Shown piece after piece: positions 1-64,000 of a stretch of DNA of 64,000 nucleotides (positions are counted from its first letter, which is position 1; each line of letters starts with the position of its first letter). The stretch lies in NCBI GenBank assembly GCA_024137785.1, contig JAHRHZ010000267.1, positions 14,087,454 to 14,151,453 on the forward strand, in the 5' to 3' direction. Position numbers and translations under genes: made by a program. This DNA comes from Ginglymostoma cirratum (Eukaryota). The notes below the pieces were generated by a model. The model saw only the letters and a list, made by a program, of their open reading frames with translations, made no database searches and was not told the origin of the DNA.

Positions 1-341
1 ACAGGGACAAATGGACTCCCATCACAGTCTTTCCCTCCACCCATGACACCCAAGTTTTGTTTTGTTCTGTGTCTAACTGTTTGTCTCTGTGTATGTGTGT
101 ATAAGGAAGTCTTGTAAGGACATGTTATATATTGACAATTTATAATTGCTCACTTGTAGCCAGAATCCATTTATTTATTTATGACAGCAATTGTTGTTAA
201 GTACAGAAACCTGGTCTGTGCTTTCTAAAAGACAGATATATTGGGGAAGTCTGTGTACATTGATAAAATCTTTAACTTTCATGGTGACTCCAGGAAAACT
301 GGGGCTTGATTTCCAGTCCACTAGCCCAGTGATCCGTAACA
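1..341 (+). mobile_element. Possible 3' part of an LTR
   Basis: Ends in ..gtgatccgtaaca (CA terminus), after which composition switches to a purine-rich decayed LINE; the start is outside the window. Confidence 0.3.
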
Positions 342-1450
342 ATATAATTTGTGATTTTGATGAGAACATTTTGAGTACGATGTTGGAGGGTGAAAATCCA
401 ACTTGAGGGGGAAATTCAAACATGGAATCCCAAGGAAAATGGTGGTGACTTTGGCAAGGAAAGGAGCTTCAGAATGGAGCAGCAGTTTGCAAGGGCAGCG
501 AGATAAAGCCTTTGTTTTGAGGAGAGAAATGATAAAGTAGATTTAAAAGGGGAAAAACAATTATGTGTTGACAAAATTGTTGATAATATAGGCTAACATA
601 GAAGCAGGGAAAGGAGGTCAGGTAATCAGCAGTTGAGTGGGAATAGATTGAGGAAGTAGGATGAGTGTCTTATGAACAACTTGAGCTCCAAGATGCAATA
701 AGGGGAGATAGGAGAGAAGCCAAAGAACGCTGTGATTTCAGAGCTAGGGTAGTAAAGATCTTTTGAGGAAGTTTGTTCTCGTGGTGTCGGGAAGGGAGGA
801 AAACAACAGAGGCCATTGGTTGGATTGTCTTAATCCTTCTGGCAAAGCAGTGCAAAGTAGCTTACATTTATTGCTGAGGGTGAGAGTGGAGAAAGCAGAC
901 GGTTGAGGTTATGATTAGGAAGACAGTTTGTGGTGAAGAGAAGCCATATATCATTTCTGTTTTCCTTGATTATCTTTGATTAGTGGGCAGTATTGCCAAT
1001 GGAGAGCAGAACTGACAATGCCCCATTCTCCCAGTTTCGCCATCTCTGTTGTCACCTTCCATACAGCACTTCTGATATAACTTTGTTTCTCTTCAATCAA
1101 GTGGTCAATAATCAAGCTCTCTTCAATATTGTGGTCAACAGGGGCCTGAATTATGTATTTCCCATTTCCAGAACTTCACCTCTTGTCCTCCCTCCCTGAA
1201 CTGTGGTAGACTTTCCCTTGTCCTCACCCTTCTCTAATTCAGTATTCAAGAAATCAACCTCTGCCATTTCCAGCTCCTCCAATGTGATGTCATCACCAAA
1301 CACACATTTTTGCTCCTCCCCTTTCAGTATTCCGAAGGAATTGTTCTTTCCTCGGTGTGTTGTACTCCATGATGAAGAAAGGAAAAACGGATAACTGATT
1401 CCTGTGCTGCCACCACCTCTCACTTTCAATACAGGCAGCTTCCGAAATGT

Positions 1451-1631
1451 TGGCCAGGCAGCATCAGAGGAGCAGGAAAGCTGACGTTACAGGACGGGAC
1501 CCTTCTACAGAAAGGTCCCAACCCAAAACATCAACTTTCCTGCTCCTCTGATGCTGCCTGGCCTGCTGTGTTCCTCCAGCTCCACACTGTGTTATCTCTG
1601 ACTCCAGCATCTGCACTTCTTACTATCTCTG
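1451..1631. mobile_element. Penelope-terminus hairpin element, family A
   Basis: Inverted arms 1452-1488 / 1527-1563 with a degenerate hammerhead-like centre. Flanking direct repeat agcttccgaaatgt (1437-1450) / agcttcttaaatgt (1632-1645). Confidence 0.8.
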
Positions 1632-2674
1632 AGCTTCTTAAATGTCCCCTCCTATGAGATATAGACATTCCAAATTGAGGGATGACTGCTTTGTTCCTCA
1701 GTTACACACTGTCCCTTTAAATTTTAGATCTGGTAGTTCTGAGTTCTGAAATTCCTGCCTGAGGCTCTGCCCCTCAGAGGTAGCACACTAATATTTTACA
1801 CAGACAAAACAAGATCAATTCAAGTACCTTGTGACTCGGTCTCTGGGCAGTCCAAGGATCTCACAGTAAGTCAAAGAAGACCCATGTAAGTTGCCAGATT
1901 TCACTGGGTGAGTTACTGAGGGCAGGGGAGACAAGTATGAGTTTCATTAAAATGGGAGACAGGATTAAGTTACATAATACTTAAGTTTCATGCAAGTGGG
2001 AAATTTAAGGCAAGAATCTGACATGCAAACACCTGCACAATTCCCAATATCCAGCTGCCACCTTGCCTACTTCAATGGGCTCATAAGAACATTTGAGCAG
2101 AAAGATGGAATTCAGCCACTTGAGCCTGCTCTAGATCATTTACCTCAAAAATTCCTATGCTATCCCCATTTCTCTTGATGTCATTTGTACATCTTACTTA
2201 ATGACTGCACTTCCACAGTCCTTTGGGGAACCTAACTCCAAAGATTCACCAACTTCACAGTGAAGAAGTTCCTTCTCATCTCAGTCCTTAATGGCTTACC
2301 TGTTATTCTGAGACAGGTTTCTAAGGCCCAGACAGGGGAAACATCCCTTTGAGAATTTTGCAAGTTACTTTGAAATCACCTCTCATGCTTCCAAGCTCCA
2401 GAGAATACAGACCCTGTCTCATCAAGTTTTCTTCACAGGACATTCCAGCATCCCAGGAATCAGCCCAATGAACATCCACCATACTCCCTCTGTGCCAAGT
2501 CTTTCTTTCCTTAGGCAAGGAGTCCAGAAATGCACACGATACTCCAGGTACAGTCTCATCAGTGTTCTATAGAGCTGAAGTGAGATTTCTTTGCTTCTGT
2601 ACTCACACCCTCTTGCAATAAAAGTTAACATACCATTTGTTTTCTGGACTGCTTGCTGCACTTGCATGGTGGTA

Positions 2675-2800
2675 GTTTTTTTTAAAAACCTGCTTTCCTA
2701 ATCAACCTGTTCAGAGATGATATTGCACAAGTCTAGAGCAGGTGGAACTTGAACCTAGGCCTCTCAGTCCAAGGGTAGGGACACTGCCACAAGAGCCACC
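2675..2800 (-). mobile_element. Short tRNA-derived SINE
   Basis: Minus strand starts GGCTCTTGTGGCAGTG... with B-box-like GGTTCAAGTTCC and ends in an A-rich tail; interrupts the CR1. Confidence 0.6.
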
Positions 2801-3173
2801 TTCACCCGCATGTTAGTACTCAATGACTTATGAACAATGATACCTGGGTCACTTTGGACATCAATTCTTTCTCATCTCTCACTATTCAAGAAATACTCTG
2901 CTCATTCATTTCTTCTACCAAAGTGGACAACCTCATACTTGGGTTCACGTTATATATTATCTGCAACATTCTTGACCACTCACTCAGCCTGTCTAAGTCT
3001 CCTTAAAGCCTCTTTGTGTCCTCCTTACAAACTCACAATCCCACCCAGTTGTGTGTCATCTGCAAACTTGTGTACATCATTTTTGCTGCCCATATGCAAG
3101 CAATTGACAAAGGTAGTGAACACTTGACATCTAAACACAGATACCCGTTGTCACAGCCTACCAACCTGAGAAC

Positions 3174-4378
3174 AGAGTCATTGAGTTATACAGCATGGAA
3201 ACAGAGCCTTCAGTCCAACCTGTCCATGCTAACCAGATATCCTAAACAGATCTACTCCCATTTTCCAGCGTTTGGCTCATATCATTCTAAACCCTTCCTA
3301 TTCATAAAATCCAGTTGCCTTTTAAATGCTGTAATTGTACCAGCATCCACTACTTCCTCTGGTAGTTCATTCCATAAGGTCCTTTTTAAATCTTTCCCCT
3401 CTTGCCTTAAACCTATGCTTCCTAGATTTAGACTCCCTTACCCTGGGAAAAAGACTTTGGCTATTCACCCTAACCATGCCCCTCATGATTTTATAAACCT
3501 GTATAAGGTCACCTCTTCAGCCTCCGACACTCTAGGGAAAATAGCCCCAGCCTATTCAGCCTCTCCCAATGGCTCAAACGGTCTAATCTCAACAACATCC
3601 TTGTAAATCTTTTCTGAGCCCTTTCAAGTTTCACAACATCTTTCCTATAGCACAATTGTATGCAGTGTTCTGAAAGTGGCCTAAACAATGTTCTCTGGAC
3701 CCAAAACGTTAACTCTGTTATTTCCTTCACAGATGCTGCCAGACCTTCTGAGCCTTTCCAGCAACTATGTTTTTGGTCCTGTACAGCTGCAATATGACAT
3801 CCCAACTCCTATACTCAATGCACTGGCCAATGAAGGCAGGCATACCAAATGCCTTCTTCACCATCCCGTCTACCTGTCTCTCCACTTTCCAAGAAACTAT
3901 GCACCTGCACCCCCAGGTTTCTTTACAAGATAACACTTCCCAGGGCCTTAACATTAACTTACATAAGTCCTGCCCCGATTTGCTTACCAAAATACAACAC
4001 CACACATTTATATTAATTGAACTTCATCTGCCATTCCTCAGCTTATTTGGCCCATCTGATTAAGGTCCCATTGTAATCCAAGATAACCTTCTTCACTGTC
4101 CACTACACCACCAATTTTAGTGTCATCTGCAAACTTACTAACCAAACCTCCTTATATTCACATTCAAATCATTTTGCAGTGGACCCAGCACCGATCCTTG
4201 AAACATATCAGTGGCCACAGGCCTCCAGTCCGAAAAACAACCCTTCACCCTACCCTGTCTCTTACCTTCAAGTCAATTTTGTATCCAATTGTCTATCTCC
4301 CCCTGGATTCCATGTGGTCTAACCTTGCTAAACAGTGTATCATGCAGAATCATGTCAAACACCTTGCTGAAATTCAAC
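3174..4378 (-). mobile_element. Younger CR1 LINE 3' portion (RT C-terminus and tail)
   Basis: Remnants FSKVFD..KVRPHGIQGEIDNWIQN, MVKKAFGMPAFIGQCIEYRSWDVILQLY, YRKDVVKLERAQKRFTRML. Confidence 0.9.
3695..3776 (+). mobile_element. Penelope-terminus fragment, family B, nested in CR1
   Basis: ggacccaaaacgttaactctg..cacagatgctgccagacc..ccagcaact matches copies at 30460, 41578 and 59916. Confidence 0.8.
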
Positions 4379-4389
4379 TGTTGCTGCTC

Positions 4390-5769
4390 GTGTGAAGGAC
4401 AAGGCTGGTGTAATGAATGCTGGATGACTAGAAAAATTGGGGCTCTGGTCAAGAAAAAGAAGGAGGCATATGTTACATACAGACAGCTAAGATCAATTCC
4501 AGCCTTGGACAACTGTCTGCGTGGAGTTTTCACATTCTCCCTATGTCTGCATAGGTTTTCTCCAGGTGTCCCGGTTTTCTCCCACAATCCAAAGATGTAC
4601 GGGTTAGGTGGATTGGTCATGCTAAGTTGCTCATAGTTTCCAGGGATGCGTAGGCTAGCTGGTTTAGCTGAGGGAAATGCAGGGTTACACGGATAGGGTA
4701 GGGAGGTAGGTCTGGATGGGAGGCTCTTCAGAGGGTTGGTGTGGACTCAATTGGCTGAATAGCCTGCTTCCATACTGTAAGAATTCTTTGATTCTGTGAG
4801 TGAATATCTAGAAAAGTATAACAGCAGTAGGAGTATACTGAAGAGGGAAATCAGGAGGGCAAAAAGGGGACATAAGATATCTTTGGCAAATAGGTTTAAG
4901 AGAATCCAAAGAGATTCTATAAATATATTTGGACAAAGAGTAACTAGGGAGAGAATACGGTCCCTTAAAAATCAACAAGGCTGTCTATGCATGGAATCAG
5001 AGGAGATGGGTGAGATACTAAACAAGTATTTTGTGTCAGTATTTACTGTGGAGAAGGAAATAGAAGTTAGAGAACTTGGGGAAATAAAATAGTGATATCT
5101 TGAAAAGTGTCTATATTACAGAACAGGAGGCACTGGATGCCTTAAAATGCATAAAAGTGGATAAATCCCCAGGATCTGATGAGGTGTATTCCAGAATTTT
5201 ATGGGATGTCAGGAAGGAGATTGCTGGGCTCCTTACTGAGATATTTGTATCACGATAGCCATGAGTGAGGTGCTGGAAGACTGGAGGGTGACTAATACGG
5301 TGCCATAATTTAAGAAAGGTGATAAGGAAAAGCCAGGGAACTATAGATCAGTGAGCCTGATATCTGTGGTGGGTAAGTTGTTGGAGGGGAATCTGAGGGA
5401 CAATATTTACATGCATTTGGAAAGGCAAGGACTGATTGGGGATAGTCAACACAGCTTTGTGCGTGGGAATTCACGTCTCACCAACCTGATTAAGTTTTTT
5501 GAAGAAGTGATAAAGAGGATTGATGAAGACAGAGCAGTAGATGTTGTCTATATCCACTTTAGCAAGGTGTTCAACAAGGTTCCTCATGGTAGACTGGTTA
5601 GCAAGGTTAGATTGCATAGAATCTAGTGGAGCTAGCCAATTGGAAACAAAATTGGCTTGAACATAGGAGACCAAGGGGAGTGGTAGAGGATTGTTTTTTT
5701 CACACTGGAGGCCTGTGACCAATGGTGTGTCACAAGGATTGGTGTTGAATCTGAAGGTTTTGTCATTTA
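4390..5769 (+). mobile_element. CR1 LINE ORF2 middle portion, inverted relative to 3174-4378
   Basis: WMTRKIGALVKKKKEAY, LKREIRRAKRGH, SLISVVGKLLE..SQHSFVRGNSRLTNLIKFFEEV..VDVVYIHFSKVFNKVPHGRL. Confidence 0.9.
4487..4795 (+). mobile_element. HE1-like V-SINE (5'-truncated), nested in CR1
   Basis: V-domain ctgtctgcgtggagtttt-cacattctccc..ccggtttctcccacaatccaaagatgt plus CR1-like tail. Confidence 0.8.
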
Positions 5770-7773
5770 TGATCCATTATTTCTACTCTCTGATTTCCAC
5801 CTATTAACCAATTTTCAATCCATGCTTGTATAATTACATCAATCCCATGCACTTACATTTGGTTTATTTAACCCCTTTGTGGGACTTCAACAAAAACCCT
5901 TTCAAAATCCAAATACACTGGTGCACAACTACTGGATCCCTCCTATCAACTCAGCTGATAACATCTTAAAAAAAACAACCAGGTTTGTCAACACACAGCT
6001 TCCCCTTCATAAATCCATGTTGTAACTGTCCAGTCTATTACTTTCTAAATATCTAGTAATCACATCCTTTTTAATAGATTCTAGTATTGACCCTTCTACT
6101 GGCAGGAGGCTGATGGATTTGAACTTCCTTGGTTCCTCACCCTCCTTTCCAAAATGGTGGTGTTACCTTAGCAATCTTCTGACCTGCACACTCCACGCAA
6201 TCTATTCCATTTCTCTTGCCGCAAATGCTGTTCCTAAATATTTCCAGCATATGCTATTTTAATTTCCAGTGATGTGTTTTGTGATTCAGTCAGATCTGGC
6301 AATGGATGGTTAAACCAATTGTCGGGTAAAAGATTTCTAATCTGTATTCCTTTTGACTCAAGACTGCAAAAGTAAGGGTTATACCTGGGCAATGACTAGG
6401 ATGATAGCATGTAATCACTTTAATAGGATAAAGAAGATGAAAGATGCTGAAGAAGGTGTGATTTATTGGAGCATGTTGTCATGATGAATCATAGGCCAAA
6501 GGCTAGATAGTGGGAAGTTGAAAGTGCATCGTGAAGAGACTTGAAGGAGAGTTTTTTTAAAACCAGAGAGATTCACAGAAAAAAAAAGGGATAGGGAGAG
6601 GGAAGTGGATATGGATAAAGAATAACATATGGAAAAGATTAGTGATTTCCTTACTAATGGGATTTATGCTGACTGGAGCAATTCAGCCTGGGGAAACAAG
6701 AGGCTGGTCATGAATATCAGTAGAAGTATTTATATGAGAGAGGGATTCAGACAAGAAATGGCAATGCAACCGTTTCTGTCAAAGAGAAGTTTATCTCATC
6801 ATGAAGCTTTCAAGGTGGATTCTTCTAAGCAATCAAAAAGGATACCTGCACATCAGTTGGCACTGAATAAACATATTAGTAAGCCACAAGCAACATATGG
6901 TCCACTTCGATCACTATCCAAAAGAAATACATATAAAACTGAGGAACATGGTTACTTTCACCTTCCTTGCAATGTCAGCAGACTTGTTCTCTACAAATTT
7001 GGCCACCCTTGTGTATGTCCACAGGTAGGAAGAATAACTCTTCTGAAAACAAAAAATCCTGGAGATCACAGTGGGTCGAGCAGTATTCATGGAGAGAAAG
7101 CAAGCTAACATTTTAAGTCTAGATAACTGTTCAAAAGGTTGGAAATATCATAGCATGTAACAGCACATAAAGAAGCTGTTAGGCAGCCAAGTGTTTCTGC
7201 GAGTTTACTCCCCAAGCCACTGATTTAAATCGCTTTCCTTTCCTCACTCCCCACACCACTTAACATTTTTAATTTTAAGCAACCATTTCCATTATTTACA
7301 AAATGATATATAACATCTATTTTAACTATGGTTGTGGTTCAGAAACCTGCATTCTAATTATCTTCTCAATAGAGATTATTTTTCTAATGTCTCCCTTGAT
7401 TCTTTTTGTGATTATTTTAAATTTGTGACCCCTTGTTAACATCTCACCACCATTAGGAACAATCTTATGGTGATTAGCTTGCCATAACTCACTAGTCACT
7501 ATTTTTACCATCAGCACAACTTCCCATTTAACATTGAACTGCAGACCAATAAAAGCGTTCACCTCTGCAGATTCTGCCCCATTAACCAAGTTTGATACTA
7601 ACTAAACTTCCTATATGCTGGTATTTTACACAAATAGAAGGAACAGATTCAGATTGAAATGTCTGGGTGTACCCTGGGCTTTCCACTTTAGCCACACTTG
7701 AGCTAGCACCAGGGCTCACTTTAACCACAATTTATACTTTTTGCAATTTTTCCCCAAAACAAGATTTGATCTT

Positions 7774-8077
7774 GGCTTGGTGGCTCAGTGGTTAGCACTG
7801 CTGCCTCACAGTGCCAGGGACCTGGGTTTGATTCCAGCCTCGGGTGATTGTTTCCCCGTGTCTGAGTGGGTCTCCTCCGCGTGCTCTGGTTTCCTCCCAC
7901 AGTCCAAATATGTGCAGCGTAGGTGGATTGGCCGTGCTAAATTGCCCGTAGTGCCCGGGGGTGTTTACGGTAGGTGGGTTAGACAAGGGGAATGGGTCAG
8001 GGTGGGATGTTCTTTGGAGGGGCAGTGTGGACTTGTTGGGCCGAATGGCCTGTTTCCACACCGTAGAGTTTCTATGG
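7774..8077 (+). mobile_element. HE1-like V-SINE, near full length
   Basis: Pol III A box TGGCTCAGTGG (7781), B box GGTTTGATTCC (7825), V-domain, CR1-type tail gggccgaatggcctgtttcc. Confidence 0.85.
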
Positions 8078-8699
8078 TAATACTGAAACACATAAGCAAC
8101 AACTGTGCGAGGAGAGATTTGAATGTGAATTATTAACAAATATGAAAGGCATCTATGAGGCCTCTGGTAAAGGTGGATGATGCAAATTTTGCATATGCTA
8201 CAGTTACATTGATGAGTTCAAAAGGAAAGAAACCTAGGAGCCTTTGTAATGAAGGAATTCACACAGGAATGTAAGACAAGAGATAGGCCATTTAGCCTTG
8301 AGCCTTTTCTGATATTCAACATTCGATCTGTGATGAGATGCCATTAACCAGCTTTGCCCCATATCCCTTTATTCTTTTGATATATTTTTGTTTTCCAACC
8401 TTACATGTGAAATAGAAAATGAACAAAAGTATTACAGAGGAACAGTCCTTCAGGTAGGCAGAGAAGTGAATGGGGAATGTGTTTATTGGTATGATAATAA
8501 TGAGGGTAGTGGATATTGGATTCAAGCAAATATAGAAAAAGCTGTCAGGATGGATAATAAGAGTTAAGAAGGCATGGTTGGATACAAGGTAAGGATACAA
8601 AGGAATCATTGTTGTGATTGTGAAAGGGGTCAGATGGGACAAATGGAAATCCAAAATATGATGTACAAACAAGGGTTCAGATTACCAAAACTAACGTAA

Positions 8700-9130
8700 T
8701 ATCTCAGATGAGAAGAAAGAACAGTTCAAAGATTATTGTGGGGAAATTGAAATCATCCGATCAGCTATGAGACAAAGTTAAGATTAGGCAAAGAGATGGT
8801 GGCTTTATAGGAAGTGTTGTGGGAAGAAGTAAAAGTAATTTTGAAAGACAGCGAACTTGTAATATATGCCTATAGATTTTGACGGAGATGAAGGTTGGAA
8901 AAGTCTGGGGAAGAATTACAGTGAAGGATTAGTGAAATTGGAAGTGCAATCCATTATATTTTCCAAATTGGAATGCGAGCAGGAAACAGCTTCAAAACAG
9001 TCATCAACAAAAAAAGGAGAATTGCTCGGGGAGGGGATGTGAGCATGATTGGAACAAAAGATGTTCCACATACAAAGATATTCCATCATACAAAAGGTCA
9101 GGCACAGCTGGAACCAAGCAGGCTTCTACA
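8700..9130 (-). mobile_element. Highly decayed Penelope-like RT fragment
   Basis: Minus strand near 9050-9120 resembles the GPSYACLFVGYVEQSLF region of Penelope RT; heavily mutated. Confidence 0.4.
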
Positions 9131-11027
9131 ATAACACTCTAACTGTAGAAAATTAGCAAAATTAAAAGGATGTCTGTTGAGGCTGAGACCAAACATAGAA
9201 AAGCAAAGAGGAGTGTGATAGAAGAGACCAGCTGGGCCATTGGATCAGGCAAAAACTTAAGGGGAAAGAAACATAAAGTGATTGTATACCCAGGGTGAAA
9301 AGAGAACAGTTCAGACCAAAAAAATCTGAAATCATCAAAAGACCAGAGAGAAGTCAATGGATATAAGGAGAAAATGCAAAAAGGAGGTAAGAATATAAAG
9401 GAGTGACTTGTTGAAAGAAACATCCTGTTGCTATACTTTGACAAGGAATTAAAAATGGGTTCAGGAACACTGAAATCCAAAACATAAAAGTCAGTCTCTA
9501 AACCAGCTGATAGATCAATTGAAACTGTTGCTCAATTTCACCTTATTTTCATGGCATCAGCATTCATTATGATGCTATATGTCAAGTGAGTATGCAACTC
9601 TCTTGTGTTGACATGAAATAATAAAGGAATTTGATTGATGCATATCAAATATAAGAAGGCCAAAGCATATGCAATTAGCACCAACTGGTCATAACAGAGT
9701 GGCACCCACACCACAATTAAGACTAATAGATCATAATAGAAGTGCAGGGGTAACCTACAGATGGATAAAGCAAAACAGAAACACTGTTTAATGGCTGTCA
9801 GGCAGACATTGCTTATTCAGACATTTTAACACAAAATAGTATGGTCAATCGTTTAGGTAATAATGTGACAATTTATTTCAATTGTTGCAAAACATCTAGC
9901 GCTTGTTTCAAACTGCAATTGCCGATTTACAAGACTACACCCAAGATCAACTTAAACTTTTCTCTGAAAAATTCGCATGTTAATTAAAAGCCCATTAGTA
10001 CAAGTTAAGCTTCCATACATTTTTCATGACTCATGAAAATTAAATCAGATGAATATTCATGTTTTTAAAATGTTGTTATCACACACAGAGTTAAAACTGT
10101 CATAAAACTGCCTGCAGCACAGTGAAAAAAAAAGCGTTTAGTTTTGTGCACTGGGTTTTTGAGGGCTTTGAGATTATGCAGGGTAAGGATACCGCAGTTT
10201 TCATGTGTCATTCTAACCACTCACGGACTTGAAACCTTATTCAAGACATGACTTCCTCTCTCTATTTAATCTTCCACCAGTGGATGACACTAAAGTCTCC
10301 AGTATTTCTTTAAGGTCACTATAATATTTTGTAATTTTTTTTCGTTAAATCTCTCCACATAAATGTAAAAGTGTCAGTGCTCTCCATAAGAACATGTAAA
10401 TATGTGCTTTGGCAAGCCTGAAGACTAATCAACTGAAGACAAATCAACTCATAAATCAACTTTCATTTTTCTTAACACTTAATATCCAGTCAGCCTTCCC
10501 ACATCAGACGAAATAACAGGAACATGATTTTATGTTCCCAAAGTGCAACTTAGTTAAAAACCTACTTAACCTCACCATTTATCAACAAATCTAAGACAGC
10601 AGCGCTTTTTGGAGAACACAATTCAAAGCAAATGCACTATTTAAATGAGGATATCTGACAATTAAGCCCATTGTTAGGACCCACCAAGCACCTTAATTGC
10701 AAATGAAAACAATGATTACGTTGGCATACGAGGCATACTATTATCATTGTACCACATACTGTGTCTTTAATCTCACTGCAGTGTAAAACAAAACAGGGTA
10801 TGAACTGAAACACTATTAAATCTAGAATTGCGACTGTATAGAGAAGCCGTTTCCATACGGGAAAAAAAAATCTGCGACACTTGGCAAACATTGATCTGAC
10901 AGTGAGAAGCCAGCCATTGGCTGAATGGGCAGCTGCGTTATTCTGGGATCAGCTGCTCTTGTCCCCTTGATCGGGTCTGGGATTCCATTTAATTTTCCCC
11001 ACTGTGTGGCGCTGGTGAGGCTTATTT

Positions 11028-11045
11028 CCCCCCCCCCCCCCCCCC
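11028..11045. repeat. poly-C tract (C18)
   Basis: Direct reading. Confidence 0.9.
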
Positions 11046-12919
11046 ACCACCGCCAACCCACAGTTCTTCCCATGCTTAAAACGTCGTTCGACCAATAAAG
11101 GAGTTTCAGATTAATTGATGACATTGAATATGTAGACTAATTCAGTACATTCCTCACTCATTCCGCACAGGTTGACACAGTAGTCAAAAAAGTGTAAACG
11201 AATCTGATTACACAAGCACGTGACCAAAAAGTCAACACCATTGAGACATCCATTTCCCACCCAAAAAAATCTTAAATGTTGAAATCAGGAGTCAAGGCAT
11301 CCTCAGTGTTCACATCGATTTGTGCACAGACCGAATGAGAGCATCTAAATACCATTGTGCCAAGAGTGGAAGAACGTGCGCGTTCACTTTTCCAGCCCTG
11401 GTTAGAAATCGCGGAGATTTGACTTCATCACAGTTTAGCAAAGAAAAAGATTCAGCCTGTCCTGTCTCACTCACACTGTACGGCAAGTGCCGACTCAGTA
11501 AACAAACTGTTAACAGCAGCAGCGCTCCCCACACTGTCCCTGATCACATAGCGCTCAGCAGTCTGATAGTCGGGGGCCAGTGTCTCAGTTTACACCAGTG
11601 CGTTTGGCTTGTTTGACTAACTAGACCGGATTTTTGCATTGCATTCAGGACATCTTCATTGAAATTCCTCCAAAATTTACTAGCACTGTCATCTTCTCTA
11701 ACTGTGAGTGTGTGTTGAGGAGAGTGCTGCGCTTGAAAGGATGTAGTTTTCTTTTCCCACTAAGGTTGGCGAACGATCAAAGGTGTTTGAGGGGCTGGCA
11801 TGCAGCAGGGATCTTGCCCTTTTAATAAAATACTCTACGCTTCGATCCACCCAGTGGTTTTGCAGTCACATAAGTAACGCAATCGGGGCCTTGGATCTGA
11901 ATCTCCTATTATTTAGCTGAGAAAGACATGGTTACATAGACATCCTATTTCGTTTCCCCCGGGGTAACATGATTCGGCTGACGCGTTGTTGTCTGTCGTT
12001 GAATGATTTAATATGAGGACCCATTACAGCGTTGATCATTTTACCTGATTCGCTCCCTCCATTTCAATTCACCTGGGGGACCTATAATGGCACGGAATCC
12101 CATTCAGACTGTATTCTGGTACTCAATCAAACAGTACAGGCGCCACTTCAGCTGTATTGATCACCCAGTTCCGACAGAGTCGACCACAAAATACCATCAA
12201 AGAACTCCAACTATGGTGTTATCAATTTAAATAAAGCCGTTGAGCTTTGTGCAAAACAACGAAACCTTGCCGGTGCCTTTCGGTTGTAACCCAGGGTACA
12301 AAGTCGACCACTGGCCACGACTTTAATGAAATGGAATTGTGCCATTTCTGTCGGCAGATCGGAAATGCGGCTCTTTCGGTGACTTTAAAACAAAACGCTA
12401 TCGAAGAAAAGCGGCAAACTGATTACTTCCACTCACATTCGAAAAGAATAAGTCAATGTCGAAGTAAAATTTGCCTCCCCATCTCCTCCCACCCCCAAAA
12501 AAGTAGCCTTTGTTCATGTTACAGAAAATGTGTTTTCGTTTAATGTGCTTAAGTTAGGAAGAGATCTACCTTCAACCTCTCCGATGTCCAAAAAAATGCA
12601 ATTTTTGCAGCACAGGAGATGACTATACGACGCAAGTAGACACCGCCTCTGCTCTGCTGTAATTACGGTATTTAGACACAATAACAATTATGCTGGTGCA
12701 CATAGATTGATTCTCCAAATTATATCCGCGTTAATCCTCTACTTCCCAGCCATCTAATGAGACTTCTAATAAACGAAGTCTCTTTAGAACGGGCATCGCA
12801 TTTGCTTTCCCACCAAAGTGCAAAACATAAAAAAAGGAATCGTTTCGAAACCGCCGTTCGGAAAACGAACGAAACAATTTGTGTTCAATTTGCAAGCTGT
12901 GTACAACTTGATTTATTTT

Positions 12920-12965
12920 ACACACGCGCGCTCACACACATATATACACACACACACACACACAC
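12920..12965. repeat. (CA)n / alternating purine-pyrimidine microsatellite
   Basis: acacacgcgcgctcacacacatatatacacacacacacacacacac upstream of the promoter. Confidence 0.9.
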
Positions 12966-13679
12966 GACTCCCACATACTCCAACTCCCGCACTGGCATTT
13001 CGCACAAGCTCCACCTCCCATGTGAGGATCTGAGGAGCGGTGGCTCATCTCCCTGAGCTCCTGGAAGTGTTCAAAAGAACTTGTCAATTTGCTGCTGTCG
13101 ATCAACGCCGGCGCTTGCCTGCGATTGGCTACAGTTCGGAGCCCCGGTCCCGGGACTCAGCCGCGCCAAGCCAAGCCGGGTCGCCGCGGCTCACTCGCTA
13201 CTTTGCAATGGCAGCGGCGCAGACAACAGAGCTGCGGCAGCGAGCCCCCACTCCCACTTCCTGCTCCACACCGCTCCAGATGCGCTAATGTGCCTCCTGT
13301 CCACAGTGAACTCCAGTCGGAAAGGCAGGGGGTGGGGGGGAGGTAGAAAGAGCGCAGGCTGGGATCGCCGTCTGAATTAACCCTCCTGCTGCTACGTCTT
13401 GAGGAAGAGGTGGGGTGGGGGGGTGCTTGTGTGTGTGGGGAGGGGGCGTGATGGTGAAGAGTTCGACATGAAGTGAGTGCTGTTGCAGGAAGGGACAAGC
13501 AGAGGTTTCCTGAGGGTGCACTGCAACGGCTGCAACTCGAAATCCGTTTCGTTTGCAAAGGGGAGGGATATTTTCAAGGTGAACTCATAAGTGTTTGCGT
13601 CTCTTATTTATTGTTTTGTCCCTCCCTCCTTTTTTGCATCTCCATTCGGTTTTGGCGAGAGGACCAAGTGTGAGGACCC

Positions 13680-13701
13680 AGAGAGAGAGAGAGAGAGAGA
13701 G
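13680..13701. repeat. (AG)n microsatellite in the putative 5'UTR
   Basis: About 11 AG units read directly. Confidence 0.9.
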
Positions 13702-13795
13702 CCCTCGCATGATGACTGGGAGCTGTGGGCAGTGAATCCAGGGGATTTTATCTCTCTCTCTATATATATATCATCAACAGGTTCCCGGAGCGGGG

Positions 13796-16264
13796 ATGGG
13801 TTGGTTGCTTGCGCCGCTGCTCACCCTGGTCCTGTGGGCTCGGGCTGCCGGCGCCGTGGTCAATCTGAAATACTCGATCGTGGAGGAGGAGAGAGCCGGC
13901 ACGGTGATCGGCAACATCGCCAAGGACGCCGGCTTCTCCACCTGGGAGCAGACGGTGCCGCTGTTCCGCGTCCTCTCCAACTCGGCGCCTCACCTGGTGG
14001 AGATCAACCCGCTGACCGGCTTGCTGGTGACCAAGCAGAAGATCGACCGCGACCTGCTGTGCCGCCAGAGCGCCAAGTGCCTGATCTCGCTGGAGGAGAT
14101 GGTGAACTCCATGGAGATCTACGTGATCAAGGTGGAGATCGTGGACCTGAACGACAACTCGCCGAGCTTCCCCACCGAGAGGATCGACCTGGAGATCTCG
14201 GAGACGGCGAGCCCGGGCACCCGGATCCCGCTGGAGAGCGCTTATGACCCGGACGCCGGTCAGTACGGGGTGCAGACCTACCGGCTGAGCCCGAGCGAGC
14301 TCTTCGGCTTGGAGATCAAGAGCCGGGGAGACGGCTCCCGCTTCGCCGAGCTGGTGGTGGAGAAGCCGCTCGACCGGGAGAAGCAGTCCCGGTACAGTTA
14401 TCAGCTGAGCGCGGTGGACGGCGGAGACCCCCCGCGGGTGGGGACCACCCAGCTCAACATCCGAGTGATCGACTCGAACGACAACTACCCCCGGTTCGAG
14501 AGAGCCTCGTACACGGTCAGCGTCCTGGAGAACGCGCCGGTGGGCTCGCTGGTCACCGAGCTGAAGGCTTCGGACCCGGACGAGGGCAGCAACGGGCAGG
14601 TCGTCTACTCGTTCAACAGCTACGTGCCCGAGAGGACCCGCCAGCTGTTCGGGCTGGACTCCCGCACCGGGGCGCTCACCGTCCGCGGCGACATCGACTA
14701 CGAGGAGGGCACCGTCTACGAGATCGACGTCCAGGCGAAAGACCTGGGACCGAACTCCATCCCGGCTCACTGCAAGGTCACCGTGCATGTGGTGGACGTG
14801 AACGACAACGTGCCGGTCATCAGCCTCTTCTCGGTCAACAGCGGCACGGTGGAGGTCAGCGAGGCCGCCCCGCCCGGCTACGTGATCGGCCTGGTGCGGG
14901 TGTCGGACCGGGACTCCGGGCCGAACGGCCGGGTCCGCTGCCAGCTCCTGGGGGAGCCGCCGTTTCGCCTGCAGGAGTACGAGAGCTTCTACACGGTGCT
15001 GGTGGACGGCCGCTTGGACCGGGAGCGGCGCGACCTCTACAACCTGACGGTGCTGGCCAAGGACGGCGGCTCGCCGTCGCTGCAGTCGTCCCGTTCGTTC
15101 GGGGTAAGGGTGACCGACGAGAACGACAACCCGCCAGTGTTCGGGCAGCCCGTCTACCAGGTCATGGTGCAGGAGAACAACACGCCCGGCTCGCACCTGC
15201 TGTCGGTGTCCGCCCGCGATCTCGACCTGGGCTCGAACGGGACCGTCTCCTACCAGATCGCCCCGTCCCAGGTCAAAGACATGCCGGTCTTCACCTACGT
15301 CTCCATCAACCCCACCTCGGGCGACGTCTACGCCCTCCGCTCCTTCAACCACGAGCAGACCCGGTCGTTCGAGTTCCAGGTGCTGGCGAGGGACGGCGGC
15401 TCCCCGCCGCTGCAGAGCAACGCCACGGTGCGGGTGCTGGTGCTCGACGCCAACGACAACGTGCCGCTCATCTCGGCGCCGCCGCTCGTCAACGGCACCG
15501 CCGAGCTCTACATCCCCCGCGGCGTGCCCGCCGGCTACCTGGTCACCGTGCTCAGGGCCGACGACTACGACGACGGCGACAACGGGCGCCTGAGCTACGA
15601 GATCGCCGACGGCGGGCGCGGCTACTTCCGCATGGAGGCGGCGAGCGGCGAGCTCCGCACCAGCCGGCGTTTCGCCGACGCCGGCTCGGACACCGCCTTC
15701 GACCTGGTCGTGGTGGCCCAGGACCACGGGAAGCCCGCGCTCTCCTCCACCGCCCTGATCGTGGTCTACCTGTCGCCGGCGCTGGACGCCCGGGAGTCCG
15801 GCGGCTCCCTCAACCTCTCGCTGATCTTCATCATCGCCCTGGGCTCCATCGCCGCCATCCTCTTCGTCACCATGATCTTCGTGGCGGTCAAGTGCAAGCG
15901 GGACAACAAGGAGATCAGGACCTACAACTGCAGGGTGGCCGAGTACTCGTACGGGCAGCAGAAGAAGCCCAAGAAGAAGGGCAAGATCAGCAAGAACGAC
16001 ATCCGCTTGGTGCCCAGGGACATGGAGGAGACTGACAAGATGAACGTGGTCAGCTGCTCCTCCCTGACCTCCTCCCTCAACTACTTCGACTACCACCAGC
16101 AGACTTTGCCCTTGGGGTGCCGGAGGTCCGAGGCGACCTTCCTCAACGTCGAGAGCCAGAACTCGAGGAACGCCGCGGGCAACCACGTGTACCACACTTT
16201 CACCAGCACCCAGAGCTCCCAGCAACAGCCAGACCTCATCATCAATGGCATGCCGCTTCCCGAG
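13796..16264 (+). CDS. PCDH19: Protocadherin-19 (delta-2 protocadherin), first coding exon, 823 codons: signal peptide, six cadherin repeats, TM helix, start of cytoplasmic tail. The gene continues beyond this exon.
   Basis: ATG in strong context (GGGATGG) and signal peptide [20 protein letters not shown]. Cadherin calcium motifs ([39 protein letters not shown]). [25 protein letters not shown]. Cytoplasmic [76 protein letters not shown] matches PCDH19 as I recall it. Perfect phase-0 donor GAG|GTGAGT at 16264/16265. Confidence 0.95.
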
Positions 16265-16359
16265 GTGAGTGCTGGCGGAGGCTAGCAGGTCAATTCCACT
16301 CTGTGGCGGGGTCAGACGGACCCACATCGTCTTCTGCCTGTAATAATACACGTGCCGGA

Positions 16360-16565
16360 GACACTTTAGCAGGTCTTGCAGCGTCTGTGGAGAGAGAAAC
16401 AAACTTGAGGTTTCAAGTCCGGTGCGACTCTCAGGTCCACATGGCATTGACCTGAAACTTCAACTCTTTGTTTTTCTCTCTCCACAAGTGCTGCCAGACT
16501 TGCCTTCTCCAGCACTTAACTGATTTCATTTTCAGATTTCCAGCATCCACAGAACTTTGTTTTTT
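16360..16565. mobile_element. Decayed Penelope-terminus hairpin just inside the intron
   Basis: agcaggtcttgcagcgtctgtggagagagaaac..gtttcaagtc is inversely repeated by gacctgaaac..tttctctctccacaagtgctgccagacttgc. Confidence 0.7.
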
Positions 16566-17221
16566 TTTCTTTGTGATCGCCTGATACCGAAAGAGAGCTT
16601 AGGGGTGGTGAGAAATGTAGTTTCATGAACAAAAAAGTTACTGACAGTTGGTGAGAAATACAATTTCTCAAAAAAAAGTATCAGTTGAACTACTTTACAA
16701 CAATCCAGTACATTTACAAAGTTATTTATGGTGTGATCAACTGGCGACTGAGTGCTGGTGAATCTTATTCAGAAAACCTACTGAATTCAGTGATCTGGAA
16801 TGCACTGTTTGAAAGGCAGTAGGATGCAGGATGTGAAGTAACATTCAAATCAAAAGGGGAAACGGCAGAGCAATGGGAAACAAATTGTTTTAATTGGATC
16901 GCTCCAAAAAGAGCCGGTACTGGCATGATGGGCTGAATGGCCTTCCATGTTGCATCCTTTCTAGGTTTTTAGATGAGTACATTGCTCATATTTTTACAAC
17001 TCATTTCACTTAATTTCACTGCAGTTCTGACTCAGAAAGCTTTGCAGCAGAGGATAATCAACTGTATTGTAATACAGTAGCTTACAACCACCTATTCATT
17101 TTTGTTGTGGGTTTGAAAGTGATTTTACATGCTCCATTTAATATTTCAAGAAGTCAATGAAACAATGGGCATGACGAATTGACTTTAATTATTGCTGAAA
17201 AAAGATACATATTGTCAAAGT

Positions 17222-17427
17222 TAGTCGGAACTGCTGATGCTAGAGAATCTGAGATAACAAGGTGTAGAGCTGGATGAACGTAGCAGGCCAAGCAGCATCA
17301 GAGGAGCAGGCAAGTTGATGTTTCGGGTCTGGACCCTTCTTCAGATTTCTTCAAAACTTCAGCCTTCCTGCTCCTCTGATGCTGCCTGGCCTGCTGTGTT
17401 CATCCAGCTCTACACCTTGTTATCTCA
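17222..17427. mobile_element. Penelope-terminus hairpin element, family A
   Basis: About 75-bp inverted arms 17250-17324 / 17353-17427. Minus-strand CTGAAGA-A-GGGTC-CA-GACCC-GAAAC. TSD catattgtcaaagt (17208-17221) / catattgtgaaagt (17426-17439). Confidence 0.85.
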
Positions 17428-20285
17428 TATTGTGAAAGTGTTTTTTTCTTAGCAGTATTCAAGTTCTGTATTACCAAACAACACAACACCCCATTCCTAT
17501 GTGGAATTACACCTCCTGTCAAAATGTAGGGGTTATGGGCTTGAGGTAGGGTACATGGGGTTGAAAACTTGGGGCACTTTGGGTGTTTCAAGCCACTGAC
17601 TTAAACTTAGTGGCGTTCTACATTGTTATTAGCTGTTCATTTTGAGTTGTGGATGGTGGTAAATTAGAGGTTGGCATTTAAGAAGTATTCAATCATGAAC
17701 CATAAATATTGCAAGGAATAGACTAAATGAGTTAAATGTGATAAGAAAGGCAATTTATTAACTAAGCACAAATTTATATAGCTGAAAAACATGGATAATA
17801 TGACAGCTGTAGGTTTGACATGAGTTCAGATGAAGGTAAGCATCTTGTTCCTACAATAGAGGGCATTGAAAGTTACTGAAAACAAGGACAGATTGATTTT
17901 TCTTATCTTCATTCTAAAACGAGAAACAGAAAACAAGAGTTGAGTTTCTTAAGTTATTGTGACCTTTCAAAAAGTTAAAATGAAGAAAGAGGAAAAATCC
18001 AGGAACATAAAAGCAGGAGTAAAAAGAAATCCAGATAAGTAGATTTGGAGACATAAACATTTAACCACCAGAAAGCAAATAGGAATATTAGTAATGAGGC
18101 ATTTTCAATACATTGGCAAACTACATCAGATATTTTTATTAGAAAAGAAAGGAACTTTTTTTCCCCTGAGTTAGCAACTGTCCTTACTGGCAGTACATCA
18201 TTTAACTTACTTGAAATTTTTAACTTAGTATTTTTCCTGAGCTTACAAAGTAGCGTGAACTATTGAAGTAGTAGACAATTGCGTATTCTAATACAAATAG
18301 TGAGAACAGCATCCAAAAATGGGTGTGTGTTTGGCATTGTCCCTTAAATCATCAAACTGGTGCATACTGACAATCTAAATGCTTTCTCTTCATTTCCATG
18401 CTGCATAAATTGCTGTAAGCATAATCACAAATGACCAAAATGCAAGGTTCTAAAGCTGAATTGCCTGGGGAAGATTTTGCTCTAGTGGGAAACTGTTAGT
18501 GATGTTTAGAAGGTTGTGGGTAATTTGCCCTCCCAAAACATGTTCCAAATTGGGCCTCAATTTTCACTTGGCCTAATTGTTCTCTTTTACCTTGGACACA
18601 AAGACAGATCGAATCAGTCATGTGTGTCAGTTAAATAATTGATGGAAAAGTTGTGTTGTTCAGTGGGCAGAAAAAAAGGTTTGCTGAATGTAATGAATAT
18701 GATCTGTGCAAAAGCTAGATTTAACTCATTGTAGTATCAACTGCCTAAATTTTTAAAAAAAGGAATTAAAATGAAATTTTGGTGGTAAATATTAGAAAAA
18801 AGAATGAAGTATACGCATAGATCAATGTAATATGCTTAATTAATATACTGCAATGAATGGAATGATGTTTAAAGCTACAGCCTTTCTCAGAAGGCTACGA
18901 TGCACAGTGAAGATCTTACGTTCAGCAAGAGGAGTACTGCAATTTGCATTTCTGACACAAAGCTAATTGTTGTAAGGTAGTATCGCTACATATCAATAGT
19001 CATGACTGGCTTGAATGTTCCCACACAGAACCTTAAACATTCCCCCTCCACCAAGCCTCTCATCCCCACCTCCACTAAAAAGAATCTTTGAATTTCCATC
19101 AGAGAGTCTGTGCTTGCACTTGACATCAATGTAACACCAGGGTACATAGGACTGTAGCAGTAGAGTCAACAGGACTCAACTTTACTTGGCCCCAGCAGCT
19201 GCTTTGCTGTGGGCTTTTAGCTCATTTTCTCTTGATCTGCCACAATCACAGTAATCACAGTAGCCAGAAAGAAGGCAGCATTGATTTTATAACATGTGAC
19301 ACTGTGCGACCCCCACAGCTTGGGCCACATACTTTTCACAAGCTCCGTACTTGATGAGGAAAAATAACAGCTTTTAGTTTACCATGTTGCTCTCTAAACA
19401 AGAATTTCAAGAAGTACGCAAGATTTGAAGATAAATGGTTTGAAGTTTTATTTTTCACTCTATGCAGTACGTCACATTTGTTTGGGTCATCTAAATTTGA
19501 AAATTAGATTTCTCCACCAGCAGCAAGAGTCACAATTTTATCATCTCCTTAATGTCCGACCATTGACGTGAAAAGAATGCTGCATTTTACGTTAGGCAGT
19601 TGTTAATTGTTGTAGAACAGTATATTCTGTTGCATTGAATCATAGTATTACAAGTAAGACATTCATGTTGACTAAAGTTTTCAAAATTGAGTTGGCGGTG
19701 TGGTGAAGGACTGTCAGATCGCAGGCAGGTGTGAATCAATTTGATAGGCTACCTTTGCTGACCTCTTTAAATGTAGCCACATTGCTGTAGCAGGCACTAA
19801 GCAAAGATCAGGAAGCACTTACGGGAAGTGAAGGAAAATTAAATGGCAGGTGAGGGGGTGAAATCCCCACTGAGTTTCCCTTATGAACGTAGGCACTCAG
19901 CCATGAGAATTGTTGCCTGGGAACCGAGGACAAGTGCCATTTTCTGTCACTTACTGGAAAAAGTATTATGTACAATCAGAAGGAGCAAAGTGAAGAAAGT
20001 GAGTTGGATGAGGATGGCACCTGCCCTTTTTGAAGGCTGCAAACATTCAAATAAAGTTGTAGTTTCAATAATTTAAGGCTTTAACATTCTTAGTACCTGA
20101 TAAAGACCAAATTAAAGATGTTATGACGTTTCTGATGTTAATGATTTAAACACGACATTACATTCTAGAATTAATTAATGACGAGATTACCAGGTCATTA
20201 TCAAATCATTGTATGTACAAACTTGCTGAGTGGAAACTTGCTGCCGTACATTCTATTTTGCAACGTTGGCCACATTTCAAAAGTT

Positions 20286-20380
20286 TAAAGCAAAAGCCTG
20301 CTGATGCTGGAAATCTGAAATGAAAACAGAAAGTGTTGAAAATACTCACCAGGTCTGGCATCACTTTGGAGAGAAAAACA
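20286..20380 (-). mobile_element. Penelope-terminus fragment
   Basis: gatgctggaaatctgaaatgaaaacagaaagtgttgaaaatactcaccaggtctggcatc. Confidence 0.65.
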
Positions 20381-20384
20381 TACA

Positions 20385-20940
20385 ATCATGCATGAATAAA
20401 AGCAGGAGTAGATCACTTGGTCCCTCAAGCCTGTTCCATCATTCAGTAAGACCATGACTGATCTGATTACATTCCCGCCTGCCTCCAATAATCTTTCATC
20501 CACTTGCTTATCAAGTATCTATCTAGCTCTGCATGAAATTATATTTAAAGACTCTGTTTCCACCACCTCTGTTATCACCTCTGTCTTAAACTAGTAACCC
20601 CCTATTTTTAAACAGTGGTCCCGTTTTCCAGATTCTCTAAGAGGAAATGCCTTTCCACATGCATCTTGTCAAGGCTCCTCAGAGTCTTTCTTGTTGATGT
20701 CAAGTCACCTCATTTCTAAACTCCAGTGGATACAAACGTAAGCCTGCCCAGCCTTAGGCAACTCTCTGACTCCAGGTATAAGTTCCGTCAGCCTTCTCTC
20801 AACTGCTTCCAATGCATTTACACCCTTCCATAAGTCAGGTGAACAATACTGTGCACTGTACTGCAAATATGGTCTTGCCAGTATCCTGTATAATTCAAGC
20901 ATAACTTCCCTACCTTTGTATGTACTTTTCACAACGCATG
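20385..20940 (-). mobile_element. CR1 LINE 3' end (continues at about 21620-21895)
   Basis: YKGREVMLELYRILARPYLQYSAQYCSP..VNALEAVERRLTELIPG. Confidence 0.85.
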
Positions 20941-20956
20941 TACTTTGCTACCTCCG

Positions 20957-21290
20957 GGTGGCTCAGTGGTTAGTGCTGCTGCCTCACTGTGCCAGGGACC
21001 TGGGCTCTATTCCATTCACAGGTGACTATGTGGAGTTTACATATTCTCCTTGTGTCTGTATGGGCTTCCTCTGGGTTCTCCGGTTTCCTCCCACAGATGT
21101 GCAGGTTAGGTGGATCGACCATGGTAAATAGCCCATAGTGTCCAGGAATGTGCAGGCTAAGTGAATTAGCCATGGGAAATGTGGGGTTACAGGGATACAG
21201 TAGGAGGGGTGGGTCTGGGTGGGATGTACCTCAGAGGGTTGGTGTGGGTTTGATGGGCAGAATGGCCTGCTTTCCATATTGTAGAAATTC
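20957..21290 (+). mobile_element. HE1-like V-SINE
   Basis: gtggctcagtggttagtgctgctgcctcac head, V-domain and CR1 tail; similar to the 7774 copy. Confidence 0.85.
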
Positions 21291-21897
21291 TCCTTAGCCT
21301 GGAACTCGTTTACTCTGTCTGCTTTTACTTCTTTTCCTTTCTCTGCTATTCTTTTAACATTTCCAGTTATTAGTCTCCTGGAATGGTGGTCTCCTCCTGG
21401 CTGCATTGTCCAGATAAATGTTCCTTAATCAGCTTTCCCTGAGCCAAGGGGCCATTAACTGAACTCTGATAGACTTTGTCTTAGTTTTGCTTTGTTTTTA
21501 TTATAATGTATGACTTCTGTCATTAATATAGGCACCATTGTAAGCGACCTCTCAAACTTTTCACTGTATTTTTCAAATAAAAGTAAATGTGACGATAAAT
21601 TTCTATTCGATTACCTTTGCCCAAGTCATTTTCATAAATTGTGAAAGATTGAGGCCCCAGCACTGATCCCAGTGACACACCATGTTGCATCTTGCCAACC
21701 ATAGAATGACATAAAAGTTTATTTTCTGTTTCCTGTTAGATAACTAATGTTCTATCTATCTCAGTATAGCACTCCCTACACCATGACCTTTTATTTTTCA
21801 CAATAATCTTTGATATGGCCCTGTATCAAATACCTTCTGGAAATCTGCAGTATTCAGTGGTTTCCATTATACATAGCAAAGATTACATTTTAAAAGA

Positions 21898-22135
21898 ATG
21901 TTTGTAGATGTGGTGCCAATCAATTGGGCTCCTTTCTCTTTGATGGTGTTCACCTTTAGTGTTATTGGAGCTGCAGTCATCCAGGCAAGTGGGAAATACT
22001 CCATCAGGCTCATGAGTTGTGCATTGTTGATGGTTGGAGGCTTTGGGGAGGCAGGAGGATTGTTAGTTATTGCAGGATTCCTAGCCTCTGACTTGTTCTT
22101 GTAGCCACAGTACTTGTAGGGCTAATCCAGTTCAT
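21898..22135 (-). mobile_element. LINE fragment (CR1/L2-group), same family as 55070-55750
   Basis: Aligns by eye with 55450-55680. Confidence 0.55.
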
Positions 22136-22770
22136 GTCAGATTGGATATCAGATTTTACTTATTCATTTTGATTTGTACTATCAGCTCATCTGTTTTGTT
22201 TCACATGCTATGCACATTCAGATGCAGAGTATTTTGATTTGACCTTTTGTTATTTTTGCAATTTCTAGCCTTATTTGCTGACTTACTCTCAACTTTGTAG
22301 TCTTCATCCGTTCCTGTCATGGCCTATTTATCATTTTACATATAAATACTTTTCTTCCTTAGCTTGTATCTGCTCTTTGATTGTGGTTGTGTTTGAAAAA
22401 ATGTTTCAATGTCTGCAAAATGTTTTTGGATTTCCCAATTTCATGAACTATATTATTCAAATACAAGTCTTTTTTTTTAACTTTGATGGTATTAGTCACA
22501 AAATAATGCTGAGCAAAATTGTAGTTGTTATTGATAAATGCAAATGTATGCCATCACACAGGCAGGAGAATTAATAATAAATCAAATGCCCCCCAAAAAA
22601 CTGTATCAATTTAGACAATACAAAGTCACTAGTTATAATTGCTTTTGTATTTTTCTGACAACTGTGTTGTGTTAAAGTTTGGATTTTTATACATGCAATA
22701 GAGCACTACTTCGGGCTCTTTTGCACACATTTCCACTGCCTGGTACAATCCTGTAAACTGAATCATTTAA

Positions 22771-22851
22771 CAGATACCGCCAGACCTGCTGAGCTTTTCC
22801 AACAACTTTGTTCTTGTTCCTGATTTACAGCATCTGCAGTTCTTTTGGTTT
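22771..22851 (+). mobile_element. Penelope-terminus fragment, family B
   Basis: ccagacctgctgagcttttcc..gatttacagcatctgcagttcttttggtttt, flanked by tcatttaa on both sides. Confidence 0.8.
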
Positions 22852-25399
22852 TCATTTAATTTGGGCACTGTCTGCAGGCATGTCCCTCATTGCCATTCAT
22901 TAAGTTAAGGTAAAGGCCACAGTCTTATAGGGATGGGTTGGAATCATTGGATCTATTGTGTGAAATTCCCCTGTATGGGCAGATTCCATAAAGACTGTAA
23001 AGGTTACAAAGAGATCCATGAAGTTCACTAATGCATGGAGTCACCTTGGAAAGAATGTGCATTCTTTACTATTTCCCCATTGTCATCTAAACTATTGTGT
23101 GATATACATAAAAGATTGGATCAGGCCTGACACTTTGCATAACAACGACATCTCATTTAATGTCATGCAGAGGGCAAGCTCTCATCAAAGCTGAGCCCCT
23201 GGACAAAAGCACTGAGTGTAGATATCTTTTTACCATTAAAAAGGGACAAATGAAGACCAACACTCAGGGGTTTTACATTACAACAGTGCAGAAGCCTATT
23301 CTCTGATGCCGGTTGCATTGCTACATTTAAACAGTATGGGACCTGAAGCAAAATCAATGAGAGGACTGAAACTGCTGTTGTATGAAAGTCTATCTATTCC
23401 ACAGTATTAAATGATGAGATCGAGTTCCAGACGTTTGTAGTCTGAGTCCTTGCCTTGTTTCTCACATGTCTATGGAGAGCAGTGTCTGATCCAAATATTA
23501 AAGGGAAGAGAGTCAAATGGTTTATGTTAGGTAGGAAATGAAATAATCGAAAACTCAACTTAAGACATTCATGATAGCTAAAGGGGTTACATTATCAGTT
23601 GCTGCTGAACGCTGAGAAAATGGTCAGAATAGAATCGACAAATGCAATGCATATCAATGCGAAATTGGTTGGCTAAGAATATAGAGACTTAATTGTGCTG
23701 CCTGTTTTCTGTCTCTTGTTATCACTAATTCATATAATAAGTCTCCCATTGGCTAAACTTTAAAAATAGCTATCTGCTTGAGCTTAATTGATTTAATTTC
23801 TGATGAGAGAAGTGTGTTTCACTTTGTGATACATTGCTATGCAAGAGTCTGTATGCTGAAAGGTGCTGCATTGCACTGAATCATTGAGATCGCAGTACTG
23901 TGCTGAAAGATGGAGATGGTTGAGACCTGGGTGCCAGAGGTGCCTAATAAAAAGGGATGAAGAGAGGCAGCCCAAGGCAACTGGAGTAAGGGAAGGTGTA
24001 GAACAAGAGTTGGAAGGTAAAGTTAAGGGGTCTACTGCATCATAAGGGCCAGTTACAGAACATTGTTGCTGGAAATAAGAGAGTAGCATTCTCCTCAGCA
24101 AACCAGCACCATATCAGCCAGCTCAGTTGCTGATATGAAAAATCATTGACATAGGTCATCTGCCCTCTCTGTCAAAGCATGGCCCAGCGGGAGGGGGAGA
24201 ATCGGAAACCTTATTTGAAAGAGAATTTACTCCTGTTGCTCCACATATAAATAGTCACCCAGATGTAGCAGATGTGTTCAATAGATCATTGTGCCAAATG
24301 CAATATATTACTGAGATAGTGCCACAGTTAGTAACATCTCCTAATTTATGGAACGTTTTAACTGCATCAACTGCTGATCATTTAATTTGACCTTTTCAGA
24401 CATCCTGAATACAACATGGGGGGAGAAAACAGCAGATCTGTCAAAATAAGAATAGATCAGGGCATTCGTGTTCCTGCTTTGCTTAAATATAGAAGCAGAA
24501 CATCAAAGTGGCAACAGACTTTTCAAACCTAAGCTGTCAGTTGACTCATATACATTAAGCAATCTAGGAAGAGAATGTACTTTCCCCCAGTGATTTTTGG
24601 AAAAAGAATGAGGGGATTCATCCTTATTGACTAATACTGTACGCTCATTGAAAGCTCTGGGTTCAATAACAAGGGAGGGGTTTGGTATGTCCTGCCAAAA
24701 GCTCTAGAAAGGCAGCTTTTTGTGGCCATGCAGCTCAACAGTTTCAGAAATTCTCATCTGAGGCAGCAATCAATAGAATGCATGCACAATTTAATGTTTC
24801 GAGCTGACCCATGTAATTTCACTCTGATGTAACTTACGCATGAGCTGTGGCTTAATTCTATCACTCAAGAGGCCAGGTTTATATTGTGTGGGTGGAGCTG
24901 ATTGTATCTTTTTTCCTATGCAAGTGATGAGCTGCTGTTGATGGGGCAACATGCTCCCAGTCCCTTTTGTGTTGTTCAGTATCAACCACTAGGCGGTGCA
25001 TGTGAGCTGCCTGGGGGATGACTTTTTCAGATTCTGTTCTGTCTCATCTACACTGAAGCAACTGGTCTCTTCTTGATACTGTATCTCAGTATTTAAGAAT
25101 GAGATGGTGGCAGGACATTCAATTTATGGGACTTGGTCCAACTTCTGCCTTTCATTAGATGCTGTTATGCAAAGCCTACTTCCTTGCCACATCTTTTAGT
25201 CATCTTCTTGAATATCTCTTCAAGTAGCTGGTGTCAAATTATGTCTGATATACCTCTTGTGAATTGACTTTAGAATTTAATTGTGTTAAAGGTACTATCT
25301 GAATCTAGGTTGGCACACAAGCCACTGACAGTGAGCAGATTTTCTGATATCTTATTGTTAAGTAGCAGGTAAGAGTGGTTTCTTCAATTTTAATTCAAG

Positions 25400-25625
25400 T
25401 CTCCAAAGGTCTTGGCAGGTGGTGGAATTTGAATTCAATGAGAATATGGAATTACGAGCCTGATGAGTATGAAGAGGGAAATTGACCTCCTGAATGATCT
25501 GGCCTATTTGTGACTCCAGACCTCCAGCAATATGTTTGACTCTTAACCCCCCTCTGGGTGATTAGGAATGAGCAATAAATGCTGGCCTAGCTAGCAATGC
25601 CCACATCTAATGAATTAATTTTTTA
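25400..25625 (+). mobile_element. SINE with LINE-derived tail (same family as 51680-52140; possibly MetaSINE-like)
   Basis: tctggcctatttgtgactccagac..gttgactcttaac core. Tail gcaataaatgctggcctagctagcaatgcccacatc is shared with the LINE 3' end at 55070. Confidence 0.6.
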
Positions 25626-27228
25626 AAAAGCTGCAGTATATATGATGATGCGGTCTTTGAACTGACCTATAATGTGGTGAATATGTATTTGTCCACCAAG
25701 GTTCCTGTTTTAAAGAAAAAGCATCTGGTTATGGAATCCTCTTTTTCATAAATTGACTTGTGTTACCTACTTTGCAACAGTGACTACAGAATGCATCTCT
25801 AGGCTGTGCAGCATTTTGTTATGCTTTGAGGACATCAAGGCGCAATAGAAATGCTGTGTTTCTTTTAAGTTAAATAACAGGACGTCAAGTTGAGCGTTGG
25901 CACGGAGCTAACCTTGCACCATCCAAATGTGGGGCAGCTTTGCGTCAGGCCACCAGCACACGGATGCCCCATCCAACTCGCAAGGCTATTATGGCAGGCG
26001 ACAATAAAGGAGCAGATACAAGGGCCTCCGTACAGATGAGAACCTGAGGCTAATTTATATCTGGCAGATTCTGCCAGTCCCAAGAGGCCCACACATGCTG
26101 AATCATTGCAAAATGCCTTTAGGAAGAGCAATTGAGTCTGTTCTGCGATGATATTGAATTCTTTGGAACTGTAGTTATGTACAGGAAAGGTTAATGAATT
26201 GCCGTATTGTTGGTCACTAATTAAACAGAGTTTTTATAAAGGCAAGAAGTAATGTGATTTCAGTAATTGATGTGAAATCGATATGTTGGAGTGGGGGCCA
26301 GTTCAAAAGCCTTGATTTTACCAAATCCCTACATTGTAAAGTCTAGCATGATCACTGCAAATCTGGTGTATCTTTTATCAAAATTCAGAACACAATAAGA
26401 TGTGAAATGATAGCTGTAAAGAGCCCGCAATAACACAGAATCTTAAGATTCTGCTGTTATAAAAATATGCCTGAAACAGCAGTGAATTTGCATTATGTTT
26501 GCTATACTAATGTATTGGAGTGGCATTGATGATAAACACGCGTTCTAGCTTTTGCATATTAATATTATCAGACGAGGGATTTCAGGGAATGGGTGAGGTT
26601 GAATTGCATTGTTTAACAAACCCCTGAAAATTATCCCTGGCGGTCTCCTTTTGAGTGCGTATGTGTGAAGGTCCTTTACAACTTCTTTGTTGAATTTAGT
26701 CAAAATAACTGAGCTTGGTTGAAAACCCTCGACTTTGTCCCTGTGCAACAAAGCGAAGAGGTAGGTGAGGGTGAATCACAAATCACTGCTAAGTCTGCAG
26801 AAAGCCATCAGCTCCAGCATCTTTTGCAGCACAGAGATATGGAAACATATGAAGAGATGTATAAAGCCAGCAATTTTGGAAATAACTCAATTTCTTTGGA
26901 GAGGGAGTGTTAATGTTTCAGTTGGATCACCTTTCGTCAGAACTTGAAGAAGTTTGAGAGGTAATAAGTTTGAGGAAAGTAGAGAAATGCAGAAATGTGG
27001 ACAGCGAGAAAAAGAATAAACGAGAAGGTATATGATGAGGGTAAAAGGCAGAAATGATCAAGTAGCAAAAACGAGGGTGGGGGAAGGGCAGAGGAGATAC
27101 TAATGAAACACAGGCAGAAACAAAAGATGTGACTAAATGAGCTGTAAATGAGAAATGCCAAATCACTTATAACGGCTGTCTGAAAAACGTAGGCCACAGG
27201 CCTTAATCAGAAACTGTTGAGCATAATA

Positions 27229-27326
27229 CTGAGATAGCAAGGTGTAGAGCTGGATGAACACAGCAGGCCAAGCAGCATCAGAGGAGCAGGAAGGCTGACG
27301 TTTCGGGCCTAGACCCTTCTTCAGAA
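27229..27326 (-). mobile_element. Penelope-terminus element, family A, with an intact hammerhead core
   Basis: Near identical to the 17250-17345 arm. Minus strand reads CTGAAGA A GGGTCTAGGCCC GAAAC GTC. Confidence 0.85.
27295..27326 (-). ncRNA. Minimal type-I hammerhead ribozyme motif (putative)
   Basis: CUGAAGA + extra A + stem II GGGU/GCCC + GAAA + loopless palindromic ACGU stem III + GUC triplet. Stem I is weak in this copy; activity untested. Confidence 0.6.
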
Positions 27327-28129
27327 ATGGGCGTACTGATCCAGCCAGTGTTAAGTGCATATTCAAAAAATTAAGTGCCACTCATGAAGCTTATAGAGTC
27401 ATAGATGTTTACAGCATGGAAACAGGCCCTTTGGCCCAACTTGTCCATACCACCCATTTTTCACAATAATATTGAGCTTCATGAGAATATTAAGCTGAGG
27501 ACAGGGAGGTCAATGTGACAGCAAGACAGAGAATTAAAATGACAATTGACTGAAAGCTCAAGGTCACATTAATGGATTGAAGGTAGCAGTTCCACCAAAG
27601 TGGTCACCCAATTGCATTTGGCCTCTCCAATGTAAAGGGCGACCACACTATGAGCAGAGCATGTGGTACACTCACTTAGAAGAAGAATGATTGCTGTTTC
27701 ACCTGGGAGATGTATTTGGGAACCTTGACAGTGGGAAGGGAGGAGTAATGAGACAAGTATTCCATTCTTGTCTTGTATGGGAAGTTTTCCTCTGAAGAGG
27801 TGAGGGCAAGGAAGTGATTGAATTGCGAACCAGGGTATCATGAAGAGAGCTCATGTATTATGCCGTTTCCTGCTATTACCACCAACTGAAAAGTTTCATG
27901 ATCTTTGCTTCCAATTTGCAACCTTACTTACCCATGCCTTCATCTGAACTTTCTTTGTTTCTCCTTACAAATGTTTCCATTCTTGTGCATAATTTATGGG
28001 CCAATGTCTTATGTATGCCAACCAACTCCCTGTGTTTCCTTGATTACAGTCCCTAACTGTATTCTTCTTATCCAAACTGGAATCCATTCTCCTAAATTCT
28101 CCTTTCCCATTGTTTATGTCTGATTGTGT

Positions 28130-29105
28130 TACCTCATGAGTATGTTTTTCTCAGTCAAAACTTCTTCCATCAAGGTTGACAGGCAATTCATGTCGGTTCC
28201 ATTTACTTCACTTCTGCTGCCATTCCCTTCACCTCCTTCCCAGAACCGTAATAGTTCCTGTTGCCCTCACCTTACATCCCACCAATCTCCAGAACTGCCA
28301 GATCACCCATCACCATTCCCAGTAACAACATGGCACCACCAGATACCTGCTTCTCTTGCTTTTTATCATTTTGAAGGGGCCAGTCCTTCTGCAACACTCT
28401 GGTCTGCCTCCCTCCCATTCGGACCTTGCCATGCAAGTACGAGGGATGCATCACCTCCCCCTTAACCTTCTCCCTTCCTACCATTTAGAGCCCCAAACAT
28501 ATTTTCGAGGTGAAACAGTGATTTATTTCCTTAGTTCTCAACTTGGCATGTTCTGTCTGCTGCTTGTATGTATTCTCCTTCATATAAACATAAACATGAG
28601 CTTTCAGTTGCCTGTTTAATTCTCTGTCCCATTCCATCTTCATGTCCTGTTATTGATCTCCTACACTTTTAACAGCACATTGTCTTTTCTTTAGGCACTT
28701 TGCAGTCTTCCGGACTCAATATTACGTTCAACAATTCAGATCCTTTGCCTCTTATATCGTTGCATCTTTTCGAGACTTATCTTTTGTTTCCTTGTTTGTT
28801 CTATTGCCATTTCCTTTTGCACTGTGCTATTCTCCTTTGTAATTTAATGGCTTCTCCCACACTATCAAAGGCCTAACTGTTTTATTCTTTCACCGCCCAA
28901 ACCAACCACGTTTGCCTGTCCCACCACTTTGTCTCTGTACTTGCTTAAAACCGGCTGCATTTCTAACTTTCTTTCCAAGTCTGACAAAATGGCATCAATC
29001 TGCAAAGCTAGCTCTGTTTCTGTTTCCACAGACATTGCTCAACCTGCTGAGTATTTGCAATGCATTTCATTTTTATTTCAGGTTCCTAGTATTGATGCTA
29101 TCTTG
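28130..29105 (+). mobile_element. Decayed Penelope-like element: EN region and 3' terminus
   Basis: ccatttagagccccaaacatattttcgaggtgaaacag.. is the inverted homologue of 27690-27750; ends in a cacagac..cctgctgagtattt..tttcagg terminus. Confidence 0.65.
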
Positions 29106-30458
29106 CTGTTGCACTGGAACAAAATACTCCCTTTATCAAGTACCTGTCAGTTGCTTTTTACACGATGGGTGTGCAGGCAACAATTGACATGCAGTTCCTT
29201 CAATGTGGGCCGCACGCCTCGTATAAAATGTCCAAGGGAAGTATGTGCATACCTGAGACCAGTATTTACACAGTGGTGCCCAGCGTAGATATTGGGTCTG
29301 ATGCAAAAGACTTATTTGCAGAAGGCAACACAACAACCCGAAGGGAGTATAATACACAACACACTGGTCTGCAAAAGAAAAGTCAGTTTAAAATTGTCAC
29401 ACGTTTCACAGGAACAAGTTCTTTGGCAACTTCAAGCAGCAGTATGGAATAAGACCACTTGTATGAGCCAGTAAGGATGTAAAGGCAGGTTCCATCATGA
29501 CAGGAGTCAAAACCATAGATTTTAGGAGGGGATCTTCAGTCTTTATCATTGAGACATAATTTAGATTGAACCCATCCATCATATTGCTGCACAATAACTA
29601 CAAGAGAATAGGTCTCAAATCTTGTTCTGAACAAAGGTAATAAAGACTGTTTTAAAACCCACTACTCTTCAAGCCATTAAATGTGAAGCATTTTCACATT
29701 TACACTGTGCAGTTGTCTCTCTTTTGTGAAGATCGACAAAGAAAAGACCATTTCTGAGTGGATGCCTAGAATACATTTTAGCCAATGATGATGCCAACTT
29801 GTGATGCACATAATACAGTAAGTGTTGACGTTAAACTTTCTACTTAATTAGATAATAGCAGGATGTTGTGAAGCAGGCAGTGCTACGTTACACATTGAGT
29901 AAAAAGAAATGTGTGGTAGAATTGTAGATCTGTTGCACGTCTCAATTCACCTGTCTGCATGAATGATAATTATAGGATCTCATCTGAAAGTACTGCTTGC
30001 TTCTAATATGTTTATCTGAAAAACTTTTTCTGTTGTGTACTGCATGTATCCAGAACAAACCTATTAGCCTGACAACACTGACTCACTTAGATTAACCTTT
30101 TTATGATGATACTGCCACAATTATCAGGGCAGCTGCATTAACATTTGATTTTTTTTCAAAAGTAGAACCGTGTGATGTATTTAATAGCTAGTCTTCAAAA
30201 TGGTTTGACCTGATTTTCTGGTTAGCTGCATAAAGTGAAATAACGTGGAGATAATCTGCCTTTTCAAAGACATGGGACCAGTTGGTTTACATTTCAACCC
30301 AAATACAGTATTCATTGATGGATGTAGAAGTTATCTAATTTAGGTCATCAAGGTGACCACGTAAGTGAGGATTACACTGGCTCAACAATTGCTTCTTGAG
30401 CTCTTAAATAGATGGAATCTTTTGCATGTTAAAGTGTGACAAGCCTTGGAAACTGTTT

Positions 30459-30674
30459 AAAAACCGAAAGAACTGCAGATGCTGTAAATCAGGAACAAAA
30501 ACAGAAGTTGCTGGAAAAGCTCAGCAGGTCTGGCAGCATCTGTGAAGAAAATAGTCAGAGTTAACGTTTCAGATCTGAGGAAGGGTCACCGGACCCAAAA
30601 CGTTAACTCCGATTTTTTTCTTCACAGATGCTGCCAGACCTGCTGAGCTTTTCTAGCAACTTCCTGTTTTTGCT
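30459..30674. mobile_element. Penelope-terminus hairpin element, family B
   Basis: Inverted arms about 30495-30569 / 30598-30672. Centre CTGAGGA-A-GGGTC-ACCG-GACCC-aAAACGTT (30575-30604). Confidence 0.85.
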
Positions 30675-32384
30675 CAAAATCTATTTCCTGACCAAACTTC
30701 TGGTCTCCTCGCCTAATGCTCTGTCAACTTTATACCCAATACTTCCTGTGAAGCATTTCCATTGTGCTAAAGAGTCTGTATCAATATAAGTTGCTGTTGT
30801 ACGACTGTGCTCTTTTTATGTGCCCTATTATTTCACTTCCATTAGAAATGTGACATGAATTGGAAAGTCTCTGCTCCCTTGTTATAGACACTCAGTAAAC
30901 CATTGCTAATGGAAATCATTTATTTAGGCAACAATTTCTGTTCTAGAGCATAAAAATATATTAGACTGTTCACGCTTTGAAATTTTTTAACTCGTGATGC
31001 AAACAGCAAAAGCAATAAAGGGATATAAAAAGAAATTATAAAAGACAGAGCTTTAGAAAGGGGAATATCACACCATTGTAGGTTCCTGCCAACTCGGAAA
31101 ACTTAAAAATTTCAGATAGGTCTAACCTTGATTGTATTATTTTATAGAGAGCTTTTATAAAATTTGTAATGTCAGCCGACATTCTTTAACCAGGTGTCAT
31201 GACGTCTTTTGTTAAATCAGACAGTGCAATAAGGAGCGTAGACCTCATCTCACATGCAGTCTGGAAGGAACTGCCAACCATGCATTATATATGTGTCAGT
31301 GCAGTTCACAAGAACACAATTTATCCATTATAGCGCTTTGAAATACGCTACTCATCCATTGAGTTATGCGTTTTCGTCAGATTTTGTGGAATTGCGTTTT
31401 TTTAAGCTGCTTTAACTACACACTGTAGTTGAAGGCAGATGTTTAATTCTCTCCATTGATTTCTGTGCATAGAGCAAACAGACTGAGGTCTCAGGAATAA
31501 ATCAGGGAAATCTGATTCCGCTGGTGGGTGAACGCCGTCAGTTTCAGCAATGAGAACCTGGGGAATTGGCCTCATGCGTTGGTCTCCAGGTACCTCCAGA
31601 TTCAGAGCATAGCCCATTGTGAAACTGGAAGTGGGGGAATGAAACATAAGAGGCTGCTGTCCTGCACTAGGAAGCTTGGATTGGTAAAATTGGATCATAC
31701 AATGGGACAGTGCAGTCCAGTACATTCACTTGCAAGACAGTTAACAGTAGAGTTTTCTTCCACTGAAGCAAGGAGTGGGGTCAGCATTGCCTCTTCGGGT
31801 CTAGAGTCGGATTTCTTTCTTGTTATCTTGGGTATAATAAAGTCTTGGGACAAAACATATAAAAAGCGGCTCATAAAGGTGAAGCTACAGCAGCTATTAT
31901 GTCTGATGCAGTACAAACCAAGTGACAGCACCATTGGGAATTCTGAGTTGATGGATCCTAGATATTTGAGGAAGCACTTTCTATCAATCTTTTAGTCTGG
32001 GAAGATTTAATTTATAACGGCACCTGCCAAAATATTGCTAATAGCCTTTAAAATTCCAAAATGTACTGTCTGTCACATGTATATCTCTGCCAATATTTGC
32101 AAGATTCATTGCATTACATGCCAAAGGAAGGGACAGGCACCGCCTATTTTTACGTTTGGACTCTTTGAACAAAAAACTGCCTGTAGGAACTGAGATACTA
32201 GCACACTTCAGAACTAAGAAAATTCGTACCTGTCATTCCAGTGAAGTCGTAAAAGACTGACGGTCATTCTGATTCATTGTGGAATTCTGGAATATTTGTT
32301 TCCTGTTGGAATAGGAATCAGTGCACCATTTCAAGAATTGTACTGTACTATTTAATCTTCACCGGACATCTAACTTCAAAATCA

Positions 32385-32745
32385 AAACAAATAACTTGCA
32401 TTTTGCAGTGCTTTTCGTGACTACTGGGTCCCTCAAAAGGCCTTTGTAGCAGTTTTGAATGTAGTTTTTGATGCAACATAGGAAACAGAGCAGCTAATTT
32501 GCGTAGAACAAACTTCCACATGACCACATGTGGTAATGACCGCATCATCTATTTTGATGATTTTGATTGGTGAATAAACATTGGCCAGGACATCGGAGAT
32601 GATCCTCCAGCTGTTCTTTGAGGTATTGTCTTGGGTTATTTAACATTCACCTAAGCTTGAGGATGGGACTCGATTTTAATGTCTCAACTGAAGGATGGCA
32701 CGACCTCTCTGAAAGTGCTGCACTCCGTCAGAGTCAGGTTTGATA
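32385..32745 (-). mobile_element. DeuSINE-like (SacSINE1-type) SINE
   Basis: taaacattggccaggac..tttaatgtctcaactgaagg..gtgctgcactcc; paralogous to 43710-44060 and 56025-56430. Confidence 0.65.
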
Positions 32746-35700
32746 TTTATGACAACTCAGATCACTTTCAACATGGAATTGACTAGCTTCACACAGTTTT
32801 GTCGCAAGATGAATTAGATCACAGGGATTAAAAAAAAAAGCAATAACAATAAAACTGGAAAGTCAATCATTTAAAACATCGATGTTATGAAGTAAAGCTC
32901 TGGATCAGAGATAATCTTTGCCTGTCTGTCTGTACTTTTTACATCCACATGACTTGAAAGCCTACAGGCCATTACAAGTTGATTGGCATCGAATTCTAAT
33001 TCCATTAAGAACTCTGGGATATTTGCACTCCCTTTGGTCTGCACATTAGTGATTTGAGCTGCTTCTGTCAGGGGAGACTGCAGTGACGGTTAGGTTATTA
33101 TATCCAACACATCCAATCTCGCATTTCTAGCAGTAATTCATTTTTTATCATTTCATCTACCCAGTAAAGGATATGTTTACTTCTTATCCAACTGCAGTAA
33201 TTAACTGCTCCATTGGGAATATAAATGAACAGTCTTTTTGTCACAGGATGGCTGTGTCGCTGTGCATTGCAGTTTTCAAAATGGTGCTTTTATATCTTTC
33301 AACAAAGAGCACAGAGAGTCTGTCCTTCTAAATCAATAGTTAGGAACTGATGCACATTGTTACTGATGATGGTGCTGTGTCCCCAGTTAATGAGAAATGT
33401 CAATGTGCTGAGCCTTTTAAGGGGGAAAAAAGTTCCGGGACAATGAGTATAAACAATTAACACATCCATGTGAAATTCACCTCCCCCTCAATTCAAGAAT
33501 TAAATCATTTATTTTGAATAAGCAAATTCTCTAAAATTAGCACAAAGGAAAATTTCAGATGATAGGTAGGATGATGTAGTTAGAAATAGACACCTTCCAG
33601 TGATTGAGAAATCTAAGATTAAACATAAAATATTTGGGATGGAGAACTAGAGTTTCTTTTTAACACAGAGGGTTTGTGGGTTTGTGACTGAAGCAGAAAA
33701 TAATAGCATTTAAGAAAAGATTAGATAGATGTTTTCAAAGTGAAATGAAATGCAAGGTAAACTGTTGATGGGCCGAAGGGCCTGTTCCTGTGCTGTATTG
33801 AATATTGTGAATTGTGAAAGGAATGGTGCAAGAACTTGCTAACAGGAACTTGCTTGTGTGATGGATAAACAAGTTGAACTTTTGTGTTGAACGACCTATT
33901 TCTATGTTGTAATGTCTGTGTAACACTACAGAATTCTTTGTATTATGCATCACAGCTGGCAACCAGTCAATTCTTTTAAGGTTTGCAATGCTGTTTGATT
34001 ATACACTGATGAAAAGAACGGACATAATTGTCAATCATTAGAAATCTCACGGGCAGCTAAAAGCTAGTAATCAGGTGCTTCTGTGTCTCTGAACTCCTGT
34101 TATAATACGGGCACCTCTGCTTTTCCCACACACAAGACAATGGGTCAATATAACCACGGCTCCCATTCACAGCGGCATTGTGACTGTGGTCAGTATTTCA
34201 CTAGTTAGGACAGGACAGCTGAAACATAAGCCGCACAGAGACAACAGTTTTCTTTCATTGAGTACACAAATGGTTGACTACTGCACGTATTGATTTCCCA
34301 CTTCTAATCAGCAGGCGCGGTGGACTAATGATCCCCTTTTCTAGAAATGAGGAACAAAAACTTTTGGTGAAGCCGGTTTGATATCCCGATACCTCCATTT
34401 TGTTTGAAGTGGTCACAACGTTTTGTAATGACGTTGTCTTGAACTTTATTTTTCTCCATTGTTTGACATTAAGCATATGCTGTTTGCAGTGAAGTTATCA
34501 TGAGGAAACTTCACCAAAATGGCCCCTTTGGCATTTTTCCTTCTTTGAAAGAGACAGCTTAAACTGCCATGAACAGCAGTCTCTTTTAGACTTTATCATC
34601 AATTTTAATTGTGACAGAAGGAAAGACATATATTCTGCAGAAGGAGACAGCAGGGGCGCAGGCATATAACCTGAGAAACATTCATTGGGAGTGAAAGGCC
34701 AGCTACTTTTGAACTTACGGTCACTGTCACAATGTAGTAAATAAATGCTAAAAATATGTAGCCGATTTAATAGGCATCCCACAGAAATTATCCAGATGCA
34801 GCCCTTGTATGGCAGTTTATGATATGTGCAGATGAATGTTTACGTTTGGCATTCCTGTATGTGAATGGAGTTAATTGGCTTGAGATAAATATTTAACATT
34901 ATAGGTCGGAAATATCCTCAGTCTTCTCACCATTTGAATTAGTAAAGCTTGCAAATTATCACATTTCCCACTTTCAACAAAAGTATCTGGATCATTACAT
35001 GTAAGAAATTTTAAGGCTTGCGAAAGTGCTTTTTACATAGTATGAAGCTGTCAGTTTTTTTAGATGGTTTTAATGGTTTACCTAAAAGCTTTTGCCGAAA
35101 CCTCATAATGCATATAATTCAGAAAGGTTGCATGCCTTAGAGGATTCATTCCAACACAGCTAGAATCTATTTAAAATAAAGGTATAATCTATAGTTTTTC
35201 TTAATGAAATCGCACAAAGCTATCTTAAAAATCTATTTGATTTTACACCATCTCTGGTCAAAACATGCTAGTGGCTCTCTAGTTTTCCCCCATTCAGGAG
35301 AGTTAATTAATAACTTCAAAACTCAACTTGGCTAAACAATCACTGATATACTACCCAGTGGCTGGAATGCCTTTTGCAAGGCTTATCTACCTGTAGGCCA
35401 TTTGTAGCATTTAAGCGATCATTTAATGGCATTGAACCAACAATGGATGAAGTCTACACCAAATGGCTAACCCGCCCAAGCTGAAAATTGGAAGTGGGGC
35501 CAGGGGCGGTACCTCCTTAACTTGCTGTCTGGGCCCATTGGAGGAACCCACACAACCACAGAGTTACTCACCCGAAGAATTCCCTTTCCCTCATGGTCTC
35601 TCGAACCCCGACTCCTGCCCACTTCACAGGAGTCCTCCCTGATCGTAGAGTTCGGATCCTTTGCTGAACCCCTTCCGGGTGCTGTGCCAGCAGTGAGCAT

Positions 35701-36173
35701 GTTATGCTATCAGTACATGAGATCAGCCGGGCTTGCTTGAGGTGGCACTTCCTGCTGCTACAGGGTGGGAATCCCCCCTCCATCCTATTTCACGTCACTC
35801 ACTTTGCTGATGGATGGATGTGGGGCAACCGTTCTCCCATGAGTGAATGATCCCTGGAAGTTTCCCTTTTTTTAACCAGGGTGGAGAGGGTGGGGGGATC
35901 ATGTATGGGTCAGGTCAGCATGAGGGTGTGAGGACTGTGATGTCTTCTACAATTGACCACTGAATTCCCAAGATTTTTCGACACAATGGTATGATGGAAA
36001 AATGGCTGTCCTTCACCATCCCCCCTACCCCAAACCATACGTAAATAACCAGGAAATTCCCATTGGAAAACATGGGAGGGTGGAGACAAGATCTGGACAT
36101 GTGTATACCAACTTCTCGTTGTGTAGTGAAATTCTTTATGATTACTTTTCACCTCGCCATTAATAGGCAGGAC

Positions 36174-36530
36174 CTACAGAGACATATGCATGTAGTCCTG
36201 TCCAGCCTGTACTACTGAGAATCGTGCCACCCAGACAAAGCTACATGACCACCCGTCCAGCTTCTCTCTGATTAGAGAGAAAACAATGAACTCACAGTTC
36301 TCCTTGTGTTCATAGCCTCCAGCGCAACTTAGATGTAGCATTGGAATGGTGAACTGGGAAATGTTGGCATTGTCATCAGTTTGTATTTGAAAGGTCCTGG
36401 TTTGCATTGAAGTTGAGATTGGCATTGGCTTTGGTGGTCACTGGCTGCTGTCAGACTATAACTCTTGTGAAGGAAGTGGCACCCTTCTTTGACCACATCC
36501 TTAGTGAATTGCAGATGCTTCAAGCACTGC
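36174..36530 (-). mobile_element. Fossil PIF/Harbinger transposase fragment (HARBI1-like)
   Basis: Frameshifted minus-strand peptides LQFTKDVVKEGCHFL and TRTFQ..DNANISQF..EFIVFSLIREK..VARFSVVQAGQDYMHMSL resemble Harbinger RLRF..V..LC..L / GSFQ..D...ISQ / GFP.VQGAIDCTH. Confidence 0.6.
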
Positions 36531-38029
36531 TCCTAGTATTAGCAGCCCTTCGGCAGGCAGGCGCTTTTCTGGAGAGTGCTCCTCCTTTCCTTCACCCCTC
36601 TGTGCAGAGATTCCCTTCTCTACTTCCTGAGTTGGGTTCTCCTGTTGCATTGCAGACCCGACGGAACCATAAAGAGCATTGTAAGGGAGAGATGTGTCAA
36701 GTGCCATTGACAGAATTCTAGATTTGGCAGCAAATGCAGCTGAAGGCATGGTCACTACTTGTGAAGTTATTAAAACCAACTAGGGATGCACAGTTTGCAG
36801 GATTTGAACTGGAGGAAGTGGGAATTTATTTTTCACCTCTAGTAGAGATATGGCTATATGACTGTTTCAGCCAATGACAGGACATAACAAAGCAATGGAT
36901 AAACTTGAATAAACTCAAATGCAATTCTTTTGTTTCTAGCATTCTGTCTTTTTACCCAACTCCAGCAGAAGCAGCAGTTTCATCACTGTATTCTAAGTGG
37001 AAAATAATTTTGCCTTTGGCAGATTTCTCAATGAGAAGGAATTTAATTTTCTAATTATACTTTGCCAAATGGTGCAGTGATGAAACCTAATACAGGCAAA
37101 ATGTCAGGGTTTTTTTGAAGCACTTATACCCCCGTTGAATGTTAAGTGAGAGAAGACAGGGTTCTTTTTGATTACACAGATGGATGGCTGCATGTGGGCC
37201 TCTAATCATTGATAAAATTGGGAATAGTTGAAAAAGGCTGATAGGACTGTCAGCTTTTTCTTAAAAATCTGTCAATAGCAATTGAACATTTGTATAGCAA
37301 TTTACCCGAGAGCTGATGTTTAAACTTTCAAAAAAGTAGCGTCTACAAAATAGAAAACGTAGGCTGGATTCTCCATTACATCCAGATTATATGACCATAT
37401 TTTTGCGGCCAAAGATCACGTTCAGTCTGCCTTCATCCACCACTAATCCCGGCGTAGAACTGTATGACATTGCAGATTGATGTTTTGGTCATTTTCCTCA
37501 CTAGAGCCTGCTTCTCCAATCTTCAAAATTCTGAGAAACAAAAGCTTATAATGTCTTACACTAGATGGCTTACTCCCAATGGGTGGATGTCTCCTCTCCC
37601 CGGGGATAGCAAGAAAGAAAAATAGTTGGGTGAGTTGATGCTGGTGAGATCTTTGCCATCTCACTGATTACGTTCTGGGCAAGAATGTCTATGGGCAACC
37701 TTTTCACCCACAACCAGTTAAGGTGCAGAAGTGGTAAATTAGCAGCCTGCCTTCTAAACAGCCAAGTATCTAACCATAAATCTTTGAAGATCTGCCTGGA
37801 TAGGCCTTCATTTGCCAGTCTGGGGGCAAACAGAGGCATAGGTTGGAGGCGGTGGCCTCTGAAAACGACCCCTAGCCCTTGTCTCAAAGCTCCTGGCACA
37901 CCGCACCCCCCCACCCCCAGCTGAAATATTGCAGGAAGTTTTAGCATGCGACCTCCCACAGGCAACAGTTCCTTTCTCCTCCTTCTTCCCCCACACCTCT
38001 CCAAGTCTGTTTCTCCACCTCTGGTGGAG

Positions 38030-38061
38030 GTTCCTATAACTAATTAGTTCCTATAACTAAT
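38030..38061. repeat. 17-bp-period tandem duplication
   Basis: gttcctataactaat ta gttcctataactaat. Confidence 0.85.
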
Positions 38062-38104
38062 GAAAAAAAAGTTCAAAGAAAGCAAGAAAAGAAGCTGCAC
38101 AGGA

Positions 38105-39040
38105 GGCATGGTTAGTAAGTTTGCGGATGGCACCAAAATTGCTGGCAAAGTGGACAGTGAAGAATGTTATCTAAGAGTACAATGGGATCTGTATCAACTG
38201 GGCTAGTGGACCAAGGAATGGCAGGTAGAGTTTAGTGCAGATAAGTGCGATGTATTTCATTTTGATAAGACAAGATAAGACAAAGCAGGGCAGGACTTGC
38301 ACAGTTAATGGAAGAGTACAGGGCAGTGTTATCAAACATAGAGACCTAGGGGTGCAGGTACATAGTTCCTTGAAAGTGACATGACAGGTAGACAGGGTGG
38401 TGAAGGTGGTGTTTGACACACTTGTCTTCATTAGTCAGAACATTGAGTACAGGAATTGGGACATCATGTTACAGCTCTAAAAGACATTGGTAAGGCCACA
38501 TTTGGAATACGGCATTCAATTCTGGTCACCTGCTATAGAAAGGATGTTACTAAATTGGAAAGAGTGCAAAAACAATTTACAAGGATGTCACTGAGACTGG
38601 AAGGTTTGAGTTATAAGGAAAGCCTGGATGGGCTGGGAATTTTCTCCCTAGAGCGTAGAAAGCTGAGAGGTGACTTTAGAGACAATTATGAAGTCATAAG
38701 GGGCATAGACCAGGTGATTTACCAAGATATTTTCCCTAGGGGAGGGGAGTCCAAAAGTAAAGAGCATAGATTTAAGGTGAGAGCGGAAGATTTAAAAGGG
38801 GCCTCAGAGGCAACTTTTTCACACAGAGGGTGGTGCATATATGGAATGAGTTGCCAGAGGAAGTGGTAGAATGGGATACAGTTGCAACATTTACAAGACA
38901 TTTGGATAAGTATATGAATAGGAAATGTTTGGAGTGATATGGGCCAAATTAAGGGAAATTGGATTAGTGCAGTTTAGGAAACCTGGTCGGCATGGATGAG
39001 TTGGGCCGAAGGACCTGTTTCCATGCTCTAAGACTCTACA
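38105..39040 (+). mobile_element. CR1 LINE 3' end (5'-truncated)
   Basis: SKFADGTKI motif; CYRKDVTKLERVQKQFTRM..GLSYKESLDGLGIFSLERRKLRGD; tail gggccgaaggacctgtttccatgct. Confidence 0.9.
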
Positions 39041-39159
39041 ACAACTTTAAAAATACTCCAGTTACTCCTGCTTTCACTTGTGGTCCTCTCAATAATGTCC
39101 AGGGGATTAATGTTTAATTTTTAGAGATTCCAGAACAACCTTGATAGGAGAGCTGCACA

Positions 39160-39395
39160 GTGTTCTGGTTTCTTCCCATAGTCCAAAGATGTGCAGGCCA
39201 TGATTGGCCATGCTAAATTGCCCATAGTGTCCAGGGTTGTACAGGTTAGCTGGATTAGCCATAGGAAATGCAGGGTTACAGGGATATGGTGGGGGTTGGG
39301 TGTGGTTGGGATGTTCTTCAGAGGGTCATTGTGAACTTGATGGGCTGAACGGCCTGCTTTCACACTGTAGGGATTCCATGAAAAGATTCTATGAT
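39160..39395 (+). mobile_element. HE1-like V-SINE, 5'-truncated
   Basis: ctggtttcttcccatagtccaaagatgtgcagg..ggccatgctaaattgccc and CR1 tail. Confidence 0.8.
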
Positions 39396-41577
39396 TCTGT
39401 GATAACACTGCTTCCAGATAGACAAACAGCTGGTGTCAAATCATATTTCTCAGCACTGACCACTTAAGGCTACAGAGCAGGCAGTAGTTGTGTGCTTGAT
39501 AACACTAAATGTGTAGTCCAGCTGAGATAATGAAAACTCACAGCATCCACTGAGCGCTGGGATTCCTAATAATGAGGGAAATGCAGCCATAATAAGGATA
39601 CAGACAGAGAGGGTATTAGATGGGTGGAAGTGTAGAGGTCAGGGTGATGCCATTGTCTAGGAAATTCTGTCATTAAACCAAGAATGATAAATTCCACATC
39701 AATGGTAAGGATCTTATTGCTAATTGACGAACTCTACAGATATTCTCAGCCATGGTAATTACCGAAGTATAAAAGAAGCTCACTGCTAGCATTGCATGTC
39801 ATGATCTTTTAGTATTTTGTGGAATATTCTACTCCAGACTGGTAATTGTAGGCTTGCTGGAAGTATGCAAGTCCAAATAGGTGAAGAGAAAGCTGTAAAA
39901 TGTTTAAAGAATAATTTCAGCATGACCCAGCAGAAAAGGTTAACAAATTTACCCGAATAACCTCAAGTGAAAGTGTGCGTGCAAGGATTAGGCTCAGCTG
40001 TGAAGTTTCCCTCCAAACCCCTCTCACCAGCCCCGTCAGGCTTTGAACGGCTTACTGCCTCTCCCTGTCAATGATTATGGATAACGTTTAGCAATTTGGA
40101 GAAGGTTATAGGGTGACTACAAAACTAAACCAGTGGGAGCTTTTAAAAGAATCATAGAGAAGGCCGTGAAAATAAAAGACACTCCGATAATATTGAACAT
40201 CGTAAGTATTGGAGTGAGATATAGGGATATGATACGATGATAGATTTGTCATTTCTGGGGGACAGATTTTGCAAGGAAGCTGCCCCTTGACTAAACTTAT
40301 TTTGATTGTGAACTGTGCTTGATTCAGCCTTCATAAAACAGGCAATAATGTAATAATCTAGTATGCCATCAATTGCACATCACCTGCTGCCTCAGTGCAT
40401 CTGAAATGTCACCATGTGCAGTGGGGATTGCTCATGAGGGATTAGGGTCGGAGTTGTTTGCATAGTCAGGGCAAAGCAAGGAGCTGCTGATTTGCATCAT
40501 ATCTGATCAAAGCAGCTTTGTACTGATATGAGACAAATTATTAAACTTTGAATCACTGTCAAGCTGTAAATATTGGTCACCAAAATGAATGGATCAAAGG
40601 AGTGATATAATACTTACCAACTCAAATGCTGTTGTTTAATTTGATCATGTCAAAGTCAATTTCTGAGAACATGTTTCACAGAGGTTTGCATTTTAACTTG
40701 TGGATTTTATTATAAGCCTGCCTTTTGGTACTTTGTGCTAACTCCCTCCTTTGCAGTTGTTTCAATCCATTGTTTCAATCTCATACTTTAATTTCTGCAT
40801 TCCAGTGCATCTTTCAGTAATCTAATTTCATATAAGACTTTGGATTTGATTTTGGATTTGTGAGTTTTTTTAGGCTGGATATTTTGATATGAAAGATTAC
40901 AAAACAATGGAAACCAAATCCCCTGACTTTAACCCTTTTTACTGCTGAACTGCAATGTCTAATAAAAACACCCTGCACATTTACAACATGATGGAAAATA
41001 GAATTAACAATAAGTGCCTGCCACTCAAACTATTTCAAACACCACAGTTCATTTAATTAAAGTCAAAATCCAACTCATTGCAAGCTCTGATGCTTCACTG
41101 AATAATGGAAAGCCCATTTCCTAGAGGCATGCTGAAATGAAACAGTTGGATCTGCTTGATAGCATTTTCATTCAAAGGGTGAGTTTGAAATAAGTGTTTG
41201 ATACTGGAATGTACTCTCTTAAACAATTTCAGAATTCTGTATGAAGAAAATTAAGTCATCTGACCTAAGTGAGGAATCTAGTGAATAGATGTTAAAATGC
41301 TTGAAGTTATCATGCAAATTCTCAATCTATTCACAGAAAATTCCTTGCTACAATATTTTATCTGAGACATCAATACATTTACATGAAGCATTTGTCCAGT
41401 GACTCCAACATGCATTTCTGGCCGAGTACCACATGAATCTGGCAGAATTACAAGCACCCTGCAATATTTCAATGAATTTTTTTATTGAAATCTTCTAAAA
41501 ACGACTGCGGTAATTTTGTCAAATTCGACAGCCTGTTTAAACTGTGTTTAAAATTTAGACAAATTAAAAAGGTTGAA

Positions 41578-41699
41578 GGGTCACCGGACCTGAAACGTTA
41601 TCTCTGTTTTTTCCTTCACAGATGCTGCCAGACCTGCTGAGCTTCTCCAGCAACTTTGTTTTTGTTGCTGATTTACAGCATCCACAGTTCTTTTGGTTT
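41578..41699 (+). mobile_element. Penelope-terminus element, family B, single arm
   Basis: Starts at stem II gggtcaccggacctgaaacgtt. TSD ttaaaaaggttgaa (41564-41577) / ttaaaaagattgaa (41700-41713). Confidence 0.85.
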
Positions 41700-43709
41700 T
41701 TAAAAAGATTGAATCTTATGGCTGAGTCTCACTAGTTCCCTGGTAGCAAGCTAGGAGGCAGGAGGACTTGTAAAATGGTGGCAGAAGATGTTGCAACAGG
41801 AGATTAATGTCTTCCTGTCACAAGATGTTGTCAATGGCAGGAAAGGGCTGGCATAGCTCATTCATTGAAAGAAGGCAATAAACCACAAAATGGGCTAATC
41901 AAAGACAACCTCCTGCCCTCTCCATCATTTTACCAGTGTCAAGATAGACCCCTGCTTCACGGAGAGACCATCAGATAAATTGTGCCCAGTGTTTTTCTAG
42001 GGTGAGTGTGTGCCCTTCCTTTCTGTCTGTGCCACGGCCTGTAGGGAAGGCCACCAGTGGCCATGACTGCCCTTTATGATCCAACACTGCTGCTAGAGGC
42101 TAAACCCCTCTGGTCATCTTGGTCTGCCCCCATGGCCACAGCAATGTCAAAAAGATCTTATTTGGCCTTCAAAGGTGCCTCAACTTGGCTGTCTCTTCCA
42201 GCAGTCCCCACAGTGACCACCTCTGCCTGTGGCACTGCCGAGGCCACCAGATTTCCAGCCCTCCGATTGCACCAGCAGATCTAAAAGGACAGCATCATGC
42301 CCAAACCTCTTACTTGCTTGCCATTGGTAAAATTCTCAGGCTCAGGGCCTGTGTTCGGTCCTGGATGTGCTAGCATCCCATCTTTGGAAAAAACGCAAGG
42401 CCTTCTAAAATCTGAATTCTCAATTTCTGACCATTTAGCTGGTTTGTTCTATTTGCTTACCAAAATACTGCCCTTTCTTCTGTATTGTTGATTCTTGGTG
42501 AAATGCCATCTGCAAACCTTCTTAAGCGGTGATAGTTGGCATATGAGCCAAGACAGGGACATGAAGATGCCAGAACTGAGTTCGTTCTTGTCCTCACTGA
42601 TGTCTGCATATGAACTTTTTCCAGTGGGAAGCACTGGATTAACAGTCAAGAGTGGGAGCTATTGTCGATGCTGCATGCCTTCTCCAAATGTGCGTTGGGA
42701 AGACAGAACCAATGCTTTCAGTTCTCCACCATAAAACATTTCATCTCCACAGCCATTTGTTTAGGCTGAAGCAGACCCTATAAAAGTTTGATACCTTGTG
42801 TGATCCTGAGCGAAACCTTAAACCAACAACCTATTCACTGTCAACACTGTGTATTTCCTACTCTGTGCAGAGCCCACTACTGCTATCAGTTCAATCCCTG
42901 CTTCTCCTGAAACCCTCTCCCACACATTTTAAGTCACCCCAAACTCAATGGCATGGATTTCAAAATTGCGATATATTGTCAAATGAGTAATGATAAATCT
43001 TCAGGCAATATTGGAAATAAAGTGCGATAGACATTAGACATGGTTACTGATTCAGTATCACTCAATTTACTCTATTAAACAAATGCAAACTTTACTCCAG
43101 GTTCTCCAATGTTCTCTGCACTGTTTACCATCATTAATGAACAGCTATTGGTCCTATGTTCATCTGCCTGCACCCTAGTCTATACCAAGCTGTACTTGCG
43201 AATTTGAGGTATTTGTCTTGAAATTCTTTCTGATCTCGCCCCACAATACCGTGCAACCTTCTTGCACTTCCAGCAACTGTTCATTATTTAATTTGGCCTT
43301 TTGTGGATCTCAACCCTCTACCCTTCAGCTCAGCTGTATTTCCCTTGCCCAAATCATTTTTTTCTGCCTGACCTTTACAGATCTTATAAGAACACATCTT
43401 TTTTGCAAAACATTCAGTCACCTTTTCTACCTTCACCATTGTCAGGTAAGAAAGAAAAAAAAATCAGTCAGGCTTTCCACTTTGGTGTTAATCAGCAACC
43501 TCTACTGGAAAATAGTCACATGAAAATGTTGGTTCATGCCACCATACTCGGATATCCTGTTTATTACTCATTATTTTGACTCAGAGCTGAAGCTGCAGGA
43601 GGGAACAGGCTAATAGACTTGAAATTTGCTTGACTCATTTTCTGAGGGAAGGGGCAGTATCAAGGGAATACATGCTCAGCCATGTCCAAACTTTTACAGC
43701 TGTAAAGGA

Positions 43710-44060
43710 AAGGGCTTGCATTTGTGAAGCACCTTATGCAACCTTAGGACATTCCAAATCTCTTTACAGCTAATAAGGTACTTATCAAAGTGTAATCACT
43801 ATTATTAAAACGCAATTAATTTACTAACAGTAATGTAGTAATGACCAACTAATTTGTTTTAGGGATGCTGGTTGATCGATAAATATTGGCTTGGACACCA
43901 AGGTAAAACATGCTTCGAACTAGCGCCCTAAGAGCTTTTGCATCCATCTGAAAAGGCAGACCGGGTCTTAATGCCCAAAATACAAGATTGACGGCAGTGC
44001 GACACTCACTCAGTCCTTCACCGAAGTGTCAGCTGTGTTCAAGTTTCTGTAGTAACCTTT
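43710..44060 (-). mobile_element. DeuSINE-like SINE
   Basis: Paralogue of 32385-32745. Confidence 0.65.
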
Positions 44061-44519
44061 CTGCAGCATAAATTGGCCCCTGCAGCACTAGTTTCAAGAA
44101 CTTGTAATGCAGAAATACTTCAGAAATAATTGCATGATTAGACTCATTGCTGCTCCCATCATTAATGACACAGATGATTGGATACTGTAGTTAGCTGTGC
44201 TCACTTGCATCAAGGACAAAGCGATTAGTTGCCAGAAAGGTAAAGCTGAGTCACTTTCATGACAAGTGTTTTCTTAAAAAATTGTTTTTAGCCCTTCAGA
44301 GACAAGAATTCCTCCTTTGTAGAAATACTGAATTTTTAGTTAGAAGTGTGCACTGAATGATGTTACCAAAGGGACTGTAGCTCTGTTATCACGCCTCAGA
44401 AGACAATCACAGAACTTGTTCTAAAGCTTCTCAAGTAAGTGAATGTCTGCACCTCCACAACAATTGAAAAGCACTCTTAATCATACTGGAGGAAAAAGAA
44501 AGTTAAGCTACATTTCCTA

Positions 44520-44830
44520 ACAGTTGGGAGTAACTGTTTTCACTGGCAGGACGCTGGTACCCAGAGGACATAGATTTAATATAATTGGCAAAAGAATCAA
44601 GGGGTGAGATGAGACGAGTACTTTTTACCCAATGAGCTGTTACGATTGAAAAGGATTGGAGAAGCAGATTGTGATTTCCAAAAGATAATTGGACAAATAC
44701 TTTTAAAAGAAAAGCATTTGTAGCACTGTGGGGCAAGGGCAGGGGTGTGAGACTAATTGGATGGTACTTTCAAGGAGCTAGCATAAGTACGATGAGCTGA
44801 ATGGTCCCCTCCTGAGCTGCATTATTTTAT
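44520..44830 (+). mobile_element. Old CR1 3' end
   Basis: gaggacatagatttaat..aattggcaaaaga..ctttttacccaatgagc..gagctgaatggtcccctcctg. Confidence 0.65.
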
Positions 44831-46316
44831 GTGACTGGAAACCAATTTTGCAAAATCTCTAGAAGAATTTACAGCCTGAGGGAATTTTCTTTGACTGTTC
44901 CTTTTTTAGCCTAGCAAGGCTATGGTACAAAATTATCAGCAATAAAGAACAATGTTTAACCCATTAACACAGCAATTGTCTCATCCAAAAAAAAATCAAA
45001 TGGAATTGTATTAGTACATCTCAAGTACTAATCAAAACAGACATATTAAAAATTAAATTAATCGGATTCAAACTTGGCGTAGGGAAAAATAGCTGTCAAA
45101 TCAAGCAGAGTGGTACAACAGAGTATTTAGAAAATTTGAGTTCAACGGCAGAAGAAACCTGCTTAGCTTTTGTTTGTTTGGCATCTCTAGTGCAGTTACA
45201 GAAACTCTCAAGTTTAATCCAGTAATTTGTGTCGTTCAGAAAAAAATGTAACTGACTGCTGGAGTCAGTTATTTGTATATTATCCTGCAGGGAAGTCAAT
45301 ATATACTTACACCAACACCTAAAAAGTCCATGCAATAACAGTGCTGCCTTTTAGGATTGAAAAAAAATGAGTTGACAATGACTCTATACAGCCATCAGTT
45401 TTGTCTCTCAAGACATAACTCAGCTTGGGAAGCACGCTATATTGCTGTTTATATGAACAGCAAATTGACATGGTACTGTTTCAAGATTTCATATCCCAAC
45501 CATACAACTTATTGAAATCTTGTTGACAACTAATCCAAATATATTGCCGTGAACCAAGATCATTTTATTCACCAAAGTTATTATACGTATCTCTGAGGGT
45601 TGGGACATAGCTGTCTGTTCTGCTAACCGCCAGGATAAAAGATCTGGGGTGGAGGAGCCTGCCCACGATCTTGACAACTGTCCTACAGCAATTTCACGTT
45701 AGGAATGTTGCTTCAATTACTTTAAGGTGAGACTTGTGCTTGTAACTCAGGAGAAAATCCTACCTCAGGGACTTCTGCCAATCGGATGGCCGACTCTCAT
45801 CCCGGTCAGGCCAGCTGTGAGCTGTGGCCGCTGCTGTTACTTGCCAAAAGAACCCAGGTGGTCAGCGGGTTATCCCTGGAGCTTTGTTCAAAAGGCTAGA
45901 GGAAGGTGTGATCGGGGAGGGGAGTTGGGGAGGCGGTGTGGTGGGGGTGGTGGTGGTGGGTGCTAGATCTGTTAGGCAGAGAGGACCTGCAAAGGAGATC
46001 CCCACACTCCTATCCCTTGCCTGACACCGTCCCATGCTGTTGAAATTGCCGTCCCTTCCACCATTACTATGTACCTGTCTCCAAACCCACCAGCACAATA
46101 ACACCTAGTTCTAGTTAGTACAGTCATGCTTTTCGAATAGTCAGTGCGTATCTCTCCCACGTCTAAAGCTGACCAACTGCGGCTCTTGTCCAGTGAGAGA
46201 GTAACACGAGCTACAGTAGGACGTCTTTTTTCTTTCAAAAAAAACTTTGGATTGAATTTGTACAGACTGAGGAACTAGCCACGTGTTAAATTCACTCTGA
46301 TAGGCTATTAAAAATA

Positions 46317-46455
46317 AGTTCTGAAGACGAGTCACAGCAGACTTGAAACACTAACCCTGTTTCTGTCTTCACTGACGCTGTCAGACCTGCTACAGTTCAC
46401 CAGCAATTTCTATTTTTATTTCAGATTGTCAACATTCACAGTATTTAGGTTTTAT
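46317..46455 (+). mobile_element. Penelope-terminus element with hammerhead-like motif
   Basis: agttCTGAAGA-C-GAGTC-acagca-GACTT-GAAAC (46321-46349), then gacgctgtcagacctgct..tttcagatt. Confidence 0.7.
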
Positions 46456-47054
46456 TAATTATGAGTTAGTGTGTGTGTTCATATACGAGAATTAAGCTTT
46501 CAGCATCCAAGATAGTTATGGGGAACAATTTGAAAGACTTTCAGGTGAACTTAGTAAATACTCCAATGCCTTCCTTGTCTTACTGGCATCAGTCACTCTA
46601 GGTAATAGAACAGGCGCTGAAACTTAGATTCACTTCCAATAACCTTGGATCTTATTTTACATATTATCATCTAAACTGAAAATCCCTACGTAATCAATTC
46701 ACTAATAATTCTTAGTTGTGAGAATGGAGTACATCAACTGGAAAGGAAAGAGCAAATCAAGGTCAATTCCAGCATCAGTTGCTGGCAAAATCTCTTTTAC
46801 CTCCACCTTACTAATATACTTTCATTTCCATTGTACCAGCACAATATTCCAACCCCTACACCTCGAGTAAGTAGACACTCCAGTGCCAATTTGTGAAGAC
46901 GTTTGTGGCATTGCACTGTGAACTTGTTCAGACTAACAAATGGACAGGCCAGATCTATTTCTTATACACCTGGAAAAAGAGGAAGCTTTCTTTCTGCCAA
47001 TCTAGACTAGATTCAGACTGAATTCTCTGAGGCAAATGGTCACTGTAGTTAGAC

Positions 47055-48390
47055 ACTGAGAGTTGTAGAGTTGTACAGCACAGAAACAGACCATTCAGTT
47101 CAACTTCTCCATGCTGACCAGATATCCTAAACTGATCTAGCATTTGCCAGCATTTGGCTCTTATCCCTCTAAAGCCTTCTTATTCACATACGCATCAAGA
47201 TACTTCTTAAATGTTGTAATTGTACCAGCCTCCACCATTTCATCTGGCAGCTCATTCCATGCACGCGCTACCCTCTGCGTGAAAAAGTTGCCTCTTAGGT
47301 CCCTTTTAAATCTTTCCCCTCCTGCCTTAAACCAATGCCTTCTAGTTTTGTACACCCCACCCTGGGGAAAAGATCTTGACTATTCACTCTCTCCATGCTC
47401 CTTGTGATTTTATAAACCTCCAAAAGGTCACCCCGCAGCCTCTGGCGCTCCAAGGACAAAAGCCCCAGCCTGTTTAGTTTCTCCCTACAGCTCAAACCCT
47501 CCAAACCTGGCAACATCTTTGTAAGTCTTTTCTGCACCCTTTCAAGTTTCACAACATCTTTCCTTTAGCTGCCTTATTTCCCAAGAGAAGGTTAAGTATT
47601 GCTCCTTCTAGTAGTAGGTTCTTGTACAGAGTTAACAAATTCCTCTCCATCCAAGCCTTAACACTATGGGAGTCCCAGTCTATGTTGAGAAAGTTAAAAT
47701 CCCCTACCATTACAACGCTATCATTCTTACTGTTATCTGAGATCTCCTTACAAACTTGTTTCTCAATTTCCCACTGACTAGGAGTGTCTATAGTACAATC
47801 CCTAGAAAGTGATCATCCCTGTCTTATATCTCAGTTCCACCCAAATAATTTCACTGGATGTGCGCCCTGGAATATCCTCCCTAATTACAGCCATAATGTT
47901 ATCCTTAATGAAAAACATCGCTCCTCCTCCTCTCTTGCCCCCTCTTTCTATCCTTCTGATGGCATCCAAACCCTGGAACATTAAGCTGCCAGCCCTGCCC
48001 TTTCCTGAGTCATGTCTCTGTAATAGCTATACGATCCTAGTCCTATGCTCCCAACCGTGCCCTGGGTTCATCTGCCTTACCTGTCAGGCCTCCTGCATTG
48101 AAATAAATGCACTTTAATTTATCAGTCGTACCTCATTCTCTGCCTTGCTCTTGGCTGCCTTGACTATTTGACTTGTTCCGTTCCTCTTCTCAACTGTACC
48201 AGCCTCCGACTTATCTCTTTTCTCACTTTCTCTTTGCTGCTTTACTTGTCCCATATGATCCAATAAGATTCACAACCAAATATGCTTTCTACAGACGTAA
48301 TCATCAGGAACATTGAAATTCTGCCTAAACGCCCACATCCAACAGGAAGAGCACATGACTGTACTGAAGGCCATCTCTGCACTTTAATCT
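47055..48390 (-). mobile_element. Internally deleted CR1 (ORF1 start + endonuclease piece + 3' end)
   Basis: 47055-47570 KLERVQKRLTKMLPGLEGLS..ARAWNELPDEMVEAGT plus tail; about 47680-47720 VMVGDFNFLNIDW APE-type motif; about 48330-48375 MAFSTVMCSSCWMW. Confidence 0.75.
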
Positions 48391-51300
48391 ATAGACCCAG
48401 AAAACAGCAGTTTTATTGCTCCATAAATACTGCTGTATGAAAACTTAATACTTATGCCATGAAATGCAAACACCTCTTCATTTAAAGTCATAAAATGTAT
48501 TTAGTTCTGTAAGAAATTTTAGAAATCAAATGTTCTGTGCATTTGCAAGACATTTGCCTTGTTCTAATCAAAATTGTACATAACAAATATGTACATTTCA
48601 ATAATTTATATCAGATGGGAGACAGCAAGCAATCACAATTGCATTTCTGTAAAAATTGAATGAGTGAATCAGAAAACAGTAGGTAATCTGAGGACATTAT
48701 GGGTTACAGAAAATCAACTGTGAAATTTCCAACAGATTAGCAGACAAGGAACATAACTTTGAACCAGGCTGCTGTGACCCAGGTTTCAACAAAACTAATT
48801 TCTTTCGAAGAAACAATTTTTGAAAAGATACTACTACCATGCATTTTCCTAGGGTGTATTTAAATGGACAATTATTCTGTGCCTGATGGTTCAGTCACAG
48901 AGGCAGTGCTTGCAGCAATATGAAACTGTCAGGCAGAATTAGGGTAATTAATGTAATTAATGCTTGTCTTTTGCCCTTTTCACAAGGTGGTTCATGGGCA
49001 ATTCAATCTTGTCTTAATGGGTACAAACGATTTTGCACAGTAATAAGAGAAAGAAATGGATGAAAGGCATAATGTGTAACTGCATAATGTGCTCTTATAG
49101 CATTCTTCGCCTTAGTTAAAGAATCATCTAGACTGGATACCATTAAAAATTATACAACAATGCCTTGCTTAAGGATGTCCTATCGATCCCAACTGGACAC
49201 GGCTTCTGCTGAAACTAAGGCCGGGAATTTGAATCTGCAAGCCAATTTATTTTTCATTTTGTCTCAGCAGATTTTCTAGCAATAGTTTCTGACAGCTCAC
49301 GGTTTTCCCTACTGGTTAGGCATCTTATGAATGTATTTTTAAAATACTGCAGAAAGGCAAATAGAAATTAAGCCAAAAGGAATGATAGGAACACAACTTT
49401 CAGAGTTGTGGTTAAATTAGTCATGGGAAGAAGAATTTACTTGCCCTATACAATTTCATAGTGGTTTTCTTTCACATGACTGTAACATTGTTTGATTTTC
49501 CTCCATTTTTCAAAAAAATCCTTTTCTTCCTTTCATTGTCCCTCCTTTTGCATCTACATCTCCATTTTTCCTTCGGCTTACTTCTCTCTCTCTCAGATGC
49601 TCATTACATGTCAATTTGTTTCTTCTCTACATGTGGGCAGTTGATCTTTTCAGTTCCCTGTCTGTATGCAACCCATGGTCTCAGAGCTGGAAAGCATTCA
49701 GGGTAGGTGCAGTAGAAATTAAGACTACGCTTGAGTTGGCATCAATCTTCCAACTATCTTTGGACTGTGATTTTAAACAGCTGGTGCAAGCCAAACATTA
49801 TTCAGAAGTCATTTGAGATGTGGCAAACATTCAAGAGTTATGCTACCATACACTATTTGCTGAGATGCAAAACACATTCAAATGTTCTTCATAAAACACA
49901 GAGGGTTAAAGAAAACAGACAAATCTGGAACACGTCTTATCATTGGCAGCAAAAGGTGGACAACTATGGTTCTGCAAGATCCTTTTCTGAGCCTGGGTTT
50001 ATGTTTTGCACAGCATCAGGTGACCTAAAGAATCTTATCTGTTAGGCCAGTTCGTATATGATGCCATAAACCCTATAGTGATTTTGGATTATATATCATC
50101 AGTTGTGACATCTGAATTATTCCCAAAGATTATTGATTTGGCAGTTTCACTAACCCAGAGAGAGCTTTTTTCTTTAATTGAGACACATGCAGTGTAATAT
50201 TTTGATGATTTGAAACTGAGTGCCTTGTATTAACTCTATATTAGGAACACTGCAGATTGAAGACACTTAGTACGTTTTGACACCGAGCCAAATCATGTAT
50301 TTTTTCATGTTATTCTGCATTAATTTTTTTGTATCCTGAAAATCACAATGTGTTTGATAATAATTTATTCTTGATTGAAAATCTGCCTGTCAGTAAAAAA
50401 GAAGACATGACAGATGTCATCATAAATCACCTTGGTAACTAATTTTCAAGTCCATTTTTATGAAAGACTCAAATAAGTTGGCAGAAGCATCCCTCACTAC
50501 CAGAGGACATTCAGGCAGCCCATCCTTGGGAAGAGTTAGCTGTGTAAATAGTGTATTTCATTGCAACTTGTAATATGTTGTTAAACTCAGTTTAAATTTT
50601 ATGCAAGTCCCTCAATATTATGCACTATGATGATGTCATGCTAATGCTGGACTGAGAAGGTACAATATGCCAGTATATGTTTTGATGCAATTCTAATAAA
50701 ATCCATGGCATCTTCTAATATTTGCTGGAAGATGCAAATATGTCACTCAAGTGAATTAGCTCATAATCTACAACCATTACTTGGCAGAATGGACAGCATT
50801 TTGTCCATTTCCCACCAAAGATTGGGGATCCTTTGTGGTGATTTCACCCTAAGATTATGTTCTGAATTTATCTGGATTGTGTGGGTCCAAACTAATCCCC
50901 CCACCATCTTCTCCCACATATCATCCAATTTTCTGAAGAATTATATAAAGGTTTTCATTTTGATAGATTGTGTTGTTCTTCCCGGCAGGACAGCTCGTGC
51001 TCCCTCTCCCTTCACCAACATCAGCCACCTCCCACTACATGTCTAGTGCGAGTTTGCAAGAAGTCTTGATATGAAACACCTTCTGCACTTCTGTACCACA
51101 GCACATCTGTGCATTGAAACAGCTAAGACGATGAAGTTAATGTTTTCCTCCCTCTGACCTTAGCTAATTGCTGCCTTTGCTAGTGTGCAGAACATTTTGT
51201 TAATTTTGATCGACTGACAGCCGGAACTCCACTGAGTATGGTAAATACAGAGGAAAATATCATCTGCGTTTCACCCTGATAATATTCCTAAATTCCATCC

Positions 51301-51432
51301 TGAAAGCTCAGTGCCTATTGGAACTGTGTGAATGTTTCTCACATCGCCTGACCTTTAGCTGAGTTGCTAGTTTTAGTACCAAATTTTGTTGAATTAGTTT
51401 GGTGTTTTGGTCGCACTTATGTTAGACAATAG

Positions 51433-51668
51433 TGCAGTATGAAATAACTCCACAGAGGCCGATCGCAAAGTCACCCTTCATTTACATGTGCATAGTGCTT
51501 GACACTGGTCCGGCTTCCTCAGAGCCAACTCGCAGAGTGAACAGAACCTCTGAAACTCCTGTTTACATCTGTCAGCCAGGGCTCCCTGATTGGACCAAAT
51601 TGACAGCTCCAACCAGGGAAATCATATTCTATGAGGTCCACCTGGCTGACCTTGTTACAGTCACTGCA
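51433..51668 (-). mobile_element. Probable solo LTR (236 bp)
   Basis: Termini TGCAGT...ACTGCA with TAG on both flanks; CCAAT and decayed TATA/polyA-like signals on the minus strand. Confidence 0.55.
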
Positions 51669-51679
51669 TAGTGTAAATA

Positions 51680-52140
51680 CCACCAGACTAGTAATCCAGA
51701 GTTAGGACTCATAATTTGGAAATATGTAATCAAATACAGCTTGGCAGCTGGTGAAATTTAAATTCAATTTTGTTAATAAATCTGGTATATAAATATATAT
51801 TCAGTAATGATGAAACAAGCAGATTTTGATTTTAAAAATTCCGTCCGGCTCATTAATTCCTTTGTAGAAGGAAATCTGCGGTCCTTACCCTGTTTGACCC
51901 ATGTATCATTCTAAACACACACACAAAATGTGGTTGACTCTCATGTTCCCTCTGAAATGGTTTACCAAGCTGCACTGAGTTGTATCAGAGCCGCTCCAGA
52001 AACAAAGACGCTGTGAATGTACATAAAACAGACTGCAGCAATTCAACAAAGGGGGCTCAACATGACCTTCTGCAGGTCACTTGGGTATGGTAACAAATGC
52101 TGCCCTTGCCGACAATGTTCACATTCCCAGGAACTGATTA
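51680..52140 (+). mobile_element. SINE with LINE-derived tail (family of 25400-25625)
   Basis: gaaggaaatctgcggtccttacc..tgtggttgactctc..aaatgctgcccttgccgacaatgttcacattccc. Confidence 0.6.
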
Positions 52141-54079
52141 TCACAACTCAAGAACAAATGTTTAAAAAAAAGATCTGAAACTTCCCTGAATAACTTGGGA
52201 TCCTTACCGAGGTTTAAGTATCTTTGGTCTAGATTGGAAACCAAACAGTGAAGAAAGGGCGGGAGTGTGAGCCCGACTGATCTGCTGTCTAGAAAAGCAA
52301 ATAAAAGCTTGATGGACAGAATGGCCTTCCTTAGCCTTGTAACCGTTCCATGATTCAATGAAATTGTGATTTTGAGGGCATTTTACCATTAGCTAGAAAT
52401 GTTACTGTCATGCTGCATAACTCATGTGTATTACCACATCTGAGATATTATGTACCATGTACTCAGTGATATGAAGCTAGTACATATATTCTTCTACAAG
52501 GAAATTTCACCCTCTACTAAGTGTTTCTGTATCTCTACCGGGAGTCTTTGTCAGCACTATCATAGAAAAAGTGAGGGGAAAATAGATTCTTCAGCAAGGC
52601 TGCAAACAAGGTGTATTCCATACCTGTGTATTTTGTTGGAAGGTCATTTCAATTTTAAGCGTTTGTGTTGCAATTGGTGATTTTCAGAGTGTGTCTTAAT
52701 CTGGCCACATATTTCCCCACATCATTTCCCACCAGTTACAACTTTCCAGCTAAAATAGTAATCCACCTGACACACTGTGTGAAACTTCTGGGTAGGGGTG
52801 TAATCTCAAGAGATTTAGAAAGTGAAAGAATGTATAGATTTCTGGAATAGGCTGAGATCAGGGATCTGACAGCCAGGTAGATGGTTCATTGCCAGGCAGA
52901 TAGCTCATTGGATTGAGTAGGAAGTGTAATTGCAGAGGTTACGAGTGCACATGCAAAGGTACCTGTGTACATGTCAACTAGATTTTTCTTTTGTCATTTG
53001 AACATCATTTTCGGAAAGTTACATTGTCATCGGGAATCCATTCAAGTCAGTAATTGTCATTCCAGACCTTTGCTTGAGAAATGGAACCACCCATAACAAA
53101 GTGTTACGTATCTGATATCCTACTAGTTACAGAACCAATCTCCATGAAACTGTGCGTGAGAAAGAAGAGGTCAGAATAATTTGTGTATGAGAGGAAAGGG
53201 AATGATAAAGATGCAGAGCAGGATTGTGTAGTCTGGATTCATTTGGGTAATATATTCCCTTCCAGTTATTGATACAATCTATCCATGCCTAATGTGGTAT
53301 TCCATCCACACTAATAGTCTTTTTCATCTTTTATGAATTTGTCAGTCTGCTACATTATTTAAGAAATATTCATGAAAAACGTTCCAGTTCATGAAAATAA
53401 TAAATTATTAGTGATCCAATCTAATGACTCAGAGGGTCAAGAATCTACTGGCCTAAATTAGTTCATTCAGCCCAAACAATCTTTGAGATTGACATTTATG
53501 AGATAAGAGACATCTTTTGAATATCATACTGTCTTTGCCTTTGAAGTTTGTCTGGAAGCCTTACAAATCTCCCTCGATACAAAGAAAAAGCATTTGAAAG
53601 GGTGAGTTGCCCTTTTCTGTTTGTCACACTTCATTGATACAAACTTCCTGATGTTTTCCATTGACTAGTTCAAATATTCGCAACCTTAGGCTAAAGAAAG
53701 CATTAATACACTGTCGCTTTGCATAGCACACATTGTACAAGGATGACGTTTGTTATTCCTGTGGTTTGCCGTAGCATTGCCATCAGCATTGCAAATGGTG
53801 AATGTTAAGGGGCCTGACCTGAATGATGGTAAAGCAAAGATCTGCAATTATTTTTTTAAAAAGTGAAAGTACACTTTTCATATTTTAATGTGTTGTTGCA
53901 TCATAGCCCAAGGCTGTGTTGATATTGCAACAAAAATATTATATTTAAATGTTTTTGTACTGTTGTTTAAAATGGTTGAAAAGCTGTCCTGAGTTATTAC
54001 AGGTCAGCCAGCCTAACGTCAACAAATTGCTGTAGAAAATCCTGAAGAATATAAACCTGCAGTTATGTAGGTGCAGACT

Positions 54080-55065
54080 GATTCAGGACAATATGGATTT
54101 GTCGAGGTAAGGTTGTGCAATGTTTGGAAAGGTTAAAAGGAAGGTCCATGAGGATCCACATTCATAGTAGTCTACACAGATTTCAGGACAGTTTATGACA
54201 AGATGCTACATGGTAGGCTTATCAGACAATTAAAAGATCATGGCATCTCAAAGCAAGTTGCCAAGTTTCATCTAAAATTGGCTCAGTGTCAGAAAACAAA
54301 ACACTGTGTTTGCTGATATTTTTGTGACTCAGTGTCTTTGTAGTTTTGCAGAGCTCCATTTGGATCCCTTGCTGCTCTTGATATAAAAAGAATGATTTAG
54401 ACTTACGCAGTAAGTATGATTTGCAGGAGATGTAAATGTTGTCTATGTGATTGATTGTGATGAAAAATGCTGCAGACTGAAGGATGATACCAAATGCACT
54501 GATCAGATGGACAGAAAAGCGGCAAATGAACTTCGGTCTGGTGAAATGCTACGTAATATATGTCGGGAAGACAAATAAGGCAAAGGAATACACAGCAAAT
54601 GGTAGGACTCTGACAAATACAGAGAAACTGAGGAGCCTTTGAATGTGTATCTACAGATCCCTCCAAGTAACAGAAGTGGTAGATTAGATCAAAAAGGCAT
54701 TCAGAATACTTTCCTTTGTTGTGTAGAGATAGAGTTAAAGAGCAGGAAGGTTAACCTGGACCCATGTAAAACACCAATTATATCACATCTCGAGAGTACT
54801 ACTGCATACTGTTCTGATCACAGTGACAAGACAGATGTGATCACACTGGCGAGCATACAAGGATATTTAAAAATACTTGACTATAAAGAATGATTGGATT
54901 GTGGTTGTTTTCTGTAGTACAGGGGAGACTGAGGAATGATTGAATCATTGGGACTAAAGTTATCTGAACATTAAACTGAACTGGGACTAAAGAGAGGCCA
55001 AAATAGAGTGGTTAGGAAAGACATATATCCTTTAGCAGAGAGGTCAATAACAAGAGGCTTGGATT
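54080..55065 (+). mobile_element. Old decayed CR1 RT
   Basis: gatttcaggacagtttatgacaagatgctacatggtaggc (DF.KAFDKVPHGRL-like) and collinear downstream RT remnants. Confidence 0.65.
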
Positions 55066-55069
55066 TTCT

Positions 55070-55750
55070 TTTAAATCACTTGTGGGATTTGGTTGTCACT
55101 GCCAAGGTCAGCATGTTCCGCCCACCCTTGTTTGCCCTTGCAAAGATGATAGTGAGCTGCCTTCCAGAACCAAGACAGTCCATGTACTGTTAATGCACCT
55201 ACAGTGCTATTAGGAGGGAGTTCCAGTGAGACCGAAGAAATGGTGCTAAAGTTCCTTTGGATGCTGTGTGGCTTGGAGGGCACCTTGCAGCTGTGGTGCT
55301 CCCTTGCACCTGCTGCTCTTGTTCTAGATAACAGAGGGTTGGGTTTGGAAGATGCTGTTGTGGGAACTTCAGTGAGTTGCTGCAGTGCATTTTGCAGTTG
55401 TTACACCGTATTACCGCTGTGTGGGTGGCGGAGAAGATGAAAGTTTGCGGTGGATGATGATGTGCCAGTCAAGTGCCCACTATTAGCTCTGGATGTTGTT
55501 GAACTTCTGGAGTATTGTTGTCAACCGGCAGGTAGAGAGTATTCATCGCACTTGAGATTTGTGCCTTGTAGGTCATTTCTAGGGAGTGAAGAGCTCAGTT
55601 ACTTGCCACAGAATTTTCAGCCTTTGATCTGTTCTGTCTGATACAGTGTTTACATGGCTGGCCCAGTTCAGTTTCTGGTCAATGGTAAACCCCAATTTCA
55701 GCAATGGTAATGCCATTGAATGTCATGGAGAAATGTTTAGATTCTCTCTT
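55070..55750 (-). mobile_element. LINE 3' end (CR1/L2-group)
   Basis: Minus remnants WNSL, HGLSWFWKAAHYHL; tail shared with the SINEs at 25400 and 51680. Confidence 0.65.
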
Positions 55751-55769
55751 GCAGCCATTTTCGTGTCCC

Positions 55770-56022
55770 ATTACCACTCCCTTAATTCTGTACCACGAAA
55801 CCTTCTGTCATAGAAACTCCTGCTCTCCAGCCAATCACATACCTATCCTTTTCCCTTCTTCCCACAGTCCCACCTTCTCTTGTTCAAAACCCGAGACATG
55901 CCAAATTTTCCTCAATTCTGATGAAAGCTCAGACTGAAATAGAGGTGATGCTCAGACCTGCTGAGTATTATCAGCATTTTCTGTTTTATTTCAGGTTTCC
56001 ACCATCTGCAGTATGTTGCTTT
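55770..56022 (+). mobile_element. Penelope 3' terminus, decayed
   Basis: ttCTGATGAaagc..cagacctgctgagtattatcagcattttctgttttatttcagg. Confidence 0.6.
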
Positions 56023-56024
56023 CG

Positions 56025-56432
56025 ACTTGTACAGTGTCTTTGATGACCCAAGGAGTGGTTTTCTGTGATTTCTGTAATTTTGAAGTGTAGTCATTGCTGT
56101 AATGTGGTCTACATGACAAGTGGCACAGGGCAAACTCCCACAGGGAAGAATAGAATAAATGGTTTCAGTGTTTGGTGGGGTATAAATGATGGCCAGGACT
56201 CGAAGGGAAACCTCAAGCCTTTCTTCAAAAATTTCATGGAACCATTTACTGTCACCAGAGAAGGCAAATGGAAATTTAATCTCGTACCTCAACCAGAAGA
56301 AAGTGTTTCAGACAAATCTCTCGCTACTGTTCTGAAGTCCCAGTCTAATGTATGTGCTGAAATCTGCGGAGTGGAATTTGAAGCCAGACCTTTCTGGCTG
56401 TGCGGTGGAAATGCTCCACACTGAGCCAAGGC
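56025..56432 (-). mobile_element. DeuSINE-like SINE with tRNA head
   Basis: Paralogue of 32385. Minus strand begins gccttggctcagtgtgg..ggcttcaaattcc. Confidence 0.6.
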
Positions 56433-56484
56433 TACCATCGCTTTATTCTAAAAATAGGATTATCCCATTGATTACTTCTTAGAA

Positions 56485-56975
56485 TTATAGAGCTTTGCAG
56501 CAAAGGAGGATGCCATGAAGCCCATCTCTTTGAATGAGCTGTATATTTTTGTTCCTTACCCCAGCTTTTCCCCATAGCCCAACAAATTAGTTCTTTTCAA
56601 GTTCATGTCCGTGTGACTTTTGAAAGTTCCCACTGGATTAGCTTCCATCGTTCTTTGAGGTGGTGCATTCTGGATCTTAGTAACTTTCTGCCTGAAGAAG
56701 TCTCTCTAATTCCCTCACCTCTCGTTACCAACCTGTGTGCCAGAGGAAACAGTCACTCCCAACTTGCTCCCTCAAAACCCCTTAAAATTTTGAATATGTC
56801 AATTAGAGCCCTCCTGGTTACACATTTGCCAATCTCTCTTAAGTCCCTCATCACCAGTGTCATCCTGGTAAACCTATTCTTTATCCTTTCCATGCTCTGA
56901 ACATCTTTACTAAATTGTGATGCCTGGAATTATACACAATATTCCGGCTGAGACTTATCCAGAGATCTGTGGAAC
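56485..56975 (-). mobile_element. Old CR1 3' end
   Basis: catcctggtaaacctattc..tgatgcctggaattatacacaatattcc, antisense of the CR1 RT C-terminus. Confidence 0.55.
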
Positions 56976-57112
56976 TAAAGCGAAATATACTGCAAAGCTG
57001 GAAATCTGAAATAAGTACAGAAAATACTGAAAATGCCAAACAGGTCTGGCAACATCGGGGGAGAAAGAATCAGAGTTCATGTCTCATTTCAATGACCTTT
57101 CATCAGAACCAA
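56976..57112 (-). mobile_element. Penelope-terminus element, decayed
   Basis: gctggaaatctgaaataagtacagaaaatactg..caggtctggcaacatc..gacctttcatcagaacc. Confidence 0.65.
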
Positions 57113-58859
57113 GAAAAGTTAAATTTGATTTAGATCATACAGCCTTTCTTCCGCTTATGTCTCGGTCAATCCATATTTCAGTCGTTTCTCTGCAAAGGTC
57201 ATCCCTACACTTCTTTTATTCTGAATGAACCTGGCTTCATGCAATATTAATTCATGCCTGCTTACTTCAGATGTTTAACTAACATTGATTTGCTGGTTTT
57301 GTCTTGAAGTCTATGTCCCTCATCTTCACATTTTATTTATTGCATTGCTTCATCCTGTACAACCCTTGTTGGTTAGAGAAATGCTAAATTCTGGTTAAGA
57401 TCTTGCCCATCTATTCTGTTTTATTTGATTTCCTTCATTTAATCCAGGCACATGAAGCACTGCTTTTGTATCTGGATAATAATTCTTGTGGTACCTAACA
57501 CTGTATCAATGTTTGGTTGCCACAACAGGCATCATGACCAATAAGTCTCCTTGGACACATTCATTCACGTCATTCCTCCTGAAGTGGAGGTGACCCAGTT
57601 GATCACCTCAAACTGAAAGCATTGAAAGAGCTCCTGGGAAGCTGGGCATCTTTCGATAGGTGGTCACGTTACATTGATGAAGAAGCAAAGGGGATCCATT
57701 TTCAGTGAGTTACTGAGCACAAAAGTCCTACACAGAGGAAAAAGAAACTTGGAATTTGCTCATGTGTAAATGAGCATTTCAGCTTTTCCATTGCAGTTGC
57801 AGTCTAGTGCAGCCTTCAGTCACACTGTCAATGGTGCTTGATACGTTGCTGCAGCAGTACAGGTCTCTTCCCTTTTCAAGCACTAAATTTGTTGGCCGTA
57901 GCACATCACTTGAGCACATTCACATTTAAACCTCCCAATCAGTAATTTTGTTATTGTCAAAAAACTGGTGGTAAGCAAATATTTTACCATAACTCCAATG
58001 TTCCTAAGCACTATCAAACAATTATCATAAAGATAAGGTCTCATACTGGCAGCAATTTCTAGATTCGTACATATTCTTCTAAAAGCCAGTCTTACCCGCA
58101 TAAATTTAGAAACACCTTCAAGATGAAAATATGTCTTCTGAAATAATTAATATCTTCTTACCATCTTCCTTGATAGATCCACTGAGTAGCACCTTGCAGA
58201 AAGTTTTATAATGATATATCTTTCAAATGTGCCTCCTCAAACTCTGGCCATCAGCCAACTTTGTCAAACGATTTACAGAAAAGAAGTGACTTGCATCATT
58301 TCATTATGATGAGAACCATTTTATTAAACATTAGGCTCACTAATGTGATTGCTGCAGTGCTCCTGGCACGAGGGCTGTATGTTATTGGCCATGGAGGCCT
58401 GAGGCGGGCTTATGCCCACATGCTCAATTCTCTCCAATTGCAGGCATAAAGCACTTAACACTATGAGCCTTCACACTGAATGTGCGCAAGGCTCATTAAA
58501 CCATGAGCTCTGTTTAAATTAGCAGTCATTAGCATAATACAGCTGGAGCTTCTGAACAGCACTCCAAAAGCTCAGTATCTGTTCACAATGGATGTAATGT
58601 GGACAGTTCTAAAATTTAAATTGTTTTCCTGGTTGTAAAAGGGCCAAATATCATTTATGTCCACTGGTGGCCAGTTTTTGAAAGTGTTTTTTTTTCCTCC
58701 AGATGTATTTGAGAAGTAAAAGTGATGAATTGGGAAGGAAGCAGCCTTTCAGTTCTAGCTGTCTCCTAACATGGTGGTCAACTGATCATATTGGCCTTGG
58801 ATTGAGTGCTTCACAGATTGGCCAGAGTGATACTGGTGTTAATAGGGCTCAGTTATAAG

Positions 58860-59380
58860 GAAAGGTTGCAGGGGGTGGGTGGAGATGTAGAGTTAAGGTC
58901 ACAATCGGATCAGCCATAATCATGTTGAAAGGTGGAGCAGGCTAGAGGGGCCAAATGGCCTACTTAGTTCTAGTTCTTATGTCTGTGGACAAGGCTTGCG
59001 TTCTTTTGTGTATAGTAGATTAATGGGTGATACACTTGAAGTGTTTAAAATCACTAACACATTCGATAGGGTAGCTAGAAATATTTTCATGAGGTGGAGA
59101 AGCCCAGTTCCAGGGGGCAGAACATTAACATTACAGCTAGGCTGTCGAGTGGTAATGTCAGGGAGCATTTGTCTTCATGCAAAAATTTTGTGGCAATTTG
59201 GATTTCTTTCCCCCAAAACACTGCCAAGGATAAGTCAATTGAAAAATTCTAAAATGAGATTCATCAATTATTGCCAGGTAAGATCATCAAGATACATGAA
59301 ACCATGAATTTTAAATGAAGTTAAAATGAGTCAGATGAGCAAGGGGCTGAATAACTTGCTCATATTCCAATGTTACTGTG
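58860..59380 (+). mobile_element. Two adjacent decayed CR1 3' ends
   Basis: ggtggagcaggctagaggggccaaatggcctact tail; RLMGDTLEVFKITNTFDRV remnant. Confidence 0.6.
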
Positions 59381-59915
59381 TACTGGAAAAATAGCAATAA
59401 TATTTAAATTAACTCAACTTGTTTCAGTGGGAACAGAGAATTCTTTTGGACATAGATATGTATCTTGATGATAAGTGATGCATCTGGAATAGTGGTTCCA
59501 ACAGTGCTACGTCGGGACTGTTTTACATCCCCATTTTGAGTTTGTGTGAAAAGTTGCAGGAACCCCAGCCTGTCGATAAAGTCATTTGGGATCAAGAGGC
59601 ATGCTCTATTGATTTGCTGAACCTGCCCATTGTAGCATATAGTGACAATGAAAAGATCATTTTGTGTTGAAACGCTCCCTGTCCTGCAGATCATAGGAGT
59701 TGCAAAAGAAAGGTTCATTATGTACCACTTTGAAGCACTGTAGTTTTAGATAAGCAAAAACTGCCACCGTTTTGAACATGGCAAGACACAATGATGGCAC
59801 TGAAATGAGTGAGCTATGTGTCTGTGAATTCATTTTCAACACTGCTTTCATGAGGAATGGTGGTGATGGAAAATTCTGCCTGCTTTTTCTTTGCATAATG
59901 CCGTGGAATCCCTAA

Positions 59916-60121
59916 ATAAAAACCAAAAGAACTGCAGATGCTGTAAATCAGGAACAAAAACAAAGTTGCTGAAAAAGCTCAGCAGGTCTGACAGCATCTG
60001 TGAAGGAGAAAACAGAGTTAACGTTTTGGGTCCGGTGACCCTTCCCCCGAAACGTTAACTCTGTTTTCTCCTTCACAGATGCTGTCAGACCTGCTGAGCT
60101 TTTTCAGCAACTTTGTTTTAG
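59916..60121. mobile_element. Penelope-terminus hairpin element, family B, perfect arms
   Basis: 70-bp perfect inverted repeat 59957-60026 / 60050-60119. TSD tgccgtggaatccctaa (59899-59915) / tgccatggaatccctaa (60122-60138). Confidence 0.92.
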
Positions 60122-63100
60122 TGCCATGGAATCCCTAATGGTTATTCACACAGGCTGATGGACCCATGGTTTAAGAGCCCTGAGATTTAATGCTCCCTGC
60201 TATACTTGCACAGGTCTAGAAATTGTAAGGCTAGAAATAACTGTAATGATATCACCAGTTGAGTTCTTTTCACATTCTGCTGGCGTTTTTGGAACTGTTA
60301 CCAATAAGCACCTCCAGGATCAGCAAAGGAATATAGTTTAAATGTAAATGCATCTTCAGTTCATCTGCTAATATTGTTGACCATAATATCTACCCTTGCC
60401 TACATTAGCTGTTGGTGTTACACTCTTGAATATAATTATCTTCCAACACTTTGATTAAGTTGGTTGAACTTACTAGCAGATCAAAAGCTTATCAAGTATC
60501 ATCAGATAACGGTTAATGATACCAGACTTTTGCGATAGACCTGTTGATGTTAGAATTAGATTTGGTGCTCTCGTGCTGCATTCAGAAACTACTCTTTTAA
60601 CCTCGATACTTTTGTTCTACAACAAATGGATTTTTTTTCCAATTGTGGCAGAAACAATATTGCAAATATGTCTCAAACTATGTTCTGTGATATTGGGGAT
60701 GAAGAAGCCTGTCAGACTGCACAATTCTACATAAACACAACTACAACAGAGGATATAAATCAAGTAATGTTCTGTTAGTATTCTTATTCTGCAGCCTGAC
60801 AAGAGATGATAAAAAAATGTTAATTGCTCTGTTATTAATCCGTGTGGTACAAATTGTGGTTTGTCCTTTGCCATTCAAATAAACCAATTCCTGGTGGAGA
60901 GATTTAGCCTGGCTCTACCAGTTTAGCATAAGCAATGGAAGCAGGCAAAATTGTACAGGATTTCAATTGTGAAACCAGCAATGAATTCAAAAATAGTGGA
61001 ATCCAGGAAGCAAAAAGTAATACATTATAGCATCCCAACGTGTTTTGAATTTGAAAATTATGTTCATGCAGATTTTGGTTTTGTATGAAGATGTTTTCTG
61101 GTTCTTTGTTTCCACCATCTCTGTGATATTGTTTGGTCAATTGTGGACAATCTACCAGGATGGAACAATCCCTCTGCCACATTTATGAAGTGACATTGGT
61201 ATTGTTCTTCCTTGTTCAATTGACAGCCCATGGTGAGCAGACGGTAAAATTTCTGCACATGGTGACAACTTAATTTCAACTTCAAAATACGGTACGATGC
61301 AATTATCTTTCTCAGATCTCAATATTTGATGGGTTTTGTGGAGGCTTCTTGGCTGAGTACTTTGACTCTCATTTTATTGTCCATATGTGCCATAACACAC
61401 AACTATGGTGTAATTTACAAAAAAAAATTATAGAGGTATTGATCAGAATTTTACCTTGTCCTCCCTTGAAATCAAATGCATTGCTTATACAATTTTAATT
61501 TAAGCTGGCTTCATCTTTGAATAACTAGTGCAATCTAACAATCTCTATTGAGTCAGGACTCTCCAAGGGTTAAAAAAAAGCCTCATATATTTTGGATGTC
61601 ATATATAATTTACAATATTCAATCAAACTTGTGTCAGTTTCCAGCTTCATATTTTTTGAAGTGCAGTTTATGCTCGAGCTGTTATCTGTTACCATGCAGA
61701 TGCTGCAAAAACCACACAGCCCAGAGCAGCAGTATTGAGACACACCAATGTGAGCTCATTTGCAAACATTAGATTAAAAAAGCGAATCTCAGTCAATGAA
61801 GCCAGCAGGAGACATTTTATTTAAGTATTTTGAAAGAAAATTTACATGAAGGGAGAGCAGTTTCCAAGGATATAGTTGTTTTCCCTCCTCATTTGGCACG
61901 CAGGTTTATTATTTGCTTTTTTTCTCTCTTGTATCCTGTTCTTTCCATTGGGTAACTGCTCTTTTTTAACCTTATTAAACTGCAGCTTCACAGTTATGCT
62001 GTGTCTGACAGGACAATTCAATTTAGTGAGATCTGTGCTAATGTTTCTAAACTACTTGTTCAATAAGAAACAACCGCTAGTAACGATTCACAGGACAGAC
62101 AGATCTGCCAATTTTCTCGCAAGCATGCAGACAATTGTAACGAGCAATGTGACCTTTCTGAATGTCACACATCACAAAATCTGGTGACACAAAGCGACAG
62201 GGCGTCAAAATAAAAGAAGGCATGCTTTTTTGATACTGTTATCTGTGCAAACGTGTTGTGATATACATTATATAAAGAAAATTCATTACATTTTGAAGGT
62301 AGAATCAAAGTGAAAGGCCATTGTGTGCATCGAGACCAGTCTGCATCATAGTGTTATATATTGTGACAGGATGATGAATGCCATAAAACACAATGCCATC
62401 CCAAATTCACTGCCGGTTTACTGAGGTACCTAGTGTAAAATACATTAATTAATATTGTTTCAAGTCAAGTCCGACATTTCAAGTTATAGTTGAAAAACAA
62501 TGGGTGGATGCAACCCTGAAGTAGAAACAATAAAGAAAACAACTGAAAATGACAATCAGCTTTTCTGCTTGCTACATCAGACCTGATTCTTGATTTTGTA
62601 ATTGTGAGTGTGTCGGAATCGTTTGGTTGTAATTTTAAACTTCCCTACAGCTAAGCCCCTCTTCTAACATTTCCTGCTACCCCACTGCTGCCCAACACTA
62701 AGCATGCCATAACAGCGGGGTGGACAAGTGTATGAACAGTAACGTATGTTGGGCAGTGGATAAACTGCGAACACTGCAAATCGCAGTCCACAGAGCTTAA
62801 TTTATCAATGGCACGTAGTTGAGACCCAATCTGCACAAAGCTGCAGTAATCGTAGCTAAGCGCCCAAACAAGCAACATATGAGTGCTTGATCCTGTAATT
62901 CACTGGACAAGAATTACATTGACTGTGCTGATCAAAAAATAATTCCCATTCCTCAGAAAAGCAGGCAGGTTTGGTTCAATGAACACAGCGTGAATTCGCC
63001 CATAGACTGAAGCTGAGCAGTTTTGGGAAGTAACTCAGAAGCCAATGCACCAGCAAAAAGGATGGAGTCATTGAACACCATCTCAACAGAATGATAGTGG

Positions 63101-63431
63101 AAGGCAAGAGACCTGTGAAAGGCACAACAGTGAGAAGAAAGCAATTAGAAGATGATTGCCTCCAACTAAGTAAGCGAAGGACCTTAATTAACTCTTGTGC
63201 ATTCCTGTTGATTCTTACGTTTCTCTCAATGCTACTGTCCTAAATCTACTAAATTTGCTCTATCTAGCCTTCAGAGCTTTTCCATCACCATTCAGAACTA
63301 GGTCAGGCTGGTTCCAAAGGTATCTGCTGTCATTTTTGAAAGCATCTCCCCCACCCATCAGCTGTTCCTCCAGCCCAAGACCTTGGTTTTACCTTTCAGC
63401 TGCACTGGCTTCATAATATTCACAGTATGTG

Positions 63432-63537
63432 GACCCAGGGCTTCATTCTATGCTCCTTCATACTGTGTTCAGCTGACACGCTGACCCAGGGCTTCATTCT
63501 ATGCTCCTTCATACTGGGTTCAGCTGGCACGCTGACC
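63432..63537. repeat. 51-bp tandem duplication (2 copies, 2 mismatches)
   Basis: gacccagggcttcattctatgctccttcatactg(t/g)gttcagctg(a/g)cacgct twice, then gacc. Confidence 0.92.
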
Positions 63538-64000
63538 TGAATTTTTAGCAGCTGAGCTAATTTGGCCAAAATTCTGAAGTGTCCCCGAAAGCCATATAAA
63601 TGATGCTCTGCAGATACTGCATTATTTGCCATCATATTCCTTGAGGTCACTGAAGTTTGCACACGCAGTTGATGACATGATTCTTTCTTGTTGTCTGTCT
63701 TCCATTATTCCAGTCAGTTAGACTGTCTGTCTACTTGGTTCTGTTTTTAAATATCCAGAGCAGCTCTATCAATAGATACTCTTCCCATCTCGCGGGATCA
63801 CCTCCAGAGTTCCCCAAGGATCCAACCATGGCCCTTTCTCTTGGCATCAAAGTTTGTAAAATTGGGGTCAACTTTCCCATCTGTATTACTGATTAGTCCT
63901 GCTCCTTTACAAGTGCTCCCAGCTCCTCCAAGTACTCATGGCGATCAAAGTGTTGACTTTGATATCCAGTCTTGGGTGAATCATAACTTCCTCCAGCACA

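Follow-up and report, generated by a model that had tools for sequence, protein, structure and literature searches.

Short repeats scattered through the window, the whole 64-kb stretch of Ginglymostoma cirratum DNA analysed here, are very likely copies of a Penelope terminus (pLTR), and their 5' ends cluster at the hammerhead of that terminus. Profile searches at E ≤ 5e-7 detected 21 arms at 16 loci, which over 64 kb amounts to a copy roughly every 4 kb; the reversed window gave no match in these searches at E ≤ 5. With +1 defined as the first C of the CTGANGA core, 5' ends fall at −5 to +23 in 14 of the 21 arms and in 11 of the 12 young arms, a small sample in which the arm end coordinates were read by hand. 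The breakpoints are thus tied to the hammerhead region, as the initial annotation had proposed, and the common stop point in the hammerhead may mark where the element RNA begins. The literature already describes inverted and tailed pLTRs as well as minimal hammerheads that are dispersed or paired on opposite strands; the clustering of 5' ends at the hammerhead appears to be a new detail on a known kind of element.

Copies, hairpins and insertion marks

An arm is composed of a minimal type-I hammerhead and approximately 100 nt, with or without a tail of 30–40 nt. All 13 loci named in the initial annotation contain the repeat, and three further loci (7046, 26900, and 28979) were found. Weak profile matches at 6210 (E 0.02) and at 19190, 24427, 34670, 48402, 54585, 63265, and 63363 (E above 0.2) are left out of all counts. 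The families A and B described earlier and the older copies are mutually homologous, with an A versus B identity of 56–72%. Single arms occupy 11 of the 16 loci, and the other five are head-to-head hairpins, the same five that had been listed before.

Two hairpins belong to family A. The one at 1451..1631 joins a minus-strand arm (1451–1513, 5' end approximately −3), cut at its 3' end at approximately +58, to a tailed plus-strand arm (approximately 1511–1631, 5' end approximately +6). The other, at 17222..17427, joins a tailed minus-strand arm (17222–17346, 5' end −1) to a tail-less plus-strand arm (17352–17427) whose 5' end lies at +21 or, if the arm has an internal deletion, at −3. In family B, the hairpin at 30459..30672 combines a tailed minus-strand arm (30459–30575, 5' end +18 to +23) with a tail-less plus-strand arm (30571–30672, 5' end −1 to −5), and that at 59917..60119 combines a tailed minus-strand arm (59917–60045, +5) with a tail-less plus-strand arm (60046–60119, +20). 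The arms of the latter match at 73 of 74 shared columns, and both carry variants missing from other B copies. The fifth hairpin is old and spans 16340..16568, its true start lying near 16340 and not at 16360 as first given; its tail-less minus-strand arm (16340–16432) and tailed plus-strand arm (16433–16568) differ in stem-II variants. Folding stability exceeded that of all 60 random windows for each of four hairpins, and that of the 16340 hairpin was equalled or exceeded by one window in 60.

The shared geometry noted earlier holds for the full set: exactly one arm is tailed in all five hairpins, its tail-less partner is shorter (by approximately 35 nt in four and by approximately 70 nt at 1451), and all ten arms start at −5 to +23. 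The junctions differ in all five, with 0–6 nt of shared bases, and the hairpin itself is therefore not the mobile unit. Very probably, it forms at integration. In L1 twin priming, cDNA synthesis likewise starts from each of the two target strands and leaves a 5' segment in inverted orientation with microhomology at the joint, and two different parts of one RNA are copied. Both hairpin arms here, in contrast, copy the same stretch, which was therefore read twice or from two RNAs.

Among the single arms of the young families, a complete minimal hammerhead core (27324–27297) is found in the tail-less family A arm at 27229..27328 (minus strand), which starts at A(−4). The family B single arms, all on the plus strand, are the tail-less arm at 3695..3783 (5' end approximately +15) and the tailed arms at 22771..22852 (start approximately +50) and 41578..41701 (5' end +6 to +9, with a 3-nt microhomology between the 5' end and the target). 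The old single arms comprise a tail-less arm with a damaged core at 7046..7140 (minus strand, profile E 8.8e-12) and tailed arms at 20286..20381 (minus strand), which starts at approximately +35, 3' of the cleavage site, at 46317..46455 (plus strand), whose 5' end coincides exactly with the opening base of helix I (−4), and at 56976..57125 (minus strand), which extends to approximately −18.

Three old copies, at 26900, 28979, and 55900, apparently have long upstream parts of approximately 250–280 nt, with moderate support. The minus-strand copy at 26895..27224 has a pyrimidine-rich upstream part of approximately 280 nt and a hammerhead core (first C at 26940), its 3' part being decayed or lost. 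The plus-strand copy at 28694..29110 has an upstream part, a core at 28981, and a tail, and that at 55668..56022 (plus strand) has an upstream part, a core at 55918, an internal deletion, and a tail. The locus at 55900 had been taken for a tiny element and is probably not one, as the upstream sequence, moderately supported, adds approximately 250 nt. Over 300 nt, upstream homology exceeded all 60 local shuffles in two of the three pairs (z 4.1 and 4.6), with z of only −0.4 to 2.7 for sub-segments.

Against a null of swapped boundaries (n = 240), direct flanking repeats of 8–20 bp are significant at five of the 16 loci, including three of the five hairpins. They measure 20 bp with two mismatches at 59917 (59896–59915/60119–60138, p = 0.004) and 14 bp with one mismatch at both 17222 (17208–17221/17426–17439) and 41578 (41564–41577/41700–41713; p = 0.004 each). 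Those at 1451 (1437–1450/1632–1645; 14 bp, two mismatches) and 22771 (22763–22770/22852–22859; 8 bp) have p = 0.037, uncorrected. By the same null, duplications are not significant at the other 11 loci, which include the hairpins at 16340 and 30459. An empty site is available for the arm at 3695, which sits in a LINE fragment: the LINE paralogue at 38400–38590 (minus strand) does not have the insert of approximately 85 nt. The duplications at five loci and the empty paralogous site at one more bear out the earlier view of these repeats as discrete insertions.

Arm ends relative to the hammerhead

The clustering of 5' ends departs from memoryless truncation when one arm per locus is used (p 0.001–0.004), and this argues against the alternative offered in the initial annotation, extreme 5' truncation, insofar as truncation is a random process. 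Five arms have their 5' ends at −1 to −5, and none of the young arms extends beyond −5; of the 14 clustered ends, nine are found at +5 to +21, away from the proposed start. No arm among the 21 starts at the cleavage site; therefore, ribozyme cutting is unlikely to create the 5' end. The 3' ends are bimodal, with 12 of the 21 at +128–133 and seven at +92–99. The 5' clustering is independent of which 3' start served: tailed and tail-less arms are alike in 5' position (p = 0.73) and unlike in length (p = 0.01). The 12 significant tail matches include no tail-only fragment.

An A is present at −4 in seven of the nine arms that reach the core, and the fit of the core-reaching arms to YYANWYY is 7/7 in three and 6/7 in four, with a perfect match at −6..+1 in the 55668..56022 copy. 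All three long copies have an A-rich box approximately 30 nt upstream (approximately 32 nt 5' of the A at −4 in the 28694..29110 copy). These Inr- and TATA-like motifs have little information content, the copies share ancestry, and the stretch can also be read as a branch point, pyrimidine tract, and AG acceptor.

The hammerhead of the terminus is of the minimal type I and is decayed or partial in most arms; only the arm at 27229 (one of 21) keeps every core base and the palindromic helix-III pair. Helix III comprises two intermolecular pairs with no loop, which departs from canonical type I. Helix II/I pairs covary (0.117 versus 0.079 in shuffled alignments, reached by 0 of 500), a comparison that ignores the kinship of the copies. 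An Rfam search at E ≤ 10 gave 19 matches, none to a hammerhead family; those to miRNA families are generic hairpins scoring under their gathering thresholds. A possible 3' stem-loop pairs the tail with the region near +50 (76% paired versus 24–52% when slid), with covariation not above that of shuffles (492 of 500 reach it). The alignment fold contains only five pairs, and single-arm folds are mostly equal to shuffles, with z below −2 in one of seven.

Penelope assignment and coding sequence

The helix II/I covariation, the optional tail, and the inverted partner uphold the original identification of a Penelope terminus with a minimal hammerhead. EN+ Penelope-like elements (PLEs) of the Penelope/Poseidon and Neptune clades have pLTRs with a head-to-head inverted truncated copy, a 30–40 bp tail at one end, and a terminal hammerhead (PMC8557442), and 8–10 bp duplications and palindromic junctions are described for such pLTRs (PMC3846280). 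The repeats here share the one-end tail, inverted partner, terminal hammerhead, palindromic junctions, and duplications, the latter of variable length (8–20 bp), whereas both partners are just 60–140 nt in length and no ORF is inserted. The window contains no partially tandem pLTRs surrounding an ORF. Dispersed minimal hammerheads in metazoans are described as mostly single and thought to be truncated PLEs, with opposite-strand pairs noted 100–700 bp apart (Cervera and de la Pena 2014, PMC4209133). As in the accessible text of that study, helix III has no loop, the 15.2–16.2 pair is palindromic, helix I is short, and an extra base lies between A9 and helix II; unlike there, helix II has 5 bp and opposite-strand cores abut or overlap. 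The same text contains no map of insertion ends relative to the ribozyme.

No PLE reverse transcriptase (RT) or GIY-YIG domain was matched by Pfam in 75 frames lying 5' of six copies that are longer or older, or in 134 long frames of the window, where the sole RT match is a LINE fragment at 5309. A protein profile search gave four matches, of which P0001 and P0002 truly overlap the repeat; P0003 and P0004 are repeat proteins matched by chance. As protein text, P0001 reads as another family B hairpin with both arms reaching approximately −4. P0002 (eukprot:g46612.t1), the single source of an RT link, is a gene model of uncertain exon structure that joins family B head-to-head to a stretch with an RT-core-compatible reverse strand. 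That reverse strand is open and fits 21 of 23 RT-motif residues, a count for motifs picked after the match was seen; none of 1000 shuffles reaches 20. No endonuclease was seen in P0002 (protein only), and a search for its relatives found itself alone, one of three candidates. An ORF continuing the family B frame was found in neither of the two candidates scored among longer proteins, which is weak evidence, and the reading frame is not the same between families. The only match of a 23-nt motif in genome contigs was to an actinobacterial contig (L001, 67% G+C) and is attributed to chance because it does not extend.

Proposed pathway and alternatives

We propose that the arms are probably short cDNAs from EN+ Penelope-like retrotransposons that end at the RNA 5' end in helix I; that the arm boundary is itself the RNA 5' end is an evenly balanced question. 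A Penelope RT-endonuclease supplied from another genomic locus would make the insertions. To judge from the duplications, both strands of an A/T-rich target would be nicked 8–20 nt apart. Internal priming on the RNA, at approximately +132 (with tail) or approximately +95 (without tail), would account for the two observed 3' classes, and priming on the 5'-proximal pLTR copy would give a cDNA of only 70–140 nt. Such a cDNA may run off at the RNA 5' end (−4) or be joined slightly short; the observed positional clustering suggests that transcription starts where helix I begins (−4). One cDNA by itself would leave a lone arm. Short cDNAs made from the two nicks could join head-to-head as a hairpin, and a short cDNA combined with a long one started from the 3' pLTR could give the classical inverted pLTR, of which there is one database example. 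The hammerhead would be carried through uncleaved.

This pathway has a biochemical counterpart in PAc, a Poseidon element of Anolis carolinensis, for which double-strand nicking and extension in vitro, uncleaved RNA as the substrate, and internal priming are reported (Frangieh et al. 2024, PMC11167929). Two adjacent RT start sites bracket its tail, approximately 110 nt or more 3' of stem II, and the two 3' end classes here match them. In the accessible text of that report, no reads end at the cleavage site and a helix I start site is not reported. The PAc ORF begins at stem II, whereas no ORF continuation was found here. A more elaborate version is doubtful: an initiator would sit where helix I begins, and a dimeric RT-endonuclease holding two RNAs, possibly paired via the palindromic helix III, would prime both target strands from the 5'-proximal start sites and yield cDNAs resembling 'strong-stop' products. 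The tiny copies could then be the direct source of inverted pLTRs, promoter-bearing solo pLTRs could supply a SINE-like class, and the 16340 hairpin, with its differing stem-II variants, might be a two-template event.

It is rather unlikely that the arms are instead 3'-pLTR-primed cDNAs truncated prematurely at the 5' end, with clustering produced by RT pausing or template jumping in a folded, possibly dimeric hammerhead whose stem II also offers microhomology for head-to-head joining. The nine arms that end at +5 to +21, in the core and stem II, the bases shared at hairpin junctions, and the apparent reach of three old copies approximately 270 nt further upstream fit this account, and severe 5' truncation is described as usual in PLEs, as is the occurrence of inverted truncated copies (PMC8557442, PMC4209133). 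However, RT moving 3' to 5' would meet the fold at approximately +35, where only one arm starts, the five arms stopping at −1 to −5 are past the fold, a limit that young arms never cross, and the memoryless model is rejected. A self-sustaining, non-autonomous SINE-like class, in which solo pLTRs that keep a promoter give short helix-I RNAs copied in trans, is improbable. The A-rich box and Inr-like text kept in long old copies, the variants common to both 59917 arms, the 16 loci with no ORF nearby, and the sufficiency of rotifer pLTR sequences for trans-mobilisation (PMC3846280) speak for it. Against this, neither young family has a long copy in the window, short copies do not have the upstream box and could give rise to no further copies except from an internal promoter, and the product would look identical here to that of 5'-pLTR priming on full mRNA.

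The 'retrozyme-like' system of the initial annotation, which would involve hammerhead-processed linear or circular monomers and rolling reverse transcription, is very unlikely. Non-LTR retrozymes (PMC7229834; bioRxiv 10.64898/2026.07.22.740005) are likewise small, non-coding, and pLTR-related with a type-I hammerhead; vertebrate retrozymes are described as coming from pLTRs and leaving monomers (bioRxiv 10.64898/2026.07.22.740005), and a circle would allow reading through the cleavage site. Theirs are head-to-tail tandems with circular RNA, whereas these are single or head-to-head and carry the minimal PLE hammerhead, which is kept apart from retrozyme hammerheads in PMC7229834. The five tandem-repeat rows of the window include no head-to-tail hammerhead array, no tail sequence lies upstream of any core, contrary to a circle junction, and cleavage-site starts are absent from the 21 arms. 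Five palindromic elements of 180–230 bp, three with flanking repeats, might recall a MITE or TIR DNA transposon with the hairpin as its mobile unit; the unequal ends (tail on one side), five differing junctions, predominance of single-arm loci (11 of 16), and unfixed duplication length of 8–20 bp make this hardly tenable.

Both the origin of PLE inverted or pseudo-LTR ends and the in vivo role of the hammerhead are stated to be open (PMC7761336, PMC11167929, in the parts available). A host with approximately one copy per 4 kb holds a large genomic record of RT starts and stops. Should 5' ends across the genome show a step at −4, the RNA start would be mapped from DNA alone, swarms of dispersed minimal hammerheads would be run-off cDNAs, and cleaved RNA would rarely be integrated.

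Hairpins also occur in or near a protocadherin gene, that at 16340 approximately 75 nt into the intron 3' of the protocadherin exon. Inverted Penelope copies give siRNA in Drosophila (PMC3681739), and by analogy the hairpins by the protocadherin gene could be a source of double-stranded RNA.

Copies and hammerhead architecture

Profile searches of the window, seeded on the listed copies, identified 21 arms (single copies of the short Penelope terminus, or pLTR) at 16 loci. These include all 13 loci listed in the initial annotation and three more; the reversed window gave zero matches. The older copies show homology to both young families, A and B, which are 56–72% identical to each other. With the first C of CTGANGA taken as +1, an arm comprises, in order, a 4-nt strand of helix I, CTGANGA, a single additional base, helix II of 5 bp, GAAA, a loopless palindromic CG pair, the cleavage triplet, whose last base is +30, the second strand of helix I, and then approximately 100 nt. 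Judged from sequence, this architecture is that of the minimal hammerhead described in the accessible text on Penelope-like elements (PMC4209133). Helices II and I covary among the arms: both sides are changed in nine cells versus 2.7 in shuffled data, and the score was reached in none of 500 shuffles, values that kinship can inflate. The whole core is intact in only one of the 21 arms, and an Rfam scan of the window did not report a hammerhead.

Weak profile matches (E 0.02–1.8) at 6210–6266 (+), 54585–54637 (−), and 19190–19259 (+), kept outside the counts, may be very old additional copies. The young family-A arm at 27229–27328 lies directly next to the upstream segment of the old long copy at 26895–27224 (−) and shares its orientation; it may have been inserted within or next to an older element. 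Among the family-A arms (1451, 1511, 17222, 17352, and 27229), the two tailed arms share a variant immediately 3′ of the cleavage site and the three tail-less arms share a different one, a pattern with a chance of about 1 in 10. From about +30 to +52, family B has branch-point-like text, a pyrimidine tract, and CAG immediately 5′ of an ATG. This text is not conserved in family A, and protein searches found no protein continuing from the ATG.

Insertion sites, hairpins, and ends of the arms

The initial annotation described discrete insertions with flanking repeats and breakpoints near the hammerhead, and both descriptions hold. Direct repeats of 8–20 bp flank 5 of the 16 loci above a null of 240 swapped boundaries (three with p = 0.004, two with p = 0.037). 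The copy at 3695 sits within a LINE fragment; a paralogue of that fragment, at 38400–38590, is without the ~85-nt insert. No flanking repeat of this copy scored above the null. In hand-read alignments, 5′ ends lie at −5 to +23 in 14 of the 21 arms and in 11 of 12 young arms; two others lie downstream (approximately +35 and +50) and five farther upstream. Tested against a memoryless truncation model fitted to the arm lengths, this clustering has p values of 0.001–0.004 with one arm per locus.

The 3′ ends are bimodal, at +128 to +133 in 12 arms and +92 to +99 in seven, with two shorter, and the flanks are A/T-rich at most tailed ends. The optional 3′ piece of 30–40 nt, or tail, is carried by exactly one arm in each of the five hairpins (1451, 16340, 17222, 30459, and 59917). 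All 12 significant matches to a tail profile fall within known arms, and very short copies are thus not being missed. Tailed and tail-less arms differ in length (p = 0.01) and share the 5′ stop (medians +7 and +5, p = 0.73), indicating that the stop is fixed by position and not by length.

The five hairpin junctions are all unlike, with 0–6 shared bases, so each hairpin was very likely formed at insertion. Self-priming on an antisense template, an earlier explanation of palindromic head-to-head junctions in the accessible text of PMC3846280, might also have produced them. The arms of the 59917 hairpin match in 73 of 74 columns and have in common variants that the remaining B copies lack, suggesting a single source; later arm-to-arm conversion could alternatively underlie the likeness. 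In the hairpin at 16340–16568, the left arm scores 107 with the 46317 copy versus 84 with its own partner, and the arms have different compensatory stem-II variants; given the much decayed sequence and the lack of a duplication, this no more than hints at two templates. The junction at 17346–17352 has six bases in agreement with the family-A start, and the right arm at 17352 may therefore begin at −3, without stem II through a jump or a later deletion.

Origin of the short copies

In five arms the 5′ end lies at −1 to −5, and none of the young arms reaches farther upstream. An A occupies −4 in seven of the nine arms reaching that position, in a YYANWYY context. About 30 nt upstream, an A-rich box is present in each of the three long old copies, at 26895–27224 (−), 28694–29110 (+), and 55668–56022 (+). 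Together, these features suggest a core promoter whose start would be the first base of helix I. Alternatively, this sequence could be a splice acceptor, since the Drosophila virilis intron ends at helix I (PMC4209133, in part); that intron is located 46 nt downstream of the start site (PMC2377424, in part).

The three old copies appear, with moderate support, to reach about 270 nt farther upstream; a longer parent therefore probably existed. Pfam searches of translated frames found no Penelope-like ORF in the window. A family-B reading-frame profile matched four proteins. One, P0002 (eukprot:g46612.t1), has family-B text as its C-terminal end. Its first 79 residues, taken on the opposite strand in one register, are compatible with an open frame that fits six short reverse transcriptase (RT) motifs in order; 21 of 23 residues match, versus at most 19 in 1000 shuffles. 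The motifs were picked after the match was seen, and P0002 may derive from a spliced gene model. One of the six motifs was absent from the 10 papers listed for it. P0002 would have the arrangement expected of a long copy truncated in the RT plus a short inverted arm. P0001, another matching protein, runs through an antisense arm to about −4 and then a sense arm from about −4; it reads as a putative sixth hairpin, known from translation only.

The best fit, which we consider probable, is double-strand target priming: both target strands would be primed, reverse transcription would begin at two internal start sites, and the short cDNAs would end at an RNA 5′ end located at helix I. In an anole element, according to the accessible text of PMC11167929, the tail sits between two internal RT start sites; there, the two target strands are each nicked and extended by the enzyme, whose substrate is uncleaved RNA. 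RT stalling within the hammerhead fold, which we regard as unlikely, accounts for nine ends (+5 to +21) and leaves the five at −1 to −5 unexplained. Less likely again is a solo-pLTR class mobilised in trans, whose products would be the same as those of double-strand priming. The initial annotation had proposed a retrozyme-like system. As retrozymes are defined in the accessible parts of PMC7229834 and bioRxiv 10.64898/2026.07.22.740005, this is improbable: tandem units and circle junctions are missing from the window, and none of the 21 arms starts at the cleavage site. A MITE, which fails on both element ends and junctions, is the least credible.

Dispersed minimal hammerheads, opposite-strand pairs, inverted pLTRs, tails, and duplications are already described; the short repeats are real and form a set of new families within a familiar type of element. 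Neither 5′ ends mapped to helix I nor a run-off explanation of short copies was found in the literature searched; subscription papers, Repbase reports, or supplements may contain one. PMC6765202, PMC7761336, PMC5753468, PMC7561263, PMC8969392, and PMC3681739 supplied background alone. The position-anchored 5′ end is the part worth following.

Genomic setting

The window is vertebrate DNA of approximately 40% G+C. A large, G+C-rich first coding exon at 13796–16265 (+) encodes five Pfam cadherin domains of a protocadherin, presumably protocadherin-19 judging from the cytoplasmic part, with a splice donor near 16265; the old 16340 hairpin begins about 75 nt into the following intron. LINE fragments in both orientations (3170–4150, 5309–5623, 38100–39040, and 47050–47810) have RT and endonuclease Pfam matches, including an RT match at 5309, and are probably CR1-type. 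SINEs of one tRNA-derived family, whose 3′ end is LINE-like, lie at ~4538–4790, 7775–8076, 21047–21293, and 39180–39380 and probably resemble the shark HE1 SINE, and the LINE fragments and the SINE at ~7775–8076 presumably resemble shark repeats. The window also contains a tandem pair of a 51-bp unit at 63432–63537, with copies 96% alike. In whale-shark introns, CR1-like and Penelope-like elements are reported to be abundant in the accessible text of 10.1101/443036.
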